A stretch of DNA of 64,000 bases from a virus. The stretch lies in IMG/VR virus record IMGVR_UViG_3300045988_154040; one strand, given 5' to 3'. This document shows, one piece after another, positions 1 to 64,000 of this stretch (the first letter of the stretch is position 1; each line of letters begins with the position of its first letter). The position numbers and the translations under genes were made by a program. A model generated the notes under the pieces. That model worked only from the letters and a program-made list of their open reading frames with translations. It was not told the DNA's origin and did no database searches.

Positions 1-126
1 ACCAAATCCCTTATTGGGCGATTTGTTTTTCAACAATTGATTTTACATTCGACTACGCTGTCGATTAGCGGCTAAAAAATATATATTTTATTATTTATCA
101 TAAGGGCTTATCACGAATATCCTAAA

Positions 127-270
127 TTAATGAATCAATAATGCACACACTGCAAAGAATCCAATCGCTACTCCACCGCCAATCATCGCGCCAGCCCAGA
201 CCATATTGATTGCATCACACACTATTTTTTTAATGTTTCCACAAAATGAACAAGACTTCAATTCTTCCAT
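127..270 (-). CDS. small membrane protein, 47 aa (N-terminal CSFCG, C-terminal TM helix)
   Basis: Hand-translated; under 60 aa so absent from the ORF track: MEELKSCSFCGNIKKIVCDAINMVWAGAMIGGGVAIGFFAVCALLIH. Purine-rich RBS (GGAGGAAAGGGAG) lies upstream. It sits just downstream of promoter 331-359. Confidence 0.4.
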   Translation of the reverse strand: MEELKSCSFCGNIKKIVCDAINMVWAGAMIGGGVAIGFFAVCALLIH

Positions 271-330
271 TTCGGCTCCCTTTCCTCCGGCTCTCTCGGA
301 AATTTTAATTTTGTATCTCTTACAATAAAG

Positions 331-359
331 AGTATATCATATACTTTATTATCTGTCAA
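331..359 (-). promoter_or_regulatory. sigma-A-type promoter TTGACA-17 bp-TATACT (minus strand)
   Basis: Plus-strand tgtcaa at 354-359 and agtata at 331-336, with an exact 17-bp spacer. Confidence 0.55.
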
Positions 360-403
360 TCACTTTTTCAAAAATTTTTAAATTTATTTTTTAAAATCCG
401 GAA

Positions 404-991
404 TTACTTTATATCTAATTCTTTTCTCAACTTTTGTAATAAATCTTTTATAATTCTATTAACATTAGATTGAGTTTGATTAATTTCCTCTGCAATTTCT
501 CTTTGTTTGTATCCACTTATATGCATATAAAATATTTTTTTGTGATTGGGATTTTTGATATTTTCTACAAAATTTTCTATAACTGTTTTTATAACAGTTT
601 CATTTTCTATATCACAATTTTTATCTGGCAAGCAATCTAAAAAAATAATTTTTCCATCTTCGCTATTATTCTTTATATTTTGATTATAAGAAACAAGATA
701 CTTTTGCGTCTCTCTATGTTGTGCACTATTTTTTCTCCATTCATTTTTTATTTCATTCCACATAACAAAATAAGCATAACTAGAAAATTTATTACCTTTT
801 TCTTCTTGGAAAGTTTGTGCCGCTCTTACTAATCCAATAGCCGCAATATCATAATAATCTTCTATATTTAAATTATGTTGTCTTAAAAAAGAATATATAA
901 GATTATGATTTTGCGTAATAAAATAATCTAGTTCATTTTTATATATAGGGGGTACTTTCAACGTTTCATTTCCTTTCTGAGTTTTAGACAA
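404..991 (-). CDS. sigma-70 family RNA polymerase sigma factor (regions 2 and 4 only)
   Basis: Region 2-like YYDIAAIGLVRAAQTFQEEKGNKFSSYAYFVMWNEI. Region 4 HTH-like ISGYKQREIAEEINQTQSNVNRIIKDLLQKLRKEL. Confidence 0.85.
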   Translation of the reverse strand: MSKTQKGNETLKVPPIYKNELDYFITQNHNLIYSFLRQHNLNIEDYYDIAAIGLVRAAQTFQEEKGNKFSSYAYFVMWNEIKNEWRKNSAQHRETQKYLVSYNQNIKNNSEDGKIIFLDCLPDKNCDIENETVIKTVIENFVENIKNPNHKKIFYMHISGYKQREIAEEINQTQSNVNRIIKDLLQKLRKELDIK

Positions 992-1046
992 TCAAAAACG
1001 ATTTGAATTTTATATGTCTAAAAACCGATTTAAATTTTCTGATATC

Positions 1047-1340
1047 TTATATATCAACAATTATTTTAAATCCTATTATGCCATTTTCCATATAATAAGG
1101 AATAATAGAATTATATTCTGTAGTACATATTACTCTTAACATACATTCGGCATAATCTTTTCCTGTCATATCACAAATTCTTCCTTTGTATAAAGTTTCA
1201 CCTCCACACAAATTAAGAAGATGAAGTCCTTTTATGTTAGAAACTTCTAAATTAGGTGAATAACTTTTATTCTTACAAATAAATACATAAGTAGTATTAT
1301 CCAACTTATTTAATATATCTACTAAAAATATATTCTCCAT
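1047..1340 (-). CDS. hypothetical protein
   Basis: 97-aa ORF co-oriented with its neighbours; no recognisable motif. Confidence 0.5.
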   Translation of the reverse strand: MENIFLVDILNKLDNTTYVFICKNKSYSPNLEVSNIKGLHLLNLCGGETLYKGRICDMTGKDYAECMLRVICTTEYNSIIPYYMENGIIGFKIIVDI

Positions 1341-1676
1341 AAAATTTTCCTTTCTTTATTATTCTTTGTTTACTTTTCTAATTTTTATATCTTTTAAAAA
1401 AACAATAAAATTTTTATAATATTCAGATGCTTCTTTAAACCAAATAATATATCTAGCTTTAGGTATTGATTCAGCCTCTACAAAATTTTTTTTGCTGATG
1501 CTCTACTGATTTTGATTCATAATAATAAATATTCATTTGCCTCCTTTCATACTTTCATAAAATCATAAAAAATATTTTTTTGATATCATAATTAAAAATC
1601 CTGCTTATAAACTTTATTATACTATAACATAAAATAATAAAAATGTAAAGCAAAAAAATAAAAAATAGAAAAACGG

Positions 1677-1764
1677 CTGGGATTTTTTTATTATCGCCAT
1701 TACCTTTTTTCTATTTTTGTATATTTTCCCTGGAAATTTTTATTATCGCCATTCTGGGATTTTT
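1677..1764. repeat. paired direct repeats in a 730-bp non-coding gap
   Basis: TTTTTATTATCGCCATT occurs at 1685-1701 and 1737-1753, 52 bp apart. CTGGGATTTTT occurs at 1677-1687 and 1754-1764, in swapped order relative to the first repeat. Confidence 0.7.
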
Positions 1765-2071
1765 AACTTGTTCCCAATTTATACAAAGATTATATATGTA
1801 TTATTTTTTACAAAAATATTTTTTATTTTTAAATTATCAGAATTTTCTGATTTTTTTAAAATTCAAAAATGTAATTTCTTTTTAAAGCTGTAACCTCTCA
1901 TTTATATATATCCCGGTATAACAACGTATAAACGATTTGTAGCCGTTTAAACACATCCAATTAATACTTTATCCATCAAGAACTTAAAGCGGCTTATTTT
2001 GCCTTGTACGGCCTTATAATCATTGGCCATTAACAAATTTTATTTCCATTAACGTTATTGCCTCCTAATTT

Positions 2072-2812
2072 TTATATCCATGCGTAACTGGATTTATTAC
2101 GTGGTAAATCATATAACCATTGTAAAATTTCTTTTGGTACATCTTCTTTTATCCAGCCATGACCATATTTACACCCACATACAGGACAAGATTTACCTAA
2201 TAATCCTAATTCATTTTCTGAGTAATTTATCCATCCTCTGGTTTTATGGTCTGTATTAGAGTGGCCTAAACAATTTTTCTCTGTATATTCATAACATTCA
2301 CTGTCTGAAAATTCACTGCCATTATAAGATTTTTTCTCAAATGGTAAATTGTAAATTTTTGTTTCTTCCAAAGTAGGAAAAAATGGCTCATGATTTGCTA
2401 AACATTTTAAAGCACGATTTTTTGCTTCGTTTTGTTTTTCTCTGGTTTCTCTAGTAAGTTTATAAGTTTTTATTTCAACTTTTTCACTTGCCATTTTGTC
2501 CCATCCTAATTTTTTCATATGGCTACAATAGGGGCGCATATCGTTTAAATGCCATTCATCCCATATGTCACAAAACTTCTGTAACATTTCAGGAGTCCAT
2601 TCTTTTGTTGGTACTCCTTTTCTTATTTCATCTACACACTGACCGCAACTTCCCCAAGAATCTCCATTTGATTTAGGACCAATTACACCGGTAATAGACA
2701 ATCGTCCATCTTGATATTCGATTTTACAAAACGAATTTACAGGCCGTTCTTTGCCATTGTAAATATATACTTCGTTAGTACATGGGTTAATAACTCTCTT
2801 AAAATTTTTCAT
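2072..2812 (-). CDS. hypothetical Cys/Trp-rich protein (246 aa)
   Basis: Long ORF with several CxxC-like pairs (SCGQC, CPVCGC); no family recognised. Confidence 0.6.
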   Translation of the reverse strand: MKNFKRVINPCTNEVYIYNGKERPVNSFCKIEYQDGRLSITGVIGPKSNGDSWGSCGQCVDEIRKGVPTKEWTPEMLQKFCDIWDEWHLNDMRPYCSHMKKLGWDKMASEKVEIKTYKLTRETREKQNEAKNRALKCLANHEPFFPTLEETKIYNLPFEKKSYNGSEFSDSECYEYTEKNCLGHSNTDHKTRGWINYSENELGLLGKSCPVCGCKYGHGWIKEDVPKEILQWLYDLPRNKSSYAWI

Positions 2813-2958
2813 TTTGATTTTCTCCTTTTCATATATGCGTTTATACGCTTTCTTTTCTCAATGCTAGAAGATATGACTTTACTTCGATATTCAGTTTTGA
2901 ATTAGATTTTTTAGAATGTTGCTTTAGAACTTTGTGTTACTTTGTTGTTGATAAATAC

Positions 2959-2987
2959 ATGATATCATATACATTTCTATATGTCAA
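2959..2987 (-). promoter_or_regulatory. sigma-A-type promoter TTGACA-17 bp-TATCAT (minus strand)
   Basis: Plus-strand tgtcaa at 2982-2987 and atgata at 2959-2964; lies upstream of the 2812 start. Confidence 0.55.
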
Positions 2988-3030
2988 TACTTTTTTTAAA
3001 ATTTATTTTTAAAATTTTTGAGTAAAAGAA

Positions 3031-3084
3031 AAGGGCTAAATATCAGCCCCTTCCACGAAAAAAGGTGGTACACATGCACCACCT
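3031..3084 (-). terminator. tandem rho-independent terminators (minus strand)
   Basis: Stem AGGTGGT/ACCACCT (3063-3084) is followed on the minus strand by a U-run (A6 at 3058-3063). A second hairpin GGGCT/AGCCC lies at 3032-3051. Both are just downstream of the stop at 3095. Confidence 0.6.
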
Positions 3085-3094
3085 ATAAAATTGA

Positions 3095-3382
3095 TTATTG
3101 TACGTTGCTGATTACATCCATGACAATATCATCTGCCGTATTGTCGGGAGTATAATTGTCATGCATTTTTAAGGTGACAGGCTCTCCCGGCAAAAAGTAA
3201 CAGTTGTCCACTGTTACCGTGTCGCCGTCCGCCGTCTGAAACGTGCATACAAGGTCACTATTGCAATCCAAGCAAACCGCCTGTAAAGTATAGCCTTGCG
3301 CCCATGTCTCCATCAATCCTGTTATAATCATGAATCCACCAACAATTCCCAAATTTACCATAAATTTTCTGAATTTTCTCAT
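3095..3382 (-). CDS. small secreted or membrane-anchored protein
   Basis: The N-terminus MRKFRKFMVNLGIVGGFMIITGLM looks like a signal peptide or TM anchor. Confidence 0.6.
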   Translation of the reverse strand: MRKFRKFMVNLGIVGGFMIITGLMETWAQGYTLQAVCLDCNSDLVCTFQTADGDTVTVDNCYFLPGEPVTLKMHDNYTPDNTADDIVMDVISNVQ

Positions 3383-3385
3383 TAC

Positions 3386-3715
3386 TTATTCCTCACTTTC
3401 ATCTTTTACATTTATTGCATTTATATATGCAATATTGGCAGTCTCTAAACTTCGTTGTGCAATCTCATTCAACAATTTTCTGTTTTTTAGTGAAATTAAA
3501 TGTAAATCTAACAATAAGTTAGATATCACATTAAAATTTTGGATATAAGGTTTACATTTTCCATAAATAGTATGTTTATCCTCACCAATTTTCCTGCCAT
3601 TTTGAGATACAATACAAATTACTCTCAAATCTTTTCTGATTTCTGCCAAAAGGCGTTTCTGTAACCAATTGGCAGAAATATTGACATTTTTTCTTTTCAT
3701 GTTGATTTTTTTCAT
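3386..3715 (-). CDS. hypothetical protein
   Basis: 109-aa ORF tightly packed with its neighbours. Confidence 0.5.
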   Translation of the reverse strand: MKKINMKRKNVNISANWLQKRLLAEIRKDLRVICIVSQNGRKIGEDKHTIYGKCKPYIQNFNVISNLLLDLHLISLKNRKLLNEIAQRSLETANIAYINAINVKDESEE

Positions 3716-3728
3716 TATTTATCCTCCA

Positions 3729-3911
3729 TCAATACCCCAACCATGAATATATACTATCTTTTTCTCCATTTATGAATACCTCACCGCCAACAACGGTGAT
3801 AGTATCATAATTATCAGAAAACGCATAGTGATAAGCTTTAATCGTATCATTTTTACAATCAAATGATACACCATGTCGAATTAACAGAAAACTTAACTCT
3901 TTTATAGACAT
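3729..3911 (-). CDS. hypothetical protein
   Basis: 60-aa ORF in the operon context. Confidence 0.45.
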   Translation of the reverse strand: MSIKELSFLLIRHGVSFDCKNDTIKAYHYAFSDNYDTITVVGGEVFINGEKDSIYSWLGY

Positions 3912-3938
3912 TTTCTGAAACCTCCTTTGTCCTCCTTT

Positions 3939-4232
3939 TTATATACCTTTCCACACTATTAAACAGTCGTCCAATGATACCCGCTTACCATATGATATAA
4001 AATAATAATTGCCTGTTATGGTAGTTTTAAGCAACGACTTATGATAGGTTGTAACCTGTTTAAACTCTGGATATCCGTTGTTATTTGTGTCCCACAATGT
4101 AACTTCATGGGATTCTGACCAGTAGATATAATCCTCTATTCCAGATTCAATTCCGTGGATAGATATACCGCTTAAGCCTGTACTGTAAACGGCTTTTACA
4201 TCATGTGTGGTGCAATACTCTTTTTTTGTCAT
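3939..4232 (-). CDS. hypothetical protein
   Basis: 97-aa ORF with GGAGG-like RBS (aggaggtt) upstream. Confidence 0.55.
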   Translation of the reverse strand: MTKKEYCTTHDVKAVYSTGLSGISIHGIESGIEDYIYWSESHEVTLWDTNNNGYPEFKQVTTYHKSLLKTTITGNYYFISYGKRVSLDDCLIVWKGI

Positions 4233-4910
4233 TGTGCTAACCTCCTATATCCTTTTTTTATATTTAGGATACGACAGAACGTCTATACCCTTTTGTATCT
4301 GATAGCGATACTTGACTTGCATATGTACTTGTGTTTTTTGTTGTGTCGTGCTGACCACGGTTATACAATATCATTTACACAATTTCCCGTCAATATGTAA
4401 AAATAACCAAATTACAATTAATTTATTATACATAATCGCCAAAAATAAATAGTCCAAATGTTGCAAAAATCACGGTTAGTAATGACTACTATTACATTTG
4501 TATAAATTAGCACCCACACAATTTCAATTTATTATATATAATCACGTATCAAAAAATGCGCCTAAAAGTTATGCAATATGTATAATTACATATGACTAAC
4601 CATGATTATGCACAAAAAACAGCGTCAAACAAATATAACTTATGTCTATTATTTATATTAGGAACTTGAAAAAGTAATCTGAAAAATCCCTATAAAATCA
4701 GAATTGATTAAATAGTGTCTCGTCCTTATTGCATAATTTAATTCATTTCCCCAAATAGATTTAATATGGCCCAAATCTCGCTACTTTTTAAAAGAATTAT
4801 CTGATAACTTATTGGGCCACTATACAATTCATTTTAAATCGTGTATGAAATTTGAAAAAATGTATATAATTATAAACACAAAACTTAATATTTAAGGAGG
4901 AATAATATTT

Positions 4911-5207
4911 ATGAGTAACAAATATCAGACTATTAGAGAAATTTACATTGACCTTTACATCCGTAATAAAGCTATTGTAAGGGCCAATAAAAAAGAAAAA
5001 CCAGAGGACTTTCCTATTATTAAGGTAAACGGGAAACGGCTTATGCAGTTGTCCAGATTAAATTTTTTAAGGAGGAAAGAAATAGATAATGATTTTTCTA
5101 ATGGTTTGCTAACTGATAAGGGATATGTGGAAGAAATGACTATTTGCCAATATATCAGTTATCAGATAACAAATACGGAACATTCACAAAAAATTTTATT
5201 TGTTTAG
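4911..5207 (+). CDS. hypothetical protein; the only plus-strand gene in the early region
   Basis: Strong RBS AAGGAGG about 10 nt upstream of the ATG. Followed by the long hairpin at 5283-5367. Confidence 0.6.
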   Translation: MSNKYQTIREIYIDLYIRNKAIVRANKKEKPEDFPIIKVNGKRLMQLSRLNFLRRKEIDNDFSNGLLTDKGYVEEMTICQYISYQITNTEHSQKILFV

Positions 5208-5282
5208 TAATTTTTTACTAATAAAATCACGTCTTTCAGATTTTTTGTCTGTCTAGTTTTTTCTTAATGTTTTATTATCTGT

Positions 5283-5367
5283 AAATTGTGTTTAGTGCTT
5301 CCCAAAACGTGCAGTATTTAAAAACAGATTTAGTACTGTACGATTACACAAGCACTAAACACAATTT
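5283..5367. repeat. perfect 18-bp inverted repeat with 49-nt spacer (long hairpin or terminator)
   Basis: AAATTGTGTTTAGTGCTT (5283-5300) pairs with AAGCACTAAACACAATTT (5350-5367). The spacer has further partial self-complementarity (CGTGCAGTAT / AGTACTGTACG). Confidence 0.8.
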
Positions 5368-5880
5368 GCCCCTACAATTTTTATAGTAATTTGTAATGGT
5401 TCAACTGTATATGCATTTAAGATAAAAGCATAATAAAAACCGCCAATGTCTGACAATTATGTAGTATAGAATACTATGTTTAGTAGTTTCGATAGTGATA
5501 ATATAGACTAAAAGGCCGGGAAAGGGCCTTTAAATGCGTTACAAGGCATGTTGACATAACATTGGCAGAGGTTCAATGGCCTATATATAATAATAGATTA
5601 TAAATAAAAGGATGTGATAATGTGTGAGGTTATGTAAACCAATTATTAGCACTATCAATGGGTGAGTGCCAAAAGGTAAACAAATGATAACAATAAATAG
5701 ATATGGATTATGGACAGTGATTTACATTTTGAGATTGGCGATTGTAAATATAGATTCATAATTCATAATAGATGATAGTAAGCAAGTGCTGACTATATGG
5801 AGAGGGCAGAGGTACATATAATATAATATTATATAATATATAATATGAAAATGAAAATAGGAATTATTATCGTTATGTTT

Positions 5881-6252
5881 CATGTGAAATATGCATGAAT
5901 GTGTGATTGGTGGGAGAGCAAGAGAACGTGAGAATATGGATACGAGAGCGTACAACGTGGTTAGCAGAGTGTGTGTGGGTGGATGTGGGAAAACGTGTGG
6001 CAGAGGGTGTAAGGTCGGTGTATATGGATTGTACGTGATTGTAAGATGGATGGAGAGGGAAGGAAGGAGTGGGAGAGAGGATAGACGGAATGTGCAGCGA
6101 GGGTGGGAAATATGGGAAAAGGATTGAGAGGTGAGGAGAAATGGGGAAAATGGAAATGAATGGATAGGGATATTGGGGATGTGGTGAGGGAATGTGAGGG
6201 GAAAGAGTAGGGATATGGTGAGAGTGAGAGGATGAAATGGGAGGTGAGAGAA
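5881..6252. repeat. C-depleted, G-run-rich arm of the mirror-composition locus
   Basis: I count about 17 C in 372 nt, and 6099-6252 (154 nt) has no C at all. It has many GGG/GGGG runs, e.g. 6167-6212 GGGATATTGGGGATGTGGTGAGGGAATGTGAGGGGAAAGAGTAGGG. Confidence 0.9.
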
Positions 6253-6571
6253 CATATATATCGAGGGTTCGCCATTACCCTTATCAATATTTATATATAT
6301 AATGTGACGCATTTGGTTACGAGTGGAACCGGTATCATTCGTATAAAAACCATTAGTATATCTCGATTTTTGAGGTATTTTCATAGGTAAAAATGACAAA
6401 AGCGTCTATAATACATATTATGCACACTTTTTATTCTGATTTCCCGACACTGCGACATGTGGCTTTCCCCCCAGTTTTGGCAATTGTCAGATAATTCACT
6501 CAAACCCGGGGGTACTTTCAGACAATTCGGATATACGATTTTTGAAAAAGGCCATTAGCTGACCAATCACG

Positions 6572-6960
6572 AACTCTCCAACCATCACCCTCCCCATCCC
6601 TCTTACTATTTATTCATCTATCTCCATCCCTCCCTCCATCTCCCTTATATATATTATATAATATATCTCTACCCTCCACCCATCCCTCCCAATCTCCCCT
6701 ATCTCCCTCCCCTATACTTTCCCCTACATTCTCAATTTCCCTCCCCAAACCATCATTTTCTCCTATACTTTCGCACCTTCTTCACCTCAACTTTTCCCGT
6801 CTCGATTGATAACATTCCGAATTTCTCACAATCCCCATTTCATCCCTTTATTTTTAGCCATGCACCTTTCCTAATCTCAACTATTTAATTGACCTTTCAG
6901 CAACCCCAAAAATCAGAAAAAATCTCAAAAAAATTTTTCACACCATCCAAAATTTTAGCT
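6572..6960. repeat. G-depleted, C-run-rich arm of the mirror-composition locus
   Basis: I count about 12 G in 389 nt, and 6572-6772 (201 nt) has no G. C3-4 runs are dense, e.g. 6671-6724 ACCCTCCACCCATCCCTCCCAATCTCCCCTATCTCCCTCCCCTATACTTTCCCC. Confidence 0.9.
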
Positions 6961-7128
6961 CGCTACACCCCATTCTGATTTGAGCAGATTGTGCCTGAAA
7001 TACACCCTGTTACAACCTCATATACGGCATATCTGACCGTTTTCTGTCTTATCGTGACCAATCCTCCATTTCTCATATTTGAACGCTTCTACTCTCTTGT
7101 ACTCGTTCATATTTTTTAAAAATTAAAT

Positions 7129-7161
7129 TTAAAAAAGAGAACCGCTGATTTCGATTCTCTT
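7129..7161 (-). terminator. rho-independent terminator ending the 15.2->7.2 kb minus-strand operon
   Basis: Stem AAGAGAA/TTCTCTT (7135-7161) with a U-run on the minus strand (A6 at 7131-7136). Confidence 0.65.
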
Positions 7162-7224
7162 TTAAGAAGAAATAGTTATAAAAAATGGTAAGGTATACTA
7201 TCATTTTTCTTTGAATCTTTTCTA

Positions 7225-7782
7225 TTATAATTTATCAGTAGAAGTGTAACCGTTTTCTCTGTCCCACACTTTTGTGTAGTGGTTGAACACGCCGATATAT
7301 GCCGCACAATTGGTAGTATAGATTGCATCAATATCAAAACTATCATCTTCATCTTCATTATCTCGACAAGTCAAATCACTTTTGTAGGTGTTTAAATCCA
7401 TCCATCCATAACTATTTAATCTTCCGTTTATTCCAATGCGCCGTAGCACATTAGTACTGGAAATTGGGGTATTTTTCATATCTGTATTAAGCATTACTAA
7501 ATACATACTTTCGCTTTTTGTCTCCACAATCATTCCTGACTTGAGGAAATCTTTGGGGGTGATATCTTCTTCTTTTTCTTTTGGAGGGGCTGTATCTGTG
7601 AACTGAATATGCTCTACTCTGGGGATTATCATTTTTCCGCTGGGGAGTTTTACCAAGGCAACAGGATATTGGCCCAATGAATCTTCATCATAATTGGTGC
7701 TAAAGCCGCAAAACTCGCCGTCTTTGAAAAGTACGTATCCTAATTTTTCATCCCAATATTTACCACAACATTTACCTTCCAT
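7225..7782 (-). CDS. hypothetical protein; C-terminal domain paralogous to 9200-9616
   Basis: Shared blocks: DFLKSGMIVE..YLV / NDLKTGMFVK..YFV, WMDLNTYKSDLT / WLSLANYNEDLT, YTKVWDRE / YVKIWDRD. Confidence 0.6.
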   Translation of the reverse strand: MEGKCCGKYWDEKLGYVLFKDGEFCGFSTNYDEDSLGQYPVALVKLPSGKMIIPRVEHIQFTDTAPPKEKEEDITPKDFLKSGMIVETKSESMYLVMLNTDMKNTPISSTNVLRRIGINGRLNSYGWMDLNTYKSDLTCRDNEDEDDSFDIDAIYTTNCAAYIGVFNHYTKVWDRENGYTSTDKL

Positions 7783-7793
7783 ATCTTTCCTCC

Positions 7794-8138
7794 TTAAAAT
7801 GAAAATGGGTCTTTATTTTCCAAGGATTCCACTTCTTCCCATGCATCTTCATTTTCTGGTGGGATTGATGGGATTTTCTTATTAGGGTTCTTTGATTTTT
7901 GGGGAGTTGGGACTTCATAGCGGTCAGCATAAATAACCAATTCATTGATTACTTCTTTTCTGCCATCTACAGTGAAACCAACTATATTTAGCAATTCTGC
8001 CGCCAATTCATCATGGCGCACAGGATAATCTGCAAATACCACTTTCAGATTTTTTCCTTTGATTGCATCATCATTAAGTATGTTTCTTAAAACATTTGTT
8101 GTTAAAAACACTTTCTTAGGTTGGGAATTTTTCATCAT
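7794..8138 (-). CDS. hypothetical protein; paralog of 9882-10205
   Basis: MMKNSQPKKVFLTTNVLRNILNDD...ENKDPFSF aligns end to end with MMKNPQPQPNKAFLTTDVLRSILNDD...ENKDPFKDPFLF. Confidence 0.65.
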   Translation of the reverse strand: MMKNSQPKKVFLTTNVLRNILNDDAIKGKNLKVVFADYPVRHDELAAELLNIVGFTVDGRKEVINELVIYADRYEVPTPQKSKNPNKKIPSIPPENEDAWEEVESLENKDPFSF

Positions 8139-8238
8139 GAATTTTTCTCCTTCTTGCGAAATTTGTGATTGATAGTTATGGCCCTCATATACTGGCTGAA
8201 TATCTCTAATTCATCTGCTGCTTGTAATTCCTTTTAAA

Positions 8239-8523
8239 TTAATTTTTACTTGCTAACCCAATTTTTTTCATTTTTTTCATAAATAACTTCATTTCATAAT
8301 ACGTAAGTCCAACACAGGTATTGCCAATTTTCTTATTATCCATCAAATTTTTATCATATGACTGAATAATATGTTTACCTGATTTTTTATATGATAAATC
8401 AACACATTGTGTATACTTATATTTTTTATCATCTCTTTCGTAAGAAGCTCCGTATTCATTTTCTGATACTTTTGTAAATCCAATTTCTTTTAACCTATCA
8501 TCAATACTCTTAAATAATTTCAT
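8239..8523 (-). CDS. hypothetical protein
   Basis: 94-aa ORF; no motif recognised. Confidence 0.55.
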   Translation of the reverse strand: MKLFKSIDDRLKEIGFTKVSENEYGASYERDDKKYKYTQCVDLSYKKSGKHIIQSYDKNLMDNKKIGNTCVGLTYYEMKLFMKKMKKIGLASKN

Positions 8524-8744
8524 TATATATTCCTCTTTCTTTCTCTAATTATAAAATTCTTCAAAATTACTCTTTAAATACTTCTTTTGCTGTCTATAAA
8601 ATCGTTATGGGAAATATAAATTGAAACTGGAAGAACTTTGCCATTTTCACCCAAAAATCCATATCCCAAAGTCGCTCTTATCGCATCAGTTTTTTTATAA
8701 AAATCCCAAAGTTGTTAAATATAAAAAATAAATAAAGGAGAACT

Positions 8745-8891
8745 ATGAATAATTATCAGTACGTAAACATTATAATAAATATAAATTGTAAGGAAGGGTG
8801 TAAACGTACTGCTAAAGAGGGTATAAATCCTTTATCTATTTTAATAAATATGGCTGTTGGCATTATAACAATAGTTAAATTTATTAGATAA
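8745..8891 (+). CDS. small hydrophobic-tailed peptide (48 aa) on the opposite strand to all neighbours
   Basis: Hand-translated MNNYQYVNIIININCKEGCKRTAKEGINPLSILINMAVGIITIVKFIR. RBS AAAGGAG at 8735-8741. A weak hairpin plus T-run follows at about 8913-8935. Confidence 0.35.
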   Translation: MNNYQYVNIIININCKEGCKRTAKEGINPLSILINMAVGIITIVKFIR

Positions 8892-8975
8892 AGTATAACC
8901 ATTATTTTTTTCAAGTCCCCTGTGTGTCATCACCGGAGACTTTTTATATTATGTCCACATCAATTATTTATTATT

Positions 8976-9164
8976 TTATGTTAATATAAATATCCATAAA
9001 ATAATTATGGTTATTATCCAAATTATTTTCATTTCTTTTTTATAAGTATCATTTTTATTAAATATTATCCATATAGATGTAAATATACAAATAATAGTAG
9101 CAATTAATTGAAGCATAAATAAAAATATTGTCATAAATTTCCTTTCTAATATTTCTATATGCAT
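8976..9164 (-). CDS. small two-TM membrane protein
   Basis: Two hydrophobic stretches: FLFMLQLIATIICIFTSIWIIF and IIWIITIIILWIFIL. Confidence 0.5.
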   Translation of the reverse strand: MHIEILERKFMTIFLFMLQLIATIICIFTSIWIIFNKNDTYKKEMKIIWIITIIILWIFILT

Positions 9165-9199
9165 TCCCCTAAATTATATTGGGGGGGATTAAAATATTT

Positions 9200-9616
9200 T
9201 TATAAACGGCGGCGAGATATACTATAATCTCTAAAATTTCCGTGTTCATCAATAATATGTTTCTTTAATAATTGTTTTTTTACTATTTCGTTTTTGGTTT
9301 TATCTCTATCCCATATTTTTACATATGCATCAATATCACCAATTTCTACTGCAAATACAGCACGATACACTTCTTCGATGTTAAAAATATTTTCGGAGCT
9401 ATATTGAGTATGAAATGTTAAATCTTCATTATAATTAGCTAAGCTTAACCACTCATGTGTTCCTGATAAGCCATCATACTTTATATTTGTAAAATTTATT
9501 AATATATCTTTAGCAGTAGTAGTTGTTTCATTCATTCCTGTATCACGAAGTACAAAATAAATTCTACCATCTGTAATTTTTACAAACATACCTGTTTTTA
9601 AATCATTCTTCGTCAT
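9200..9616 (-). CDS. hypothetical protein (domain paralog of the 7225-7782 C-terminus)
   Basis: See the shared sequence blocks listed for 7225-7782. Confidence 0.6.
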   Translation of the reverse strand: MTKNDLKTGMFVKITDGRIYFVLRDTGMNETTTTAKDILINFTNIKYDGLSGTHEWLSLANYNEDLTFHTQYSSENIFNIEEVYRAVFAVEIGDIDAYVKIWDRDKTKNEIVKKQLLKKHIIDEHGNFRDYSISRRRL

Positions 9617-9863
9617 TGTTCTTTCTCCAATTTTCTGTGTTCCAACATATATTACATGGAATTTCTTGTTCTACACAATCATTTATTTTTTCTAAAATTA
9701 TAGAAAATTCGTCAGGGCAATATGCATTGATGATTATATTCTTTTGTTCTTCTTCTGTTAAAGAATTCCAGTTTTCTTCATTCCTAACATTTAGCATTTT
9801 ATTTTTTTCAAGTATAGTCTCTTTACAATTTTGTAACACATAATCTATAACTTTAATTTCCAT
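9603..9863 (-). CDS. hypothetical Cys-containing protein
   Basis: 86-aa ORF whose stop overlaps the start of the next gene. Confidence 0.5.
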   Translation of the reverse strand: MEIKVIDYVLQNCKETILEKNKMLNVRNEENWNSLTEEEQKNIIINAYCPDEFSIILEKINDCVEQEIPCNICWNTENWRKNNDEE

Positions 9864-9881
9864 ATTTTATTCTCCTTTAAA

Positions 9882-10205
9882 TTAAAATAAAAATGGGTCT
9901 TTAAAAGGGTCTTTATTTTCTTGTGATTCTGTTTCTTCGTCCAAAATATCATTTGTTTTCTGTAAAGTTGGAGTTTCATAACAATTAGTATAGATAACTA
10001 ATTCTTTAATTTCTTCTTTCTTACCTTCTACAGTAAAACCAGTTATATTTAATAATTCTACTGCTAATTCATCATGATATACAGGATAATTAACAAATAC
10101 TACTTTGTAATTATTTTCTTTAACTGTATCATCATTAAGTATACTCCTGAGAACATCTGTTGTTAAAAATGCTTTATTAGGCTGAGGCTGAGGATTTTTC
10201 ATCAT
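9882..10205 (-). CDS. hypothetical protein; paralog of 7794-8138
   Basis: Full-length similarity to 7794-8138. Confidence 0.65.
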   Translation of the reverse strand: MMKNPQPQPNKAFLTTDVLRSILNDDTVKENNYKVVFVNYPVYHDELAVELLNITGFTVEGKKEEIKELVIYTNCYETPTLQKTNDILDEETESQENKDPFKDPFLF

Positions 10206-10216
10206 GATTTTTCTCC

Positions 10217-10405
10217 TTAATGATTAGCAAAACATGCATTACGCTGAGCATTGTTAAGTTTAAAGTAAATACATTTAGGTTCACTTTTAAAATTCATAGC
10301 ATATGCTTTTGTAATAATAGAATTAATTTCTTTTGTAAATTTTTCAAAATCATCTCTATAAGCACAAACATTTCTATGAACACAATTTTCACAAGCGTCA
10401 CTCAT
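10217..10405 (-). CDS. small Cys-rich protein
   Basis: MSDACENCVHRNVCAYRDD...; 62 aa. Confidence 0.5.
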   Translation of the reverse strand: MSDACENCVHRNVCAYRDDFEKFTKEINSIITKAYAMNFKSEPKCIYFKLNNAQRNACFANH

Positions 10406-10419
10406 AACCGTTCCTCCTT

Positions 10420-10656
10420 TTAAGCTGTTGTATAACTGTTGTACAGCTTTATAGCATCTTTTAATTTAATGAATGGGGTTTCAACCACTTTTAAGGGGCC
10501 GTTCTCCACAAAAGATTCTTTAATGACCACATAAGAAATCTTGTCGAAATTGGGAATCTGAGGATTGATACAGCCAAACAACATTACCCTCATTTCACTA
10601 TCCTTGTACTCACTCATGATAAACCTCTTAAATAATTCTTCTCTTACTTTATTCAT
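10420..10656 (-). CDS. hypothetical protein
   Basis: 78-aa ORF in the operon. Confidence 0.5.
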   Translation of the reverse strand: MNKVREELFKRFIMSEYKDSEMRVMLFGCINPQIPNFDKISYVVIKESFVENGPLKVVETPFIKLKDAIKLYNSYTTA

Positions 10657-10670
10657 TTCTCATTCTCCTT

Positions 10671-10955
10671 TTATAATATTTTTATTATTTTTATGTTGTA
10701 ATGAGAATCTAAATAATCTTTAAGAATATTTAAATCATCATTTTCATTTTCTCCACTTATCCTAAATTCTATTGTATCTTTTAATAATTCAGTGTTGCAG
10801 TTAAATTCAGTAATGCCTAATAAACTTTTGGCGTTTACTTCTTTTCTTATAGTTTTATTAACCAATCTTACATCACTGTTTAAAGTACAGGTGCAAGAAA
10901 CAACAGATGGAAAATTATGGGGATAACTTTTAAAACAAAATGAAAATATTTTCAT
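10671..10955 (-). CDS. HPr/Crh-like phosphocarrier-fold protein (divergent)
   Basis: VNAKSLLG matches the HPr Ser46 loop VNLKSIMG. SGENENDDLNILKDYL matches SGADENDALNALEETM. His13 (YPHNFPS vs GIHARPA) lies exactly 31 residues before the Ser, as His15-Ser46 does in B. subtilis HPr. Arg17 is replaced by Phe. Confidence 0.6.
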   Translation of the reverse strand: MKIFSFCFKSYPHNFPSVVSCTCTLNSDVRLVNKTIRKEVNAKSLLGITEFNCNTELLKDTIEFRISGENENDDLNILKDYLDSHYNIKIIKIL

Positions 10956-10973
10956 AATATTTTTCTTCTTTCT

Positions 10974-11255
10974 TTACAAGAACAGCCAGGAGTACAGGGA
11001 GAAAAATGGATATAGGATAACCCTGACGATTGATAGGATACAAGTTAGTACAAACAAGAACAAGAGACTTAACACGTCAAAGGGTAACATCCACCAATTT
11101 GTATAAACATTTACCTTGTGCTTTGTTTTACTATGCCACCAGCATTTTAAATCGAATAACTGATAAATAAATAGCTGATTAAACCAATTTCCTTTCACCG
11201 CTAATTCTTTATTACAGATTTTACAAACTCCTTGTCTTTTCTTTATCATTTCCAT
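10974..11255 (-). CDS. membrane protein with N-terminal CxxC
   Basis: GVCKICNKE is followed by the hydrophobic C-terminal half WWMLPFDVLSLLFLFVLTCILSIVRVILYPFF. Confidence 0.5.
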   Translation of the reverse strand: MEMIKKRQGVCKICNKELAVKGNWFNQLFIYQLFDLKCWWHSKTKHKVNVYTNWWMLPFDVLSLLFLFVLTCILSIVRVILYPFFSLYSWLFL

Positions 11256-11482
11256 ATATTTTCTTTTTTCTCCTTTTCTTTATCTTCTTTATATCGTTTA
11301 TAGAATATTTCCATTTGTTTCTCAATTTCTGGGTCGTTTAATTCTTCTTCTGGCATTTGAGCACGACTTCCACCTACAGCACAAGGAGATATTTTATATA
11401 TTTCATGAAATAAATTGTAATCTGACATAACTGTACAATCTCCCATAGAATCTTCAAATCTACAACCAGAACCGTAGCACAT
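11246..11482 (-). CDS. small Cys-rich protein with a Lys/Glu-rich tail
   Basis: MCYGSGCRFEDSMGDC...; 78 aa. Confidence 0.5.
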   Translation of the reverse strand: MCYGSGCRFEDSMGDCTVMSDYNLFHEIYKISPCAVGGSRAQMPEEELNDPEIEKQMEIFYKRYKEDKEKEKKENIWK

Positions 11483-11561
11483 AATTTCTCCTTTGCTTTA
11501 TATGTACTTTGCCGATATATCAAATCAATTATAAATATATCGGTAAGTTGATGTTACATAG

Positions 11562-11590
11562 ACTATATCATATAAAATAATATATGTCAA
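11562..11590 (-). promoter_or_regulatory. sigma-A-type promoter TTGACA-17 bp-TATAGT (minus strand)
   Basis: Plus-strand tgtcaa at 11585-11590 and actata at 11562-11567. Confidence 0.55.
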
Positions 11591-11715
11591 TAGTTTTTGC
11601 AATTATTTTTTTATATATATTTTTGTATCACAAACTGGACAAATAATACATTCTGTAGATTCGTACATACTACATTGAACAGTTTTTAATCTTCCAAATT
11701 TTAATATTGCTTATG

Positions 11716-12234
11716 TCAGTTTTGATTATCTGGTAATGGCATCCAGGCAATTGGGTTATAAGTATCCCATCCATCAAAAAATATTTTCTGTCCTGATGAT
11801 GTACTGATATAAAACGATACCGTCCTCATACCATCAGGCAATAAAATCAAGAGTTTTTCATCCTCCCGCATAGCCCCACTGGTTTTTGGTGTCCGCTCAT
11901 CTACCGGAATCCATCTATAGTTATCCATTGCCTCAAGCGCTTCTATTGCCATGATATTACGCTCTACAGTTCCATCTTCTTTTCCTGTCAAAAGCGCATT
12001 ATCTATCTCAAATCCTTCAATTGCATCTCTGACCGTCATAATCTTTCCTTCCTCCGGTTCTCCCGGAAATGCTAATTTCCTGTTTCTGAATAACTGTTCG
12101 CATTCTACTGGTGTTAATTTGCACTGACAACATTGGCAACTCTTACCTGTTGCCCCACACCTATAATCCTCGTCATACTCGTTCCCGCTACGAAATGGGA
12201 TAACTACAACATAAGGACAGTTATAAAAATCCAT
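11716..12234 (-). CDS. Cys-rich N-terminal domain fused to a DUF551-like C-terminal domain
   Basis: The C-terminus WIPVDERTPK...LLILLPDG...NPIAWMPLPD has the DUF551 pattern (W.pv...P....vl......v.hWmPlP), recalled from memory. Confidence 0.55.
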   Translation of the reverse strand: MDFYNCPYVVVIPFRSGNEYDEDYRCGATGKSCQCCQCKLTPVECEQLFRNRKLAFPGEPEEGKIMTVRDAIEGFEIDNALLTGKEDGTVERNIMAIEALEAMDNYRWIPVDERTPKTSGAMREDEKLLILLPDGMRTVSFYISTSSGQKIFFDGWDTYNPIAWMPLPDNQN

Positions 12235-12264
12235 GCATTACCTTCTTTCTTAATTGTCAGTTCG

Positions 12265-12513
12265 TTACTTTCTTTTCCAATATTTACAAACTGATTTTCC
12301 AGTGATACTTTTTATTTGCTCTCTGAAATCTCCTCCAAAAGGCAAATCATAATCATCTTCTAATTCTGAAGAGTGTTTACATACAGGATAAACATATGAT
12401 GGTAGTTCACATCTTCCATATTCACCATATTGTCCATTAAAACAATCCCATTCTTTAAACAATTTACATGATTCACAATTTTTATTGCATTTCTTTTTCT
12501 GTCTACTATTCAT
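12265..12513 (-). CDS. small Cys-rich protein
   Basis: KKCNKNCESCKLFKEWDC...; 82 aa. Confidence 0.55.
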   Translation of the reverse strand: MNSRQKKKCNKNCESCKLFKEWDCFNGQYGEYGRCELPSYVYPVCKHSSELEDDYDLPFGGDFREQIKSITGKSVCKYWKRK

Positions 12514-12532
12514 TCTCCATCTTCTCCAAACC

Positions 12533-12691
12533 TTAATTTACTGGTTCCCAATACCAGTCAACCCGTTGCATGACAATTTCTTTAATATCCTCTTCTATTT
12601 CTTCGTCTGTCGCCCCGTCCGGATATTCCAGCTCATCCTCTACATCAGTACCAGCATATCCATAATTAGCTTTATATTTTACTTTTCTCAT
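12533..12691 (-). CDS. small acidic protein (52 aa)
   Basis: Hand-translated MRKVKYKANYGYAGTDVEDELEYPDGATDEEIEEDIKEIVMQRVDWYWEPVN. It replaces the implausible plus-strand ORF 12485-12715. Confidence 0.45.
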   Translation of the reverse strand: MRKVKYKANYGYAGTDVEDELEYPDGATDEEIEEDIKEIVMQRVDWYWEPVN

Positions 12692-12711
12692 TTTTCATCT
12701 CCATTAAAATA

Positions 12712-12876
12712 CTAATTTTCCTCATTATGCGATGTGCAGTATTCGCACCATTTGCAAGCCTCTATTGGCTCATCATCACCGGCACGACTAAATCCCATAC
12801 ATTTACCATTACTGTCCCGTCCCGGCTCCCCGCATCGCCTAATATACTTACAGTTGTCTGGTGTCCTCTTTGGCAT
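12712..12876 (-). CDS. small Cys-rich protein (54 aa)
   Basis: Hand-translated MPKRTPDNCKYIRRCGEPGRDSNGKCMGFSRAGDDEPIEACKWCEYCTSHNEEN with RBS GGAGGTG upstream. It replaces plus-strand ORF 12727-12933. Confidence 0.45.
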   Translation of the reverse strand: MPKRTPDNCKYIRRCGEPGRDSNGKCMGFSRAGDDEPIEACKWCEYCTSHNEEN

Positions 12877-12995
12877 TTTACACCTCCAAAATTCCTAAAT
12901 AATATTGAAAATAAAATTATCTATCAATGTTGAAATATTATTGCAAAAATTGTAAAAACAAATTATAATAATGCAATTTTTAATTACATATTTTA

Positions 12996-13712
12996 TTATT
13001 TACTTTCAATTGTTATAAAATCACTTATTTCCTGTGCGTTTGGTAAATGTGCAAAAAAATTAGCTAAATCTCTTAATTCTTTTTGTTTATGATTACGTCT
13101 GGCAAAATAGTAAGCTCTGGCAGTTTGAGCAGAACAAGTATAAGTGGCAGTAAAATTAAAACTTTGAGGTAAATCTTGTATAATTTGTCTAAATATATTT
13201 TCTTTTTCTTCTGAATCAGCAGGTAAAGAATTATATTTTAGAATAAGATTGTTTAAATGTAAAATAGTTGCATCACGAAACGGATTATTAATTATTTTTC
13301 CATTTTTATCATCATAACTAAAATCATTTATAGTTAAAGGTCTACTTGTAATTTTGTGCATACGACTGGAAGAATTTTTTACAGTAGCTACTTTATAGGT
13401 ATCAATATCCCACCATGCCGTCATAGGAGCTGTAAGTAAAAAAGAAAGTTGTATTTGTCTAAACCATTTTCCATGGTCAGTTCCAGCTAATATTAAATTC
13501 TCTGCTAATTTTTTATCTTTAGGGCCTATGATGATTCTTAATATTTTATTATGACTATTAAAATCATTAAGCGGAATTGTAAATATTTCTCCATTATCAT
13601 AATTGTAAGTTAAACAATAAGAATCTGATAAAAGATTACTATTTTTAGGTAATCTCATACCATATAAAGCATTTGCTAATCCTGAAATTTCCATTTTTTC
13701 AATTTTTATCAT
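12996..13712 (-). CDS. ThyX-like (flavin-dependent thymidylate synthase fold) protein lacking the RHR signature
   Basis: FRQIQLSFLLTAPMTAWWDIDTYKVATVKNSSSRMH aligns without gaps to T. maritima ThyX [36 protein letters not shown] (recalled). The AP, S and R positions are kept, but RHR is replaced by TYK. Confidence 0.45.
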   Translation of the reverse strand: MIKIEKMEISGLANALYGMRLPKNSNLLSDSYCLTYNYDNGEIFTIPLNDFNSHNKILRIIIGPKDKKLAENLILAGTDHGKWFRQIQLSFLLTAPMTAWWDIDTYKVATVKNSSSRMHKITSRPLTINDFSYDDKNGKIINNPFRDATILHLNNLILKYNSLPADSEEKENIFRQIIQDLPQSFNFTATYTCSAQTARAYYFARRNHKQKELRDLANFFAHLPNAQEISDFITIESK

Positions 13713-13714
13713 TA

Positions 13715-14629
13715 TTATTCCTCCAATTTTCCCATTAATTTTAAATTTTCTTTAATACGAAATGGACATGAAAGATTAATTGTAGCGTCAATAATCTTTT
13801 TAAGTTCTGTTACTTGGGATAACATTTCACTTCGTAATAATTTAGATTGTATCCTATAGTTTAATTCTTTATATATATTTTCTTTATTGGTGGATAGCCC
13901 ACTTTTATTTAAAGTTAGATGATAAACTTTATAATAACCTTCCCACCCAGGGAAATTTTCTCTTAATTTTTGTGAAGCAATTTTTTTAAATAAATAAATA
14001 CGATTTTCATTTCTGTAAATTTCACTCATTTTAGTGAATCCTAATTCTTTTAAAGTTTCTTCTTCAAGTCTAATAATTTTGGATTCTTCTAGTGATTCCA
14101 TAGGAATTGTATAGGTATCTGTATAAGTATTATAGCTTTTATAAATTCTATACCCTTGACGGCATTTAATCAAAGATTTAGATTCTAAACTCTTTAGTAT
14201 ATCTTTTACAAGTCTGCTTAAAAGATTATAAGATTTAATCATATAGTCTTTTAATTCCATGGGGTCACTATTCAAAATACTAGAAGAATCATCAATGTTA
14301 TAACGACAATAGCCATAGTCACTATTTACAATTCCACATGACGTAAGAATTTCCATCATGGAAAGACATTGATTATGTCCTTCTTGTTGAGATAATAGAT
14401 TGCTTAATATGGCTTCTAGGAGTTTTTGATACATTCCTCTTAATTCTTTTTCGTTTTTTTCATCTTCTGTATATTGTTTTTTAAAATTATAGAATCCATT
14501 TTTGACAGTAAATTCATAATCTTTTTTTAATATATTTATTTGGCTTCGCTGTTTTGAACCACTACAAGGAACCCAATTAAAGATAGCACAAATATCACGA
14601 TAACGATAATTTTTGCCATACTCAATCAT
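13715..14629 (-). CDS. hypothetical protein (304 aa)
   Basis: Long ORF between the ThyX-like and kinase-like genes; no motif recognised. Confidence 0.6.
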   Translation of the reverse strand: MIEYGKNYRYRDICAIFNWVPCSGSKQRSQINILKKDYEFTVKNGFYNFKKQYTEDEKNEKELRGMYQKLLEAILSNLLSQQEGHNQCLSMMEILTSCGIVNSDYGYCRYNIDDSSSILNSDPMELKDYMIKSYNLLSRLVKDILKSLESKSLIKCRQGYRIYKSYNTYTDTYTIPMESLEESKIIRLEEETLKELGFTKMSEIYRNENRIYLFKKIASQKLRENFPGWEGYYKVYHLTLNKSGLSTNKENIYKELNYRIQSKLLRSEMLSQVTELKKIIDATINLSCPFRIKENLKLMGKLEE

Positions 14630-15218
14630 AAATATATTTACCTATCTGCTGTTCAAACAAATGATGATAAAATAATTTTGCTTTATCCTCTAAAGATTCA
14701 AGGTCTTTGTTATTGTATACTACAAAATCATAGCGATAATTCTCTACGTCTTTATCGGCATGATTAGAGGTAACAGTGGGAACATTGGGATTTTTTACAA
14801 GTAAAGTATGACAAGTATTAGAACCAAAATAATTTACATATCTTTGAATTTCTTTTGGTTCGCGTGAATGAACAAAAATAAGTCCATCACCATTATTAAA
14901 ATCATTAATATTTTTTATTGCCGTATTAATGTTTTTTATAGTTTCTTTGTAAGGTACATCATCCCAGCTAGAAAGTAAATCTTTTAAATCACTTAAAAAT
15001 TTACGATTACTTTCAATTTTTGAACCATCCCATCCAGCTATAATAGCTAGACTTTTAACTAAATTAACAGAATCAATATTACACATAATTCGTAGGGAAA
15101 TAAGGGTATTTTCATCTATTGCTGAATTATTTGAATCATATGCTAATTTTAAACATAATTTAGCAAAAGTATCTTTACCTTTTCCTCCACTACCATTGAT
15201 GATGATAACATGATACAT
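14622..15218 (-). CDS. P-loop NTPase, phage dNMP-kinase-like
   Basis: The N-terminal Walker A IIINGSGGKGKDTF resembles the GxSGxGKDT loop of phage deoxynucleotide monophosphate kinases. Confidence 0.5.
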   Translation of the reverse strand: MYHVIIINGSGGKGKDTFAKLCLKLAYDSNNSAIDENTLISLRIMCNIDSVNLVKSLAIIAGWDGSKIESNRKFLSDLKDLLSSWDDVPYKETIKNINTAIKNINDFNNGDGLIFVHSREPKEIQRYVNYFGSNTCHTLLVKNPNVPTVTSNHADKDVENYRYDFVVYNNKDLESLEDKAKLFYHHLFEQQIGKYIYD

Positions 15219-15249
15219 ATTTAACCTCCTTTTAGTCTATTTTATTTTA

Positions 15250-15278
15250 ATAATAACAGAATATAATATAAATGTCAA
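15250..15278 (-). promoter_or_regulatory. sigma-A-type promoter TTGACA-17 bp-TATTAT (minus strand)
   Basis: Plus-strand tgtcaa at 15273-15278 and ataata at 15250-15255; lies upstream of the 15218 start. Confidence 0.5.
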
Positions 15279-15436
15279 TATGTAATTTTTTATTATATAT
15301 TTTATATTATATGTATATTAATTAAATATATGTATAATAATTATATAATATTATAAAATATATAAATATAATATAATTAATAATAATTTATATTTAATTA
15401 ATATTGTTATTACTAATTCCCCAAAATATTTGTATT

Positions 15437-15475
15437 GTTATTTTAGTTTTTTTGCAAGCAAAAAAACCAAATAAC
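15437..15475. repeat. imperfect 18-19 bp hairpin
   Basis: GTTATTTTAGTTTTTTTGC-AA-GCAAAAAAACCAAATAAC. Confidence 0.75.
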
Positions 15476-15492
15476 GAAAACAAATATTTTTT

Positions 15493-15720
15493 CAATTGAT
15501 ATAATTAATATTTTTTATAAACATAAATTCACAAATTTCTTGGTTTTATATATAATAATAGTTATCTATAAACAATTACTAATATAAATTTATATAACTC
15601 TTTCCACTTCGTTACAAGAGTTATATAAATTTCTAAAGTAATTGTAATTATATCTAATTATTATTATATATAAAACAGAAATTTATAAATTTATATAAAA
15701 AATATTAATTATATCAATTG
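15493..15720. repeat. about 228-bp imperfect palindrome in the A/T-only divergent intergenic region
   Basis: Outer arms CAATTGATATAATTAATATTTTTT (15493-15516) and its exact reverse complement (15697-15720). Inner arms AAATTTATATAACTCTT (15586-15602) / AAGAGTTATATAAATTT (15616-15632). The sequence between the arms is largely mirrored. Confidence 0.85.
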
Positions 15721-15968
15721 GATAGGGGTATTTTTTATATAATAATTATATAATTAATAATATATAATATATATTATTTATATTATTAAATATATTATAT
15801 ATTATTATATTTTATAATAATATTTATATATTATATTTTATATATAGTATATAGTATTACCTCCGAATTTTTTCTTATACCGTTATTTTTTAAAAAATTT
15901 TTTATGTAATAAAAACAATTAATAAAATTAGTATAAAATGTCTTTATTTTTTAATATTAAAATATATC

Positions 15969-15997
15969 TTGACAAAATTGTATATATAATATATAAT
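15969..15997 (+). promoter_or_regulatory. consensus sigma-A promoter TTGACA-17 bp-TATAAT for the RNAP gene
   Basis: TTGACA at 15969-15974 and TATAAT at 15992-15997, 36 nt upstream of the ATG at 16034. Confidence 0.7.
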
Positions 15998-16033
15998 ACA
16001 ATCATCACAAAAAAATATTAAGAAAGGGACAAT

Positions 16034-19000
16034 ATGCAAAATAGTAGAAGAAAAATATTTAAGATTTCTACAGAGAGATTAGCTTCTAACAATTGGGATA
16101 TTAAGTTAGACCAAAAATTAGCTGTAAGGTTAGATGAATTAGTAGATTTATTTGATAATCAGTCTTTTAGGTTGTTGGATATTATTTCCAAAGCTTACAA
16201 ATCCAATCTTACAGATAAAGTGCTGGCAGTAGAAATATCTAAGAAAAAAGATTATGCCAGGGCTACTTCTCCAAAAGGCATTTATGTAAATGGTTTTAAT
16301 TTCCAATGGTTTGTAGGAACTACAGGAGGATTGAAAAATGAAACTATTTTATTTGTTCGTTCTGACCTTTTAGAAGAATTAGATAAAAGATGTGAATGCG
16401 GCAGAAAAAAAGATTATAAACTGGTTCCTGCAAAGTACGAAGCTTATAAATCTCTTACTTGTTCTGCATCTTTAGAAATTGTGGAACCTAGAGATGTACT
16501 TGTGGTTTCTGATTGTTTTGTTGATTTTTATGACAATGTAATCAATATAGATGATACAAACAATGACGAACCAGAAGTAACAATATTGGAAAATATTTTA
16601 CTTGAAAACAATGGTAGTGATGGTTTAAATTTATGTACACCAGAATATATGCAGAGAGTAGCAGAAAAACTTAATTTAGATTATATTCCTGCTGGTGGCT
16701 GTTTAAGAAATGCTTGGCTTAAGGGAATGTTGTATGTGTTTGATATTCTTGATTTTGCCGAGAAAATAGCTCAAACTTACGAAGTGAAAGATATTTGGGG
16801 ACATATTCATGATATTCGCAATGTGGATATGATTATTACAGAATCCAGTTTAAAGATTTGGGATAATTATGATAGTTGGGAAGATTATCATAGCAATTAT
16901 ATAAAAAATGGCTATCGTTTCGCCATGACTAAAGTTACACCTAAAGTTTTGGATGATGTAAGAGAAATAAATTATCAGTACTTACAATCTTACGAATTGA
17001 CAGATGAAGATATTAAAGAGTTGGCTAAACCTACTGTTGATTGGCTTAAGCAATCTTTGACTGGCGATTATGAACAAACTTTAAAATTTCTGGGAATAAG
17101 TGAAAAAACAAAGAGTAATGATTATGCACAAGCATTATATCTTAATCCAGAAATGATGAAAGACCCTTATGTAATTGACAGAATTAATAAAATGATAAAG
17201 AAAAAAATCAATAATGCTAAGATTGGTAAATTATTGGTTAATGGAAATTATCAGCTTGTAAGTGGCGACCCTTATGCTTTAATGCAACATGTTTTTGGGT
17301 TAGAAGTTACAGGTCTTTTAGAAGCAAAAGAAGTTTATTCCAAATATTGGAATGATAAAGAAGATGCAGAAGAATTAGTATGTTTTCGTAGTCCTATGAC
17401 AAGTCATAACAATATTCGTAAAATGAAAAGAATTAATAATGATACTGTGAATTATTGGTATCGTCATATGGATACTATATTTATTATTAACAACAAAGAT
17501 ACGTTTTGTATGGCTATGAACGGATGCGATTTTGATTAGTAATATAGTCCTTTGTTTTTTAACAAAGCAAGTGGTGAACCATCAGAGTATGGGTGTATAG
17601 ACTACTTTTTATTTATAAAAAAGGAATTGTAGGAAATGACAATTTGAGTCTGTGCTAACAGGGAAAGCCTAAACTTAATTGTAGATAAGCATGGTAATCC
17701 TGTGGGAAATAAAATAAAAATGTTTGCTTGTTGTAAAACAGAAAACAAACAAAAATATTTTTATTGGAAACCTTAAACGACTATCCCTTGGTCTGGTCGC
17801 AATATAAATACAGACAATAGGAGTAGGGCCATAGCGATATGGTGAGTGAAAACCTCTTAAATCGAAGTGCCACTGAACAAATATTGCAATTTAATATTTG
17901 TGAAAGATATAGTCTATTCCCTCCAAGCAATATTGGAGTTAAAGTACTGGGAAACCAGGGGTATTAAAGGGAGATGCAATTTATTCTACAAATAATTCAG
18001 TATTGTTAAGAAAATATAAGGAACTATTGGCTATTCAGTGTGTACAAAGAAAAGCAGAAAAACAAATTGTTACTAGGTCTATGATAAAAAAGAGCAATTA
18101 CAAAGGATTGGGAAATGGGGTTGGTAAAATTACCAACGATGTATCCAGTATGATTGATATTCTCTTTGGGTTACAAAAGGGTACAATTGAGTACGAGACA
18201 CTTTACAAACGTATTCTATGTGGTCAGCTATTTCAGCAAAATGAATTGGATTAACCTAAAAAATTGAGTCCAATTAAAAATCGGTGAACCTAGAAATCTA
18301 GGGTGTTTATTCTACGTGCAGGAGCGGAATTGTAGTAAATGACAATTTGAGAATAAGCTAACAGGGAAAATCTTAATAATAAAAATATTAATATAAAATA
18401 ATAAAAAAAGAGGTGAAAAATAAATGAAAAGAAAAGATTTAACAAATAATATTTATGGATGTTTAAAAGTATTATCTATAAATGAAGAAGAAACAAAACA
18501 GCAATTTAAAAAAATTATTATTAAGACAATCCTGTGCCAAGCTTAAAGAGAAATCTTTTTGAAGGTTAAACGACTAAGACATACGACCTAAGTTTTATAA
18601 AAAATATGGTTATGAAGTCTGTAGCTTTAAGGTGAAATTCCTTATTGCGAAGCGCCGATTGCCATTAGAATATTAATGGTAATGATATAGTCTATTCTCT
18701 ATGGTGACATAGAGTAGTAAAGAAATTAAAGGGTATTATTGCTAAAGATATGCCAAAGAATTGGTATATGAGGAATCATTGTAAAACAGAAATTGATAAA
18801 AAAATAGTTGCTGATAAAAAACCATATTATTTCATGTATAATTATCCTACTATAAAAAAAGATTATGATAATTATATTAAACATAGTAATAATAAATGTT
18901 TGATGTTATATGGATGTACCGTAGAAGAATTAGAAGCAAAATATTTGGAGAATCCAGAAATTTTTTCTGAGAACTGTAAAGAGTTTTTATATTGGTATCA

Positions 19001-19448
19001 TGCACAAATGCCAGTTAATTGTTCTCCATCTACAATGAATCGTTTATGTTGGTATATTGAATCTGAGTTTAATGGATATGTCACTCAATTAAAGAATCAA
19101 AATTTTGACTATACTTTTTTAAAGAATAATAAAGTTGTTCGATATCCAAAAGCAAAAAAAGAAGAAATTGAAAAATTAGAAAAAGAATATGTACGCAGAA
19201 TTAAAAACTTTAAAATAATTGCCAAAGAAAATAATTTATCTGCTGAAGAAGCTAATAAAAAGACAGAAGCATTACAACAAGAATTTAGAGATGAAGCAAT
19301 AAAAATTTGTTCTAATAAATGGCAATTGATGAATATAGTATTAGATTTATGCTATGGAAAGAATAAGAACAAATATTTTTGTTGGGCTGTTATTGGAGAT
19401 TTAATAATTGAAAAATTAAAAGAAGATGGAGAGAAAGAAAATGAATAA
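16034..19448 (+). CDS. YonO-like single-subunit (two-barrel) RNA polymerase in three exons: join(16034..17536,17970..18251,18732..19448), 833 aa
   Basis: Exon 1 ends ...AMNGCDFD and exon 2 begins GDAIYS.... The restored NGCDFDGD resembles the NADFDGD/DxDGD metal loop. The size is close to SPbeta YonO (recalled). HU-like genes lie downstream, as yonN lies next to yonO. Confidence 0.6.
17537..17969 (+). mobile_element. group I intron (no ORF) in the RNAP gene
   Basis: R-like TTAAACGACTATCCC at 17773-17787 and S-like AAGATATAGTC at 17904-17914 give P7 GACTAT/ATAGTC. P1 is GAT|TA (17534-17538) with TAGTC (17545-17549), including U.G at the splice site. The intron ends in G17969, and the junction restores the reading frame. 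Confidence 0.75.
18252..18731 (+). mobile_element. group I intron with a degenerate homing-endonuclease remnant in the RNAP gene
   Basis: P1 is AATTGGAT (18244-18251) with GTCCAATT (18268-18275). R-like TTAAACGACTA at 18566-18576 and S-like TGATATAGTC at 18683-18692. It shares the block GGAATTGTAG(G/T)AAATGACAATTTGAG...GCTAACAGGGAAA with intron 1. A 40-aa ORF at 18424-18546 (MKRKDLTNNIYGCLKVLSI...) looks like the N-terminus of a homing endonuclease. Confidence 0.7.
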
Positions 19449-20178
19449 AATAGTAGTAAATGAAAAAAAATATGTATTAGATGCTTTGAATGGCACTGAA
19501 AAACCTGATATTGGGTTTTATTCTTTTCTTAATTTGATATCTAAATATTATGCGGCTCAATGTGATACAGCAGAAGAAACAATTTACAATGTAGACGAAC
19601 AGATGAAGAAACTTTATAAAGAAGAATATTTAAAAGAAAAATGGTATGTGTATATTTCTGGAATATTCAAAAAGGTAAAAGAAGGAATTACCGGAATTAA
19701 TGATAGAGAAGATGTAGTGGTTTACACATGGGATATGTGTCAAGTGTTTAAAGGAGAAACCGACCAGGAGCGTAAGCTATTGTTTTCAGCCTATGTTATA
19801 GCGCATTACATGGGGTGTAACGGCTGGTTAAATACTAAGACTAGTAAAAGTATCGCTAACTGGTTTGAAATAGCTAATGTGGCTTGTACTGGTTCAGATA
19901 GATTTCTTCTTTTAGGAGAAATGAAAAAGAAAGGATTAATAGAAACTACAAAAAAGTGTGATAACTTAAATATAAGAGTAAATATGCTTTCTGAGTATTT
20001 TGGAGAAACCCCGGTATTTAGAATTACTGAGTTAGAAAATCTAGGTAACTTATTAATAGCCACATATAAGGATGGATATAAGCAGTGTAAGTGTGGCAGA
20101 TTAATAAAAATTAATTCAAATAGACAGACGATGTGTAGATTTTGTGCTTCAAAAATTGACCAAAAAAGAGAGGGGTAG
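19426..20178 (+). CDS. hypothetical protein with C-terminal zinc ribbon
   Basis: C-terminus CKCGRLIKINSNRQTMCRFC; the start overlaps the end of the RNAP gene. Confidence 0.6.
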   Translation: MERKKMNKIVVNEKKYVLDALNGTEKPDIGFYSFLNLISKYYAAQCDTAEETIYNVDEQMKKLYKEEYLKEKWYVYISGIFKKVKEGITGINDREDVVVYTWDMCQVFKGETDQERKLLFSAYVIAHYMGCNGWLNTKTSKSIANWFEIANVACTGSDRFLLLGEMKKKGLIETTKKCDNLNIRVNMLSEYFGETPVFRITELENLGNLLIATYKDGYKQCKCGRLIKINSNRQTMCRFCASKIDQKREG

Positions 20179-20381
20179 AAGAAATAAGTACGAAAAAATA
20201 GGAATTAGAGGGTGTTAAAAAAGATAATAAAAACTATTGAAAAAATAGTCATAAAAATTCAAATGACTTTGATTTGTTATAAGGGAGTAACAAAGAAACC
20301 AAAAGTAAATTGAGGATGTAAACTCGATAAAGAGTTGCAATCCTTAACAGAATAAAAAGAATTTAAAGGAGAATTAAAATT

Positions 20382-20735
20382 ATGGCAAAGAAAGTAATCA
20401 AGGTAACTGACATGACTTCCGCAGAACTGGTAAAGGCTATTGCGGCAAAATCTGGTGCATCTCAGGTGCAGACAAAGGCGGTTCTGAGCGCTATGGGCGA
20501 AGTTTGTAGAGAGTGTGCCGCCGCAGGTAAGAAGTTCAATCTGTTTGGCCTGGGAAAGATGGGATTTGCTCAGATTAATGGTAAGCCAGAGAGAAATGGT
20601 GTTATCAATCCTAGAACCGGAGAGAAGGGCCTGCTTCCTGAAACTCCTTCTTATACCAAGCCTGTATTTAAGGTTTCTAAGAGTTTAGTGGATGAAATTA
20701 AGGAATCTACCAAGGGCCGCCCATTTGTAAAGTAA
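20382..20735 (+). CDS. HU/IHF-family DNA-binding protein
   Basis: ELVKAIAAKSGASQVQTKAVLSAMGEV...FNLFGLGKMGF...RNGVINPRTGEKGLLPETPSYTKPVFKVSKSL follows the HU pattern, including the RNPxTGE arm. Local GC is visibly higher than in the surrounding sequence. Confidence 0.85.
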   Translation: MAKKVIKVTDMTSAELVKAIAAKSGASQVQTKAVLSAMGEVCRECAAAGKKFNLFGLGKMGFAQINGKPERNGVINPRTGEKGLLPETPSYTKPVFKVSKSLVDEIKESTKGRPFVK

Positions 20736-20794
20736 GTTTCAACATTTTTTTAAAAATAAATTTTAATTAATGTTGTGAGATTGGAGATTACCTT

Positions 20795-21295
20795 ATGGCA
20801 AGGACAGGAGCATCCAAAGCGAATGCGTTGACTTTGAGAGAAATCTCTGACCTTATAGCCGTTTCAGTAAAAAAACAGGGAAAAACTGTTACTGCTGAAA
20901 CGGCTAAACTTTGCTATTTGGCTTTAATTGAAATTATAGCTGACGAACTTAAACGTAATGGAAAGTTCGTTATCACTAACATAGGTAGTTTGGAAACATA
21001 TATGTTTGGTGGATTTATGCGAAACAGTTATAATGTTCAGACTAAAGAACATAAATTAGAAAAAGTGCCAGAAACAGTTGTAGTAAAGTTTAATCCGTCT
21101 GATTATATAAAGGCATATCTCAATAATAGAGAAATACCTTTAGGAATGAGGCGGAGAAGCAAAGAAGTTGAAAAAAAGGCCAGAGTAAGCAAAACAAAAA
21201 AAGAATTACTTAAAAAAGAAATGGCTGTAAAAAAGAAGAAAAAATACGAAAAAATTGTTCAACCTATAGAAATTGATGTGGAAGAGGAAGATTAA
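20795..21295 (+). CDS. second HU/IHF-like protein with a Lys-rich C-terminal tail
   Basis: LREISDLIAVS...AKLCYLALIEIIADELKRNGKFVITNIGSLE... is followed by a KKKKKYEK-type basic tail. Confidence 0.65.
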   Translation: MARTGASKANALTLREISDLIAVSVKKQGKTVTAETAKLCYLALIEIIADELKRNGKFVITNIGSLETYMFGGFMRNSYNVQTKEHKLEKVPETVVVKFNPSDYIKAYLNNREIPLGMRRRSKEVEKKARVSKTKKELLKKEMAVKKKKKYEKIVQPIEIDVEEED

Positions 21296-21317
21296 TTTAG
21301 TAGTATAAACATAAAAG

Positions 21318-21420
21318 TGAAGGTAAAATTAAGTTTGATAATCGAGTGTGGGTATAATGAAGATTCCGTTAGGAAAAGAGCCACTTTAAGATTACAAACT
21401 TAATTTTACCTTCATTTTTT
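21318..21420 (+). terminator. 20-bp perfect stem, 57-nt loop, T6 tract (terminator or structured RNA)
   Basis: TGAAGGTAAAATTAAGTTTG (21318-21337) pairs with CAAACTTAATTTTACCTTCA (21395-21414), followed by TTTTTT. Confidence 0.5.
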
Positions 21421-21453
21421 GACATTTTAATTTTAATACATAAATAAAAAAGA

Positions 21454-22362
21454 ATGGAAGTGATTGCGATGGCCACAGTTGTTAAAAAAATTCGTCCCAT
21501 AACTGATTCTTATTGTATTAGGTGCAATAGACAGTATCCAATAGAAAATTTTTACAAAAGTGATAATATTCATCACACTACAGGAGTAATGCCTTATTGT
21601 AAAAATTGTACTAAGGAAATGTATCAGGACAATTTAAAAAGATTTAAAGATATAAGAAGTGCTTTATGGGTGACATGCAGTGAAGTTGGAATACCCTTTA
21701 TGGAAAAAGTCTATGATAATCTTATGGAAAAAGTTAAAAAAGCTCGTGATGAAAAAGTTTTAACCAGTACATATAACTATTGGGGAAATTTTATTTCTAG
21801 TTATATGGGATTAAAGAAAAAAACAGATAAATGGGATAGTTTTGGAGTAACAGATGTAGATAAATCCGAAGCTATTTTAGATATTAGTCAAGAAAAATTA
21901 AGAAAAGAAAAACTCAAACAGTTTATTTTAGACTGGGGAGAACAAGATGAAGATGATTATGCGTATCTTGAATATCGGTGGGATTTTTATACAGAAGATA
22001 TAAACCTTACTCCTGCTCAGGAGAGTTTGTATAGAAAATTATGTATTTCAGAGTTAGATTATCGTAAAGCAAAAGAAAATGAAGAAAGCGGAAAAGAACA
22101 GCAAGAATCTATTCTTAAGCTTATGAAAACATTAAAAATTGATAATTTTACTCAAAAGAAAGAAAAAACTCTTACAGAACAAATGCTGGAAAAACAGATT
22201 TGGGAGATTGAGAACACCACTCCGGCTGAATGTGAAGATTTGAATAAATACAAAGATTTTTGTAATATTGAATCTGATTGGTTTAAGTATATTGTTTCTG
22301 CTGTTAAGAATTTGATTGCAGGAACGAAAGAATATCCTCTAATTCCCAGAAAACGTGATTAG
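21454..22362 (+). CDS. zinc-finger protein; candidate small terminase by position only
   Basis: CIRCNRQ...CKNCTKE at the N-terminus; lies immediately upstream of TerL. Confidence 0.4.
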   Translation: MEVIAMATVVKKIRPITDSYCIRCNRQYPIENFYKSDNIHHTTGVMPYCKNCTKEMYQDNLKRFKDIRSALWVTCSEVGIPFMEKVYDNLMEKVKKARDEKVLTSTYNYWGNFISSYMGLKKKTDKWDSFGVTDVDKSEAILDISQEKLRKEKLKQFILDWGEQDEDDYAYLEYRWDFYTEDINLTPAQESLYRKLCISELDYRKAKENEESGKEQQESILKLMKTLKIDNFTQKKEKTLTEQMLEKQIWEIENTTPAECEDLNKYKDFCNIESDWFKYIVSAVKNLIAGTKEYPLIPRKRD

Positions 22363-22376
22363 TAGGAGGATAAATT

Positions 22377-25300
22377 ATGAATGAAAATGAAGAAATAGAA
22401 TTTAAACAACCTACTATAACAGAATTAATTGAAGAACGTAAAAGAAAAAATGAAGCAAAGAAAAAGAAAAATAAAAAAATACCTTATGAACAAAGAAGAA
22501 AAAATATTATAGAATGGACTACTTTTTATAGACGTAATTGGAATCTTTATGCAGTGCATAGATTAATGTTGTCTCTATACCCTTTTCAGCATATTATGCT
22601 TTATTTAATGGGTATAAGTAGTACATTTTTTGCTATATGTAGTCGAGGTTTATCAAAAACCTTTATTGTGGCATTAGGTGCGTTAATTCATGGATTGCTT
22701 TATCCTTATGCAGAAGTGGTTATTACTTCTTCTACTATTCCACAGGCCAAGAAAATGGTAGATAAGAAAATGGAGAATGAATTGTGTAAAAAACTTTCTC
22801 CATTGTTACAATATTATTATGAACATGAAGATATTAAATTTTCATATAGTGATAATGAGATAAAAGTTGAAATTAAACCAACAAATTCAACTATTTTAGT
22901 ACTTCCTTGTTTGGACAGTGCTAGAGGTGGAAACATTAAGTTGCACAACTCGCCTCTCTGGTTGGTGACAATCAGTAAAAATAAATTGGGAAAGAAACCT
23001 GGAAACCTGAAATGGTAATCAGAATGGAAGGATACGTGTAATAGCGTATTCACATGCAGAGCGTAGACATTGAACCTGTTTGAATCAGAATATAATATGT
23101 CCAAGAGTTCCCAACCCTTTAAATATAAAGGTGAAAAGGTACGCCGACCTTGCTAGAAATACAATAGCAAGAACTATGGGATAAAAAGCCCATAGGATAA
23201 CATTTGGAACGTGCAACTTTTCTTATATATGAAGAATGTAGACTTTTGAAAAAGACTATTATAGATAGTGTTTTTCAGAAAATGGCCCATCCACGTCAAG
23301 CTAAATTTTTAACTTTATCAGAATATCAAGATGAAGATGGAAAACCTTTATCTCGATGGTTAGAGGAATGTAAATCTGTTTATATTACTTCTGCTAGATT
23401 CAAGATAGAATGGTTTTGGACGGAATTTAAAAAAGTAGTTCAACAATGTATGATATCTAATAAGCATAAATATAATTTCTTTGCAGGAAATATATTTTTA
23501 GCAATATTATATGGTTTAAAAACATGGCAAGATTATTTTCATGCCAAAGAATTTGATAGTGATATAGACCATAGAACAGAGGATTTAAATGAAATGATAG
23601 GGGAAGCAGATGGAGCTTTCTTTTCTATGGAATCTTTTAAAAAGAACCAAATTATACGTAATGCTTTTAAACCTCCTACTATATTGGATTTATATTCTAA
23701 TGTAGATTTAGGAAACAGACCCAAGAAAGATGGAGAAAAACGATTAATATTCATTGACTATGCTTTTGCGAATACTACATCAAATTCTAAAAATGATAAC
23801 AGTGTTATTGGCTGTATGTCTGTTATTTTTAGAGATGATGGGAAAACCTTAAGGGAAGTAGATTATATAGGTACTCACCCCGCAGGAGACAGTATAGGAT
23901 TTAACTTGAAAATTAGAGAATTTTTCTTTGATTATCAAGCTGACTATATTGTATTGGATTAATTCTGAGGTCCACTTTTATGGTGACATAAAATGAATAA
24001 ATGTGTTGAATTGCTGGAAACCCCTAAAGCCACATGAACCACAACGTAAGTATGAAATAAGACTAAGCGTGATGGTGACGAAAGTAGAAAAAATCATGTG
24101 GATGGCATAAGGTTAAATCCTAAGTGCTTTAAAATGGGCAATCAGCCGCCAAGCTCTGAATAGGAGAAGGTTCAACGACTATCCCGCAAGGGAGTACACT
24201 GCAAGCGATTGGCAGTGGAAGTGGCACACATCTTATGAAATTAAGATGAAGATATAGTCTGCTCTATATGGAAACATATAGTATCTAACGTGTAGCGGCG
24301 TTTTCTTAACTTATAAAAAGTAAATAAGACAGAGGGTAGCTCCCTTTTCTTGTACTGCAATACAGGATTATTATTTACTTTTTATCATATCTTTTTGCAG
24401 AAAGGTTTAAGGTAGAAATTATGAAAATTTGGGAAGTAAATTCTAGTAAGCGTTTTAATTTTGGTTGTATTTATTTATGGACTAATCTTATTAATGGTAA
24501 ACATTATGTTGGACAGACAGTTAATTTTTATCAACGTATTCAACGATATAAGAAAGGTTTAATTAATTCTTATATGAAAGAAGATATTGATAAATATGGT
24601 ATGGAAAATTTTAAAGTTGAAATATTGGAAAGGATAGAAGATATTTCAAATGAAGATTTCCTTACTGAAAGAGAGCAATATTGGATGGATTATTATCAGT
24701 CTTATGATTTAGAAAAAGGCTATAATATATTTGATGTTGCTGGCAATGTCTGTTATTTAAAACGTAGTGATACTATTAAAGAAAGATTTTGTGGAGAAGG
24801 AAATGGAATGTATGGTAAACATCATTCTGATGAATGGAAACAAAATCATTCTGATTGCGTAAAAGGTTTGTGGAAAAAAGAAGAATATAGAAAAGTTCAG
24901 ACAGAAAGGATGCAAGGAGAAAATAATCCTATGTATGGGGTATCTTTAGATGGTGAGAAAAATGGAATGTATGGTAAACATCATTCTGATGAAACCAAAA
25001 GAAAGATAGCTGAAAGTAAAATAGGGAAAACTCATGCACCTACTCATTTTAAAAGAGTGAGATGTGTTGAAACTGGAAAAATCTATAATAGTCAGAGTGA
25101 AGCCGCACAAGAGTATGGCATAACTCCGGCCGCAATCAGTTTAGTTTGTAAAGGTAAAAATAAGACAGCCAAGAAAATGCATTGGGAATTTGTAGACTAA
25201 TCTCAAAAATAGTAATAGAAACAATACAAGACTCAGAAATGGCGGTGAAGTAAATTTTAATGACCTTACTACAATTCTTGAACATCCTCAAAGAGATGAA

Positions 25301-25819
25301 AAACATTGGAATAGTCATGGATTTACTGTTTGTCATGAAAACAAATTGCATGTACTTCCAAAAGCTAAGATTGAAGATTTGAAAAGTAGGGCTGTTGACC
25401 AACAAGCAATTCCTGCTATTATTCCTATTCAGGGTACAGAGGAATTAAACAGTAATATGTGGTTAGACTTACAAAAAGCTCTTAAAGGTGAATATATTCA
25501 TTTCTTAATTGATGAACTTAATTTGGAAACTTTGATGGAAGAAGATTTAAGTTATTTTGATTTAAGTAGCGAAGAAAAAGCAATTATTAAATTGCCTTAT
25601 GTTCATACTCTGGAAATGATAGGTGAAGCTATAAGTCTTAATCAAACCTGGAACGGAGGTAAGGTTAAACTTCATGAACCTACCACAACAGATGCTACAA
25701 AGGATAAAATAGTAGCAGTTAGTTATTGTAACTATATAGCTACTTTACTGGAAAATAAATATGCTATACAAAATCAAAATGATACTAGTATGATTGATAT
25801 AGAACAATTGGTATTTTAA
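22377..25819 (+). CDS. terL: terminase large subunit in three exons: join(22377..22928,23207..23959,25232..25819)
   Basis: Walker A-like AICSRGLSKTF. Junction 1 restores SARG|ERATFLIYEE (Walker B-like). The nuclease domain has IFIDYAF and ADYIVLD|LRNGGEVNFNDL. Confidence 0.85.
22929..23206 (+). mobile_element. short ORF-less group I-like intron in terL
   Basis: P1 is AGAGGT (22923-22928) with GCCTCT (22952-22957), with U.G at the splice site. Candidate P7 is GACAT/ATGTC (about 23066/23095). Terminal hairpins are CTTGCTA..TAGCAAG and CTATGGG..CCCATAG. The intron ends in G23206, and the frame is restored only by this junction. Confidence 0.55.
23960..25231 (+). mobile_element. group I intron carrying a GIY-YIG homing endonuclease gene in terL
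   Basis: The 5' end resembles the T4 td intron as I recall it: TTGGAT|TAATTCTGAGGTCCAC. P1 is TGGAT/GTCCA (23970-23974). P10 is CTGAG (23965-23969) with exon 3 CTCAG (25232-25236). R is TTCAACGACTATCCC at 24171-24185 and S is AAGATATAGTC at 24248-24258. The ORF lies 3' of the core. Confidence 0.8.
24421..25200 (+). CDS. GIY-YIG homing endonuclease (I-TevI-like, NUMOD3 repeats, C-terminal HTH)
   Basis: GCIYLWTNLINGKHYVGQT...R...YKKG. Repeated NGMYGKHHSDE(W/T)K motifs. C-terminus IYNSQSEAAQEYGITPAAISLVCKGK. Confidence 0.9.
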   Translation: MKIWEVNSSKRFNFGCIYLWTNLINGKHYVGQTVNFYQRIQRYKKGLINSYMKEDIDKYGMENFKVEILERIEDISNEDFLTEREQYWMDYYQSYDLEKGYNIFDVAGNVCYLKRSDTIKERFCGEGNGMYGKHHSDEWKQNHSDCVKGLWKKEEYRKVQTERMQGENNPMYGVSLDGEKNGMYGKHHSDETKRKIAESKIGKTHAPTHFKRVRCVETGKIYNSQSEAAQEYGITPAAISLVCKGKNKTAKKMHWEFVD

Positions 25820-25826
25820 CAAATTT

Positions 25827-25848
25827 GGGCTATTTTTTATAGCCCTTT
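25827..25848 (+). terminator. weak hairpin terminator after terL
   Basis: GGGCTA-TTTTTTA-TAGCCC followed by TTT. Confidence 0.4.
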
Positions 25849-25889
25849 ACATATATAAATTTATAAAGAAAGGAGAAAGCTAAATATAA

Positions 25890-27515
25890 ATGAAAAATAG
25901 TCCAAGGATAATTCCTAACCAACAGCAGAATAATATTTCTGTTTCTGATTCTGTTATGTTATCAGAACAAGAAGCATACGATGTAATAAAATTTGCAAAT
26001 AATTTATACGGCTATGAAAGTTTTGGTGTATATACCCCATGGCTTTCTAATGAAAATTTAATCAATCTTAATAATAATTCACGCATTCCTACTAATGTGG
26101 AATCTATTATTAAAGCATTAAAGGATTATAAAAGAGAAGCTAATAATTTGCAAGCTTACAGTGAGTTTATGGAAGTATTTGATATGCTTTATAATCGAAC
26201 TGTTGAATATTATACAAATCTTCTTTCTTTTGATTTACAAATTACATGTAAAAATGTAAAAAATCCCAAAGAGGATTATACTTCGTCCAGATATTTAGAA
26301 GATAAAGCAAGAGTATATAAGTTTCTTGATAATTTTGACTATAAAGCAGAATTTAGAAGAGTTGTAAAACAGTTGTTGCGCCATGAAACTCATTATGTGA
26401 GTTTTAGAAATAACATGAATAAAAATGACCCTAAATATACATTGCAAACATTACCACAGGACAGATGTTTATTAACAGGATATTTTGAAAGTGGTTTATT
26501 GTTTGATTTTGATATGATGTATTTTATTGGTACACCGGGGGTAGACATAAATTGTTATGACCCTATTTTCAAAAAATACTTAAGTGAAGTATGGGCTACT
26601 CAAGGATTAATGGATTATATTCCTTCTAGTCCTTTAAGTAACAGAGATGGAACATTTACACTTTTTCATCAGACCAGCCCTATGGATAATTTCTGGGCTT
26701 TTAAATTTGATATGTCCAATTTTTCTTCTGTACCTTTCTTATCTCCATTTTTGAAGAATGTTTTTAACAATACAGAAATAGCAAAGTTGCAGAAAAATAA
26801 AGATATTGCTTCGGCTTTTGGTTTGCTGTACGGAGAAATGAGAATGCAGGAAAGTGCTAAATCTGGGGAAGTTCCTGATAGATTTGCATTAAATCCAGGA
26901 ACATTAGGTAAATTTATGAGACTGGTATCCGCAGGATTAAAAAGTTCTATGACTTCTGATTCTGTAATTAAATCTGTGGCACTACCTTTGGAAGAAGCAG
27001 AATTTAAACAGTTTGAAGATAAAAATACAGGAATGGCTATAGATGCCGCTAAAGATACTGTAGCTAACGGGGCCTCTGCCAGTAGACTTTTATATACTAC
27101 GGATAGAATGTCTAATGAAGAATTTATAGCGGCAGTAACAGCAGATTATGAAATTGTAGCAAAACTTTATTCACAGTTTAATAATTTCTTAGAATTTTAT
27201 GTTAATCAGAAAACTAAACAGTATAAATTTAAATTTACTTTTGATGGATGTACTCAACCATTTTGGAGAAAACGTAAACAAGATTCTGTAATGAAACTTG
27301 CTGATGTTGGATTAGTTCTTAATTCAAGTGCATACGCGGCGGCATTTGGATATAAGCCCACAGATTTTGATAGACTGTTAGAAGAAGGACATAATGGAGG
27401 AATGTTAGATAACCTTTCTCAGTTACTTTCTATTCATAATATGTCTAATCCAGGGGGGCGACCTCCTTCTGATGAACCTTTGTCAGATAGTGGAGAGAGA
27501 AGCCGTAACCAATAG
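25890..27515 (+). CDS. portal protein (by size and position)
   Basis: 541-aa ORF directly after terL; no motif independently verified. Confidence 0.65.
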   Translation: MKNSPRIIPNQQQNNISVSDSVMLSEQEAYDVIKFANNLYGYESFGVYTPWLSNENLINLNNNSRIPTNVESIIKALKDYKREANNLQAYSEFMEVFDMLYNRTVEYYTNLLSFDLQITCKNVKNPKEDYTSSRYLEDKARVYKFLDNFDYKAEFRRVVKQLLRHETHYVSFRNNMNKNDPKYTLQTLPQDRCLLTGYFESGLLFDFDMMYFIGTPGVDINCYDPIFKKYLSEVWATQGLMDYIPSSPLSNRDGTFTLFHQTSPMDNFWAFKFDMSNFSSVPFLSPFLKNVFNNTEIAKLQKNKDIASAFGLLYGEMRMQESAKSGEVPDRFALNPGTLGKFMRLVSAGLKSSMTSDSVIKSVALPLEEAEFKQFEDKNTGMAIDAAKDTVANGASASRLLYTTDRMSNEEFIAAVTADYEIVAKLYSQFNNFLEFYVNQKTKQYKFKFTFDGCTQPFWRKRKQDSVMKLADVGLVLNSSAYAAAFGYKPTDFDRLLEEGHNGGMLDNLSQLLSIHNMSNPGGRPPSDEPLSDSGERSRNQ

Positions 27516-27647
27516 GTGGTTACAAGGTGGTACAAGTGATTAGAGCCGTTTTTTAGTCTGAACATGATAAAGTGTTCCAGATAGCGGTTTTTTGAATCTG
27601 TACTATCTTGTACCAATTTATAAAAAAAGAGGGGTGAAATGTAATAT

Positions 27648-28154
27648 ATGTTAATTTCTCAAGAAACAAGTGAAGCTTTGGATATTTTAGTAGGTAAAAT
27701 GTTTGACCTTAATCGAAGTTTTGATAGAGCAGTATCTTGGATGCAGAATGTGTTTAGTATGCCACAAGCCTCAGATATTGTTCATCATAATTTAGCACAT
27801 TTATTTCCTTTATTGGCAGATTCATTAACGGAAATAAAAGACAGATACAATATTCCTTCTGTATATCCAGAAACACATAAAGATGACAGAGAATATGAGA
27901 ATCTTTTTGTTATGTTCACAACACTTTTAAAAGAATGTTCAGACGGTTATGAAATGATTGTAAAAGTGGAGGATATAGCTATTTCTCATAAAGATAAGAA
28001 TGTATTAGCTGATATGGTTGATTTTATGCAGAAATATAATGAACTTATGGGGCAGGTAATTACGTTAAGAGATAAGGCTCAACAGCTTCCTACTGCTTAT
28101 GATGAATTTGATAGGCATATTAAATCTTGGAAGATTGATGGGGTGAAATTGTAA
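27648..28154 (+). CDS. hypothetical head-module protein
   Basis: 168-aa ORF with RBS GAGGGG upstream. Confidence 0.55.
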   Translation: MLISQETSEALDILVGKMFDLNRSFDRAVSWMQNVFSMPQASDIVHHNLAHLFPLLADSLTEIKDRYNIPSVYPETHKDDREYENLFVMFTTLLKECSDGYEMIVKVEDIAISHKDKNVLADMVDFMQKYNELMGQVITLRDKAQQLPTAYDEFDRHIKSWKIDGVKL

Positions 28155-28393
28155 TGGTAGAAAGATGTACCCCAAGTGATATTACTTCGTATTGGGTTGT
28201 AGAAGATACGCAAGAAAATATCATATTACAGAAAAATGAATTATATCCTCGTTATATGGATGAAAAATACTGTTATTATGAATTAAATAAACATTTTGTC
28301 GATGTTTATTTAAAATTAATAAATGAAGATATTTTGTTAAAAAGAATTAATGAATTTAATACCGTAGTAAGAAAGGGGAAGAATAGTGAGTGA
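28154..28393 (+). CDS. hypothetical protein
   Basis: 79-aa ORF translationally coupled on both sides (ATGA/GTGA overlaps). Confidence 0.5.
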   Translation: MVERCTPSDITSYWVVEDTQENIILQKNELYPRYMDEKYCYYELNKHFVDVYLKLINEDILLKRINEFNTVVRKGKNSE

Positions 28394-30186
28394 AAAAGAT
28401 AGAGGATAATAAAACATTAACAGGCACAATTCATAATTTCTCTATTGATTTAATTGAGAATTTCATTGAAGATTCTGACCCAGAATTTGCATACGGCACA
28501 ATGGTATTTTTATCTACAAAGCCAAATTCTCATAAATTGGATATAAGTGAAGATGTTTTACGTGAATGCGCTTCAAGTATATTGGGTAAATGGGTAGTAT
28601 GTAGGGTGAATCCTTATACAAAAGAAGCAGAAGGTCATTCTCCCTTAGAAGTTATTGTAGGGCAAGTTCCTAAAGACCAGGAAATAAAGTTCAGTTATGA
28701 TAAAGACGGTTATTTATTGGCAAGCGCCGATTTTATTTTATCTAAAATTTACGCTGTAGATACTTATAATTTGTTTAAAAATGGTAACTTTAGAAATGTT
28801 TCTGTTGAAATGTTGACTAGCGGAACCATAATGGCAGATGGTAGAGAAGATGAAAAAGATGTTTCTCATTTAAGTATTTGTGGAGTTACTATTTTAGGAA
28901 AAAGAATTAATGGAAGTTGCCCCAGTGCAAACGCTCAGTTAGTTCAGTTTGAAGAAAAAGTAACAGAATTTTATGAAAATCATCATATTAACGAACTAGA
29001 AGCGCTGAAAAAGTTTGCCGAAGAAGGGAGAAAAGCAATGGCAGATAAGATGTATAAAGTAGATAAATCAAAAGATGCAATGTCAGATACTCCATGGGGA
29101 GATATAAACAAAGAAGAATTAAGGAAAAAGATTATGGAAGCTAGTAATAAAGCTTCTTTAGTTAAGGATGTTTATATGGTAGTAGAAGATGGTTGGGAAG
29201 AAGCTCCATCTGAAAAGCTTAAATATCCTGTTATGCAGTTTAAAGGCGATACTTTAGTGTATAACAAAGGTGGTTTGAGTTCTGCTTTAGGTTATGCAAA
29301 AGCAGAAAATGATTCATCAGTAGTTGATAAAGTAGAAAAAATCCGTAAGGATTTAGACATTGAAGATGAAGAAAATAAAGATAATAAGAGTAAAGAAGGG
29401 AAGGAGCGTAAAATGGCGGCAGAAAAATTTGAAATTGAAGGTCGTGAAGCTTGGGGTGAAATAATTAAAAAGGTTCAGTCCCATGAAGGTCAGGGTGTTT
29501 ACGTTGACAGCGTAGAGAAAGACCACATCATTTTTACCAAAGATGATATTCGTTACAAAGTAGAAGCGGATGTAAAAGTGGGAAAAGACGATAAAACCGT
29601 TGATGCGGAAATTCATTGGGATACAAAGAAAAAGGATAAGGTTCAGAAAATGTCTAAAAAGTCCAAGTTAGATGATGACGATGACGACAATGACGATGAA
29701 GGAGATAATAATGAAGATAAAGAGCACAGAGCTAATCTTCGTAAATGTGCTAAATTTATTGAAAAGTTATCTTCTGATGCAAATGTAGATGCTTCTGCAT
29801 ATATGGAAATGTTAGAGAAAGAAGCTGAAAGAAATAAAATTTTAGCTGAAAAACTGGCAGAAAAAGACCATATCATTATGGAACATACTACAGAGCTTGA
29901 AAAGTTAAGAAAATTCAAGGAAGATAAAGACAAGGAAAGAGTTGAAATGGAAGTTTCCAAAACCTTGGAAGAAGTAAAAGAGTTTGTGGATAAGGAATGT
30001 TTTGAAACTCTTAAGACAGAAGGAATGGCTTGTAAGATGGAATCCATTGATGGTTGGAAGAATAAAGCAAAAAGTATGGCTTTTGAAAAGAGCCATGGCA
30101 AGTCACAGAAATTTAGTTCTAATGGTTTGTGGAGAATGGGTGCGCCTGTAGAAATAAAGAAAAATGGCGGCCTGTGGGAAGATTAA
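28390..30186 (+). CDS. prohead protease/scaffold-like fusion protein
   Basis: Lies between portal and capsid genes. It has an acidic tract DDDDDDNDDEGDNNEDKE, a coiled-coil C-terminal third, and the block DTPWGDINK...KLKYPVMQFKGDTLVYNKGGLSSALGYA, which is typical of scaffold/protease proteins (recalled). Confidence 0.45.
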   Translation: MKKIEDNKTLTGTIHNFSIDLIENFIEDSDPEFAYGTMVFLSTKPNSHKLDISEDVLRECASSILGKWVVCRVNPYTKEAEGHSPLEVIVGQVPKDQEIKFSYDKDGYLLASADFILSKIYAVDTYNLFKNGNFRNVSVEMLTSGTIMADGREDEKDVSHLSICGVTILGKRINGSCPSANAQLVQFEEKVTEFYENHHINELEALKKFAEEGRKAMADKMYKVDKSKDAMSDTPWGDINKEELRKKIMEASNKASLVKDVYMVVEDGWEEAPSEKLKYPVMQFKGDTLVYNKGGLSSALGYAKAENDSSVVDKVEKIRKDLDIEDEENKDNKSKEGKERKMAAEKFEIEGREAWGEIIKKVQSHEGQGVYVDSVEKDHIIFTKDDIRYKVEADVKVGKDDKTVDAEIHWDTKKKDKVQKMSKKSKLDDDDDDNDDEGDNNEDKEHRANLRKCAKFIEKLSSDANVDASAYMEMLEKEAERNKILAEKLAEKDHIIMEHTTELEKLRKFKEDKDKERVEMEVSKTLEEVKEFVDKECFETLKTEGMACKMESIDGWKNKAKSMAFEKSHGKSQKFSSNGLWRMGAPVEIKKNGGLWED

Positions 30187-30207
30187 TAAAAAAGGAGAGA
30201 AATTAAT

Positions 30208-30756
30208 ATGGCTAACACGATTTTAGTTTTAACAAGGATTGCGGCTGATAATGTAGATGCTTATAACAGAAGTGCTATTGCAACTACTAATACAATGAAT
30301 GGAACACTGCTTACTTTGGAAACTGGGTTAAGTACGACACCTGGAAAGTCTTTCGTATTTAATGCTACACCTTTAACAGACGCAGATGCGCATAAGCAGT
30401 ACTGGATGGCTTGCTCACCAGAAGTAAATGTTTTAGGGGATGGTACTCTGCTTTATAAGGGTATTAACAATGACCCCAGAAGTTTCTTTAATCCTGCCAA
30501 TGTGGAATTTGATGTATTTGCTGTTCAGATTGGTGATATTGTTCAGGTAAGTGCACCTTTCTTTGCAGAGAATTTTGACCCAGGAACTGTTACTGGTGCA
30601 AAAGTAGTGGAGTATGATGCCGCCAATAAGGGAATGACTGCTAAGACCACTCCTACGGTTGATTATACTGGTATTCAGTTTGAAATCATCAAGAATTTTA
30701 ACTTTGTTGTAGGCAGTGATAGCGTTCCAGGCTGGCTGTTGATGCGTGTAAACTAA
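30208..30756 (+). CDS. head protein (decoration or auxiliary), function unknown
   Basis: 182-aa ORF immediately upstream of the capsid gene; elevated GC like the capsid gene. Confidence 0.5.
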   Translation: MANTILVLTRIAADNVDAYNRSAIATTNTMNGTLLTLETGLSTTPGKSFVFNATPLTDADAHKQYWMACSPEVNVLGDGTLLYKGINNDPRSFFNPANVEFDVFAVQIGDIVQVSAPFFAENFDPGTVTGAKVVEYDAANKGMTAKTTPTVDYTGIQFEIIKNFNFVVGSDSVPGWLLMRVN

Positions 30757-30786
30757 TTAAAAAATAAATAAGGAGAGTATAATTTT

Positions 30787-31890
30787 ATGAGAGACTTAAG
30801 TATTGTAAAGTTTGCCAATGGTAACGATACTACTCTGAAATTCGCTGAAAGATTCAGAGACTATTATTTCCATTTTATGTCAGAAGTTGCTAAGAAGAAT
30901 TTAGGAACTTTTGATTCTTCTGTGTCTTTACAGGCTAAAGAAGATAGAATCAACAAAGATTTTATGACGGAAGTGCAGAGGTTTGCAAATTTCCAGATTC
31001 CTGAGAATCTTGAACCCGCTCATATCGTTACCCATCCTACTATTGGTTGGGCCGCTTTTGCTATTGTGGATATGCTTATCCAGGCAGTTTTACCAGAGAC
31101 AATTATAAACTCTATCGGAACTTATACCGATATTCGTAATATTGGCTGGGGCGATTCCGCACAGTTTGAGATTAAGCCAAGAGCGCTTATGACTATTTCT
31201 ACGGCTGGCCATGGTCAGAGGACTACTTTCAGGCAGAAAGAATTCAGTTCCAATAAAACTCTTTTGCCTGTAAATCACGATATTACTGTATACGCATCTT
31301 TATATAAGGTGCTGGCAGGAAAAGAAACTCTTGCCGATTATGTCCGTAAAGCAATTCTGTCTATGGATACAGAAATGACCCGTGATGCTTATAACGCTTT
31401 CCATGCTGGCTTTAACGCCGCAGATTATCCTTCTGCCCTGGTTAAAACAGGGTACACCCAGGATACGCTTTTAAATCTGTGTCAGGTTGTTACTGCTTAT
31501 AATCAGGGCGATAAAGCGGTTATTGTAGGTACTACTGCCGCTCTGTCTAAGGTTCTTCCTGATGCCGCCGCAGGATACAGAATTGTTACTAATTCAGAAG
31601 CTATTGGAATCCAGCTTATTCGTAACTTCTTTGATTACGATATTCTGGTACTTCCACAGGTGGCTACTGCTAATTACCAGGATTACAGCTTACTTCTGGA
31701 TGATAAGAAGATTCATGTTATTTCTCCATCCACTGATAAGCTGGTTAAGGGTGTTATTGAAGGTGTTACTTTAAACAATAGTAACAACTATTATGACAAT
31801 GCTAACTTAACTTCCAACTCTACTATCAACAAGAGCTGGGCTTTTGAGTTTGTTTCTAATGCTACTGCTGGTCTTTTGAAGTTAGCATAA
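30787..31890 (+). CDS. major capsid protein (by position, size and strong terminator)
   Basis: 367 aa, strong RBS AAGGAGAG, followed by terminator 31912-31947. Confidence 0.6.
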   Translation: MRDLSIVKFANGNDTTLKFAERFRDYYFHFMSEVAKKNLGTFDSSVSLQAKEDRINKDFMTEVQRFANFQIPENLEPAHIVTHPTIGWAAFAIVDMLIQAVLPETIINSIGTYTDIRNIGWGDSAQFEIKPRALMTISTAGHGQRTTFRQKEFSSNKTLLPVNHDITVYASLYKVLAGKETLADYVRKAILSMDTEMTRDAYNAFHAGFNAADYPSALVKTGYTQDTLLNLCQVVTAYNQGDKAVIVGTTAALSKVLPDAAAGYRIVTNSEAIGIQLIRNFFDYDILVLPQVATANYQDYSLLLDDKKIHVISPSTDKLVKGVIEGVTLNNSNNYYDNANLTSNSTINKSWAFEFVSNATAGLLKLA

Positions 31891-31911
31891 GCATAAACCA
31901 TTACTATTTTA

Positions 31912-31947
31912 ACGCTGGGAGAAGTTATTTTCTTCCAGCGTTTTTTT
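31912..31947 (+). terminator. rho-independent terminator after the capsid gene
   Basis: ACGCTGG...CCAGCGT stem followed by T7. Confidence 0.7.
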
Positions 31948-31973
31948 AATTTGAAAGAAAGGAATAAAAGGAT

Positions 31974-32675
31974 ATGGCAAAAACAAGTACAAGTACATCT
32001 GCAACAAAAACTACTACTGTTAAGAAAACAGGAACTTCTATTGAGCCTACAGAAGTAGAAGTAAATGAAATGGAGGAAAATATGGAAAGTAAAACAGTTC
32101 CATCTAACGATGCAATTTTAAGAGAAGAATATGAGAAGCTTTTAGCACAGGTGCAACAGCTTACTCAGTTAGTGAATACAAACATGACCCATACTGAATC
32201 AGCTCCCTATACAAATTCAATGGAAAAAGAAGTTGTTGTAGTGAATATGTGTATGGGAGAATTAAATTTAGCTACAGAAGGAAATGGTAAGGGAACCATT
32301 TATAATTTTAAGCATTTTAATCAGGCTTTAGATATTCCTTTTGGAGATTTAAAGGATATTGTAAGAAATAATGCTCGTTTTGTAGATGAAGGATATTTCT
32401 ATATTGCGGATGCAGAAGCCGTTAAGAGATTAAGAAAGGCTTATAATTACAAGAAAATTTTGGAGCCAGCTACAATAGCTAATATTTTTGATTATGATTC
32501 TAGCACTATTGTTTCTATGTATAAGGACGCACCCAGAGGACAGCAGGAGCTTATTGTTCAGATGATTCGGGATAAGAGATTAAATGCTGAAAAAGTGGAT
32601 GCTAATGTTATGATGGAATTAGGAGAATTAACAGGAATTGATTTTCTGGGAATGGAACCTATAGCTCATAACTAA
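31974..32675 (+). CDS. hypothetical structural-module protein with a Thr/Ser-rich N-terminus
   Basis: The N-terminus is MAKTSTSTSATKTTTVKKTGTS...; 233 aa. Confidence 0.55.
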   Translation: MAKTSTSTSATKTTTVKKTGTSIEPTEVEVNEMEENMESKTVPSNDAILREEYEKLLAQVQQLTQLVNTNMTHTESAPYTNSMEKEVVVVNMCMGELNLATEGNGKGTIYNFKHFNQALDIPFGDLKDIVRNNARFVDEGYFYIADAEAVKRLRKAYNYKKILEPATIANIFDYDSSTIVSMYKDAPRGQQELIVQMIRDKRLNAEKVDANVMMELGELTGIDFLGMEPIAHN

Positions 32676-32699
32676 TTAAAAAATAGGAGGTATACTTTT

Positions 32700-33149
32700 A
32701 TGGCAACTTCCTTTGATGTGATAAAAGATTCTGCTCTTATTATTATCAGAGATTACAAATTGGATAAATTATATCAGACTAATCAAGAGAAGTTTCAAGA
32801 GTATACTGACGGTATCTTGATTAGAGCGATACCAAAATTTATTGAATGCGTCCACCCTTTGGATTATAATATAGCTAACAGAGAATTTATAGGAGATTTA
32901 ACCATACACGAACAAAGCATTTTGGCTGATTGGTTTGTGTATATATGGTTAGAAACTAAAATAAATGATGTAACACAATTTCAACTTCATCTTACTAATA
33001 CAGATTTTAAACATTACGCAGAAGCTAATAACTTACAACAAAAGTCTGAATATTTAGACAGAATAAGAGAAAAGATTAAACAGGATTCAGTTGATTATCA
33101 AGTTTTATATGTAAATCGACTTGAATACTTTAAGGAAATGGTTTATTAA
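32700..33149 (+). CDS. putative head-tail connector/adaptor (position only)
   Basis: 149-aa ORF in the head-completion position. Confidence 0.4.
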   Translation: MATSFDVIKDSALIIIRDYKLDKLYQTNQEKFQEYTDGILIRAIPKFIECVHPLDYNIANREFIGDLTIHEQSILADWFVYIWLETKINDVTQFQLHLTNTDFKHYAEANNLQQKSEYLDRIREKIKQDSVDYQVLYVNRLEYFKEMVY

Positions 33150-33391
33150 TGGACAGAAAATCTATTATAAACAAAATATTTAAAACCCTATATATTTATG
33201 AAGATTCTGTAGAGAAATATTCTAAGTATATAGGGAAGTTATTAGTGTTTTTATCTGGATTAGAAAATGATGAAATTGATAAGGAAGCAATAACCATGGT
33301 AAAGGGATTGAAAGCTTTAGGAACAGAAGTTGACCACGATATGGTTAAATCTACTGTTTTTAAAGTAATCAATATGGTTAAGCTAAAATAA
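33149..33391 (+). CDS. hypothetical protein
   Basis: 80-aa ORF with ATG overlapping the upstream stop. Confidence 0.5.
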   Translation: MDRKSIINKIFKTLYIYEDSVEKYSKYIGKLLVFLSGLENDEIDKEAITMVKGLKALGTEVDHDMVKSTVFKVINMVKLK

Positions 33392-33401
33392 AAAGGGGGA
33401 T

Positions 33402-34679
33402 ATGGTTATGGCTTTGAAATATTATGTAGATTACATTGACAATTTGGCTATGTCTCCTGATAATGAATACAGAAGTAGTATGCAAGCATTGGTAGATGCT
33501 CAATGGGGTAATACCACTACAAGATATACTATTCAAGAAGAAACAAATATAGGAACTTCTGTTTATGAAGATATTGAAGTTTATATCAATCATGTAATTA
33601 ATGAATCTTCTACAGGTCGTAAAAATGGTGATGATTTCAGAAAACTTATTTTTAAAGAAATTATTCAGAGTGGACAAAAGTCATTTAGAAATGCAAGAGG
33701 TCATATGTACAAATTTGATAATAACTATTGGATTACTACATTTACAGATAACTATAATGGGGATTCTGTTTCTGTAGTAGTACGTAGGTGTAATAATATA
33801 GCTAAATATATAGATAAAGAAACAGGAGATATTATAGAAGTTCCGTGTGTATTGGATTATACTGCTACTTCTCCCTCTCCTAAATACAGTGAAGATATAG
33901 TTACTCCTGACAATCATGTTGTTCTTATTGTACAAGGAAATAATAATACAAAATGGTGGAAACAGAATCAAAGGTTTATTTTTAATGGTAGACCTTTTAA
34001 GATTACGGGTTTTAACAATTATTTACAAAATAATTATGTAACCCAAAATACTACAATACTATATTTTGATTTATACCTTGATGAAATTCAGCCGGGGGAT
34101 GATATTGAAAATAGTGTAGCTAATCGTTATGATTATGTTTATTCTGTAAATATTTTACAGGGTAATTTTAGTGCTATGAAAGGTGATTCAGGCACATTAA
34201 CAGCCGAAGTAAGATTGAATAATGAGGTAGTTAATCGACCTATCATATGGAATTGTATACCTCCTACGGGAGCCAATATTGATTCCGAGGGTAATTACAC
34301 TATACTGGGTAATCCTGGAACAGAAATGCAATTTACAGCCAGTATAAGTCAGTACGAACAAGTACTAGGTAGTGTAACATGTCAAGTGGTGGAATCCTTG
34401 CCTAAGATTAAGAAGCTTGTAATCGACCCTGTACTTGCTTCTATACCACAGGGGCAGAGCAAAACTTTCAGTGTAAATCTTTATATTGATGGTATTAAAC
34501 AAACAGATATTGTAGATTATTCAATTAAGGGATTGGCTTCAAGTTATTATGACTTGAAAAGAAACGGCAATAATTTTACTGTTTCCGCTTTAAGAGCGTC
34601 TACAATTCCATTGATTTTCACTTTTTCTATTGGCGACATAAGTGAAACATTGGAAATTAAGTTAAAATCGGCATTCTAA
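33402..34679 (+). CDS. structural protein with C-terminal Ig-like (Big_2-type) repeats
   Basis: The C-terminal half has beta-rich repeats (GDSGTLTAEVRLNNE..., IPQGQSKTFSVNLYIDG...). Confidence 0.5.
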   Translation: MVMALKYYVDYIDNLAMSPDNEYRSSMQALVDAQWGNTTTRYTIQEETNIGTSVYEDIEVYINHVINESSTGRKNGDDFRKLIFKEIIQSGQKSFRNARGHMYKFDNNYWITTFTDNYNGDSVSVVVRRCNNIAKYIDKETGDIIEVPCVLDYTATSPSPKYSEDIVTPDNHVVLIVQGNNNTKWWKQNQRFIFNGRPFKITGFNNYLQNNYVTQNTTILYFDLYLDEIQPGDDIENSVANRYDYVYSVNILQGNFSAMKGDSGTLTAEVRLNNEVVNRPIIWNCIPPTGANIDSEGNYTILGNPGTEMQFTASISQYEQVLGSVTCQVVESLPKIKKLVIDPVLASIPQGQSKTFSVNLYIDGIKQTDIVDYSIKGLASSYYDLKRNGNNFTVSALRASTIPLIFTFSIGDISETLEIKLKSAF

Positions 34680-34690
34680 GGAGGGACGTT

Positions 34691-35260
34691 ATGTTTAACA
34701 ATTTTGCAATGTTGCCATCCGTCCCTTATAACATTATAATGACGTTGGCACAAAATAATGAAAATATCTTTAAAATGCTAAAGTATAATACTTATGATTG
34801 TTTATCCCAGCCTAATTTAACATTTGAAGAAAAAATGGAAATGATTTATAAAAATCAAGACCAGCAACAAGACTATAGGATTTTTCTTAATCCTTTAGTT
34901 GAGAATATGCAATATGATGCTACTACAATTTTAAAATGTTTTCGCTATGATAATTGGCCTAAAAATCATTTGATTGCTGTAGTGGTATATGAGTTTGACA
35001 TTCTTTTTGGTGATAAGATAGCCATGGTAGAATACAATGGAATCCCTTGTAATAGAGCAGACGTTATGGAAATGGAAATAATGAAAACTCTTAATGGGGC
35101 TGATATTGGTGGTATTGGACAATTTCAGTTTAATGCTGATTTATCTCAGTATTGTCGTTCAAGAATGGCTTTAAATAACACAAGAAATTATAACGGATGT
35201 ACTATTTTTATGGCAGTACAAATTGGTTCTATAGGTGAAAGTGGGTGTTTTAATGTTTGA
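34691..35260 (+). CDS. hypothetical neck/tail-completion protein
   Basis: 189-aa ORF in the morphogenesis block. Confidence 0.5.
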   Translation: MFNNFAMLPSVPYNIIMTLAQNNENIFKMLKYNTYDCLSQPNLTFEEKMEMIYKNQDQQQDYRIFLNPLVENMQYDATTILKCFRYDNWPKNHLIAVVVYEFDILFGDKIAMVEYNGIPCNRADVMEMEIMKTLNGADIGGIGQFQFNADLSQYCRSRMALNNTRNYNGCTIFMAVQIGSIGESGCFNV

Positions 35261-36053
35261 TATAAGTCCTTATCAGAATTATATTGAAATTGATTCACCC
35301 ATTCCTTATGCAACTAGAAAAAAAGAAACTATAATGTTATATCCTGTTTTCACAAAAGATGCTAATAAATTTGTTCCTTCTTATGATATTTTAAGAATTG
35401 ATAAGAATAAAATTGGAGATATTAATATTATCCAAAGTTCTTATTTGCAATTTTTATTACAGGTTGTTTTGTACGATGATTTATTTGGGGGAGCAGATGG
35501 GGTTAAAGCACCTCATACAATTTTTTATTGGAAATTTATACGAATTTTGGAACTATGTTTTCAATTAGATAATATAAGTGAACAATTCTTAATAAAAATA
35601 AATGACAAAGGAAAATTTGTTTTGTTCATTAAAGATATCTTGATAGATTATAAAGATTTTAATAATATAATTCAGTTAATTATGTATCAAAATGTTTATG
35701 GCTATGAAGATGATACTGACATGAATCCAGATATTAAAGAAGCCATAGATGAATATTATGCTTTGGTAAATAAGGGTAAAGAAACGGTTACTCTTGAGCG
35801 TAAAATTTCTATTGTTACGGCTCATACTGGTATATTAAAAAAAGAATTGTTACTTATGACTTATTATAGTTTTATGTCCTTATTTGAAGCAGTAGTCGAT
35901 GAAATAGATTATGTGGTAAATAAGAATATTGAAGCTAATGGAGGTAAATTTAAACAACCTATAGAACATTTTGTATATAGAGATAAAAAGAGTAAATATT
36001 CTAATGCTTTTGGAAAGAAAGAGAGTTTAGAAAAAGGATTCAAAAAAATATAA
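35235..36053 (+). CDS. hypothetical neck/tail-completion protein
   Basis: 272-aa ORF overlapping the upstream gene. Confidence 0.5.
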   Translation: MKVGVLMFDISPYQNYIEIDSPIPYATRKKETIMLYPVFTKDANKFVPSYDILRIDKNKIGDINIIQSSYLQFLLQVVLYDDLFGGADGVKAPHTIFYWKFIRILELCFQLDNISEQFLIKINDKGKFVLFIKDILIDYKDFNNIIQLIMYQNVYGYEDDTDMNPDIKEAIDEYYALVNKGKETVTLERKISIVTAHTGILKKELLLMTYYSFMSLFEAVVDEIDYVVNKNIEANGGKFKQPIEHFVYRDKKSKYSNAFGKKESLEKGFKKI

Positions 36054-36081
36054 TTTTTTAAATAAGAAAGGGGCAAAATAA

Positions 36082-37128
36082 ATGGCTGATATTTATTTGG
36101 CTGGTGTAGCCACAGTTGATTTGTACGATGGACGGGAATTATTTTCCACAGCAAAAACTCTGGTAGATTCTTCGATTTCTTTAAACGTATCTTTGGAGGA
36201 AATTCGTGCAGGACAGGGCGCAAAGCTGTACGGTAAGTATGCACATTCCTCTGTAATGGACCTTAACCTTACAGACGCTATGTTCCGTTTGGAATATATT
36301 GCTAAGAATGTAGGTAGTGAAATTTCTATTGGAGGTACGGCAATTTTTAATGAGCAGGTTACAGTTTCTACTGCTGGAAGTATTGATGTAACCAATACTC
36401 CTGTCTCATTTGGAAGCTATGGAGCGGTAGTTTGGTATAAGAAACCTTCGGAATCTTCTTGGACTTCTGCTATACCAAATGGTAAAACTGTTAGTATCAC
36501 TGGTGCAACAGTAGGAGAAATTTATTGTGTTAAGTATGCAAATACTTTTGATTCTATGCGAGTATTAACAGTAAATGCTAACTTTATTCCTGCGACTGTT
36601 CATGCGGTTATGACTGCTTCACTTTTCCAGGGTAACAGTAATAATCCTAATGATGCCAATACGACAAAGATTGGTGAGGTTCAGATTGATATTCCACGTC
36701 TTATGCTTTCTGGTGCGCAGGATATCACTATGAATATGACAGGTGCGGCTCAAACACCTCTTACTGGTTCAGCATTGGCTACCAGTGAAACAGAAGGGTG
36801 TGAAGAGGATGCTATTTACGGTACTATTAAAGAAATTATTAATGGTGCCAATTGGGTTAATGACGCATATGCTTTAGCTATTACTCAGCCTGATATAGAA
36901 CTTACTGTTGGAGAAAAGGAAACTATTAGTGCTTATGCATTAATTAGAAATGCTTCTCCTAAAAAAGTAAATCCAACTCAGTTGACATTTACAAGCTCTG
37001 CTATTGCTACTGCCACTGTAGAGAACACAGGCGAAGTAAAAGGTGTAGCGGCTGGTACTACTACGATAAACGTAGCTTTAACCGCTAATCCTACAATAGA
37101 AGGTTTTGCTAATGTAACTGTGGCATAA
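36082..37128 (+). CDS. major tail (tube) protein with C-terminal Big_2 Ig-like domain
   Basis: C-terminus TFTSSAIATATVENTGEVKGVAAGTTTINVALTANPTIEGFANVTV is a typical Big_2 domain. Elevated GC. No sheath gene was seen, so the phage is probably a siphovirus. Confidence 0.6.
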   Translation: MADIYLAGVATVDLYDGRELFSTAKTLVDSSISLNVSLEEIRAGQGAKLYGKYAHSSVMDLNLTDAMFRLEYIAKNVGSEISIGGTAIFNEQVTVSTAGSIDVTNTPVSFGSYGAVVWYKKPSESSWTSAIPNGKTVSITGATVGEIYCVKYANTFDSMRVLTVNANFIPATVHAVMTASLFQGNSNNPNDANTTKIGEVQIDIPRLMLSGAQDITMNMTGAAQTPLTGSALATSETEGCEEDAIYGTIKEIINGANWVNDAYALAITQPDIELTVGEKETISAYALIRNASPKKVNPTQLTFTSSAIATATVENTGEVKGVAAGTTTINVALTANPTIEGFANVTVA

Positions 37129-37154
37129 TGTCTTTTACGAGTTTGTAACCATAG

Positions 37155-37188
37155 AAATGGGAATGAGAGATACCTCTTGTTCCCATTT
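37155..37188 (+). terminator. hairpin after the tail tube gene
   Basis: AAATGGGAA...TTCCCATTT 9-bp stem with no clear T-run. Confidence 0.4.
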
Positions 37189-37217
37189 GTACATAATTTA
37201 GAAAGAGGTGTAAAAGT

Positions 37218-37556
37218 ATGTGTCCAGATTCATATAAAGATAAAGTAGGAAACAGAGAAATGATTAAATGTCGTAAACAAGGAGGAAATATATGTCCTTT
37301 TGTTTATTGGTGTGAGAAAATTCAGGATTGGAAACCTTTAAGAGATACTCAGGAAACTTGTATGATTAGAACTAGGGTGGAAAAACCAGATAATGCCAGC
37401 ATAGTTAGATTTGAAAAGAAAGGCCAGCTATATATAGAATATGATAACGGAGTAATTGTATTAGATAATCCTTTTAATTTTGTGCCTAAATATGTTACTT
37501 TAATTAAAGGCAAAAATGGAACTTTTTACATTAATAAGAAAAAAGGATATCAGTAA
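37218..37556 (+). CDS. Cys-rich hypothetical protein
   Basis: MCPDSYKD...CRKQGGNICPFVYWCEK...; 112 aa. Confidence 0.5.
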   Translation: MCPDSYKDKVGNREMIKCRKQGGNICPFVYWCEKIQDWKPLRDTQETCMIRTRVEKPDNASIVRFEKKGQLYIEYDNGVIVLDNPFNFVPKYVTLIKGKNGTFYINKKKGYQ

Positions 37557-37599
37557 TAATTATTATATTAAAGGTCCGAAAGTCTTTATAAAATAAAAA

Positions 37600-37635
37600 A
37601 AGAGTTATATAACATAAAAAATATAACTCTTTTTA
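37600..37635 (+). terminator. rho-independent terminator
   Basis: AAGAGTTATAT (37600-37610) pairs with ATATAACTCTT (37621-37631), followed by a T-run. Confidence 0.65.
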
Positions 37636-37664
37636 TTGACATTATAACAAATAGATGATATAAT
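37636..37664 (+). promoter_or_regulatory. consensus sigma-A promoter TTGACA-17 bp-TATAAT for the MazF cassette
   Basis: TTGACA at 37636-37641 and TATAAT at 37659-37664. Confidence 0.7.
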
Positions 37665-37693
37665 AACCTTATAAAAATATAAGGAGGTTTATT

Positions 37694-38140
37694 ATGAAAC
37701 TTGGATTTAATGATTTGATTGAAGCGTATAATGAATTCAAATTTATTCAAAGTACTTATAAAGGAGAAAAAACAGACTGGTACGAAGTTCATTTAAAACT
37801 TTACAATCTTATGAAAAGTTTAAACGAAGATGTACGTCAGAGCGGTAATTATAGCTTTAATCTTTTTGTTAAGAGAAATTTATTATCCGCAATAGAAGAA
37901 GAGTATACCAGAGTAGGTAAAATTATTGATGAAAAAGAAAGAAAAGAAATGGAAAAATCTAATAAAAATACAAGATATTGCCCTAAATGCGGAAAACCTT
38001 TATTTTTTCGTCAAATAATGTTTGAAGGAAGCATACATTATCATTCTGAATGTAAAGGATGCCATTACAGACCTAAAAGCCTTCCAGGAAAAACGATACA
38101 GGAATCTTTAGAATTGTTAGATAATTGGCTTAATAAATAA
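37694..38140 (+). CDS. zinc-ribbon protein; candidate non-canonical antitoxin partner of MazF
   Basis: YCPKCGKP...HSECKGCHY. Lies 30 nt upstream of mazF in the same promoter-terminator unit. It has no RHH/AbrB-like MazE features. Confidence 0.5.
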   Translation: MKLGFNDLIEAYNEFKFIQSTYKGEKTDWYEVHLKLYNLMKSLNEDVRQSGNYSFNLFVKRNLLSAIEEEYTRVGKIIDEKERKEMEKSNKNTRYCPKCGKPLFFRQIMFEGSIHYHSECKGCHYRPKSLPGKTIQESLELLDNWLNK

Positions 38141-38170
38141 ATTAAGCTACATAAATAAGGAGATATTTTT

Positions 38171-38527
38171 ATGAGATATAAACAAAATGTTTGTCGTGGA
38201 GATGTTTTTTATGCAGATTTAAACCCAGTGATAGGAAGTGAACAAGGAGGGATTCGTCCTGTATTGATATTACAAAATAATATAGGAAATAGATTCAGTC
38301 CTACAATTATAGTTGTTCCTTTGACAACTAAGCCCAAAAAGTGTTTACCCATGCATCATGTTATAACTAAAGGCAATTACGAGTTTCTTTTGGCTGATAG
38401 TATAGCATTAGTAGAACAGATAAGAAGTATTGATAGAAGCCGTTTAAAAGAATGGATTGGTTCATTATTAGATAAAGATGTTGAACGAATTTATACTAAG
38501 GCTATTATCAACTTAGCTAGGGATTAA
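38171..38527 (+). CDS. mazF: MazF/PemK-family endoribonuclease toxin
   Basis: [43 protein letters not shown]...[17 protein letters not shown] is close to B. subtilis EndoA ([43 protein letters not shown]...DSVILLEQIRTIDKQRL). Confidence 0.92.
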   Translation: [118 protein letters not shown]

Positions 38528-38553
38528 TTATAAAAAAGAGGGGAGGTAACTTT

Positions 38554-38931
38554 TTGGTGGACGAAGCGGCAGTGCAGGAAATTAAATCGGACTTAAAGGC
38601 CGCGAATGATAAAATAAATGACCATGAAGTTAAGTTGGTTCGTTTGGAAGAATCTCATAAATACATTACACAAATGGCAGAAGATGTTATAGGAGTTACA
38701 AAAGAATTAAATACCACCATGCAGAATGTACAATTAGCTATGATAGGAATACAGGGGAATATGGAAAATTTAACTACTGATATGGGAGATATTAAAGAAC
38801 GAATGAACAAATTTGAAGATGATAATAATATTAATGTTCTTTCTGCCATTAAGAAAAATTGGAAAACTATTGTACTTGCATTAGCTTTTATTAGTTATGT
38901 TATGTTGAGTAAATATGGAATCCATATTTAA
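38554..38931 (+). CDS. XhlA-like coiled-coil protein with C-terminal TM anchor
   Basis: Heptad-rich N-terminus plus C-terminal WKTIVLALAFISYVMLSKYG; directly upstream of the holin, as in the PBSX xhlA-xhlB arrangement. Confidence 0.5.
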   Translation: MVDEAAVQEIKSDLKAANDKINDHEVKLVRLEESHKYITQMAEDVIGVTKELNTTMQNVQLAMIGIQGNMENLTTDMGDIKERMNKFEDDNNINVLSAIKKNWKTIVLALAFISYVMLSKYGIHI

Positions 38932-38961
38932 TCATAGAAACTTAAAATTTATTTTTAAAGA

Positions 38962-39246
38962 ATGAAAGGAAGGTTTAATATGCCAGATTTTGGAATTGTT
39001 TCTATCCCAGCTATTGTTGTAATTGCTTATCTTGCAGGAAGTATTGTAAAGAATTATACTCCGCTTGAAAACAATAAGATTTTGCCTATTGTTGGTATAG
39101 TGGGGGGTATATGTGGAGTGGTAGGTTTCCATATTATGCCTGATTTTCCTGCTCAGGATGTTATGACAGCGGCGGCAGTGGGTATTGTATCGGGAATGGC
39201 CTCTACGTGGGTAGACCAGACCGTAAAGAAGGTTACAAACAAGTAA
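38962..39246 (+). CDS. holin
   Basis: 94 aa with hydrophobic segments IPAIVVIAYLAGSIV, ILPIVGIVGGICGVVGF and AAAVGIVSGMAS and a basic C-terminus. Resembles Clostridium/Bacillus phage holins, from memory. Confidence 0.7.
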   Translation: MKGRFNMPDFGIVSIPAIVVIAYLAGSIVKNYTPLENNKILPIVGIVGGICGVVGFHIMPDFPAQDVMTAAAVGIVSGMASTWVDQTVKKVTNK

Positions 39247-39360
39247 TGGCAAGTACAAATCATTAAAGATAGGTTGATGATAACTTGTTACACTTAAGGG
39301 AGAGTGAGAGTTATACTCTTTTGTACTCTCCCATACATATAAACATAGCAAAGAAAGGAA

Positions 39361-39801
39361 ATGAATACTATGAAAAAAATTGGAATTACTTCAACTTATA
39401 TTGAGGAATTTGATGTATATGTTAATACTTATATGACGTTAAGCGAGGTAGAATTAATCGCTAAGAAGATGATGTTAGGTAAAACTTATACAGAAGAAAT
39501 TTTAATCCGTGATAATCTTATTGTTAAATTACTTACAAATATAACAGATGAAGAAGGAGATGATTACGATTATTTGGTAAATAGTGGCTTAATGGATAAG
39601 ATACTGAATTCTATTAAGAACTTACATTTAATTGATGAATATATTAATCATGCGCGTAATACTTCTTTCGCAGTTATTACTTTTCTTAATACCTTATCTA
39701 AAAATTTAGATAAGTATGGTAAAAAATTACCTTCAACTATAGAGTTAAAGGAAATGTTAAAAGAGATTAAAGATATTGAATTACCTTTAAAAAATAATTA
39801 A
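39361..39801 (+). CDS. acidic protein; possible tail assembly chaperone (position only)
   Basis: 146-aa acidic ORF upstream of the tape measure gene; no slippery-site extension found. Confidence 0.35.
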   Translation: MNTMKKIGITSTYIEEFDVYVNTYMTLSEVELIAKKMMLGKTYTEEILIRDNLIVKLLTNITDEEGDDYDYLVNSGLMDKILNSIKNLHLIDEYINHARNTSFAVITFLNTLSKNLDKYGKKLPSTIELKEMLKEIKDIELPLKNN

Positions 39802-39813
39802 GGAGGTAATATT

Positions 39814-40326
39814 ATGCCAATAGCTAAGAACGCGGCTGAATTTTATGGTATTTTTAATGAGCCTGTTCATAAAGCGGTTGAATATGTTATGGATAATATA
39901 TTAACCAATTATAAACATCTTATTAATCAGATTGTTTACGGAAGAAGCCCAGAAGAATATGAAAGAACATATGAATTTCTTGAATCTTGGGAAGCTAAAT
40001 CCAATAAAACAAGACAGGGTGCAGTAGGAGAAATGAGTCAAAATGTATCTTTTATGAGTTATAATCCAGAAGCTTTTCAGCATGGAAGTTTATACACTTC
40101 TTATGGAGATGTAAGAGATGAATTGGCAGGAATTATTTATCAGGGATTAGGAGGGAATTTGTTTGGAGATGGTTGGTGGACTAATCCTCGTGACCCTTGG
40201 ACACCATTAATTCAGCAATTAAATGAAGGGAAGAAGCTAAGAGAGTGGTTTATTGAAGGAATGGAAAGACAAGGAATACAATGTCGTTCTGTAGGTGTAG
40301 GCCATAATATTAGTTCGTTTTGGTAA
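39814..40326 (+). CDS. hypothetical protein
   Basis: 170-aa ORF with RBS AAGGAGG. Confidence 0.5.
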   Translation: MPIAKNAAEFYGIFNEPVHKAVEYVMDNILTNYKHLINQIVYGRSPEEYERTYEFLESWEAKSNKTRQGAVGEMSQNVSFMSYNPEAFQHGSLYTSYGDVRDELAGIIYQGLGGNLFGDGWWTNPRDPWTPLIQQLNEGKKLREWFIEGMERQGIQCRSVGVGHNISSFW

Positions 40327-40333
40327 AAGAATT

Positions 40334-40909
40334 ATGAAAAATGTAATATTAGGTTTAGATATGAGTACCCTTTCTTCTGGGTACTCTGTTTTTGATTCCA
40401 AGAAAAAGTTAGTGGATTATGGAGTTTGGAAACAAGACAAGAAAGTTTTATGGAGAGACAGATGTATAAATATGGGGAATGAACTATCTAAATTAATAGA
40501 TGTTTGTTCCCCTTCTTTGATTTATTGTGAAGATACTATTCTTAATGGTGAGTGTGGTGGCAATGTTCAAACAGTTAAAATGCTTTCTGTATTACAAGGA
40601 ATTGTTTTAGGTGTTTCTAATGTTCATGGAGTAGAAATAAAATTCCTTATGCCGTCTACATGGCGCAAAGATTTAGGAGTGTATGATGGAACAAGAGAAG
40701 GAACTAAACGTCCTATGATGAAATATAAAACAATTCAAGTAGTAAATCAAATTTATGGACTTAATTTATTTTATAATTTAAATATACCTAAGTCTGTAAA
40801 GAATCAAGATGATATAGGAGATGCTATTGGCATAGTACATTCTCAGCTTTTCCCAGTTGAAAATGTAAATGTAAAGAAAGGAATGGGGAGAAAAGCCAAA
40901 ACAAAATAA
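40334..40909 (+). CDS. RuvC-like Holliday junction resolvase
   Basis: ILGLDMS (Asp), IYCEDT (Glu) and NQDDIGDAIGIVH (Asp) are in RuvC order. Confidence 0.75.
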   Translation: MKNVILGLDMSTLSSGYSVFDSKKKLVDYGVWKQDKKVLWRDRCINMGNELSKLIDVCSPSLIYCEDTILNGECGGNVQTVKMLSVLQGIVLGVSNVHGVEIKFLMPSTWRKDLGVYDGTREGTKRPMMKYKTIQVVNQIYGLNLFYNLNIPKSVKNQDDIGDAIGIVHSQLFPVENVNVKKGMGRKAKTK

Positions 40910-40925
40910 AAAGGAGTGAGTTATT

Positions 40926-43900
40926 GTGGCTTTAAATAGTAGTAATTTTCAAATTTTGGTTGCGGCTACATTAGATGCCGCTAATATACAAAAACAGTTA
41001 GATACAATCTCTAAAAGGTATAAAACAATAAAGATTAATTTAGATGTGGATACAACATCTTTAAATAATGCCACTAACTCATTAAATAATTGTAAACAAT
41101 CTATTACAGAAACAGGAACAGCGGCACAAAATACTTCTCAAAGTATTGGAGATATTATAAATAAAGTAACTAAATTTGGTGCGGCTACTTTAGTTATAAA
41201 TAAATTTAGGCAAGCAATTGTTGATGGATATGAAGCAGTAAAAGAACTGGATGCTTCTGTAACTGAATATAGAAAAGTATCAGAACTTACAGATTCCCAA
41301 ATGGGAGGATTCATTGATACTGCCAGAGAATTAGGATTGACTGTAGCAAGAACAGCAGATGAAATGGTAGAAGCGGCTACTGAATTTAAAAAGATGGGAA
41401 ATGATGATTCTACATCTTTACAATTAGGTAGATTAGCAACTATGTTTCAAAATATTGCTGATGAAGCGATAAGTGCTGGTGATAGTGCTAGTTTTATTAA
41501 TTCTCAGATGAAAGCATTTAATTTTACAGCAAATGAAGCTATTCATGTTTTGGATGCTGTTAATGAAGTTGCTAATAATTTTGCTGTATCTTCGGGAGAT
41601 ATATCTATAGCTTTGCCTAAAGTTGCTAGTACAATGGCATTGGCTGGTAACTCTTTTGAAGAAACTATAGGATTACTTACTGCTGGTGCCGAATTAATTC
41701 CTAATCAGGCTTCCAGAATTGCTAGAGGCTTACGTTCTATTACTTTAAATCTTCAAGGACTTAATGAAGATGGAGAACAAGTTGCTGGTATGGCGGCTTC
41801 TATGCAGGAAGAATTTGATAAGTTAGGTATTTCTTTATTAGACGAACAAGGTCAAATTAAAAGTACTTATGAAATTTTTAGCGAATTAGCAGAAATTTTT
41901 CCAAAGTTGGATAAGAATACACAAACATATTATGCTAGTTTAATTGGTGGTAAAACTCAGGTAGATGTAGTAACAGCTATTCTTAAAAACTTTGAAACCG
42001 CTCTTAACGCTACTGATACAGCATTGAATTCTGTTGGTTCTGCAATGGAAGAAAATGAAAAATATATGGATTCTATTCAAGGTAAGTTATCAGCTTTAAA
42101 TTCTGAGTTTGAGAAATTTTGGACAGAAGGAATTAATTCAGAATTAGTAAAGCAGATAATTGAATTTGGTACAGGTGTACTTAAATTAGTAAATGATTTA
42201 GGTGGCTTGCCCACAATTCTTACTGCTGTAGTAGGTATTATAGCAACTTTAAAAGGTTATTCTCTTGTTAATTATATAACAAAAATAACAAAGTCTATTA
42301 CAAGTACTATTGGAGTAATAAAAGGTTTACAAGCGGAAGGTTTTACTCTTATTAATGTTTTTAATGGAATGACCTCTGCCGCTACAAAGTTTCAGATTGC
42401 GGCTGGTGCATTAACTCTTATTATTACTGCTACTGTAGGAATAATGGCTTCTTTAAAACAAAAACAAGAAGAAGCTAGAAATGCGGCTTTACAAGCAGGA
42501 GAAGCTTTTAATTCACAAGCACAAGATTTAAATAACTTATTAGAAAAATATAATGATATTTGGGATTCAGAAGATTCAGAAGGTGAAAAAGCCAAACAGT
42601 TAGCAGAGTTAAGGGAAACTTTAGCTACTCAATACGGTTTAGAAAAAGAAGCTTTAGATAATTTAAATGGTTCCAGAGAAGCAGGAAACAAATTATTAAA
42701 TGATGAAATTCAGAAAAGGGCAGAATCTACTTATGCTCAATATCTTTCTGAAATACAAAAAGCACAAGAATATTTAACACGTACAGATTTTAGCGTTACT
42801 TTGCCTATAACAATTGATGAAAATACTTTTAAAGATGAAACCAGAAATAAAATTAATCAAATTTTTGGTGAAATGGCTGTTGAATTTGATAATGGAGTAA
42901 TTGCTTTCCAGGGCGGTTCAGAAAAATTGAAAAATGCTATGGAACAAGCTATTATTTATTTGTCTAAATTAAAAGAGCCTACAGAAAATGAAAGTTTATT
43001 ATTAGCTTCATTGCAACATGATTTGACAAAAGTTGCAGAAGGATATAATGACAATACAGAAGTTATTCAAAAATATGCGGAAGTAATTGCAAGAAATACA
43101 CCAGAAGTTACAAAATTTATTAATGGCCAATACGAAACTAAAGAAGCAATGGAAGAAGCAAAAAAAGCTGCTTTAAATTCCGTTGGTCCTTTTAAAGAAA
43201 TAAAAACAGCAATAGAAAATTTAACTAATACTGCATTTCCAGAATTTATAGTTAATCAAGAAGAAACTACTACTGGTATGCACAATCAAAAAGATGAAGC
43301 AGACGAATTAGCAAAAACTCTTAAGGAATTATCGGGTGAATTATCAGGAGTACAAGGTGCTTATGATACTTTAAGTGAGGTTGCAAAAGAATATAATGAG
43401 ACAGGTAGTTTAACAGCTACTACTTTAGCTAATTTATTAAAACTTAATCCAGAATATTTACAAGCATTGTCTATGGAAAATGGACAGTTGATAGTAAATA
43501 CAGATATGCTTAATCAGATGGCTCAAGGACATGCTACAAGCGCGTACGAAGCGTTAACAGGAGTTACGGGAATAAGTGCTTTTGGTAATGCGTTAGAAGG
43601 TACTGCAACAGCAGGAGAAGCCGCCGCTCAACGAATTGCAGAAGCCGGGAATGCCGCTATTACAGCAGGTCAAAAAGCTTTTGAAGGAGCAAAAGGTTTT
43701 GAATCACTTATAGGAAGTATAGCGGCTTTTGCTGGTACTTTAAAAGCTGGTATAAGTGGTGATAAGGGAGATGGAACAAGAGATTATGGTCATGGATTTG
43801 ATTCGCAAGTTGCCGCTTATCAAGAAAACGAACGTAAAAAGTTTTATGAGGACCTTATTGCTAAAATGCATATAGATACAAGCGGAGGTAGTAAAAAAGG

Positions 43901-45455
43901 TGGAGGTGGAGGTGGCGGAAAAGATAGTGCTGAAAAAGCCGCTAAAGAAGCCGCCAAAGCATACAAAGAAGAATTTGAAAAACGTATCAGTGAAATTAAA
44001 TTTAAATTTGATATGGGAGATGTTACTGAACTAGGTTATTGGAAAGAAGTAGATAAAATAGTTCAGGAATTTTATGCAAATAACGAAGCATATGCGGAAG
44101 AATATAGAGACTGGACAACTAAAATACAAAAGGGAATGGTATCTGGTACTAAAGCAAATTTTGAATTAGAAAGAGATGCTTTAGACCATAAATTAGCTAT
44201 GGATTTGATTTCTCAAGAAACTTATTATAGAGAACTTGAGAAATTAAGACAAAAATATTATGCTCAAGACCCTATTTATGCGGCACAGAGTGAAGATATA
44301 GAAGAAGAAATTTACGCTTTTAAGAAAAAGAAAATGAAAGATTTGGCAGAAGAACGTAAGAGACAGCGTAAAAAAGAATGGGATGAAGAAACTGATTGGT
44401 TAAATGAACAGAAGTCTCGTTATGAGACAGCATTTAATTATATTGATTCTTTAGCTCAAAAAGAGATTGACGCTCTTGAAGAACAAAAGAAAGCTATTGA
44501 AGATAAATACAATGCAGAGATAGATAAAATTAATGAAACACAAGATGCTTTAAATGATGAAATTGAATTGCAGGAAAAGTTAGAAGCTTTAGCCAAAGCT
44601 CAGAATACAAAGATTAGAGTTTATCGTGAAGGTGTAGGTTTTGTTTATGAAAATGACCAGTCTGCCGTAGATGAAGCCAAAGCCGCTCTTACACAGTATC
44701 AGAAAGAACAGGATACTAAGAAAGAGATTAAACGATTAGAAGATATTAGAGATGCTACAATTGAAAGTGTAGAGGAACAGATTAAGTATTGGGAAAAGTA
44801 TAGGGATGAATGGAAAGACATGGTTAATTCCTATACAGAACAACAAAACAAACTTATTGCTGAACAGGTTTTAGGTATTTCACTTGAAGGTGAAAACTGG
44901 GAAAAACGTTTAGGAAATTTACAAGATTATGTTGACCGTTATAACAGTATTCTTTCTCAATTAAAACGTAGGGGAGATTATGACGATGATTACGATGACG
45001 ATGATTATGATTATGGTACAGGAGGAAGTGGTGGTTCTGCTGGCGGTGGTGGAACTATTGGCCCTGGCGACCATGCTGGTAGTGGTGGACATTGGGATTC
45101 TAGTGATTCTTCTCATGGCCCTGGTGCTGCCGCTAATGGCACTACAACTGGTCATGGACTTACAATGGTAGGAGAAAAAGGTAGAGAATTAAGAGTTTTA
45201 GGTAGTGGTGTAAATGAAGCTGATGGTATTGTTCCTAATCATTTGACTGAGAATCTTATGAAATTAGGACAATATTCTCCTAGGGAATGGATTAATGCTA
45301 TTACTCATAATCCAGGTAATCAGCAAAATTCAACACAATATTCTTATGTGTTTGATAGTCTGGTATTACCTAATGTAACTAATGCAGATAGTTTTATTAG
45401 CGAATTGAAGAATATTAAAAATCAGGCAATTCAAATGGGAGGAAAGAGGTCTTAA
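40926..45455 (+). CDS. tail tape measure protein (1509 aa)
   Basis: Very long, helix-rich ORF with central TM-like segments and Gly-rich and Asp/Tyr-rich low-complexity tracts; located after the tail tube. Confidence 0.9.
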   Translation: MALNSSNFQILVAATLDAANIQKQLDTISKRYKTIKINLDVDTTSLNNATNSLNNCKQSITETGTAAQNTSQSIGDIINKVTKFGAATLVINKFRQAIVDGYEAVKELDASVTEYRKVSELTDSQMGGFIDTARELGLTVARTADEMVEAATEFKKMGNDDSTSLQLGRLATMFQNIADEAISAGDSASFINSQMKAFNFTANEAIHVLDAVNEVANNFAVSSGDISIALPKVASTMALAGNSFEETIGLLTAGAELIPNQASRIARGLRSITLNLQGLNEDGEQVAGMAASMQEEFDKLGISLLDEQGQIKSTYEIFSELAEIFPKLDKNTQTYYASLIGGKTQVDVVTAILKNFETALNATDTALNSVGSAMEENEKYMDSIQGKLSALNSEFEKFWTEGINSELVKQIIEFGTGVLKLVNDLGGLPTILTAVVGIIATLKGYSLVNYITKITKSITSTIGVIKGLQAEGFTLINVFNGMTSAATKFQIAAGALTLIITATVGIMASLKQKQEEARNAALQAGEAFNSQAQDLNNLLEKYNDIWDSEDSEGEKAKQLAELRETLATQYGLEKEALDNLNGSREAGNKLLNDEIQKRAESTYAQYLSEIQKAQEYLTRTDFSVTLPITIDENTFKDETRNKINQIFGEMAVEFDNGVIAFQGGSEKLKNAMEQAIIYLSKLKEPTENESLLLASLQHDLTKVAEGYNDNTEVIQKYAEVIARNTPEVTKFINGQYETKEAMEEAKKAALNSVGPFKEIKTAIENLTNTAFPEFIVNQEETTTGMHNQKDEADELAKTLKELSGELSGVQGAYDTLSEVAKEYNETGSLTATTLANLLKLNPEYLQALSMENGQLIVNTDMLNQMAQGHATSAYEALTGVTGISAFGNALEGTATAGEAAAQRIAEAGNAAITAGQKAFEGAKGFESLIGSIAAFAGTLKAGISGDKGDGTRDYGHGFDSQVAAYQENERKKFYEDLIAKMHIDTSGGSKKGGGGGGGKDSAEKAAKEAAKAYKEEFEKRISEIKFKFDMGDVTELGYWKEVDKIVQEFYANNEAYAEEYRDWTTKIQKGMVSGTKANFELERDALDHKLAMDLISQETYYRELEKLRQKYYAQDPIYAAQSEDIEEEIYAFKKKKMKDLAEERKRQRKKEWDEETDWLNEQKSRYETAFNYIDSLAQKEIDALEEQKKAIEDKYNAEIDKINETQDALNDEIELQEKLEALAKAQNTKIRVYREGVGFVYENDQSAVDEAKAALTQYQKEQDTKKEIKRLEDIRDATIESVEEQIKYWEKYRDEWKDMVNSYTEQQNKLIAEQVLGISLEGENWEKRLGNLQDYVDRYNSILSQLKRRGDYDDDYDDDDYDYGTGGSGGSAGGGGTIGPGDHAGSGGHWDSSDSSHGPGAAANGTTTGHGLTMVGEKGRELRVLGSGVNEADGIVPNHLTENLMKLGQYSPREWINAITHNPGNQQNSTQYSYVFDSLVLPNVTNADSFISELKNIKNQAIQMGGKRS

Positions 45456-45491
45456 ACCTCACCTCCTTACATAAAAAAGGAGTGAGATATT

Positions 45492-45764
45492 ATGACAGGA
45501 AATTTTGATATAAATAAAGAATTGTTGGATGCAATGAGAATTATCGCAAGACAAGAAATAGAAAAATGTAATAGAGATATTACAAAAACTGCTAGAGTAA
45601 TAGCGGTAAATACTGATAAAACAGTTAAAATAGAAATGGATGGAAAACAATATGATAATATTCCTAATTATAATGGGACTACTTTAACAACTAATGATAT
45701 TGTAAAAGTAACTTATCCTCAAGGACAGACAAGTAATATGTATATATCTGGGGGGGGCGTTTAA
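45492..45764 (+). CDS. small tail protein ending in a G8 tract
   Basis: 90-aa ORF with RBS AAAGGAG; the last codons are TCT GGG GGG GGC GTT TAA. Confidence 0.6.
   Translation: MTGNFDINKELLDAMRIIARQEIEKCNRDITKTARVIAVNTDKTVKIEMDGKQYDNIPNYNGTTLTTNDIVKVTYPQGQTSNMYISGGGV
45750..45757 (+). repeat. homopolymeric G8 tract (potential slippery or contingency site)
   Basis: Read directly from the sequence. Confidence 0.95.
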
Positions 45765-46018
45765 TAATATCGGGTATAACTGATTATGGAATTTTGCAAT
45801 TAAAATCAGAATTTTCAAATCCTAGTAGTCCAGAAGGTTCGCAAATTTCATTTCATGGAATGGGTGGAGATACAGGAAAAGGTCAAGATTATTTGTGTTT
45901 AGATGCTAATAATGGAGATATAAGAATATTTGGTAATTTTGGAGGGGGAGATATTGTAAAAGTGTATGCTTTTACAAATGATGGGTTATATTTTGATGGC
46001 AGGAAAATAGGGCCTTAA
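45758..46018 (+). CDS. downstream tail-protein frame with no ATG or RBS of its own, reachable by a -1 shift in the G8 tract
   Basis: The frame is open from 45758 (CGT TTA ATA ATA TCG...) and continuous with track ORF 45794-46018. That ORF has only a TTG start and no SD sequence. Confidence 0.45.
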   Translation, partial: RLIISGITDYGILQLKSEFSNPSSPEGSQISFHGMGGDTGKGQDYLCLDANNGDIRIFGNFGGGDIVKVYAFTNDGLYFDGRKIGP

Positions 46019-46039
46019 TATAAAGGGGTGAAAAAATAA

Positions 46040-47185
46040 ATGGTAACAAAACCAATACTTAACGCTATGATAGCGTTTGATGCTACCAATCCAGCAACGT
46101 TTACATTTTATTCTGTTAGTGGTAATCAGGTAGTAAAAAATCAGCTTACTATACGAAATAATTCTACAAATCAGATAATCTATCAAAATTCTGTAGAGAC
46201 TTTTAAATTTGAGCATACTGTTCCTGGTGGGACTTTAACTAATGGAACATATTATAATGCTTCTATTATCACTTATGATGCTACAGGAGAAGCAAGTACT
46301 CCTAGTGAGCCTATACAGTTTTGGTGTTATAGCGCACCTACTTTAACTTTTACTAATATTCCTCCTACATTGATTATAAATGCTTCAAGTTTTTTATTTG
46401 AGTTTACTTATAATCAGGCACAAGGAGAATTGTTAAATTACTATTCTGTTATTTTATATAACTCAAATCATAGTGAAATAAATAACAGTGGAGAAATTTA
46501 TCCTGGGGCCGGGACACCTCCGTTATCATTATCTTATTTATTAACAGGTTTTGATGATAGAACTTCTTATTATATAGAGGTAAAGGGGTATACAGTCAAT
46601 GGAACTTTAGTTACTACAGGACAGACTTTGTTTACAGTAACTTATTCTAGTCCTTCTGTTTTTGGTATTTTAGGATTGACAAATGACTGTAAAGAAGGAT
46701 ATATTACAGGAGAATCTATTATTTCTATTATTGAAGGTGAAAGTAATCCTTCTCCACCTATATTTATCGACAATGCTACAGGTCAAGAAATTGACTTAAG
46801 AGGTGAGGGGCATTGGGTAAGATGGGTGAGCGGATTCCAGGCAAATGGAGATTTCACTGCACAATGGTGGATGCGTGACATGAATCCTGATACAGAAATC
46901 AGTTATTTTTACAATAATATAGGACAAAAAATAACCTTTACTTATAGACATGGTTATTATAGAAATGAAACTACTTTAAAAACTTATGTAGAGTTATGGT
47001 GTACTAATAATGCTATAACAGGAGATATTTACTTTAGATATAGTAATTATATTCCCCTTCCTGCTGACACTGATTATTTAACTTTATGGGTAAGAAGGAT
47101 TGGAAATATATACGATATTATGTTGGTTAATTTAGGGCCTGTAATCCCCGTAGCCAAAGTTATAGGAGGTGGAGAGAATGTTTAG
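46040..47185 (+). CDS. tail/baseplate structural protein
   Basis: 381-aa beta-rich ORF directly after the tape measure region. Confidence 0.55.
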   Translation: MVTKPILNAMIAFDATNPATFTFYSVSGNQVVKNQLTIRNNSTNQIIYQNSVETFKFEHTVPGGTLTNGTYYNASIITYDATGEASTPSEPIQFWCYSAPTLTFTNIPPTLIINASSFLFEFTYNQAQGELLNYYSVILYNSNHSEINNSGEIYPGAGTPPLSLSYLLTGFDDRTSYYIEVKGYTVNGTLVTTGQTLFTVTYSSPSVFGILGLTNDCKEGYITGESIISIIEGESNPSPPIFIDNATGQEIDLRGEGHWVRWVSGFQANGDFTAQWWMRDMNPDTEISYFYNNIGQKITFTYRHGYYRNETTLKTYVELWCTNNAITGDIYFRYSNYIPLPADTDYLTLWVRRIGNIYDIMLVNLGPVIPVAKVIGGGENV

Positions 47186-48107
47186 TTTCGTAGGTTACAA
47201 CTTCGTACAAGATAGTAACGCCCTCGACCCATCACCTAGTAGTGTAAATAACATAACTAGCATTAAGTTACAGAATGGTATTTACGATTATTTTCATTTG
47301 ACCAATAATGTAACAGCCGAATATTCTCCTATTGAGCCTTTAGAATGGGCTTATTTGGATATTATCAATGCTAATTTTAATGGTAATATCAATGGTGGTA
47401 ACGTTGAGTTCTTATTGGATTATTTGACAGCTATCAAAGTAAAGAGAAGAATAAAAGGAACTTTCAACTGGGTAACTTTGAAAACAGTTCCAGTTAAAAC
47501 ATTTGATGATTTAAACTTCGTGTTTAGGGATTATCTTAACGGAAATTTTGTGGATTATGAGTATGCTTTGGTTCCAATTCTAAATGGGGCCGAAGGAGAT
47601 TATATAACCAATAGTATTACCAGCCAATTTGCAGGAGTGTTCTTATGTGATAAGGATACTATATACAAATATTATGCTGGTGTTTCTTATGGTAGTGCAA
47701 AACGTGTGAAAAAAGTAGGAGTATTTGAAGCTTTTGGTAGTCAATACCCTATTGTAGTATCAAATGCTTTAACGAATTATCACTCTGGTAGTGTAAGTGG
47801 AACGATTCTTCCTAAAGATTATGATGAAACTAGAGCCTTAAATAGAATGGCGATTGTACAGCAAGGTAAAGAATTAATTGACTTTATTACAAATAATAAA
47901 GCGAAAATTCTAAAGGATTGGAACGGAAATATCTTTTTAATTATGCCAGTTGGTGAACCTACAACCACTTATAATAATAATTGGGGCATGGGTAAGATTG
48001 ATGTAAACTTTGAATATGTGGAAGTAGGAGACGCTAATTCAGAAAGTGATTTAATGTCATTAGGACTGATTGAACCCTCAGTAGATACTTCTACACTTGG
48101 TGAATAA
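47169..48107 (+). CDS. tail/baseplate structural protein
   Basis: 312-aa ORF overlapping the upstream gene. Confidence 0.55.
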   Translation: MERMFSFVGYNFVQDSNALDPSPSSVNNITSIKLQNGIYDYFHLTNNVTAEYSPIEPLEWAYLDIINANFNGNINGGNVEFLLDYLTAIKVKRRIKGTFNWVTLKTVPVKTFDDLNFVFRDYLNGNFVDYEYALVPILNGAEGDYITNSITSQFAGVFLCDKDTIYKYYAGVSYGSAKRVKKVGVFEAFGSQYPIVVSNALTNYHSGSVSGTILPKDYDETRALNRMAIVQQGKELIDFITNNKAKILKDWNGNIFLIMPVGEPTTTYNNNWGMGKIDVNFEYVEVGDANSESDLMSLGLIEPSVDTSTLGE

Positions 48108-48127
48108 AGAAAGGAGTAGATTAATAA

Positions 48128-49543
48128 ATGGCTTTAGTTATTAATCAGGATTTATATACTGTTACAAAGCAAAGAGTTAAAAATCGTCAGATAAAAATTA
48201 ATCTACTCAATTATTCTTATCAGATAGTAGATGAAATTACAGGTAATGTTGTAAGTGGAACCATTAATGTTGATGCTAATAATGACCAGCGAAGGTCTTG
48301 CAACATTACCTTAGTTGTAGATGATAGGAATGAATTTGAGATTAAGAGTGGTGGAAAAATTTGGTTAGATAAGTACATTCAGATTTTTGTTTCTGAGTTT
48401 AATTTCTTAACACAGGAATGGCAGTGGGTTAATTTGGGTATTTATATTATTAATACTCCCACATGGGCTTATGATGCTTCTACAAATGCTTTATCTTTTG
48501 AAGGTTTAGACTTAATGGCTAAATTAACAGGTGTAAGAAATGGATATATTAGTGATATGCCTACACTTATTCCCCAGGGAAGTAATGTACGTAATGCTAT
48601 TATTGAAATTTTGAAATTGGCAGGAGTAGAAAAGTATATTGTAGAAGAATTACCTTATACTTTACCTTATGATATACAGGTAGATATAGGAGATACAGTC
48701 TATAATTTATTGGCTCAATTAAGAGATGTTGATGCTACAAAGGAAATCTTCTTTGATGTAAATGGAGTATTTAAATATCAAAGCATTCCTAGTGGTCATG
48801 ATGAAGCGTCCCTTATAGATGATGATGTATGGAACATAGTTACATTGACAGAATCTATTGTTACAGATTTTGAATCAGTAAAAAATGTAATAAGAGTATT
48901 TGGAAAATCTCTTGACCCAACATATTTTCCTTCGGCAACAACAGTTACAAACAATATAATTAATCTGACAATTGCAGATTATCCTACTAATATTACTGCT
49001 GATACAAGTTTCACTGTAGGTTGGGTAAATCCTATAACTATGGGTGGAAATCCTTTTATAAAAGTAAATTCTAATACTGCTTTACCTCTTGTTAATGAAG
49101 ATGGAACGCCAGCGGCATTAGATAGAGCCAATCAATACTATGTTGCCAGATATCAAAATCAGAAATTTATATTTTTGGGATATCAGCAAATATATGGAGA
49201 AGCTAAAGATGAAAACCCAGAAAGTCCTTTCTATATAGGAAGTACAATAGGAGAAATTGCTATTCCTTTACAGGGTGGAGAATATGACAATATTCATACT
49301 AACGAATTAGCTCGTCAAAGAGCAAAATATGAATTATTCTTGCGTACAAGAATGAATGATGGAGTTAATTTAACATGTGTTCCTATTTGGTGGCTGGATG
49401 TAAATATAGTTGTTTCGTATACAGTAAAGGATACTAATACGCCAAAACAATATATTATTAAAAGCTTTTCAGCGGATTTGCAAGAAACTGGTGTTCAGAA
49501 TATCAGTATGATATCTTATTATCCGCAATATGAATCTTTTTAA
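48128..49543 (+). CDS. tail-associated (Tal/hub-like) structural protein
   Basis: The N-terminal pattern ...GNVVSGTINVDANNDQRRSCNITLVVDD resembles siphovirus tail hub/minor tail proteins (recalled). Confidence 0.5.
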   Translation: MALVINQDLYTVTKQRVKNRQIKINLLNYSYQIVDEITGNVVSGTINVDANNDQRRSCNITLVVDDRNEFEIKSGGKIWLDKYIQIFVSEFNFLTQEWQWVNLGIYIINTPTWAYDASTNALSFEGLDLMAKLTGVRNGYISDMPTLIPQGSNVRNAIIEILKLAGVEKYIVEELPYTLPYDIQVDIGDTVYNLLAQLRDVDATKEIFFDVNGVFKYQSIPSGHDEASLIDDDVWNIVTLTESIVTDFESVKNVIRVFGKSLDPTYFPSATTVTNNIINLTIADYPTNITADTSFTVGWVNPITMGGNPFIKVNSNTALPLVNEDGTPAALDRANQYYVARYQNQKFIFLGYQQIYGEAKDENPESPFYIGSTIGEIAIPLQGGEYDNIHTNELARQRAKYELFLRTRMNDGVNLTCVPIWWLDVNIVVSYTVKDTNTPKQYIIKSFSADLQETGVQNISMISYYPQYESF

Positions 49544-49554
49544 GGAGGTAAGAA

Positions 49555-50301
49555 ATGAGTGTATTATATCCATCACTTTCTAATACAACGTTTCCAAATA
49601 CTATTCAAAATTTTGTAACTTTTTTAAATATTACTCCTACTGATGCTTCTTTGATTCAGAAATATCAACTTGCAGTACAGTCGGGTAATATGGAAGAAGC
49701 AGAAAATATATTTGGGCAGATACAGAATGGTAATCAGAAAATTATTGATGCTACTAAATTAAATACTTTAGTAGACACTACAGTTGCATTAGAAAACTTT
49801 TTTAAAACTGATGTACTTCCTTATATAGAAGTTAAACAGAGTGAATGGCAAAATATCATTAATTTATTTAATTATAAGGGAGTTTTTAGTCCTGTTACAA
49901 CGTATGTTAAGAATAATTTTGTAACTTATACTTATAATGGTGTAGAATATGTATATATTGCTACCAGTAATCCTCCTGTTGGAGCCGACCCAACAAATAC
50001 GGCTTATTGGAGAAATATTTCTATTCGTGGAGAAAAAGGTGATTCTGGTGTAGGAATGTCTTTTCTTTATGCATGGGATTCTACAGTTCATTATTCAGAA
50101 CAGAATATAGTAACTTATGGAAATTATGTATGGGGAGCGACTAAGGAAAACCAAAATCAAGCCCCTTTTGAGGGTTCGGAGTATTGGTCTAACATAGGTA
50201 CGATTAGACCCCGTGTAATCCCTGTTACCAGTTCTTACCCGGCTTTGCAGGAGACAGGAGATTTATGGTTTAGAGTTTTATCAGATGGGGGGGGTATATA
50301 A
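49555..50301 (+). CDS. tail fibre/receptor-binding protein with carbohydrate-binding-like repeats; ends in a G8 tract
   Basis: Repeats of type Y..NNFVTY..GVEYVY.A...P.....P.N..YW. Tandem paralog of 50305-51015. Confidence 0.55.
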   Translation: MSVLYPSLSNTTFPNTIQNFVTFLNITPTDASLIQKYQLAVQSGNMEEAENIFGQIQNGNQKIIDATKLNTLVDTTVALENFFKTDVLPYIEVKQSEWQNIINLFNYKGVFSPVTTYVKNNFVTYTYNGVEYVYIATSNPPVGADPTNTAYWRNISIRGEKGDSGVGMSFLYAWDSTVHYSEQNIVTYGNYVWGATKENQNQAPFEGSEYWSNIGTIRPRVIPVTSSYPALQETGDLWFRVLSDGGGI

Positions 50302-50304
50302 AAG

Positions 50305-51015
50305 ATGGAAAATCTATCTGATTTTAGTGGTACAGGTTTTGACATTATTAAATGGCAGGACTTAGCTTTAAAAAATGAAAATTTAAGACAACAGTTTATG
50401 CAGTATTTTAAAGAAGGGTACTATTCTCAGGCATTGGCTCTTATTACAAATAATGCTGATATTGATTCAGAAACAGTAAGACCAGAAGTGTTTAATATGA
50501 TAAATACTTCTTTAACTTATTTACAGAATCTTTATTATAATTCTGTAGAAGTAGTATTATCAGAAGATGAACAGCAATTTCAGTATATGATAAACAATTT
50601 TATAAATAAAAAAGAATTTAGTGCAACAGAAGTGTATGTTCCTTATAATTTTGTAGTTTATAATGAACAGATATATATGTGTATAAAAGAAACTACGGCA
50701 GGTATTCTTCCTACAAATACAGATTATTGGCTTCTAATTGGATTAAAAGGAGAGATAGGAGCTACAGCTATTGATATTACTTTAAGATATAAATGGGATT
50801 ATAAGATTACTTATTCTCCTAAAGATGTAGTAACTTATAATAATGTGTTATACGTAGCAAAAAATAGAAATAATAATTCTCAACCTGACATTAATCCAGA
50901 AGATTGGGAAGTATTTATGACTATTCCCAGAGCCAAGATTATTGTATCTGCAACAGAACCTAATCCAGATGCATTAGTTGAGGGAGGACAATGGTGGAAA
51001 ATTATTGTAGGGTAA
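50305..51015 (+). CDS. tail fibre/receptor-binding paralog
   Basis: YVPYNFVVYNEQIYMCIKETTAGILPTNTDYW and YSPKDVVTYNNVLYVAKNRNNNSQPDINPEDW parallel the repeats in the upstream gene. Confidence 0.55.
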   Translation: MENLSDFSGTGFDIIKWQDLALKNENLRQQFMQYFKEGYYSQALALITNNADIDSETVRPEVFNMINTSLTYLQNLYYNSVEVVLSEDEQQFQYMINNFINKKEFSATEVYVPYNFVVYNEQIYMCIKETTAGILPTNTDYWLLIGLKGEIGATAIDITLRYKWDYKITYSPKDVVTYNNVLYVAKNRNNNSQPDINPEDWEVFMTIPRAKIIVSATEPNPDALVEGGQWWKIIVG

Positions 51016-51345
51016 TTCCTGCCAAAATACAAGGCGCTTATAGTGACCGATTTAAAAAGGTTGAAACTACATGGGAAAAAGATACAATAGGATTTTTTTA
51101 ATTCAGCAGGAGTAGAGGTAGATTATAAATATTTATCTTTTAGGGTTCCTGCTGATATTAACCCAAATGAGTATATGGATGCACACCCCACTACAGTATT
51201 ATTTATTCCATATAAAAGTGGAAATGATTATTCTGTAAGTGAAACCATAGAAGATTCTAATGAAGGAAATGAATCAGCTATTGAATTATCTCAATTGAAT
51301 AGCTTTTTTACCCTTCACACGAATGAGTGTTTCTTTTTATATTGA
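50991..51345 (+). CDS. two-frame ORF: 50991-51101, then the +1 frame 51100-51345, joined at T7-TAA
   Basis: ATG at 50991 with GGGAGG 3 nt upstream. Frame 0 ends GGA TTT TTT TAA. The +1 frame is open for 81 further codons with no start of its own (NSAGVEVDYKYLSFRVPADINPNEY...). Confidence 0.35.
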
Positions 51346-51451
51346 GCCTACTCAAATAGGCTTAACATATTCTGCTGATGTAGACACGTATATGAAGAAT
51401 AATTATACGTGATTGATATAAATATAAAAATAATTGAAAGGAGTGGTAAAA

Positions 51452-51817
51452 ATGGCTCAAATAAACATTGAAATGAACGTAAAAAATGATACTGGGTATG
51501 ACCAGCTTCATCCTAAAACCAATGTTAATGTAGTAGAAGGAGCGGCCCCTAAATCCATAGGGGCTACTGCTACTGCCACTGTAGCAGGATGGACAGGGAC
51601 AGTCGCACCATTTACGCAAGTAATTGATATAGCAGGAGTTACAGCTACAAATAATATTGAAGTTGGTTTGGCTTCTACTATCACTTTAGACCAGATTAAA
51701 ATGGCTATGAAATGTATTATTCAATGTACGGCTCAGGCTAATAATCAAATAACTTTGACAGCGTTTAAAAATAAACCTACAATTGATTTACCTATTCAAG
51801 TAATAATTTTAGGTTAA
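51452..51817 (+). CDS. tail-fibre-associated small structural protein
   Basis: MAQINIEMNVKNDTGYDQLHPKTNVNVV... has an N-terminus typical of Firmicutes phage fibre proteins (recalled). RBS AAAGGAG lies 8 nt upstream. Confidence 0.55.
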   Translation: MAQINIEMNVKNDTGYDQLHPKTNVNVVEGAAPKSIGATATATVAGWTGTVAPFTQVIDIAGVTATNNIEVGLASTITLDQIKMAMKCIIQCTAQANNQITLTAFKNKPTIDLPIQVIILG

Positions 51818-51875
51818 GAATAAAATAATTTTTAATTTGACTGTATAAAAATTTAAAGAAAGGAAACAATTAAGT

Positions 51876-52160
51876 ATGGCTATAATGAATAACTTTACTT
51901 CTGGTGGTGCGCCTACAGATGAATTAACAGCAACCCCAGCAGAAGTAATGAAAGGCTATAAATTTTTAGGCAGTGGTTCTGATGATGAACAAGTAGGTAC
52001 ATTAGAATTAACAGGAAATGCTTTAGTTAATCATGTGTTACAAGGAGAAACATTTTATAGTACAAATCCTAAACAGAAACTTACAGGTACTATGACTGTA
52101 AATAGTATATTTTCTTTTAAGGCGCAAGTAGTCAGTGGGCGGCAGATTTTGTTTACGTAG
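51876..52160 (+). CDS. tail-fibre-like protein, probably truncated
   Basis: TATPAEVMKGYKFLGSG...LTGTM motif. After the TAG stop, the sequence continues in broken frames as QNPTTATRKPF / SSDGRNRVIYRS. Confidence 0.45.
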   Translation: MAIMNNFTSGGAPTDELTATPAEVMKGYKFLGSGSDDEQVGTLELTGNALVNHVLQGETFYSTNPKQKLTGTMTVNSIFSFKAQVVSGRQILFT

Positions 52161-52297
52161 CAAAATCCGACTACTGCGACAAGGAAGCCGTTCTAGTGAT
52201 GGCAGAAATCGTGTTATTTATAGAAGTTTTGGTATCATTTTAGCCATTCTTCATTAATTTTAAAAATAAATTTTAAGAATGAAAGGAAAAGAAAGAA

Positions 52298-53017
52298 ATG
52301 ATTGTACATCAAGTTTATGCATATATTTGGAAAGAAACTGTAATGAATGTAGTAGTGTGTGATAATTACGAATTAGCTAACAATAATGCTAAAGGTAGCT
52401 ATGGAAATGATGCTTTTGCTGTAGATTGTTTGCAGTATCCATGTCAAATTGGAGATAAATATATTGATGGAAAATTCTATAAAGTTCCCGAAGCTCATGT
52501 AGATGGGGTTATGGTTGCTACAGCTATAGAAAATATTCCTGTAGATATTAGCAAATTGGTAGAAATTGAATATGTTCCAACACAGGAACAGGAGGTTGCT
52601 ACTTTAAAAGCGCAGAATGCTATATTAGCTACTGCTACTTCGTTTATTGCTAATACTTTTACAGATGAACAGGCCGTTAAAGTAGTAGACCTTTATCCTT
52701 TTTGGTCAGGCAATGGTGTAAAATACGAAGTAGGAGAAAGAGTAAAGGATGAAAATTATATTCTTTACAAAGTCATTACTGCTCATACCTCACAAGAAGA
52801 TTGGAAGCCTTCTGTATCTCCTTCTTTATTTGCAGAGGTTTTGGTGGAAAATCCTAATGAAATTACAGATTGGAAACAGCCTGATAGTACAAATGGGTAT
52901 GAAAAGGATATAGTAGTACGTCATAATGGAAAGGAGTGGAAGTCCCTTGTAAATAATAATGTATGGGAACCAGGAGTAGTAGGAACAGAATCTTTATGGG
53001 AAGAAGTAATAAAATAA
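52298..53017 (+). CDS. protein with CBM5/12-like carbohydrate-binding repeats (fibre or assembly factor)
   Basis: YEVGERVKDENYILYKVITAHTSQEDWKPSVSPSLF and VVRHNGKEWKSLVNNNVWEPGVVGTESLWEEV. Confidence 0.5.
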   Translation: MIVHQVYAYIWKETVMNVVVCDNYELANNNAKGSYGNDAFAVDCLQYPCQIGDKYIDGKFYKVPEAHVDGVMVATAIENIPVDISKLVEIEYVPTQEQEVATLKAQNAILATATSFIANTFTDEQAVKVVDLYPFWSGNGVKYEVGERVKDENYILYKVITAHTSQEDWKPSVSPSLFAEVLVENPNEITDWKQPDSTNGYEKDIVVRHNGKEWKSLVNNNVWEPGVVGTESLWEEVIK

Positions 53018-53099
53018 ATATTAAGGGAGAAAATAAAACATAGAGAATAATTTAGTAATATTTTTGCCGATTTTTATTCAGTAGATTTATTTTTATATA

Positions 53100-53128
53100 T
53101 TGAATAAAATAGTAATAAATAATATATA
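53100..53128 (+). promoter_or_regulatory. sigma-A-type promoter TTGAAT-17 bp-TATATA
   Basis: TTGAAT at 53100-53105 and TATATA at 53123-53128. Confidence 0.45.
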
Positions 53129-53200
53129 AAATACTCTAAATAGAGTATAATATAAATGTAACTAAAAAAATAAAGGTTTTAAGAAAGAGAGGAATTTAAA

Positions 53201-53362
53201 ATGGCAAATTTTAAAGGTCATAGTGACAAGAGGACACCGGAGCAGAGAAAGAATGATGCTATCAATCGTAGGGAAGATTTAACTCCTACAGCTTTAAACA
53301 CAGAAAAGAATTATGTAACCACAGGGCCGGCTACTGGTAAATCAGACGAACGTAAAGATTGA
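53201..53362 (+). CDS. small highly charged hydrophilic protein (53 aa)
   Basis: Hand-translated MANFKGHSDKRTPEQRKNDAINREDLTPTALNTEKNYVTTGPATGKSDERKD. It has its own promoter and terminator. Confidence 0.5.
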   Translation: MANFKGHSDKRTPEQRKNDAINRREDLTPTALNTEKNYVTTGPATGKSDERKD

Positions 53363-53369
53363 TGTTATT

Positions 53370-53393
53370 AAGGGAGGGATAATATCCTCCCTT
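53370..53393 (+). terminator. rho-independent terminator
   Basis: AAGGGAGG(G)AT-AAT-ATCCTCCCTT. Confidence 0.6.
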
Positions 53394-53438
53394 TACATAT
53401 TTTTAGAATATGAATAAAAGGAAAAGAGGGAATAAAAA

Positions 53439-53884
53439 ATGAATATACTAAATCGTTTTCCAACGGGGGGGTTATCTTCTGAGGTCACAGCAACTAACAA
53501 CCAACTTTTAACAGGGTATACAGCTATAACGGCTAACTCAATCTGTTACTCTTATGAAGGGTTCTAATATAACACCTAATACATCTGTAGTAACAATTCC
53601 TACCAAGAAGTTATAATTTAATTCCTTATAATTTAATTAATGTTGAAGTAAATCCTCCAACTTCATCTATTTCTTTATCTACAGTTTATAGGAGTATAGT
53701 ATTTCATTATGGGAGCGATTTAAATACAAGAGATGCATTTATAAATTCAACGAAACCATCAACTTATGTATTTAGTTTTGATATATCAGGAATAAATGCA
53801 ACTAAATGGTTTACGTTTATGTTCTTTTATAAAGAAAATACCAGTGCTTATAAAGGAATTATAAATCGTATTTGGTTTAGCTAA
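53439..53884 (+). pseudogene. frameshifted tail-fibre-like gene (paralog of the 51876-52160 N-terminus) containing a G7 tract
   Basis: MNILNRFPTGGLSSEVTATNNQLLTGYTAITANS parallels MNNFTSGGAPTDELTATPAEVMKGYKFLGSG. The reading frame breaks twice into three open segments ending at 53884. Confidence 0.5.
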
Positions 53885-53902
53885 AAAGAAAGGAAGATTA
53901 TT

Positions 53903-54823
53903 ATGGCAGATTTAAAAACGGCAAAAGGACTAGTGGAATTTGCACAGTCTAAAATTGGTACACATTATGCATATGGAGCAAAAGGAGAGATACTTACTAA
54001 AACAAAAATATATTCCTGGGCTAGAATGTATCCTAACATTTATACTCAGTCTTATATAAACCAGCTTTTAAAATGGGTTGGTGAGTATGCAGTTGATTGT
54101 TCTGGTCTTATTTCATGGTATACTGGTATCATTCGTGGTTCCAGTAATTTTGAACAGACTGGTACAAACAAGATACAGCCTTCAAAACTTGATGATGGTA
54201 AGTTTGGTTGGGCGGTATGGAAAAATGGTCATATCGGCATTGTAGAGAGTTCTACCAAGGTCATAGAGGCAAAAGGTATCAATTATGGCACCATCCGAAG
54301 CAACAGGACTTCTACCCCATGGGTAAACGCTTTCCAGATAAAGGATATTAATTATCAGGCAGAAGAAGGTTTACAGGGATGGAAAAAGGTTAAGGATGGA
54401 TATGTATATTTTCAGAATGGAGTTATGCTGAAAAATGCATGGGTAAGGGATAAAGACAGATGGTATATTTTAGCTGGTGATGGCCTAATGATTCATGACG
54501 ATTGGTTTTATGAGAATGGAAGATGGTATTATTTGGCTGGGGATGGCGGTATGATTTCTAACCAGTGGCTTTTATATAAGGATAATTGGTATTATTTTGA
54601 TGGGGCTGGGGTTTGTTTAACAGACACATGGTATAAATATAATGGAGACTGGTATTACTTAGATGGTACAGGAGCTATGCATAAAGGAATGCTTTATGAT
54701 AATGGTGAATGGTATTATTTGGATAACGAAGGTAAATTAGTTACAAATAAAAGTATTGTGTTTGATGCTAAAGATGATGGAGCATTAAAATTTGCTGGAC
54801 TTGTAAATAAATTTGATGAATAA
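53903..54823 (+). CDS. endolysin: NlpC/P60-type peptidase plus choline-binding-type cell-wall repeats
   Basis: AVDCSGLISW...GHIGIV (Cys/His). The C-terminus has five to six G(W/D)xxxxGxWYYLxxxG repeats. Confidence 0.85.
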   Translation: MADLKTAKGLVEFAQSKIGTHYAYGAKGEILTKTKIYSWARMYPNIYTQSYINQLLKWVGEYAVDCSGLISWYTGIIRGSSNFEQTGTNKIQPSKLDDGKFGWAVWKNGHIGIVESSTKVIEAKGINYGTIRSNRTSTPWVNAFQIKDINYQAEEGLQGWKKVKDGYVYFQNGVMLKNAWVRDKDRWYILAGDGLMIHDDWFYENGRWYYLAGDGGMISNQWLLYKDNWYYFDGAGVCLTDTWYKYNGDWYYLDGTGAMHKGMLYDNGEWYYLDNEGKLVTNKSIVFDAKDDGALKFAGLVNKFDE

Positions 54824-54836
54824 TGGAGGTAAAAAT

Positions 54837-55025
54837 ATGGTAACTATGAGTAAGTGGGGGGGGGCAAACGGTACTGCCGAAGCAGAATTTTGTGGCTTAA
54901 GTACTGATAATAAACCCGTAGATGAAGGAATTCCTAATGGTTCATCATTTTTTGAGATGGATACATTTAAAGTATATTTCTTTAATAAAGCGACAAAAAC
55001 ATGGATAACTGAGGGAGGTGTTTAA
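54837..55025 (+). CDS. small protein with a G9 tract at codons 7-10
   Basis: ATG at 54837 with GGAGG 7 nt upstream: MVTMSKWGGANGTAEAEFCGLSTDNKPVDEGIPNGSSFFEMDTFKVYFFNKATKTWITEGGV. Confidence 0.55.
   Translation: MVTMSKWGGANGTAEAEFCGLSTDNKPVDEGIPNGSSFFEMDTFKVYFFNKATKTWITEGGV
54856..54864 (+). repeat. homopolymeric G9 tract
   Basis: Read directly from the sequence. Confidence 0.95.
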
Positions 55026-55607
55026 ATGTCTCCCATGCAAGTTTTAGCTATTTGCTTAAATAAAATTGCAAAGATAAATGGTGAAATAGAAGCTATTCCT
55101 GCCGCATTAGTTTTTAAAGCATCAATAGATAACGTGGATTTACTTCCTATCAATCCAAGAGTAGGAGATATGTATAATATAACAGTTAAATCCATTTATG
55201 GTGAACCAGGAATGAATGTAGCCTGGAATGGAACAGAATGGGATGCATTAGGAAGTACCATAGATTTAAGTCAGTATTATACCAAAACAGAAACAGATAA
55301 TAAATTTTCGTATAAAACCAGTGTTAAGGCCGTAGAAGGAAATACTATTTCTATGGCTTTAACAAATAATATTTTATATGTTTTTTCAGAATTAGTTTCT
55401 CTTAATATTACAGGTTTAAATAATTCATCTGAATCGGGTGAAATAATTAGGGAATGGATGTTTCAGTTTACTTCTGGGGTAACTCCTACAGTAGTAACTT
55501 TTCCTGCTGGTGTAAAATCTGAAATGATTGTTGCGCCTAATACAGTATATCAATGTAGCATAGTCAATAATCTTCTTACTTTTCAGGGATGGAAGGTGAG
55601 TAATTAA
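55026..55607 (+). CDS. hypothetical tail-fibre-module protein
   Basis: 193-aa ORF coupled to its neighbours. Confidence 0.5.
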   Translation: MSPMQVLAICLNKIAKINGEIEAIPAALVFKASIDNVDLLPINPRVGDMYNITVKSIYGEPGMNVAWNGTEWDALGSTIDLSQYYTKTETDNKFSYKTSVKAVEGNTISMALTNNILYVFSELVSLNITGLNNSSESGEIIREWMFQFTSGVTPTVVTFPAGVKSEMIVAPNTVYQCSIVNNLLTFQGWKVSN

Positions 55608-57181
55608 TGAGTTTAATGCGTAGAGAGCAGATGGATTGCTGTAATTATTTTGAAGCTACAGGTAATGAAATTACTATAGATTCTAAAAGTAATTGGATGC
55701 AATTAGAAAGTATTGAAGGAAATACTACTCAGTTGCAAACTACAGGAGCGCAATTGTTTGATGCCAATAAGATACCATCAAAGTCCCAGGGAGGTGCAAC
55801 GGTAGTCAATAATGGTGATGGTAGTTTTACTATAACTGGAACAGGTGTTTTAACGGAAACATTTTATAGTGAGCATATCTATTCCAAAGACAAAACATTG
55901 CAGGTGCTTAAACCTGGAAAATATAACATATCAAAGTCTGATGTTTACCCTCGGTGCGCCTTTTTGTTGCTAGGAACAGGATTAAATAAGGAAATCACGA
56001 GTCAAACTGCAATACCAATAGAAATAACGGCTGAGGACCTTATGGTAAATGATGTGCATGTTATAATTTCTATATACGGTAATAAAAACAGCACTATAAA
56101 ACCCGGTACAATAAAGCCTATGGTATGGATGAAAGAAGCAATTCCAACAGATTCAGATTGGGAACCTTATACGGGAGGTAAACCATCACCAAGCCCAGAT
56201 TATCCACAAGAAATTGTAAATGCTGATATTAAATCTGTTATTGTTAAGTCAGCACAAATGTTTAATATAGATAATCCTTCTTCTTCATTAGGTCAATGGA
56301 TTATTACAGGAAATAAAATTTCTATAACTAATCCTACGAGCGGTTATTTAAGTCTTAATTATAATATTAATGTTATACCAAATACATTGTATACTTTTTA
56401 TAGTATTATATTTAATGATACACCTAATGTAGAAAGTATGCATGTTTCAATTTCTTTGTTAAGAGAAGATGGAACTGTAATAAAAGATAATGTAATAATT
56501 TTAAATAATACTTCATCAGGTAAATTTACAACTACAGAAGATACTAAATCTATTAATATTTATTTTAGAAATAGGACTACAGGTAATGGTGGCTATTTTA
56601 AAGATATAGTTCTTAATAAAGGAAGTTCTGTTATTCCATGGCAACCTTATTATAACCCTCAAACAATTTCTCTTACTTTTACTGAACCTTTCAGAAAAGT
56701 TGGAGATTATGCAGATGAAATAACTCCCACAAAAACAGTTAGTCGTTGTATAGAGATAACATTAGATGGTAGTGAAAATTGGTCTGTTAGTACATCTGAT
56801 AAAAGATTTCAATTGTCAGGAAGTTTACCTGTTCCTATGAATAGAAGGGCAGGATTTTGCAATCAGTATTTTGTAAGAACCAAAAGAATAAAAAATGAAC
56901 CACAATTATTCTTAGGAATTAATAATAATGATTTTATTTATATTCCTTATAATCAATTCTATGATGAATCTTTAGAAGATAAAGGTTTGTCATTATGGAA
57001 AGCTCATTTAGCTACCAATCCTCTTAAGATTATTACTTATACAAATCCAGAAGATTATGTAGAAACTCCCTTAGACCAAAGTAATGTTGACGCAATTAAA
57101 AGTCTTTATGCTTATAATGGAGTTACTTTATTAAACAATAATGAAAATACTGTTATGAAAGTTATGTATAAAAGTAAGTAA
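55607..57181 (+). CDS. putative receptor-binding/tail fibre protein (524 aa)
   Basis: Last large beta-rich ORF of the plus-strand block, followed by a bidirectional terminator. Confidence 0.5.
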   Translation: MSLMRREQMDCCNYFEATGNEITIDSKSNWMQLESIEGNTTQLQTTGAQLFDANKIPSKSQGGATVVNNGDGSFTITGTGVLTETFYSEHIYSKDKTLQVLKPGKYNISKSDVYPRCAFLLLGTGLNKEITSQTAIPIEITAEDLMVNDVHVIISIYGNKNSTIKPGTIKPMVWMKEAIPTDSDWEPYTGGKPSPSPDYPQEIVNADIKSVIVKSAQMFNIDNPSSSLGQWIITGNKISITNPTSGYLSLNYNINVIPNTLYTFYSIIFNDTPNVESMHVSISLLREDGTVIKDNVIILNNTSSGKFTTTEDTKSINIYFRNRTTGNGGYFKDIVLNKGSSVIPWQPYYNPQTISLTFTEPFRKVGDYADEITPTKTVSRCIEITLDGSENWSVSTSDKRFQLSGSLPVPMNRRAGFCNQYFVRTKRIKNEPQLFLGINNNDFIYIPYNQFYDESLEDKGLSLWKAHLATNPLKIITYTNPEDYVETPLDQSNVDAIKSLYAYNGVTLLNNNENTVMKVMYKSK

Positions 57182-57186
57182 TAAAA

Positions 57187-57223
57187 ATACCCTCTCCAAT
57201 TTTGTTAGGAGAGGGTATTTTTT
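57187..57223. terminator. bidirectional rho-independent terminator between convergent blocks
   Basis: ATACCCTCTCC (57187-57197) pairs with GGAGAGGGTAT (57208-57218), flanked by A-run and T-run. Confidence 0.8.
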
Positions 57224-57226
57224 GTT

Positions 57227-57472
57227 TTATTTTGATTTTAAATATTTATGCAAATATTCTAAATCTTCTTTTGTAAAATTTACTTTACATTCATTGAGTG
57301 CTTGTTTCCACAATGTTCTATCAAATTTGTCAATGATTAAGTTAGGATTTTTAATAAAAGTGATATCGCTAATGCCGTAAATTTCTTGCATTCTCAAACA
57401 AATTTTTGCACCTTTTTCTGTATTATTGTAATTTTCGTTATTGATTATTTCTTCTAATATTTCATCAAACAT
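57227..57472 (-). CDS. hypothetical protein
   Basis: 81-aa ORF. Confidence 0.5.
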   Translation of the reverse strand: MFDEILEEIINNENYNNTEKGAKICLRMQEIYGISDITFIKNPNLIIDKFDRTLWKQALNECKVNFTKEDLEYLHKYLKSK

Positions 57473-57492
57473 TTTATATTCTCCTTATTTCT

Positions 57493-58179
57493 TTATTTTG
57501 TTCCTGTTGAACCGAAGCCACCTCTGTCTGGATTTCCCAAGTTACAAACTGGTACAAAAGAGATATCGGGCTGTTTCTGGTATATTCTGAACTGAGCTAT
57601 ACGGTCGTTTACATAGATAGTTGTATCTCTTATAGCTAATGCTAAAAATGACCATATATCGTTATCACCACAATAACTGTTGTCAATAATACCTTGTGAA
57701 TGTGCCATGATAATGCCAAATTTTTCAGGTGTACTACTTCTGGGAAGAACATGGGCTTCATAGTTTTCTGGTAACTGCATAGATATACCTAAAGAAATTC
57801 TACGAATCTCTCCTTTTTTAAGAGATACTTCTTCGGCGGCTCTTAAATCAATCCAATCAGATTTGTCGCCGCCAATCTTTTGTAAATAAATTAATTCTGG
57901 ATTATGATATTTGATATAAATTTCCTGCTTGGATGATTCTTTACTTGTAATTTTTTTGAAAGTTTCTATTTCATCAATACATTTTTTACTAATCCAAAAA
58001 AATGTATTAGTATTTTCAATTCTAATTAAATAGAAAAGACCATCTTTATCATTATAATCCATTTCTGTAATTTTTGCTTTTGCGCCCCTGTATTTTTTCA
58101 TTACTATTCCTACATTTTCTAAGATTTTAGAATTTTTTGTTAAAATTATTATATCTCCTACATTGTAATTATTTTTCAT
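57493..58179 (-). CDS. dut: trimeric dUTPase with an N-terminal extension of about 90 aa
   Basis: Motifs PRSS, GIIDNSYCGD and RGGFGSTG in the C-terminal 140 aa. The N-terminal part (MKNNYNVGDIIILTKNSK...) is unassigned. Confidence 0.88.
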   Translation of the reverse strand: MKNNYNVGDIIILTKNSKILENVGIVMKKYRGAKAKITEMDYNDKDGLFYLIRIENTNTFFWISKKCIDEIETFKKITSKESSKQEIYIKYHNPELIYLQKIGGDKSDWIDLRAAEEVSLKKGEIRRISLGISMQLPENYEAHVLPRSSTPEKFGIIMAHSQGIIDNSYCGDNDIWSFLALAIRDTTIYVNDRIAQFRIYQKQPDISFVPVCNLGNPDRGGFGSTGTK

Positions 58180-58212
58180 TTTTATATCTCCTTTTTAAAA
58201 TTTATTTTTAAT

Positions 58213-58590
58213 TTACAATTTTCTAATTATAATTCCACCCATAGCCCATAAATCATACCTACCATATTCACTTTCTTTTTTATCATAATTGATGCTTACA
58301 GGGAAAGAAGGTATATTTTCATTTCTTTTATCTCTTACCAATGTAGCTACAAATTTTTTTGATTTGTAAAAATTAAATTCAGTTTTATCGCCAATACCCA
58401 TTTCTATCCAATCTTCAAAATTATTAGAAAGTAATACTTTTGTCCCGGCTGGCAAAAAGTTAATGGTGTTATATATTTTAACATCATTAGAATTAAGAAC
58501 AAAACTTTTTTTGTTAAAAAAGAAAAGTCCTTCTTTTATAGCCCATTCTTTTAACTGAGTTTCTTTTTTCTTTTTCATTCTTTTATTCAT
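58213..58590 (-). CDS. hypothetical protein
   Basis: 125-aa ORF downstream of promoter 58692-58720. Confidence 0.5.
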   Translation of the reverse strand: MNKRMKKKKETQLKEWAIKEGLFFFNKKSFVLNSNDVKIYNTINFLPAGTKVLLSNNFEDWIEMGIGDKTEFNFYKSKKFVATLVRDKRNENIPSFPVSINYDKKESEYGRYDLWAMGGIIIRKL

Positions 58591-58691
58591 GGCTTATTTC
58601 TCCTTTTAATATAGAATATAAATTGGTACATACGAGTACAAGAGTTTAAAATAATATAGATGAAGAAGTATTCGTCTTTTTATTTATCTTT

Positions 58692-58720
58692 ATTATACTT
58701 GATAATACTAAGTCTGTCAA
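58692..58720 (-). promoter_or_regulatory. consensus sigma-A promoter TTGACA-17 bp-TATAAT (minus strand)
   Basis: Plus-strand tgtcaa at 58715-58720 and attata at 58692-58697. Confidence 0.65.
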
Positions 58721-58760
58721 GGAAAATGAGCACATTCCCTGACAGACTTTATAATGATTT

Positions 58761-59273
58761 TTATTGAATTGTCTGATAATTACTATTATAGAAAGACGTT
58801 AATCCAATATATAAACATGTATGTTTCTTTTCTAAAGAATATCTATAATTAGGATTTAATTCTCTTTTAAGTTCTAACTCTATTTGATAGAGTTGTTCTA
58901 AATACCAGTTTATTATTTCTTCATCATTGGGAAATGCATCTTTATAAATAGGTATTTTCAAAAGAAAATTATCTATAGTATAGGGATTATTAGGATTCTT
59001 CATTTTTATTTTCTCTCCTTTATTTTCTCTCCAATCTATTATATGGTCAGAGTTAAAGTTAAATTCATTTAAATAAACCCTATAGCCCAATGATATAAGT
59101 TTAGAAAATTCTTCATTTGTTAATTTCCCTATTTTTTTCGTACAACATTGAAAACATCCTTTCTTTTTGGCTTTGTTAATAATACGATAAATTTTATTCC
59201 AGCGAATGTCTACAGTTTCTTCACGTATAATTTCAGCATTTACTAAGGGAGTTGAATCATTAATCATAGTCAT
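58761..59273 (-). CDS. hypothetical protein
   Basis: 170-aa ORF downstream of promoter 59324-59352. Confidence 0.55.
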   Translation of the reverse strand: MTMINDSTPLVNAEIIREETVDIRWNKIYRIINKAKKKGCFQCCTKKIGKLTNEEFSKLISLGYRVYLNEFNFNSDHIIDWRENKGEKIKMKNPNNPYTIDNFLLKIPIYKDAFPNDEEIINWYLEQLYQIELELKRELNPNYRYSLEKKHTCLYIGLTSFYNSNYQTIQ

Positions 59274-59323
59274 ATTTTTAATCTCCTTTTATTTTTATTT
59301 ATTATTTATATTAATTTATATTA

Positions 59324-59352
59324 ATTATACTATATAAAATATAATAAGTCAA
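59324..59352 (-). promoter_or_regulatory. sigma-A-type promoter TTGACT-17 bp-TATAAT (minus strand)
   Basis: Plus-strand agtcaa at 59347-59352 and attata at 59324-59329. Confidence 0.6.
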
Positions 59353-59399
59353 TATAAACTTAATATAACCTTCAATTCGTAAAGTAAAATAGGCTGTCT

Positions 59400-59775
59400 C
59401 CGTTGCGGCTCGGAATCACGTAACAAAAAATATTTTTGTATATGAAACTATTACTGTGAGTTCGTATATGCGAATTTTAGGGGTTGACAAGCGGGCCGAG
59501 AGGGTGTATAAATGAGAAAAGCCAACCCCTCGTTGCCTGAGAGGTCAGCTTTACTTTTACTATCTTCGTCTAGGTGGAGTGCGATAATATGATGGTACAT
59601 GGTTCCATCTTCCATAATGGAAGCGGTCGTACCCATTCACAAAAACCGTTTTCCGTCTAAACTTTTTTTAATCATCTAAAATCTCCTTATTTTTTATTCA
59701 TAGGGATTTCTCCTCCTATGTATTAAGAACAATTTTAGATTAAAGTTTGATAGTTATTCTATTATAGCATACAAC
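59400..59775. other. GC-elevated, structure-rich non-coding island with opposing promoters (candidate sense/antisense small RNAs)
   Basis: On the minus strand, TGcTATAAT (plus-strand coordinates 59761-59770) is followed by two SD-led mini-ORFs (MNKK, MIKKSLDGKRFL). An 8-bp stem AGGGGTTG/CAACCCCT lies at 59479-59530. A CTTCCA-TAA-TGGAAG hairpin lies at about 59600-59614. No convincing protein is encoded. Confidence 0.4.
59484..59512 (+). promoter_or_regulatory. sigma-A-type promoter TTGACA-17 bp-TATAAA on the plus strand inside a minus-strand block
   Basis: TTGACA at 59484-59489 and TATAAA at 59507-59512. Confidence 0.45.
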
Positions 59776-59790
59776 TAGACAAAAATAAAC

Positions 59791-59826
59791 AAAAACCCTC
59801 AGTTCATGTCGAAACTGAGGGTTTTT
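59791..59826. terminator. bidirectional terminator after nrdG
   Basis: AACCCTCAGTT (59794-59804) pairs with AACTGAGGGTT (59813-59823), flanked by A5 and T5. Confidence 0.8.
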
Positions 59827-59900
59827 GTTTACAATCCAGAATCATTTATATCTGATTCATAATTCTTATCAAGATACTGTAATGTTAATCCTATTTCATA

Positions 59901-60488
59901 TTAATAATCAATATTTTTATATAAAATTTCTTGATTAGTACTCCCTTTTAATTTAAGAGTGATATCTCTTTTATCTTGTTCGTACCTTCCTGTTATTATT
60001 ACATCAATAAATCTAATAATATTAATTCTAAGCCAATCTTCATACCAACCTTCGTATGTGAGACTATTAAAAATTTTCTTCTTAATAGAAAAAGAGAATA
60101 TTTCTTCTTTTGTATATCCCGTCCATAAAAAGATTTTTATATTTGGAAAATATTGTTTTACAAAATATAATATTTCCCATACATAACGAATATTTTCATT
60201 GCATAAAGGTTCTCCCCCTAATACAGAAAAATTTCTTTGTACTCCATTTTTAGGAATAGCTGTTAATATTTTATCTAACACTTCTTGAAAGCTTTCTTCA
60301 ATTCCTCCATTAAAATTCCATGTTTCTGGATTATGGCATCCAGGACAATGAAAGGGGCATCCTTGTGTCCAAAAAGAAACACATATGTTTTCTCCGTTTA
60401 CTATATCATTTTCTTTAAGTGCGGCATACCTTATTGTTTTTTTGCCATTAAGATATTCTATTGCGAGGCCGTTAAAAAGACTGTTCAT
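59901..60488 (-). CDS. nrdG: anaerobic ribonucleotide reductase activating protein (radical SAM)
   Basis: CPFHCPGCHNPETW contains the CxxxCxxC cluster motif; lies directly downstream of nrdD. Confidence 0.9.
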   Translation of the reverse strand: MNSLFNGLAIEYLNGKKTIRYAALKENDIVNGENICVSFWTQGCPFHCPGCHNPETWNFNGGIEESFQEVLDKILTAIPKNGVQRNFSVLGGEPLCNENIRYVWEILYFVKQYFPNIKIFLWTGYTKEEIFSFSIKKKIFNSLTYEGWYEDWLRINIIRFIDVIITGRYEQDKRDITLKLKGSTNQEILYKNIDY

Positions 60489-60526
60489 GATTTTACCTCC
60501 TATATGGTTAAAACATCGTATAAACT

Positions 60527-60592
60527 AAATCTAGCCGTTTAATACCCTTGGATGAAGAAGTATTAGGCTACAGGGTTAAAACGGCTAGATTT
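60527..60592. repeat. 14-bp inverted repeat forming a long hairpin between nrdD exon 2 and nrdG
   Basis: AAATCTAGCCGTTT (60527-60540) pairs with AAACGGCTAGATTT (60579-60592), with inner ACCCT/AGGGT pairing. Confidence 0.75.
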
Positions 60593-60626
60593 GAGTTTTA
60601 CTAGGTTATTTTAAAGTAGATTAGAA

Positions 60627-63600
60627 TTAATTTTCATTATCTCCCAAATGAACAAATCTATCTCTAATTTCTTCTGTTCTTCCATAATTCCAATAATGAG
60701 TTCCTATATACATTTCTACCCTCGATTTCTCGATATTTATTAGGGGATTGGACTATTCCTTATGTTCTCTCCATTTAAATAGATTGGTTGAGCAACACCG
60801 ATAATTATAGTCTCTGCACCTTTTTATTGACATATTCCTTTATTTGTTCTTTTCTTGATTTTAAAATTTGTGGTTCTTCTTTAGGGTATCTATATTCTTT
60901 AAAAAGAATTTTTTCTGCATACCATCTAGCCCAATAAGCTTCTTCTTCATAAATGTAAGTTCCTAAATTAAGCATTTTTTGATTTATTTTAATATGGGCA
61001 TAATATTTATTATCTTTAGTTAGACTAACACCTTTATAATTAACATTCATTTGATTTTGTGATTTAGTAACTATTCTTAAATTTGATTTTCTATTGTCTA
61101 ATTTATTATGATTTATATGGTCTATAAAAACATCTTTTTCTTCAATTTCCATAATTACATGTGTCATATGTTTGTTGGAACCTTTATACTTAGGAGTATT
61201 CATAGCATAACCAGAACTAGATAATTTCCATTTTATATTTTTTACTTTAGATAAATCTTCTGTATCAATTATTACTTTTGCAATAACTTCGTAATTTTTA
61301 TCATAAAGATTTATAGTAGTAATTTCTCCATTTATAAAATATTCGTTTTTATCAAGTAATGTTCTAGGATTATTGTCTAAAAATTTTCCATACTTTTTTT
61401 GCTGTTTGTAATGTTTAGGACATAAAGTATATCCATAACTTTTAATTTTACGAGTTAAAGGTCTTTTACAAATATCACAATAAAACATTAATTTTTCCTC
61501 CTTTCTTTATTATTTTTATAGGAATATGTCAATAAACTTGGCTCAAGATTATCCGTTTAATTTATATCATAATAAATTAAGTGTGGACTTCCCTTGAATT
61601 TCTATCGTTTTGAGATGTGGCAATAATTTAGAACAATCTTGGTCTACCACATGTTCTTCTAGCGATATTCATTGTATCCTGATTAGTATTTCCGCAATTA
61701 GGGCAATACCAAGTCATATTGTTTGAATTGATTTTCATTTCTCCGTCATAACCGCATTCATGACAATAATCACTTTTTGTATTTAATTCTGCATACATGA
61801 TATTATCATAAATGAAACGCATAACTGTTAAAACAGCATCTATATTTCCGGTTAAATCAGCCGTTTCAATATAACTTATTGCCCCACCAGGAGAAAGTTT
61901 CTGAAACTTGGATTCAATAGCTAATTTAGTAAATGGGTCAATATGCTCAAATACAGGAACATGATAGCTGTTAGTAACATAATCTCGGTCTTTTCCATCA
62001 AGTTTTATAAATACATCTTCACCAAATCTTTTCTTAAGACTTTTAGCGAATTTATAAGTTCCACTTTCTAATGGAGTACCATATACAGAATAATCTATAT
62101 CTTCTGCCGCTTTCCACTGAGCACATTTATCATTAAGTTTCTGCATAACTTCCAGGCCAAATTTCTCACCTTCTGCTCCATCAGTGTGTGAATGCCCTGT
62201 CATATATTTTACACATTCGTATAAAGCCCCGTAACCTAATGATACCGTACAGTAACCATGATGAAGTAAGTCGTATAATCCTTCTTCTTTATTCAAACGT
62301 GCCAATGCGCCGTTCTGCCATAAGATAGGGGCCACATCAGAAGTAACCTGTTCCAATCTTTTTAATCTGGCCTTTAATCCTAAATGACAAAGCTCTGTTC
62401 TTTCTTCAAATAATTCCCAGAATTTGTTAAAATCTCCACCAGATGATAATGCAAGGTCAGCTAAATTAATAGTTGTAACCCCGGCATTAAATCTTCCATA
62501 ATACTTATTTCCCTTTTCCCAATTATTGCATTTACTATAATTTTCTGTTGTTCTATCAGGTGTAAGGAAAGACCTGCATCCCATACATGCATATACTGCA
62601 TTTTTATATTCTCTCATTTTCTTTGCTGAAATATAATCTGGAACCATACGTTTAGCCGTACATTTAGCCGCCAATACAGTTAAATTCCAATAAGGAGAAT
62701 TTTCTTCTATATTGTTTTCATCCAATACATAAATCAGTTTAGGAAAAGCAGGAGTAATATAAACTCCCTTTTCATTTTTCATTCCTTTTATTCTCTGTTT
62801 TAAAAATTCTTCGATAAGTAAAGCTGTTTCCTTTTCATATTCTTTATCTTCATTAATATACATATAAACTGTAAGGAAAGGAGCCTGACCATTAGTGGTA
62901 CTCATACTATTTATCTGATAATTGAAAGTCTGTACACTATCTTTGATTTCTTTCTTTAAATCTTCTTCGGCCCATTTAATTGTATCTTCTTCATTAAAAC
63001 CTCTTTTTTTATATTTGTCGTAATAAATTTCATAGCTTTTTCTGACAAAAGGAGCTAAATGGGTTAAAGTAATAGTGATTCCTCCATATTGGCTAGAAGA
63101 AACAGCAGTAATTATCTGAGTTGCTACTGTCACGGCTGTGCTTAATCGTTTCTGTGCATCAATAGCTACTCCATTAATAACTGTACCAAAGTTTAACATA
63201 TCTTCAAGATTACATAAACAACAGTTATGAAGTGCTTTCTGGGCCATATAATCCATATCATGTTGATGAATTATACCTTCGTCATGAGCCTTACATACTT
63301 CTGGGGGCAATAAAAATCTTCTAGCAATATCTGTAGAAGTAATACCAGCTAAATAATCACGCTGAACTGTTACTACTTTGCTATCTTTATTTGAATTTTC
63401 AGAAGTCCAGTATTCACTTTTATTACCTAATAATTCCATAACATCTTTATCTGTAATACTTCCCCTGGCAAGAGTACGATTGTTACGATAAACAATATAG
63501 GCTTTTGCTACATCTTTGTACTTAGATTTCATTAATGTGCGCTCTACTACATCTTGTATTTCTTCTACCGTATATATTTTTTTCTTTTTTAAGTTTTCTT

Positions 63601-63775
63601 CCACATAAAAAACTATGTGGTTTATATCTTTTTCGTACTGAATGCGATTTTCTATAAAATCTTTACGTGTTTCTTTAAAAGCTTTAACAATAGCTACAAT
63701 TATGCGGTTTACATCATAATTTACCTTCCTTCCATCTCTTTTAATAACCTGCTTTTCTACTTCTTTTACTTTCAT
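60627..63775 (-). CDS. nrdD: anaerobic (class III) ribonucleotide reductase in two exons: join(complement 61646..63775, 60627..60710)
   Basis: N-terminal ATP-cone (VIKRDGRKVNYDVNRI). Exon 1 ends ...NIARRTCG and exon 2 reads YIGTHYWNYGRTEEIRDRFVHLGDNEN. Together they restore the glycyl-radical motif RRTCGYIG. Confidence 0.9.
60711..61645 (-). mobile_element. group I intron carrying an HNH-AP2 homing endonuclease gene in nrdD
   Basis: P1 is ATGTGGT (exon, plus-strand coordinates 61646-61652) with GCCACAT (61615-61621), with U.G at the splice site. On the minus strand, R is CAGAGACTAT (60807-60816) and S is AATAGTCC (60750-60757). The terminal G is the complement of C60711. Confidence 0.8.
60805..61488 (-). 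CDS. HNH homing endonuclease with AP2 DNA-binding domain
   Basis: IDHINHNKLDNRKSNLRIVTKSQNQMN (HNH) and KGVSLTKDNKYYAHIKINQKMLNLGTYIYEEEAYWARWYAE (AP2-like). Confidence 0.88.
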   Translation of the reverse strand: MFYCDICKRPLTRKIKSYGYTLCPKHYKQQKKYGKFLDNNPRTLLDKNEYFINGEITTINLYDKNYEVIAKVIIDTEDLSKVKNIKWKLSSSGYAMNTPKYKGSNKHMTHVIMEIEEKDVFIDHINHNKLDNRKSNLRIVTKSQNQMNVNYKGVSLTKDNKYYAHIKINQKMLNLGTYIYEEEAYWARWYAEKILFKEYRYPKEEPQILKSRKEQIKEYVNKKVQRL

Positions 63776-63831
63776 TCTTATATCTCCTTTTTTATTTTTT
63801 ATAAAATATAAGTGCGCCTTTTTTGTTCAAT

Positions 63832-63878
63832 ACACAAGATATAGGCACACTTATATTATATACCACTAGATATAGATT
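63832..63878. promoter_or_regulatory. two candidate NrdR boxes upstream of nrdD
   Basis: ACACAAGATATAGGCA (63832-63847) and CCACTAGATATAGATT (63863-63878) match 12/16 and 11/16 of the remembered consensus acaCwAtATaTwGtgt. Their starts are 31 bp apart, and they overlap a TATAAT on the minus strand. Confidence 0.4.
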
Positions 63879-64000
63879 ATCAGTATTTATTTTTAATATT
63901 TTTAATTATTTTTCTCTTTTTCGGCTTTTACCTCATCTTCTGTTAATCTTATAAATCCCAAAGGTACTCTTGCGCCACTAGGCTTTTCTAAAGCTATCAT

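What the first reader, a model, noticed from the sequence alone, without database searches (positions are those of the whole stretch)
17537..61645. Five group I introns in 64 kb, each next to a catalytic or conserved motif of an essential gene
The interrupted sites are RNAP DFD|GD, RNAP ELD|GII, TerL SARG|ERATFLIYEE (Walker B region), TerL IVLD|LRNGGE (nuclease acidic residue) and NrdD RRTCG|YIG (glycyl radical loop). Four introns have R-like (T/C)AACGACTA or CAGAGACTAT and S-like GATATAGTC or AATAGTCC elements that form P7. All five have a 5' splice-site U that can pair with a G of a nearby internal guide. The two RNAP introns share a near-identical block of about 50 nt (17623-17672 vs 18325-18376), which suggests intron duplication or transposition within one gene. 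Homing-endonuclease status covers the full life cycle: intact GIY-YIG, intact HNH-AP2, a 40-aa remnant, and two introns with no ORF.
Basis: partly seen in the sequence, partly recalled or inferred. Interest (0 to 1): 0.7.

Follow-up and report, generated by a model that had tools for sequence, protein, structure and literature searches.

The report
Five group I introns in phage
Three conserved genes of a gut-bacterium (Enterocloster) phage – an RNA polymerase, the DNA-packaging terminase and an anaerobic ribonucleotide reductase – are interrupted by five self-splicing group I introns that a close relative lacks exactly; this is a well-known phage phenomenon, newly seen in this lineage.

Summary
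The window is about 99.5% identical to Enterocloster phage CB473P3. Against the related phage PMBT24 it has exactly five clean insertions. Each sits inside a reading frame that is uninterrupted in PMBT24:
- I1, 17537-17969, RNA polymerase, DFD|GD
- I3, 22929-23206, TerL, SARG|ERAT
- I4, 23960-25231, TerL, VLD|LRNGGE
- I5, 60711-61645, minus strand, NrdD, RRTCG|YIG

All five follow a U that pairs with a G of an internal guide sequence. All five have a P7 helix.

Rfam passes only I4 (96 bits). I1 scores 39 bits and I2 matches in part. I3 and I5 score nothing, but this is a sensitivity problem. I3 belongs to a large phage intron family with a covarying P7. A model built from outside sequences scores it 86.8 bits. 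I5 shows compensatory changes in P1, P3, P7 and P9 against a homologous nrdD intron.

Multiple group I introns at conserved sites of phage genes are well known, so this is a new member of a known kind.

One oddity remains unexplained: I4 ends in A, not the usual G.

The parts
16034..17536 (+). RNA polymerase exon 1. It ends ...NGCDFD.
   Evidence: 98% identical to PMBT24 RNA polymerase nt 1-1503. The predicted fold resembles QDE-1/RDR2 two-barrel polymerases.
17537..17969 (+). Intron I1 (433 nt, no ORF). Elements: guide GUC 17547-17549; P2 hairpin 17625-17644; P4/J4-5 17658-17669; R element 17773-17786; S element 17903-17918; terminal G 17969.
   Evidence: Precisely absent from PMBT24, CB473P1 and CB457P2. 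RF00028 full-length match of 39 bits, E 3.8e-8 when searched locally. P2 shows compensatory changes against CB457P1. Coordinates.
17970..18251 (+). RNA polymerase exon 2 (GDAIYS...QQNELD).
   Evidence: 92% identical to PMBT24 nt 1504-1785.
18252..18722 (+). Intron I2 (471 nt). Elements: guide GUCCAAUU 18268-18275; P2 hairpin 18328-18347; 40-aa endonuclease remnant 18424-18546; R element 18565-18578; S element 18681-18696; terminal G 18722.
   Evidence: Absent from PMBT24. RF00028 partial match over P8-P7'-P9, 27 bits, E 1.3e-4. P1 has 8 bp with U.G at the splice site. Folding z-score -4.9. CB473P1 carries the same intron with an intact 250-aa HNH ORF, and the remnant matches that ORF's N-terminus.
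18723..19448 (+). RNA polymerase exon 3 (KLKGIIAKD...).
   Evidence: Aligned to PMBT24 nt 1786-2496. D595, K596, K598, G599 and I600 are invariant in 19 homologues.
22377..22928 (+). TerL exon 1 (ends ...LDSARG).
   Evidence: Aligned to PMBT24 TerL. Terminase_6N match over residues 89-210 of the spliced protein.
22929..23206 (+). Intron I3 (278 nt, no ORF). Elements: guide GCCUCU 22952-22957; P2 22958-22975; P3 22986-22992 with 23108-23114; P7 5' strand within 23056-23067 (GCGUA); P7 3' strand within 23134-23146 (UACGC); terminal G 23206.
   Evidence: Absent from PMBT24. Folding z-score -3.95. Custom model R1, built from 68 outside sequences, scores 23053-23152 at 86.8 bits, E 7e-17. Family covariation is shown. 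Homologues sit in split genes of other phages.
23207..23959 (+). TerL exon 2 (ERATFLIYEE...DYIVLD).
   Evidence: 88% identical to PMBT24 TerL nt 559-1312.
23960..25231 (+). Intron I4 (1272 nt). Elements: guide CUGAGGUCCA 23965-23974; ribozyme core to about 24281; R element 24170-24184; S element 24248-24262; GIY-YIG/NUMOD3 endonuclease ORF 24421-25200; 31-nt tail ending in A25231.
   Evidence: RF00028 96 bits, E 1.6e-23. Absent from PMBT24. Compensatory changes among alleles in P2, P3, P6 and a P7.x hairpin. Pfam GIY-YIG and NUMOD3 matches.
25232..25819 (+). TerL exon 3 (LRNGGEVNF...).
   Evidence: Aligned to PMBT24 TerL nt 1318-1899. CUCAG 25232-25236 is complementary to CUGAG 23965-23969 (P10).
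61646..63775 (-). NrdD exon 1 (ends ...RRTCG; the last base is U61646).
   Evidence: Colinear with the intron-less nrdD of CB457P2 and PMBT24. NRDD and Gly_radical Pfam matches cross the junction of the spliced protein.
60711..61645 (-). Intron I5 (935 nt). Elements: guide UUGCCACAU 61615-61623; P3 61603-61607 with 60799-60803; P4/P5 61585-61598 with 61542-61554; HNH endonuclease ORF 60805-61488; R element 60805-60819; S element 60748-60761; terminal G 60711.
   Evidence: Absent from CB457P2 and PMBT24. Compensatory changes in P1, P3, P7 and P9a against the homologous nrdD intron in L199. The 3' 60 nt are 87% identical to the annotated TerL intron of Staphylococcus phage Romulus. HNH_3 match.
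60623..60710 (-). NrdD exon 2 (YIGTHYWNYGRTEEIRDRFVHLGDNEN plus stop).

Best explanation
The window comes from an Enterocloster bolteae siphovirus of the CB473P3/PMBT24 group. It holds five group I introns. Two are in a single-subunit two-barrel RNA polymerase (QDE-1/YonO-like), two are in the terminase large subunit, and one is in the anaerobic ribonucleotide reductase NrdD.

Inferred mechanism, following the established group I pathway:
1. Each intron is transcribed within its host mRNA.
2. It folds into the group I core: P1 with the internal guide, the P3-P8 and P4-P6 domains, and P7 with the guanosine pocket.
3. It is removed by two transesterifications that start with an external guanosine. 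This restores the reading frame.

I4 encodes an intact GIY-YIG endonuclease and I5 an intact HNH endonuclease. These can cut intron-less alleles and drive homing. In this window I2 has lost its HNH gene to a 680-nt deletion. I1 and I3 have no endonuclease gene.

The introns sit at or within a few codons of highly conserved codons. This is the usual consequence of endonuclease targeting and of selection for precise splicing.

What is shown: the insertion points, the presence/absence polymorphism, the RNA architecture and covariation, and the endonuclease domains. What is inferred: splicing itself and homing.
For: **Identity of the phage.** 99.5% identical to CB473P3.

**Clean insertions.** There are five clean insertions against PMBT24 and none elsewhere in the alignable part of the window.

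**Polymorphism among isolates.** I1 is absent from CB473P1 and CB457P2. I2 occurs with and without its endonuclease gene. I5 is absent from CB457P2. CB457P1 has a different intron 1 nt away in nrdD.

**Restored frames.**

**Rfam RF00028.** I4 96 bits. I1 39 bits, full length. I2 27 bits, partial.

**I3.**
- The P7 complement is present in 84 of 89 family members, in four covarying versions (GCAUA, GCGUA, GAGUA and the canonical GACUA). A shifted control gives 1 of 89.
- 96% of cells pair and the covariation score is 0.66, against 0.17 for shuffles. This includes the P7.2 and P8 helices, which were not used to select the sequences.
- Outside-trained model R1 gives 86.8 bits on I3. Its second-best hit in the window is the I4 core, aligned in register.

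**I4.** Compensatory changes among seven alleles.

**I5.** Compensatory changes in P1 (two), P3, P7 and P9a against L199, which sits at the same nrdD site. The 3' end matches the annotated Romulus TerL intron.

**Endonucleases.**

**Host motifs.**
- The D499, D501, D503 triad and D595/K596 are invariant in RNA polymerase homologues.
- The fold matches QDE-1/RDR2 with E about 1e-15.
- The Gly_radical domain spans the NrdD junction.
Against: - No transcript data were available, so splicing is not shown.
- Rfam's curated threshold is reached by only one of the five introns. I3 and I5 get no RF00028 match even at E up to 10.
- I4 ends in A rather than G in this window and in many other alleles. 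Its guanosine-pocket pair in P7 is unchanged.
- In I1 the exon-binding part of P1 is only 3 bp.
- The ORF-less I5 construct has a folding z-score of only -0.5.
- I5's covariation rests on one divergent homologue lineage (L198 and L199).
Confidence: 0.88

Rival explanations
1. One or more of the insertions, most plausibly I4 with its terminal A or I1 with its 3-bp exon pairing, is a decayed intron. It no longer splices, or splices only poorly or with help. The host gene would then be partly inactivated, expressed at a low level, or rescued some other way.
For: I4 lacks the terminal G in the window and in CB473P1/2/3, CB457P2, L135-L137, L159, L163, L177 and L184. I1's exon-binding P1 is only GAU/GUC. 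I2 has already lost its endonuclease gene.
Against: The same alleles occur in four plaque-purified lytic isolates. Terminase is required for packaging in tailed phages (established knowledge). The I4 core is conserved and shows compensatory changes among alleles. Its P1 and P10 pairings are intact in both allele classes.
Confidence: 0.07
2. I3 is not a group I intron. It would be some other small insertion, such as a different ribozyme class, a miniature mobile element or a translational bypass element.
For: There is no RF00028 match at any threshold.
Against: It has group I topology: P1 with U.G, P2, P3 enclosing P4-P6, P7 crossing P3, P8 and P9, and it ends in G. Its family includes members with the canonical GACUA/UAGUC P7, and the helix covaries. 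Homologues interrupt a RecD helicase and a major tail protein next to endonuclease genes. The family model aligns the Rfam-confirmed I4 core in register.
Confidence: 0.03
3. This is the reader's sub-claim: I1 and I2 arose by a recent duplication or transposition of one intron within the RNA polymerase gene.
For: A 44-nt block is 88.6% identical, and a second 43-nt stretch is 79% identical. The upstream GGUGAACC...GGGUGU segments are similar.
Against: The shared block is the conserved P2-P3-P4 core. The remainder of the two introns does not align. I1's 3' end is closest to the nrdD intron of CB457P1, at 74% over 62 nt. I2 carries or carried an HNH gene, and I1 has none. The pattern fits two diverged members of one subfamily, possibly with a recombination patch.
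Confidence: 0.12

Closest known systems
Group I introns of Herelleviridae phages: Twort-like Staphylococcus phages such as Romulus/Remus, and the Bastillevirinae (PMC11878797)
   Same: Several introns occur per genome, and two or three can occur in one terminase or polymerase gene. They are IA-like cores with HNH or GIY-YIG endonuclease genes in loops, and Rfam often matches only one side. The 3' 60 nt of I5 are 87% identical to the annotated TerL intron of Romulus. PMC11878797 reports TerL genes with two or three introns and up to six introns in one genome.
   Different: The host here is a siphovirus of a gut Clostridia species, and it is not a Herelleviridae member. One interrupted gene is a two-barrel single-subunit RNA polymerase, which is not among the interrupted genes that the passages read from that paper list. 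The introns are not annotated in the GenBank records, and the only paper found on these phages never uses the word intron.
Phage T4 td, nrdB and nrdD (sunY) introns (from my own knowledge)
   Same: They are self-splicing group I introns in nucleotide-metabolism genes, including the anaerobic reductase. The endonucleases are intron-encoded (I-TevI is a GIY-YIG enzyme). In sunY the ORF lies 3' of the ribozyme core, as it does in I4.
   Different: The insertion sites and the sequences differ. Here the NrdD intron sits exactly after the glycine codon of the RRTCG|Y glycyl-radical motif. I did not check the T4 position.
Rfam RF00028 Intron_gpI
   Same: I4 matches over the full length at 96 bits. 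I1 aligns over the full length at 39 bits.
   Different: I2, I3 and I5 fall below threshold or are not detected. The model also misses related phage introns.
I3-type phage intron family, recognised by GAAUAUAAU-N5-CAAGAGU between P7 and P3'
   Same: I3 matches a model of the family at 86.8 bits. The motif occurs in more than 120 IMG/VR contigs and in split genes of Bacillus, Clostridium and Staphylococcus phages.
   Different: I could not link this family to a named subgroup with these tools. Extra hairpins between P7 and P3' suggest subgroup IA, by my recollection of Michel and Westhof (1990).

Membership tests
Group I intron | The insertion interrupts a gene, and removing it precisely restores a colinear conserved product. 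| tested here: met
   Five of five. Shown by blastn against the intron-less alleles and by translation of the joined exons.
Group I intron | The 5' exon ends in U, and that U forms a U.G wobble with an internal guide sequence (P1). | tested here: met
   - I2: AAUUGGAU with GUCCAAUU.
- I3: AGAGGU with GCCUCU.
- I4: UGGAU with GUCCA.
- I5: AUGUGGU with GCCACAU, which covaries with the exon in L199.
- I1: only GAU with GUC, plus two intron base pairs.

Group I intron | The intron ends in a guanosine (omega-G). | tested here: inconclusive
   I1, I2, I3 and I5 end in G. I4 ends in A25231 in this window and in at least 11 other alleles. Four alleles of the same intron end in G.
Group I intron | A P7 helix formed by the R and S elements, crossing P3 as a pseudoknot. 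| tested here: met
   - I1, I4 and I5: GACUAU with AUAGUC.
- I2: GACUA with UAGUC.
- I3: GCGUA with UACGC.

Covariation supports P7 in the I3 family and in I5 against L199.
Group I intron | The conserved core helices P3-P8 and P4-P6, as scored by a covariance model. | tested here: inconclusive
   - At the RF00028 gathering score, only I4 passes.
- In a local search, I1 scores 39 bits over the full length and I2 scores 27 bits in part.
- I3 and I5 have no RF00028 match. They are supported by the custom model R1 and by compensatory changes.
Group I intron | Guanosine-dependent self-splicing. | not testable with these tools
   This needs in-vitro transcription and splicing, or RT-PCR from infected cells.
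Mobile (homing) intron | An intron-encoded homing endonuclease, together with presence/absence polymorphism at the same site in related genomes. | tested here: met
   I4 has GIY-YIG plus NUMOD3. I5 has HNH_3. I2 has an HNH gene in CB473P1 and a remnant here. Polymorphism is seen among the six isolates. Cleavage and homing were not tested.
Two-barrel RNA polymerase (QDE-1/YonO-like), the host gene of I1 and I2 | A DxDGD metal-binding loop and the double-psi beta-barrel fold. | tested here: met
   D499, D501 and D503 are invariant in 19 homologues. Three of the 19 homologues hit Pfam RdRP PF05183. The AlphaFold model (pLDDT 88) matches QDE-1 and RDR2 with E about 1e-15 and TM about 0.5. Polymerase activity and template type were not tested.

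The most novel reading that the evidence does not exclude
The TerL intron I4 may splice in vivo with a 3'-terminal adenosine instead of the near-universal terminal guanosine. P1 (UGGAU with GUCCA) and a perfect 5-bp P10 (CUCAG with CUGAG) place the junction at GAU|CUCAG, which is also the junction of the intron-less allele. The nucleotide before the 3' exon is then A. This holds in the window, in four cultured isolates and in seven metagenomic alleles, two of which have no G at position -2 either. Sister alleles of the same intron end in G. The guanosine-pocket pair in P7 is the same in both classes. If the terminase mRNA is really ligated at this junction, this would be a natural group I intron that does exon ligation without omega-G. 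The alternative is a 5' cleavage after A with a D-to-E change.
Probability: 0.3. Interest if true: 0.6.

Novelty: new member of a known kind. Interest (0 to 1): 0.4.

Why it matters
- **Annotation.** The GenBank records of these phages list the exons as separate hypothetical proteins. The only paper on the group reports low TerL identity between relatives without noticing the introns.
- **A natural experimental system.** Six cultured, closely related phages of a human gut commensal carry different combinations of five or more introns. PMBT24 lacks all five studied here and CB473P3 has all five. This makes homing and intron gain or loss directly testable by co-infection.
- **A gap in the standard tool.** Rfam RF00028 misses most of these IA-type phage introns. 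That includes a family with more than 120 members in IMG/VR.
- **A new host gene.** A QDE-1/YonO-like phage RNA polymerase joins the list of genes invaded at their catalytic motif.

Tried and rejected
- **Rfam at gathering score and at E up to 10.** I searched 9.5 kb, 3.5 kb, 1.3 kb and 0.34 kb stretches, plus five related loci. Only I4, I1 and part of I2 were found. I reject this as evidence against I3 and I5 because known-looking introns were missed as well.
- **Sequence searches for the RNA polymerase.** Pfam, the PDB sequence search and a profile search of the PDB found nothing. PHROGs gave only families of unknown function. Identity came from homologues with PF05183 hits and from the fold search.
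- **A sixth intron.** Extra R-like or S-like words at 9822, 11569, 30856 and 56747 lie inside ordinary ORFs or in the wrong order. Model R1 found nothing else above noise. The parts of the window that do not align with PMBT24 (about 1-13000 and 51000-59300) were not examined as closely.
- **Alternative splice sites for I4 that keep a terminal G.** All three Gs in the 3' tail (25212, 25218, 25230) are in the same phase. Each would need a 5' exon ending in ...GA. Shifting the 5' site to U23960 gives stop codons. Rejected as a clean solution.
- **Inteins or translational bypass.** Rejected. The inserts carry in-frame stops and are 278 to 1272 nt long.
- **Thermodynamic z-score for ORF-less I5.** Not significant.
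- **Literature search for natural introns without omega-G.** Nothing relevant was found.

Full report
**Source of the window.** Megablast places the window in the Enterocloster bolteae phage group. It is 99.5% identical to CB473P3 over 11.6 kb and 97.6-97.7% identical to CB473P1, CB473P2 and CB457P2. It is 90.7% identical to CB457P1 and 89% identical, in pieces, to PMBT24. PMBT24 annotates one uninterrupted 831-aa 'RNA-dependent RNA polymerase', one 632-aa terminase large subunit and one nrdD. In CB473P3 the same regions are strings of 'hypothetical proteins' plus one 'intron-associated endonuclease'.

**The observation.** blastn of the PMBT24 genes and of the whole PMBT24 genome against the window gives exactly five insertions with no counterpart gap in PMBT24:

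| Intron | Window coordinates | Length | Host gene and junction |
|---|---|---|---|
| I1 | 17537-17969 | 433 nt | RNA polymerase, DFD\|GD |
| I2 | 18252-18722 | 471 nt | RNA polymerase, ELD\|KLKGII |
| I3 | 22929-23206 | 278 nt | TerL, SARG\|ERATFLIYEE |
| I4 | 23960-25231 | 1272 nt | TerL, IVLD\|LRNGGE |
| I5 | 60711-61645 (minus strand) | 935 nt | NrdD, RRTCG\|YIG |

Joining the flanks gives open frames of 836, 630 and 737 aa, colinear with PMBT24. Everywhere else the two genomes differ by replacement rather than by clean insertion.

**Polymorphism among isolates.**
- CB473P1 and CB457P2 lack I1 exactly.
- Those two phages carry I2 with an extra 680 nt that encode a 250-aa HNH protein.
- CB457P1 has I1 to I4 with sequence differences.
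- CB457P2 and PMBT24 have an intron-less nrdD.
- CB457P1 has a different, ORF-less intron of about 284 nt one nucleotide downstream of the I5 site.

This presence/absence pattern at fixed sites is what mobile introns produce.

**The host genes.**
- *RNA polymerase.* The protein has no Pfam or PDB sequence match of its own. Three of 19 homologues hit Pfam RdRP PF05183. An AlphaFold model (pLDDT 88) matches QDE-1 and RDR2 with E about 1e-15. It also matches, more weakly, a Thermus phage polymerase and bacterial beta-prime subunits. In an alignment of 19 homologues D499, D501 and D503 (the DFDGD loop) are invariant, and so are D595, K596, K598, G599 and I600. I1 therefore sits inside the metal-binding loop, and I2 sits between two invariant residues.
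- *NrdD.* The NRDD and Gly_radical Pfam domains run across the RRTCG|YIG junction. That this G is the radical glycine follows from the known RVCGY-type motif of class III reductases (my own knowledge).
- *TerL.* Terminase_6N covers residues 89-210. I3 lies four codons before FLIYEE, which has the form of a Walker B motif. The role of D437 in the nuclease domain is inferred, not tested.

**Covariance models.** At gathering score Rfam RF00028 finds only the I4 core (23951-24281, 96 bits). In a 1.3-kb search it aligns I1 over the full length (39 bits, E 3.8e-8) and the P8-P7'-P9 part of I2 (27 bits, E 1.3e-4). I3 and I5 give nothing. The same search also gives nothing for the obvious CB457P1 nrdD intron. 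It gives nothing for four loci where I3-like sequence lies in split genes next to endonuclease genes. The Bastillevirinae study notes the same kind of partial or one-sided matches. A negative Rfam result is therefore not informative here.

**I3.** The minimum-energy fold shows P1 (AGAGGU with GCCUCU), P2, and a long-range helix UUGGGAA with UUCCCAA enclosing P4-P6. Its z-score is -3.95. By inspection, P7 is GCGUA (within 23056-23067) with UACGC (within 23134-23146).

The 3' half of I3 is 70-75% identical to unannotated DNA in several other phages:
- a split RecD helicase of Bacillus phage PJN02;
- a split major tail protein of a Staphylococcus phage;
- Clostridium phages.

A conserved word between P7 and P3', GAATATAAT-N5-CAAGAGT, occurs in more than 120 IMG/VR contigs. 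Among 89 unique members with the P7.1 pairing, 84 have the exact complement of the P7 5' strand downstream. These fall into four covarying versions: GCAUA (42), GCGUA (34), GAGUA (4) and the canonical GACUA (4). A shifted control gives 1 of 89.

On a 68-sequence alignment, 96% of cells pair and the covariation score is 0.66, against 0.17 for shuffles. Two helices that played no part in selecting the sequences, P7.2 and P8, pair in 95% and 89% of cells, with three and five double-changed pairs. A covariance model built from these outside sequences scores I3 at 86.8 bits (E 7e-17). Its next-best hit in the whole window is the Rfam-confirmed I4 core, aligned in register (18.5 bits). I3 is therefore a group I intron of a large phage family whose P7 sequence differs from the textbook one.

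**I4.** Seven alleles share an identical P7 but show compensatory changes in P2, P3, P6 and a hairpin between P7 and P3'. The guide CUGAGGUCCA pairs with the 5' exon (UGGAU) and with the 3' exon (CUCAG). The ORF at 24421-25200 has GIY-YIG and NUMOD3 domains and lies 3' of the core.

**I5.**
- P1 is 9 bp with U.G at the splice site.
- A homologous intron at the same RRTCG| site of a different phage (L198 and L199; endonuclease 60-63% identical) differs by compensatory changes in five places:
  - two in P1, where exon and guide change together;
  - one in P3 (CGAUA/UAUCG becomes CAAUA/UAUUG);
  - one in P7 (GACUAU/AUAGUC becomes GACUGU/ACAGUC);
  - one in P9a.
- The last 60 nt are 87% identical to the 3' end of the TerL intron of Staphylococcus phage Romulus. 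They lie just after a CDS annotated 'group I intron protein', again with one compensatory change.
- The ORF has an HNH_3 domain. It is 27% identical to the I2 endonuclease of CB473P1, which has a weak AP2 match.
- The folding z-score of an ORF-less I5 construct is not significant.

**I1 and I2.** The two introns share a 44-nt block at 88.6% identity (17623-17666 against 18326-18369). It covers the P2 hairpin, the P3 5' strand and P4. They also share a 43-nt stretch at 79% identity. The rest does not align. I1's 3' end is closest to the CB457P1 nrdD intron. This fits two diverged relatives rather than a recent duplication within the gene. The 40-aa ORF in I2 matches the first 30 residues of the full-length HNH protein of CB473P1. 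I2's P1 is 8 bp. In I1 only 3 bp (GAU with GUC) involve the exon.

**The unexplained point.** The intron-less allele, P1 and P10 together fix the I4 junction. With that junction, I4 ends in A25231. The same is true in CB473P1, CB473P2, CB473P3, CB457P2 and seven metagenomic alleles. Two of these have no G at position -2 either. CB457P1 and three metagenomic alleles end in G. No alternative splice-site pair keeps both a terminal G and a 5' U in frame. I cannot resolve this without cDNA.

**Comparison with what is known.** Multiple group I introns at conserved sites of phage genes are well documented. The cases include two or three introns in one terminase gene and up to six in one genome (T4 and Twort from my own knowledge). 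I found no paper that mentions introns in these Enterocloster phages. I found none that links group I introns with YonO/QDE-1-like phage polymerases.

**Verdict.** The finding is real and correctly interpreted, and it is a new member of a known kind. Interest is moderate. It corrects annotation, offers a neat natural system for homing, exposes a documented Rfam blind spot, and includes one oddity that can be tested.

Noticed in passing
window 25228-25236, and the alleles in L002-L005, L135-L139, L159, L163, L177, L182 and L184: The last nucleotide of TerL intron I4 is A in the window and in many other alleles (..CAAGA|CUCAG or ..CAAAA|CUCAG). Sister alleles end in G (..UUCG|CUCAG). P7 is identical in both classes.
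   Followed up: partly
L008, about 2457-2740 (CB457P1 nrdD): A different, ORF-less group I intron of about 284 nt sits one nucleotide downstream of the window's I5 site (GGGU|...AAAGG|AUAUAGG). Its 3' end resembles I1 of the RNA polymerase gene.
   Followed up: partly
window 59316-59900: This intergenic stretch downstream of nrdG is 95% identical to PMBT24 4974-5565. There it lies at a different genome position, beside a short CDS annotated as transposase. It contains a terminator-like hairpin and a region richer in G+C. It may be a small mobile segment or an RNA gene.
   Followed up: no
window 17544-17557: I1's guide region reads GUCCUUUG, but only GUC can pair with the RNA polymerase exon (GAU). 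The full octamer would fit an exon ending in CAAAGGAU. This hints that I1 came from another site.
   Followed up: no
window 23085-23105, and IMG/VR loci L015-L134: The word GAATATAAT-N5-CAAGAGT marks a large phage intron family with more than 120 IMG/VR contigs. Rfam RF00028 does not detect it in the loci tested.
   Followed up: yes
CB457P1 genome, outside the window (PMC11035940): The PMBT24 paper describes the CB457P1 tape-measure gene as split into two ORFs around an unrelated 157-aa ORF. It also reports 'low identity' of TerL between these phages. Both look like further unrecognised intron or endonuclease insertions.
   Followed up: no
window 8220-9952: A 1.7-kb stretch has no collinear counterpart in PMBT24. 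It holds paralogous small early genes; for example, 9882-10205 resembles 7794-8138. I saw no sign of a split gene.
   Followed up: partly

What the first reader, a model, noticed from the sequence alone, without database searches (positions are those of the whole stretch)
37600..38527. Autonomous MazF toxin moron inside the tail module, paired with a zinc-ribbon protein instead of MazE
The unit is terminator (37600-37635), perfect TTGACA-17-TATAAT promoter (37636-37664), 148-aa zinc-ribbon ORF, then a very EndoA/MazF-like toxin (38171-38527). It is inserted between the tail-tube and tape-measure genes. The upstream partner has none of the RHH/AbrB features of MazE. If it neutralises MazF, it would be a non-canonical antitoxin. 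If it does not, the phage carries an orphan endoribonuclease expressed from a host-type promoter, which could serve host shut-off, superinfection exclusion or prophage addiction.
Basis: partly seen in the sequence, partly recalled or inferred. Interest (0 to 1): 0.7.

Follow-up and report, generated by a model that had tools for sequence, protein, structure and literature searches.

The report
Antitoxin-less MazF RNase in gut phage
A virulent phage of the gut bacterium Enterocloster bolteae carries an intact MazF-type RNA-cutting enzyme without a recognisable antidote, because the zinc-ribbon gene in front of it is an optional insertion that sister phages lack.

Summary
The sequence features exist. 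There is a 14-bp hairpin (37597-37634), a perfect extended -10 sigma-A promoter (37636-37664), a 148-aa ORF and an EndoA/MazF homologue with intact catalytic Arg and Thr. The window is a ~100-kb lytic Enterocloster bolteae siphophage, 99% identical to CB473P3. In its relative PMBT24 the gene is already annotated 'mRNA interferase'.

The antitoxin reading fails. Twelve sister-clade contigs keep promoter, leader, MazF, XhlA-like gene and holin in the same place with no zinc-ribbon gene. Two other relatives have that gene rearranged or frameshifted while MazF stays intact. In a third lineage a terminator and a second promoter separate the two genes. Standalone homologues of its N-terminal domain never sit beside a MazF gene.

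No MazE/AbrB/RHH protein is detectable in the genome. The unit also does not end at 38527, because the XhlA-like and holin genes follow without a terminator.

The best reading is a solitary, clade-conserved phage endoribonuclease, probably used for host and early mRNA shut-off. MazF-like genes occur in 107 phage records, and none of five checked has a canonical MazE beside it, so this is a known but uncharacterised kind.

One new lead: sense-strand UACAUA is almost purged from coding regions (3 versus 28.5 expected). It persists at hairpin-flanked intercistronic sites, including the MazF leader.

The parts
37155..37195 (+). Strong hairpin (37155-37188) followed by TACATA (37190-37195), downstream of the tail-tube gene and upstream of the 112-aa Cys-rich gene
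   Evidence: dG -20.5. TACAT is kept at the same place in PMBT24 and in sister clade L050.
37218..37556 (+). 112-aa Cys-rich protein of unknown function, always directly upstream of the MazF promoter region
   Evidence: Present in every relative at 59-100% identity. No family hit. AlphaFold2 model unreliable, pLDDT 55.
37597..37634 (+). A/T-rich 14-bp hairpin, terminator-like, specific to this subclade
   Evidence: dG -12.6, z -5.7. Absent from PMBT24 and CB457P1.
37636..37664 (+). Sigma-A-type promoter, TTGACA-17-TATAAT with extended -10 TGATATAAT
   Evidence: 12 of 12 matches with TG. Three perfect sites against 0.06 expected. Conserved as TTGACT/TATAAT in PMBT24, L005 and the sister clade. 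Same motif class as four leftward promoters at 331-11590.
37694..38140 (+). 148-aa accessory protein: novel three-helix N-domain (aa 1-88), four-Cys zinc ribbon (aa 95-125), acidic aromatic C-terminal helix (aa 135-146)
   Evidence: AlphaFold2 pLDDT 88. No significant PDB or BFVD fold match; weak Lar-like resemblance only. Least conserved gene of the neighbourhood, 53% against 83-96%. Absent, rearranged or frameshifted in relatives.
38148..38162 (+). MazF leader: TACATA (38148-38153) immediately 5' of the Shine-Dalgarno AAGGAG (38157-38162)
   Evidence: TACAT next to the SD is invariant in four lineages while the flanks diverge.
38171..38527 (+). MazF/EndoA-family endoribonuclease gene (118 aa)
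   Evidence: Pfam PF02452 E = 6.8e-29. PHROG 1936 E = 2e-24. B. subtilis EndoA 4mdx E = 2.6e-28. R29 and T52 invariant. dN/dS 0.18-0.25.
38554..38931 (+). 125-aa coiled-coil protein with C-terminal membrane helix, weakly XhlA/hemolysin-like. Co-transcribed with MazF by position.
   Evidence: PHROG 937 E = 7e-4. 26-nt gap after MazF with no terminator. Kept downstream of MazF in the sister clade.
38980..39246 (+). Holin (Hol44 family)
   Evidence: Pfam PF16079 E = 4e-16. PHROG 1129.
39298..39339 (+). Strong hairpin (39298-39332) followed by TACATA (39334-39339), the probable 3' boundary of the MazF/XhlA-like/holin unit
   Evidence: dG -18.9. Conserved with compensatory changes in PMBT24.

Best explanation
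38171-38527 encodes a solitary MazF/EndoA-type sequence-specific endoribonuclease with no antitoxin. It is a conserved component of a group of ~100-kb strictly lytic Enterocloster siphophages. It is not a recently acquired toxin-antitoxin moron.

A consensus extended -10 promoter of the host sigma-A type precedes it. This is the same motif class as the promoters of the leftward small-gene cluster that I take to be early. Because no terminator follows MazF, that promoter would also drive the XhlA-like membrane protein and holin genes.

Inferred mechanism: host RNA polymerase transcribes the unit, and MazF then cuts single-stranded RNA at a UACAU-type motif. This destroys host messages, and probably early phage messages, much as T4 RegB does. 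A lytic phage needs no antidote.

The 148-aa zinc-ribbon gene is a separate accessory gene that was inserted between the promoter and MazF in one sublineage. It may modulate MazF but is not required for carrying it.

Shown here: gene identity, intact catalytic residues, purifying selection, promoter conservation, absence of MazE, and dispensability of the zinc-ribbon gene. Inferred only: expression timing, cleavage motif and biological role.
For: MazF identity:
- Pfam E = 6.8e-29, and EndoA structures at about 3e-28 with the motifs EQGGxRP, SPT and EQIRxID identical.
- The Arg and Thr aligned to EndoA R25 and T48 are invariant in five phage lineages.
- dN/dS is 0.18-0.25.

MazF is a stable gene of the clade:
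- It is present in all loci of the group, and composition equals that of its neighbours.

The zinc-ribbon gene is dispensable:
- Twelve sister-clade contigs of 60-106 kb have Cys-rich gene, 82-nt spacer with TTGACT-17-TATAT(T/A), UACAU, SD, MazF (124 aa), XhlA-like gene and holin, with no zinc-ribbon gene.
- A scan of all IMG/VR for the zinc-ribbon protein found it in none of those contigs.
- It is rearranged in L047 and frameshifted in L037.
- In L005 a terminator hairpin and TTGATA-17-TATAAT lie between the two genes.

No canonical antitoxin:
- No MazE, AbrB, RHH or Phd hit among 101 small ORFs covering the whole genome.

Promoter:
- 12 of 12 matches with a TG extension; three perfect sites against 0.06 expected.
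- The motif class occurs five times against 0.5 expected. The other four are in the leftward small-gene cluster.

Lifestyle and precedent:
- PMBT24 is reported as strictly lytic (PMC11035940).
- The MazF cluster never occurs on a contig longer than 103.7 kb.
- No relative of the zinc-ribbon gene was found in 185,579 bacterial and archaeal species genomes.
- MazF-like genes occur in 107 phage records. In five other phage lineages examined, none of the flanking genes scanned has a MazE-type domain (TR-TP1 was judged from its annotation only).
Against: - No expression or activity data exist. Timing rests only on promoter class. An early promoter that also drives a holin is awkward.
- The zinc-ribbon gene and MazF stay adjacent, in antitoxin-first order, down to 38% identity of the former. 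The zinc-ribbon gene evolves fastest, as antitoxins often do. Its C-terminal helix is acidic and aromatic like the MazE tail. A facultative inhibitor role in this subclade is therefore not excluded.
- The sister clade was seen only as 13-kb loci plus a pattern-based scan, so a very divergent partner elsewhere in those genomes could have been missed.
- The always-adjacent 112-aa Cys-rich protein is uncharacterised and could be a partner.
- Sense UACAU sites remain in phage coding sequence (86 in an earlier 139-ORF set), so MazF would also hit phage mRNAs unless its motif is longer than five bases.
Confidence: 0.68

Rival explanations
1. The 148-aa zinc-ribbon protein is a lineage-specific, non-canonical protein inhibitor of MazF, making the pair a type II-like module. 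It would bind the MazF dimer through its acidic, aromatic C-terminal helix and set the timing or level of RNase activity.
For: - Adjacency is conserved in upstream-first order across four sublineages, down to 38% identity.
- In this lineage the two genes share a promoter and are 30 nt apart.
- It is the fastest-evolving gene of the neighbourhood, with dN/dS 0.25-0.6 against 0.18-0.25 for MazF.
- Its C-terminal tail carries a charge of -1.5 to -4.2 with a conserved W or F.
- No canonical MazE exists in the genome.
Against: - The sister clade keeps an intact MazF without it.
- It is disrupted in L047 and L037 while MazF stays intact.
- In L005 a terminator and a promoter lie between the genes.
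- N-domain homologues never sit next to a MazF gene, and the full-length homologue P0008 is followed by a non-MazF gene.
- The protein is basic overall, pI 8.2-8.8.
- There is no fold match to any antitoxin.
- A complex could not be modelled.
Confidence: 0.15
2. MazF is the phage's own mRNA-maturation enzyme as well as a shut-off factor. It would recognise UACAUA and cut the polycistronic phage transcripts at hairpin-flanked intercistronic sites, including its own leader. That would leave 3' hairpins and 5'-OH ends, while coding regions have been purged of the motif.
For: - Sense TACATA occurs 3 times against 28.5 expected in 88 kb of ORFs (z -5.8). The reverse complement and TACAT[T/C/G] are not depleted.
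- 7 of 8 sense sites in the rightward region that I take to be late are non-coding. 5 of those 7 directly follow hairpins of -10.9 to -20.5 kcal/mol, against 12% of control positions.
- PMBT24 shows the same pattern, with different hairpin sequences.
- TACAT next to the MazF SD is invariant in four lineages.
- From my own knowledge, B. subtilis, S. aureus and C. difficile MazF all cut U^ACAU. The phage protein is 50% identical to EndoA.
Against: - The specificity of this MazF is unmeasured.
- Strand-specific avoidance together with conserved intergenic copies equally fits a late promoter or start signal for the phage-encoded polymerase or sigma factor annotated in PMBT24.
- The pentamer UACAU is only mildly depleted and not specifically so.
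Confidence: 0.12
3. The MazF homologue serves the lysis cassette. It would be kept with the XhlA-like and holin genes to arrest host translation or adjust holin mRNA just before lysis, or to exclude competing phages.
For: MazF, the XhlA-like gene and the holin gene stay contiguous without a terminator in the window, PMBT24 and sister clades. In the L005 lineage the XhlA-like gene is replaced by an unrelated 110-aa gene.
Against: The evidence is synteny only. The endolysin lies about 15 kb away. Other phages carry MazF in replication or early regions, not beside lysis genes.
Confidence: 0.05

Closest known systems
Bacillus subtilis EndoA (MazF/NdoA) with its antitoxin EndoAI (MazE), PDB 4MDX/4ME7/1NE8
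   Same: Best solved relative, E about 3e-28 and about 50% identity. The EQGGxRP, SPT and EQIRxID motifs are identical, and the Arg and Thr at the catalytic positions are kept. Same protein family.
   Different: No RHH or AbrB-type MazE lies upstream or anywhere in the genome. The gene sits in a lytic phage tail/lysis region and not in a chromosomal operon. The beta3-beta4 loop differs, so the cleavage motif is not certain.
Phage 'MazF-like growth inhibitor' genes (PHROG 1936)
   Same: The protein matches PHROG 1936 at E = 2e-24. 107 phage records carry a relative, many of them virulent phages of Firmicutes. In five other lineages examined, none of the flanking genes scanned has a MazE-type domain (TR-TP1 was judged from its annotation only). 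This locus is another member of that kind.
   Different: Here the gene heads a unit with XhlA-like and holin genes inside the tail module, under a consensus sigma-A promoter. No functional study of any phage MazF was found in the library searched.
Bacteriophage T4 RegB endoribonuclease (own knowledge)
   Same: A phage-encoded, sequence-specific, toxin-like RNase with no antitoxin. It inactivates early messages and helps the switch in gene expression. It is the closest functional analogue of the mechanism proposed here.
   Different: Unrelated fold family (RelE/YoeB-like, not MazF), a different motif (GGAG) and a different host group. The analogy is functional and untested here.
Myxococcus xanthus solitary MazF-mx, controlled by the unlinked regulator MrpC
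   Same: A MazF without a cognate MazE gene, recruited to a programmed process (described in PMC2701414).
   Different: It is chromosomal and developmental, and its partner is encoded elsewhere. No comparable partner was identified here.
Phage P1 Phd-Doc addiction module (own knowledge)
   Different: P1 is a plasmid prophage with a labile antitoxin. This phage group is reported as strictly lytic, has no detectable antitoxin, and no relative of the zinc-ribbon gene was found in bacterial or archaeal genomes.

Membership tests
MazF/PemK endoribonuclease family (Pfam PF02452) | Sequence match above the curated family threshold | tested here: met
   100.7 bits against a cut-off of 23.1, E = 6.8e-29, profile positions 2-104 of 109. 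PHROG 1936 E = 2e-24.
MazF/PemK endoribonuclease family (Pfam PF02452) | Catalytic Arg and Thr at the positions of B. subtilis EndoA R25 and T48 (roles from the literature, own knowledge) | tested here: met
   R29 and T52 align to them and are invariant in all phage lineages, including the sister clade.
MazF/PemK endoribonuclease family (Pfam PF02452) | Sequence-specific, ribosome-independent RNA cleavage and growth inhibition | not testable with these tools
   Requires expression and cleavage mapping.
Type II MazEF toxin-antitoxin module | Adjacent antitoxin with an RHH or AbrB/SpoVT-type DNA-binding domain | tested here: not met
   The upstream protein has only sub-threshold zinc-ribbon hits. 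There is no significant PDB fold match. No MazE, AbrB, RHH or Phd hit was found among 101 small ORFs of the genome.
Type II MazEF toxin-antitoxin module | Toxin and antitoxin inherited together, with the toxin never kept without its antidote | tested here: not met
   Twelve sister-clade contigs have MazF and no zinc-ribbon gene. The zinc-ribbon gene is disrupted in L047 and L037 while MazF is intact.
Type II MazEF toxin-antitoxin module | Single bicistronic operon | tested here: inconclusive
   In the window lineage the genes share a promoter and are 30 nt apart. In L005 a terminator-like hairpin and a promoter-like site separate them. In all lineages transcription would run on into the XhlA-like and holin genes.
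Type II MazEF toxin-antitoxin module | Direct binding and neutralisation of the toxin by the partner | not testable with these tools
Lar-family restriction-alleviation zinc ribbon (NCBIfam TIGR03655), for the C-terminal part of the 148-aa protein | Match above the family cut-off | tested here: not met
   14.1 bits against a cut-off of 39.6, E = 0.045. No Pfam Lar hit. Lar-annotated viral models align at rmsd 2-3 A over 44-60 residues, but only at E = 0.05-0.2.
Moron (independently transcribed accessory insertion in a phage module) | Own promoter and terminator, and variable presence among close relatives | tested here: not met
   This row is for MazF. It has a promoter but no downstream terminator, and it is present in every relative. 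The zinc-ribbon gene does fit the definition: own promoter and terminator in L005, and absent from the sister clade.

The most novel reading that the evidence does not exclude
The phage MazF recognises UACAUA. The phage has purged that word from the sense strand of nearly all its coding sequence while keeping it at conserved, hairpin-flanked intercistronic sites, including the MazF leader. One enzyme would then both destroy host mRNA and trim the phage's own polycistronic transcripts into stable units, and it would regulate itself. This would be a toxin domesticated as a viral RNA-processing enzyme.
Probability: 0.15. Interest if true: 0.8.

Novelty: new member of a known kind. Interest (0 to 1): 0.42.

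Why it matters
MazF-like 'growth inhibitor' genes are annotated in many phages of Firmicutes, yet I found no functional study of any of them. This clade gives a clean natural experiment. Close relatives carry the same MazF with or without the upstream zinc-ribbon gene, so the antitoxin question can be settled by comparison and by a few expression tests.

If the enzyme is active, it is a candidate host shut-off factor in a therapeutically relevant gut phage group. The strand-specific purge of UACAUA and the hairpin-UACAUA elements point to a concrete, testable link between a toxin-family RNase and phage mRNA design.

If the motif turns out instead to be a late promoter, it would still define the transcription signals of an unstudied phage group.

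Tried and rejected
Leads that gave nothing:
- **Zinc-ribbon protein homology.** The word-index search found only near-identical proteins. Exhaustive phmmer found 23 hits, none annotated. PDB sequence, PDB profile, Pfam, NCBIfam, PHROGs and PADLOC searches gave nothing above threshold. Fold searches gave no match at E <= 0.001.
- **RNA antitoxin.** One weak A/T tandem repeat at 37579-37621 overlaps the hairpin's 5' arm, and there was no Rfam hit near the locus.
- **Other family scans.** A scan of bacterial and archaeal genomes for the zinc-ribbon family found nothing. IMG/VR scans with the N-domain family were either impossible or empty.
- **Cys-rich 112-aa neighbour.** Homologues occur only in this phage group, and the model is unreliable at pLDDT 55, so I did not run a fold search.
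- **Polymerase and structural genes.** A Pfam scan of the putative phage RNA polymerase and structural genes gave no hits in this Pfam copy.

Ideas considered and rejected:
- **UACAU pentamer avoidance as proof of MazF targeting.** Depletion is only 0.70, ranks 39 of 1024, and is shared by GACAT and ACAT. Only the hexamer TACATA stands out.
- **Recent horizontal acquisition of the cassette.** GC and GC3 equal those of the neighbours.
- **Prophage addiction.** The lifestyle is lytic and no genomic copies were found.
Full report
**What is in the sequence**

The window carries, on the + strand, the following features:
- a 14-bp A/T-rich hairpin at 37597-37634 (dG -12.6 kcal/mol, z -5.7);
- TTGACA-17-TATAAT with a TG extension at 37636-37664;
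- a 148-aa ORF at 37694-38140;
- a 118-aa ORF at 38171-38527.

A perfect TTGACA-N17-TATAAT occurs three times in the 64 kb against 0.06 expected, so the promoter is not a chance match.

The 118-aa protein is a clear MazF/PemK family member:
- Pfam E = 6.8e-29 and PHROG 1936 'MazF-like growth inhibitor' E = 2e-24.
- Its best solved relatives are B. subtilis EndoA structures at about 3e-28.
- The residues aligned to EndoA Arg25 and Thr48 (R29 and T52 here) are kept. Their catalytic role is from my own knowledge of the literature.

The 148-aa protein has four cysteines in two knuckles and only sub-threshold zinc-ribbon hits.

**Where the window comes from**

The region is 99% identical to Enterocloster phage CB473P3. 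It is 97% identical to CB457P2, CB473P1 and CB473P2, and 85% identical to CB457P1 and PMBT24. These are ~100-kb siphophages of E. bolteae.

In PMBT24 the MazF gene is already annotated 'mRNA interferase'. The PMBT24 paper reports a strictly lytic lifestyle and does not discuss this gene (PMC11035940).

The gene order is:
- tail-tube protein (36082-37128);
- a 112-aa Cys-rich protein;
- the 148-aa protein;
- MazF;
- a 125-aa coiled-coil membrane protein that is weakly XhlA-like;
- a Hol44 holin;
- two unknown genes;
- a RuvC-like resolvase;
- the tape-measure protein.

Only 26 nt separate MazF from the next gene, and no terminator lies between MazF and the end of the holin gene.

The upstream hairpin is specific to the window's subclade, whereas the promoter is conserved in all lineages.

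**The upstream protein**

An AlphaFold2 model (pLDDT 88, pTM 0.72) shows three parts:
- a three-helix N-terminal domain (residues 5-88);
- a beta-hairpin zinc ribbon (102-120);
- a C-terminal helix (135-146).

Neither the PDB nor the viral fold library gives a match at E <= 0.001. The only recurrent resemblance is between the zinc ribbon plus C-terminal helix and Lar-annotated phage models, at E = 0.05-0.2. The Lar HMM scores 14 bits against a cut-off of 39.6, so membership is not met.

An exhaustive phmmer search found 23 relatives. Full-length homologues occur in related phage contigs. About ten standalone ~80-aa proteins match only the N-domain.

The six standalone or alternatively fused N-domain homologues whose contexts could be read sit in runs of small genes, with no MazF gene beside them. 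One full-length homologue is followed by a gene that is not MazF.

The family was not found in 185,579 bacterial and archaeal species genomes.

**Is it the antitoxin?**

Points in favour:
- The two genes stay adjacent in antitoxin-first order in four sublineages, down to 38% identity of the upstream protein.
- The upstream gene is the fastest evolving in the neighbourhood. It shows 53% identity between the window and PMBT24, against 83% for MazF and 69-96% for the other neighbours. Its dN/dS is 0.25-0.6.
- Its C-terminal tail is acidic and aromatic.
- No MazE, AbrB, RHH or Phd domain was detected among 101 small ORFs covering the whole genome.

The decisive evidence goes the other way.

A scan of IMG/VR with the tail-tube protein recovered a sister clade of twelve contigs, 60-106 kb long, with 63-66% tube identity. 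In that clade the order is tube, Cys-rich gene, MazF, XhlA-like gene, holin, two unknown genes, RuvC and tape measure.

There the Cys-rich gene is followed by an 82-nt spacer. The spacer holds TTGACT-17-TATAT(T/A) and then UACAU, the Shine-Dalgarno sequence and an intact 124-aa MazF. There is no room for another gene. The pattern scan for the zinc-ribbon protein across all of IMG/VR did not find it in those contigs.

Three further observations agree:
- In contig L047 (99.8 kb, PMBT24-like) the zinc-ribbon gene has an insertion of about 300 nt and has lost residues ~23-59, while MazF is intact.
- In L037 the gene is frameshifted at the domain linker.
- In the L005 lineage a terminator-like hairpin and a TTGATA-17-TATAAT site lie between the two genes.

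The simplest history is that promoter-MazF is ancestral. The zinc-ribbon gene, with its own promoter and terminator, was inserted upstream in one branch. It is the zinc-ribbon gene, not MazF, that behaves like a moron.

**What MazF most likely does**

MazF is kept in every relative found, under purifying selection (dN/dS 0.18-0.25). Its composition is indistinguishable from its neighbours.

The promoter belongs to a motif class, TTGAC-N14-RTGATAWWWT, found five times in the window against 0.5 expected. The other four copies drive the leftward cluster of small genes at 331-11590. I take that cluster to be early.

PMBT24 is annotated with its own sigma factor and a polymerase-like protein. A host-type promoter inside the structural region therefore suggests expression independent of the late programme.

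I infer that host RNA polymerase expresses MazF and that MazF degrades host, and probably early phage, messages. The closest functional analogue is T4 RegB (own knowledge). A lytic phage does not need an antidote.

The arrangement is not unique. 107 phage records carry a MazF relative. In five other lineages examined, none of the flanking genes scanned has a MazE-type domain. These lineages are Psychrobacillus phage Perkons, the Heliusvirales gut phages, Lactobacillus phages Satyr and Bacchae, and Thomasclavelia phage TR-TP1. TR-TP1 was judged from its annotation only.

The nearest bacterial MazF proteins are about 60% identical. They sit next to recombinases, also without a called MazE-like gene.

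**An unexpected lead**

The sense-strand hexamer TACATA is almost absent from phage coding sequence:
- It occurs 3 times against 28.5 expected from synonymous-codon shuffles over 149 ORFs (z -5.8).
- It ranks 45 of 2262 hexamers. The 25 most depleted words listed above it are mostly restriction-site-like words avoided on both strands.
- Its reverse complement is not depleted, and neither are TACATT, TACATC or TACATG.

In the rightward region that I take to be late, 7 of 8 sense copies lie in the ~11% of non-coding DNA. Five of those seven directly follow strong hairpins (-10.9 to -20.5 kcal/mol), against 12% of control positions.

PMBT24 shows the same pattern with different hairpin sequences. 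One copy sits immediately 5' of the MazF Shine-Dalgarno sequence and is invariant in four lineages whose flanks have diverged.

EndoA-type MazF enzymes of Firmicutes cut U^ACAU (own knowledge). These could therefore be sites where the phage's own MazF trims its transcripts and regulates itself. They could equally be late promoter or start signals for the phage polymerase or sigma factor. Mapping of 5' ends that separates triphosphate from hydroxyl ends would decide between the two.

**Verdict**

The 'non-canonical antitoxin' idea is not supported. The 'orphan endoribonuclease from a host-type promoter' idea is supported.

The locus is a new member of a known but functionally unstudied kind, the phage MazF-like growth inhibitors. 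Its interest is moderate, and it is raised somewhat by the UACAUA lead and by the natural with/without comparison among relatives.

Noticed in passing
window 21437, 25848, 37190, 38148, 39334, 45468, 53394 (+ strand): Recurrent 'strong hairpin followed within 0-2 nt by TACATA' elements lie in intercistronic spacers of the rightward (presumed late) region. Sense TACATA is otherwise nearly purged from coding sequence (3 versus 28.5 expected). The pattern is conserved in PMBT24 with compensatory hairpin changes. These could be processing sites or late promoters.
   Followed up: partly
whole window: GATC is completely absent (0 versus about 181 expected). Strongly avoided or absent from predicted ORFs: GCAGC/GCTGC, ATCGAT, CAGCTG, CTGCAG, CTGGAG and GAAGAC. 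This indicates extensive restriction-site avoidance.
   Followed up: partly
window 23951-24281 (+): A group I intron (Rfam RF00028, 96 bits, E = 1.6e-23) lies between ORFs 23204-23962 and 24421-25200. By position these look like a split terminase large-subunit gene.
   Followed up: no
window 331-359, 2959-2987, 4365-4393, 11562-11590 (- strand) and 37636-37664 (+): A shared promoter motif TTGAC-N14-RTGATAWWWT occurs five times against 0.5 expected. It links the MazF-region promoter to the leftward small-gene cluster that I take to be early.
   Followed up: yes
window 37694-37960 (N-terminal domain of the 148-aa protein); proteins P0010, P0014-P0018, P0020-P0023: An unnamed ~80-aa three-helix domain family (motif Y..I..SY.G..TDW ... 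N..F ... E..R) is found so far only in metagenome assemblies. It occurs alone or fused to different C-terminal domains.
   Followed up: partly
L047 7560-7935 (IMGVR_UViG_3300045988_144793): The zinc-ribbon gene is interrupted about six codons after its start by roughly 300 nt of unrelated sequence and has lost residues ~23-59. The nature of the inserted DNA was not examined.
   Followed up: no
L033 2501-2941 (OGZX01000732.1): The zinc-ribbon gene is a chimera. Its first ~40 codons are window-type and the rest is PMBT24-type, which indicates recombination inside the gene.
   Followed up: no
window 16034-17539 and 18750-19448: The protein annotated in PMBT24 as an 832-aa 'RNA-dependent RNA polymerase' appears here as a 501-aa ORF. 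A gap of about 1.2 kb and a further ORF follow, so the gene may be interrupted in this phage. The Pfam copy available gave no hit.
   Followed up: no
window 38554-39246 and 40334-40909: An XhlA-like gene, a holin and a RuvC-like resolvase are embedded between the tail-tube and tape-measure genes. The endolysin lies about 15 kb downstream. This split lysis arrangement is conserved across the group.
   Followed up: partly
L019, L022 (bacterial contigs with the closest non-phage MazF, about 60% identity): These MazF genes lie next to serine or tyrosine recombinases. A Sigma70_r4-like gene lies upstream and a small gene (52 aa, or a 72-aa HTH_17 protein) lies downstream. No MazE-like gene is called, so they look like integrative mobile elements.
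   Followed up: no

Follow-up and report, generated by a model that had tools for sequence, protein, structure and literature searches.

The question raised by this locus is why an AT-rich phage genome should carry long runs of G within its genes, at one of which the length of the run leaves two reading frames out of register. The stretch of DNA analysed (the window, 64,000 nucleotides) is part of a ~100-kb virulent siphophage that infects Enterocloster bolteae, and its DNA is 94-97% identical to that of phages CB457P1, CB457P2, CB473P1, CB473P2 and CB473P3 and 89% identical to that of PMBT24. The window has a GC content of 31%, with G making up 17.0% of bases. Each of the runs listed in the first-pass annotation was found in its place, and the four of greatest interest are referred to here as T1 to T4 (Table 1).

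Table 1. Poly-G runs of the window and the genes associated with them
Feature	Position (strand)	Description
T1 N-terminal module	45492..45764 (+)	90-aa ORF, end ...NMYISGGGV (stop)
T1 tract	45750..45757 (+)	G8; OFF length, 1 base below in-frame G9
T1 C-terminal cassette	45758..46018 (+)	86 codons, RLIISGITDYG...GRKIGP (stop)
T2 gene	49555..50301 (+)	248-aa tail-fibre protein, end ...DGGGI (stop)
T2 tract	50287..50294 (+)	G8; codes C-terminal Gly residues of the upstream fibre gene
Downstream fibre paralogue	50305..51015 (+)	236 aa in the window
"Locked" leader-family paralogue	51876..52160 (+)	MAIMNNFTSGGAPTDELTATPAEV..., Gly-Gly = GGT GGT
T3 remnant	53439..53567 (+)	MNILNRFPTGG-LSSEVTATNNQLLTGY..., cut to 42 aa by internal deletions
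T3 tract	53465..53471 (+)	G7; in frame in the window though the gene is dead
T4 gene	54837..55025 (+)	62-aa protein, directly 3' of the endolysin gene
T4 tract	54856..54864 (+)	G9; ON length in the window
Other G7 run	9181-9187	
Other G6 run	27453-27458	
Other G6 run	39102-39107	

Such runs had been claimed to be rare by chance, and the census agrees, with three runs of at least eight G in the window against 0.04 expected for independent bases or 0.21 under a first-order Markov model (Poisson P = 8e-6 to 1.3e-3), and five of at least seven against 0.2-0.95. Counts drop ~4-6-fold with each extra base to a length of 5-6 and then plateau (2, 2, 2 and 1 runs at lengths 6 to 9). The poly-G tracts also run counter to codon bias: GGG is the rarest glycine codon in the window (8.3% of Gly codons), and no GGG was found in the eight other Gly-Gly-Gly triplets counted in its long ORFs. 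A more distant clade within this phage group (19 loci, ~380 kb), with a protein identity of 65-74% and a GC content similar to that of the window, had just two G6 runs as its longest, and its C runs all stayed below six; the T1 hinge is spelled GGT GGT GGA in this clade. A glycine-rich protein with Gly8 runs was encoded by DNA in which G never occurs six or more times in a row. The G7 at 9181 lies between genes and, read in the sense of its minus-strand neighbours, is a C7. The second of the G6 runs in Table 1 was missing from the first-pass list.

The tracts were compared across ~30 relatives and hundreds of public contigs, many of the metagenome contigs having a coverage of just 4-6x. The lengths of T1, T3 and T4 vary over unchanged flanks, ranging in relatives over G8-G10, G6-G10 and G7-G9, respectively. 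Comparison of close relatives gave a length difference in 14 of 27 cases for tracts of G7-9, and A/T runs of 6-7 differed in 12 of 313 (Fisher P = 5e-11); the compared genomes are mutually related and the counts do not equal independent events. Furthermore, 18 of the 32 uninterrupted tracts were out of frame but none of the 11 interrupted ones (P = 0.001). The interrupting base was A in all but one case, and these "locked ON" alleles are common. Recurrent length polymorphism with an effect on frame is a property of uninterrupted G tracts only. The G7 of the tape-measure gene had the same length in 5/5 genomes, and a methyltransferase tract was C7 or C8 in different isolates. Since the tracts are placed at the 5' end of the gene (T3, T4 and a further gene, gene X) or at a domain boundary (T1), and stops follow within 1-8 codons in both wrong frames, the OFF state is clean.

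The T1 gene closely follows the tape-measure gene and encodes a tail-tip protein of modular build, the N-terminal module of which is the conserved anchor. Over the first 88 aa, identity is 90-97% among dozens of proteins with differing C-termini. In the AF2 model, residues 1-89 form a helix and a beta-rich domain (pLDDT 74-91), with weak Foldseek matches to the VgrG and R2-pyocin spikes (E 0.01-0.03). This one module is found with at least ten different C-terminal cassettes, including those with H_lectin, Collar and Gp10_C domains, and the tract is placed exactly at the Gly-Gly-Gly hinge between the modules. The first-pass annotation had proposed that the upstream ORF, ending ...SGGGV, would continue in the -1 frame, open through 46018, to give a 175-aa protein; this was borne out both by the frames and by orthologues annotated at exactly 175 aa in relatives. 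In 14 relatives the ORF is intact, with 175 or 267 aa, the tract being G9 or an interrupted 9-mer, and T1 is in frame in all six cultured isolates through one or the other. In the window and in four relatives (L027, L028, L029 and L031) T1 is G8, which in the window cuts the protein to its conserved 90-aa N-terminal module and leaves the cassette out of frame. In G9 genomes the cassette is joined to the N-terminal module, and it differs by only 1 residue from the C-terminal half of the 175-aa WAX11589.1 of CB473P3. Elsewhere the same cassette has been annotated as a separate gene of 74 or 82 aa (77, 76 and 15 contigs). By exact protein look-up, the 175-aa G9 forms were found on 95 + 16 and more contigs (about 95-126), the G10 product on 10 and the G7 product on 2, and the G8 product was more frequent (see below). 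Since OFF forms were seen for several different C-terminal cassettes, the events are recurrent.

All of the tracts had been assigned to tail or fibre genes. This holds for T1, T2 and T3, which are tail- or fibre-like, but not for T4, since the protein encoded after the endolysin had no Pfam or PHROG match and no tail function could be demonstrated from these profiles. The T4 gene is limited to this phage clade. Its ORF is intact in 13/13 complete copies and has a dN/dS of 0.05-0.10 between lineages, including pairs with both genomes OFF, and is under strong purifying selection. The G9 does occupy codons 7-10, as annotated, and the suggestion that a change in its length would shut the gene off is matched by the relatives with the window-type flank, which are ON with G9 or GGGGAGGGG (CB473P1 and CB457P1, like the window) and OFF with G8 (CB473P3, CB457P2, CB473P2 and L028) or G7 (L009). 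With the PMBT24-type flank, the gene is ON at G8 and OFF at G7 and G9. Isolates sequenced from lysates also differ (CB473P1 G9, CB473P3 G8, PMBT24 G7). The exact G9 product was matched by 57 contigs, and 11 had the G8 form, for which a GTG start had been called.

T3 belongs to a family of fibre-like paralogues with a common LNRFPTGGG leader, and this leader with its tract stands at the head of several paralogues on both strands. One of these, gene X, encodes 423-426 aa if in frame. The "locked" paralogue, 94 aa in the window versus 413-432 aa in relatives, matches phrog_13589 and phrog_35834, as does T3. The first-pass description of a broken fibre paralogue around the G7 at 53465 proved correct. 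In PMBT24, L020 and L031 the tract is followed by an intact 271-aa ORF, while the gene is decayed in the window, L009, L027 and L029 and down to 122 aa in L007, L028 and L030. The tract lengths among relatives are 6, 6, 6, 6, 6, 7, 8, 9, 9 and 10, and all copies other than that of the window are out of frame with the ATG (dN/dS 0.19). Since no intact copy of the gene has T3 in frame, and the gene is decayed in more than one lineage, the pattern resembles loss as much as switching. Across the loci the gated ORFs are under selection and the build of T1 is modular.

For T2, a role as Shine-Dalgarno element is more plausible than one as a switch, the tract being a G-rich ribosome-binding site for the downstream fibre paralogue. 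It is positioned 10 nt ahead of the ATG at 50305, a spacing that fits other SD sites of the late operon. The gene containing it matches the tail fibre phrog_26419 (E 2.7e-28), and the paralogue it precedes has 943-952 aa in PMBT24, CB457P1 and CB457P2. T2 is G8 in 12/13 uninterrupted relatives and the remainder carry GGGGAGGG, which contains GGAGG. Selection probably keeps T2 at G8, and its near fixation, despite the same G8 length in the same genomes as T1, provides an internal control.

From these comparisons it is probable that the G7-G9 runs are hypermutable contingency loci through which this virulent siphophage undergoes phase variation by replication slippage. Slipped-strand mispairing during phage DNA replication would gain or lose one G, and a change of +/-1 G would shift the reading frame heritably and reversibly. 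The phage population would then be a mix of ON and OFF alleles for several accessory genes. In the window, T1 would be OFF, keeping the N-terminal module and losing the exchangeable cassette (a lectin or collar domain in some relatives). T4 would be ON, with its tract gating the entire 62-aa protein, and T3 would be a relic with the frame right but the gene deleted internally. Polymerase slippage had been among the explanations first offered, and it is well supported by near-identical genomes that differ in tract length, by frame loss in uninterrupted tracts only, by purifying selection on the downstream ORFs and by the T1 OFF form on 169 public contigs. Within one lineage, replication slippage presumably produces the length changes at a high rate, and these may be reversible. 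The ON and OFF states may alter adsorption, host range or another fitness trait, and by analogy with known loci the benefit of switching could be bet-hedging.

A less likely reading is that the tracts are real but non-adaptive hotspots, Gly-Gly-Gly linkers having drifted to GGG, with frameshifts that are neutral or mildly deleterious and lead towards gene loss rather than to an evolved means of bet-hedging. The decay or shortening of T3 in several genomes would fit this, as would the reduced fibre region of the window (a 236 versus ~945 aa fibre and a 94 versus 413-432 aa paralogue) and the repeated origin of interrupted alleles, which is expected under selection for stabilisation. However, the tracts have been kept across lineages more than 10% apart in DNA despite a 12-fold codon bias, the same leader and tract are reused by several paralogues on both strands, the tract sites give a clean OFF state and the gated ORFs have a low dN/dS even in OFF genomes. 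The targets (an adhesin cassette, fibre paralogues and a Dam-like methyltransferase) also fit those of classic contingency loci.

It is improbable that the tracts serve programmed slippage, in which a ribosomal -1 shift or slippage of RNA polymerase yields two products at a set ratio, at T1 the 90-aa protein and the 175-aa one, which would span ...YISGGGRLIISG.... Transcript slippage is known to occur on long homopolymers, and T1 contains the formally slippery heptamer G GGG GGC with a stop two codons on. Public assemblies have G8 at T1 more often than any other form (169 contigs versus about 95-126 for G9), so the G8 allele is clearly viable, and intact-ORF copies of T3 and gene X are mostly 1 base over the in-frame length. 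Against this, T1 orthologues, including those of the six cultured isolates, are plainly in frame at G9 or when interrupted. The required shift varies by locus and genome (-1 for T1 G8, +1 for T1 G10, either direction for T4), which means that the frame relationship is not conserved. Nor is the tract sequence, and non-slippery interrupted alleles are frequent. The RNA 3' of T1, T3 and T4 folds no better than shuffled sequence (z = +1.07, -0.69 and -0.57), and an Rfam search for RNA elements gave no match. This explanation, also among those first offered, was therefore not upheld, as no tract has a fixed frame relationship or is followed by a stimulatory structure. Programmed -1 frameshifting of phage tail genes is exemplified by the lambda G/GT-type tail assembly chaperones. 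T1 resembles these in having two overlapping ORFs by the tape-measure gene that a -1 shift on a slippery run could join. It differs in lying after the tape-measure gene rather than before it, and in having orthologues that are a single in-frame ORF, a frame that is not conserved and no stimulatory structure.

Homopolymer sequencing or assembly error, by which the true tracts would be in frame and the apparent frameshifts, including the window T1 G8, artefactual, is very unlikely and fails as the main cause, since although homopolymers of at least 8 bases are error-prone, several metagenome contigs are at 4-6x, every cultured, deeply sequenced isolate is in frame at T1 and an error model also predicts that interrupted tracts are always in frame, the equally long T2 is near-invariant on the same contigs (exact products: 42 G8, 2 G9, 0 G7) where T1 is split between 169 G8 and about 100 or more G9, there is hardly any variation in A/T runs, the tape-measure G7 does not change, lysate-sequenced isolates differ at T4 and at the methyltransferase tract, and the PMBT24 data are from Illumina MiSeq.

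For phase variation at poly-G tracts there is precedent, and that of Campylobacter itself is well documented. The poly-G switch is already known from Campylobacter phages, making the present case a new example and not a new principle. As relayed in PMC11959909 and PMC12823448, the receptor-binding proteins of Fletchervirus contain hypermutable polyG tracts (Sorensen et al., Cell Rep 2021;35:109214). In both cases an AT-rich virulent phage has several G homopolymers per genome within coding sequence, the genes being of receptor-binding or fibre type, and a change in length shifts the frame. Switching, mixed progeny phenotypes and phenotype were established by experiment there, whereas here they are suggested by comparison. 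Furthermore, the present phage infects a Gram-positive clostridial species of the gut, it is a ~100-kb siphovirus rather than a myovirus, one tract toggles just a C-terminal cassette at a Gly hinge, and a conserved leader and tract are reused by several paralogues. Contingency loci at simple sequence repeats have also been described in coliphages T2, T4 and others (Gomez, Barrick and Waters, bioRxiv 2025, PMC12633550), where homopolymers of at least 6 bases in phage genes change reversibly by +/-1 and bet-hedging was proposed as the benefit. DNA modification is a shared target (agt there, the Dam-like methyltransferase in the CB phages here). Theirs are mostly poly-A, in all gene classes and with measured frequencies of 1e-4 to 1e-1, whereas the runs here are of G, rare, and contrary to both codon bias and base composition, and many natural genomes are fixed for alternative lengths. 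The polyG/polyC phase-variable genes of Campylobacter, Neisseria, Haemophilus and Helicobacter, contingency loci of the Moxon type (PMC4235727, PMC11868660), likewise have tracts of 7-10 G close to the 5' end of genes for surface or modification functions, with frame setting ON or OFF and interrupted "locked" alleles in some strains; the present tracts are on a virus with its own replicase and not on a cellular chromosome. A point against phase variation in the present phage is that CB457P2 and CB473P2, isolated on two hosts, differ by 1 SNP over ~98 kb and in none of the tract lengths, so the consensus tract states are stable through short propagation.

The region shares 94-97% DNA identity (megablast) with the cultured Enterocloster phages CB457P1, CB457P2, CB473P1, CB473P2 and CB473P3, and 89% with PMBT24, a virulent siphovirus of E. 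bolteae of ~100 kb that was sequenced by MiSeq and in whose description homopolymers go unmentioned (PMC11035940). The comparison set consisted of these six isolates together with 18 IMG/VR loci and 16 metagenome loci (designated L0xx where relatives need to be told apart). In the window, which has a GC content of 31.0% and a G content of 17.0%, three G runs of eight or more were observed where 0.04 would be expected from independent bases and 0.21 from a first-order Markov model. The poly-G cluster remarked upon in the first-pass annotation is therefore real and not due to chance. The number of G runs drops 4-6-fold with each extra base up to a length of 5-6 and reaches a plateau beyond it. 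As at contingency loci, four unbroken runs long enough to slip (about seven bases or more) sit inside ORFs; these four tracts and their genes are referred to as T1 to T4, and a tract length is termed ON when it is in frame and OFF when it is not. Two G6 and one C6 are also present. GGG is the scarcest glycine codon of the window (8.3%), and none of the eight other Gly-Gly-Gly triplets in its long ORFs contains it. In PMBT24, G is likewise on the sense strand in 9 of the 11 placed G/C runs of at least 6, but this bias was set aside as evidence since the coding-strand excess of G over C already predicts it.

Coordinates of the G/C tracts and LNRFPT-leader genes in the window and its relatives
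Genome	Feature	Position	Strand	Tract	State or product
Window	T1	45750-45757	sense	G8	within ORF
Window	T2	50287-50294	sense	G8	within ORF
Window	T3	53465-53471	sense	G7	within ORF
Window	T4	54856-54864	sense	G9	within ORF
Window	further run	9181-9187		G7	intergenic
Window	leader-family copies	53439; 51876
L045	leader-family copy	~25090-25116
L047-L055	leader-family copies
PMBT24 (OQ326496.2)	leader-family copy	45296	+	GGT GGT	locked ON
PMBT24	leader-family copy (= T3)	47910	+	G10	OFF
PMBT24	leader-family copy (gene X)	78343	minus	G9 then C	OFF, unannotated
PMBT24	leader-family copy	73728	minus	G6	OFF, decayed
CB473P1 (L004)	methyltransferase	22123-22839; tract 22728-22734	minus	C7	intact, 238 aa
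CB457P2 and CB473P2 (L005 and L006)	methyltransferase	24456-24463		C8	gene split

Nineteen loci (~380 kb) were compared from a clade of this phage group that is more distant, with 65-74% protein identity and a similar GC. They contain two G6 runs and no longer G run, their C runs stay below six, and the T1 hinge codons are GGT GGT GGA. The long tracts are therefore specific to the clade of E. bolteae phages.

In the relatives, T1 is a single ORF following the tape-measure gene. Its product has 175 aa, or 267 aa in CB457P1 and 169 aa in PMBT24, and reads ...NMYISGGG-RLIISG... across the hinge, where the coding tract is either G9 or a 9-mer interrupted by a base other than G (GGGGGAGGG or GGAGGGGGG). 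The window lacks one G and so encodes a 90-aa product ending SGGGV*. The fusion across the tract that had been predicted from the window alone has the same length as the relatives' protein and differs from that of CB473P3 by one residue; its junction peptide is YISGGGRLIISGITDYGILQLK. In both wrong frames a stop is met 1-8 codons past the tract. The G8 form is also found in L027, L028, L029 and L031, with two distinct downstream cassettes. When public contigs carrying the exact protein sequence were counted, the 90-aa product of the window (G8) was found on 169, the 175-aa forms (G9) on 95 + 16 and more, a 97-aa form (G10) on 10 and a 96-aa form (G7) on 2, while the orphan C-terminal fragment left by the OFF state, annotated as a gene of 74 or 82 aa, was found on 77 + 76 + 15. 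These counts suggest that natural populations are about evenly divided between ON and OFF at one putative tail-tip adhesin.

A homologue search with T1 (proteins P0001-P0062) recovered an N-terminal module of ~88 aa that is 90-97% identical and continues past the SGGG hinge into at least ten C-termini unrelated to one another, among them H-type lectin (H_lectin), phage tail Collar and phage T4 Gp10_C domains. With one shared N-terminal module and exchangeable C-termini, T1 is a tail-tip protein of modular build. Homology breaks precisely at the Gly-Gly-Gly hinge encoded by the tract, which together with the number of unrelated cassettes suggests that the hinge doubles as a recombination junction. 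To judge from the sequences, the tract is a toggle of the exchangeable cassette that spares the conserved anchor. From the H_lectin, Collar and Gp10_C domains we infer that ON and OFF phages would differ in phenotype. The AF2 model of T1 is confident only in the N-terminal domain, a helix plus a beta-rich domain, for which Foldseek returned weak matches (E >= 0.01) to the OB domains of VgrG and the R2-pyocin spike; a spike-like OB fold is a lead rather than a finding.

Tract T2 behaves differently. Twelve of the 13 relatives with an uninterrupted tract carry G8, the remaining relatives carry GGGGAGGG, and exact products correspond to G8 on 42 contigs, G9 on 2 and G7 on 0. Since its G8, on the same contigs, hardly varies, T2 serves as an internal control. 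The tract codes for the C-terminal glycines of a tail-fibre protein (phrog_26419) and stops 10 nt short of the start codon of the following fibre gene (ATG at 50305), a spacing equal to that of the Shine-Dalgarno (SD) sequences of neighbouring genes in the operon and within the 7-12 nt expected of a G-rich core complementary to the 3' end of 16S rRNA. T2 is best read as an SD element constrained in length. A role as a gene-fusion switch was considered and rejected: the following gene shares the frame of the T2 gene, with TAA AAG between them, and a frameshift would not fuse them; G7, G9 and G10 would add only tails of 7-22 residues. Folding of the first 96 nt past T2 (50295-50390 of the window), where the downstream fibre gene begins, is somewhat better than that of shuffled sequence (z = -2.09), which may represent a translation-initiation structure.

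The T4 tract forms codons 7-10 of a 62-aa gene adjoining the endolysin gene on its downstream side. With the flank found in the window the in-frame length is 9, and the gene is ON in the window, CB473P1 and CB457P1 (as GGGGAGGGG), with G8 in CB473P3, CB457P2, CB473P2 and L028 and G7 in L009. With the flank of PMBT24 the in-frame length is 8, as in L007, L030, L031 and, in interrupted form, L029, with G7 in PMBT24 itself and G9 in L020. The product is 62 aa when ON and 20-22 aa when OFF. Past the tract the ORF is intact in 13 of 13 complete copies, and dN/dS is 0.05-0.10 at a dS of ~1, pairs of OFF genomes included, which marks T4 as a real gene. The first-pass annotation had placed all four tracts in tail or fibre genes; this does not extend to T4, for which a tail role is not demonstrable, since the protein had no match in Pfam or PHROG and its homologues are confined to the E. 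bolteae-phage clade. Its AF2 model is poor (pLDDT 61).

At T3 the tract follows the leader MNILNRFPT and has lengths of 6, 6, 6, 6, 6, 7, 8, 9, 9 and 10 in ten genomes. The ORF past the tract is a whole 271 aa in PMBT24, L020 and L031; three genomes have it shortened to 122 aa, and the window and three others to at most 30 aa. The gene is indeed a frameshifted paralogue in the window, as first annotated. The tract is in frame in the window alone, and there it heads a dead gene. Compared with its relatives, the window also has a smaller fibre region (50305-53900), with a fibre of 236 aa against 943-952 aa (a state common to CB473P1 and CB473P3), a leader paralogue of 94 aa against 413-432 aa, and the decayed T3; this could reflect either real deletions or assembly collapse.

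A family of fibre-like paralogues in both late and early gene blocks begins with a conserved leader of nine codons, M-x-[IV]-LNRFPT, and a Gly-Gly(-Gly) tract directly after it. One of these, gene X, lies outside the window and encodes 423-426 aa when its tract is in frame or interrupted and 15 aa when it is out of frame; it is unannotated in PMBT24 and CB457P2 because G9 followed by C is out of frame. The PMBT24 'glycine rich protein' (45296-46537) has glycine runs of up to eight, and its DNA has no G run of six or more; elsewhere the PMBT24 genome avoids slippery glycine coding. A sense-strand poly-G run is also present in a Dam-like N6-adenine methyltransferase gene of the CB phages (EPFVGGAN...DIPY); the window has no Dam-like methyltransferase gene.

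Among close relatives with identical or near-identical flanks, lengths range over G7-G10 at T1, G6-G10 at T3 and G7-G9 at T4. The census was made per tract, a pairwise indel census being too noisy in diverged stretches. Of 27 comparisons of G7-9 tracts with the window, 14 showed a difference; among A/T runs of 6-7 the figure was 12 of 313 (P = 5e-11). The G7 of the tape-measure gene was invariant. None of 11 interrupted tracts was out of frame compared with 18 of 32 uninterrupted ones, a difference that is significant in the pooled test only (P = 0.001; T1 by itself, P = 0.11, n.s.). Isolates sequenced from lysates differ among themselves at T4 and at the methyltransferase tract; CB457P2 and CB473P2, the only near-clonal pair and compared for short-term tract instability, are 1 SNP and 0 tract changes apart in consensus sequence. 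At T1 (175 or 90 aa), T4 and gene X, the change in length toggles the frame of a gene that is otherwise intact and under selection.

Slipped-strand mispairing during replication is the best-supported source of this variation on the evidence of genome comparison, in which length polymorphism, frame switching and selected ORFs support the polymerase-slippage phase variation first offered as one explanation. Slippage during replication of the phage DNA would produce heritable changes of +/-1 G, and it is by heritable +/-1 changes that a contingency locus is defined. According to the description of PMBT24 (PMC11035940), these phages encode their own Pol III alpha-type polymerase. It is conceivable that OFF alleles leak some product through slippage in the transcript. 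A non-adaptive hotspot en route to gene loss fits T3, but otherwise fits poorly since the tracts persist against codon bias, several paralogues reuse the leader together with its tract, and selection still acts on the gated ORFs. There is no support for programmed -1 frameshifting as a designed mechanism, another of the early suggestions: orthologues are single in-frame ORFs with no conserved frame relationship, the direction of shift needed by OFF alleles varies, no stimulatory RNA structure follows T1, T3 or T4, where the minimum free energy is no better than that of shuffled sequence (z = +1.07, -0.69 and -0.57), and an Rfam scan of 44-56 kb gave no family and only a sub-threshold tmRNA match. 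Sequencing error alone is not enough, with T1 about evenly split and T2 at 42 against 2.

The behaviour of these tracts resembles systems known elsewhere. Hypermutable poly-G tracts were reportedly described by Sorensen in 2021 in Campylobacter Fletchervirus phages, and the tracts studied here behave alike. They also behave like the contingency loci of phages T2 and T4, a concept that a 2025 preprint extends to T-even phages (PMC12633550). The Fletchervirus case is termed 'exceptional' by one review, and it was the only experimental poly-G phase variation by a phage in the literature searched, in which we also found no report of poly-G switching in Enterocloster phages. The Fletchervirus switches lie in receptor-binding genes; here, some T1 cassettes carry predicted lectin or collar domains, the T2 gene and its neighbour match tail-fibre PHROGs and T3 is putatively fibre-like, whereas T4 has no match. 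Megablast of the phage collection, a near-identity search blind to remote homology, matched Enterocloster phages only. With no sign of sequence relatedness to Fletchervirus or to phages T2 and T4, the resemblance is one of mechanism only.

These results suggest that virulent phages of a Gram-positive bacterium of the human gut, a commensal and pathobiont, use the same strategy. They also bear on annotation, since the GenBank entries for PMBT24 and the CB phages contain split genes or omit genes altogether. In the PMBT24 record T4, T3 and gene X are absent or truncated, with a spurious opposite-strand ORF at the T4 locus; in the records of CB473P3, CB457P2 and CB473P2, T4 is called as a 56-aa product from a GTG start that the G8 tract itself creates, and the methyltransferase is split in the last two. 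Host-range prediction from consensus gut-virome assemblies can mislead, and E. bolteae phage preparations would contain mixed populations. The six cultured phages offer a simple system for testing bet-hedging in gut phages. A more speculative scheme, which we think improbable as a whole, is that a portable switch cassette evolved in the clade, in which the M-x-[IV]-LNRFPT leader with G6-G10 heads fibre-like paralogues in late and early blocks, the G9 hinge acts as glycine linker, toggle and recombination junction at which at least ten C-terminal binding cassettes are exchanged on a single tail-tip anchor, a Dam-like methyltransferase is gated by poly-G, and RNA-level slippage perhaps leaks OFF product. 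If so, one virulent gut phage would generate dozens of adsorption and anti-restriction combinations per burst.

Several minor observations were made. The intergenic G7 of the window is flanked by two minus-strand genes, and its counterpart in CB457P2 is AGGGGGG. Since the sense side reads C7-N11-AGGGG-A-ATG, the C7 could pair with the SD sequence of the 62-aa gene at 9164..8976. Several genomes carry a recurrent motif, GGGGG(G)TACTTTCA(G/A)AC, in their early region (window 948-952 and 6508-6512; PMBT24 252; CB457P2 94308). Directly upstream of the tape-measure gene, in the slot normally occupied by tail-assembly chaperone genes, the window has a RuvC-like Holliday-junction resolvase gene (40334-40909; phrog_827, E 7e-10). 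In CB457P1 (L003 3925-9623) the annotated tape-measure gene is broken into 3925-5091 and 6210-9623, and a 474-nt ORF separates the two pieces, a split that may represent an intron or a homing-endonuclease insertion.
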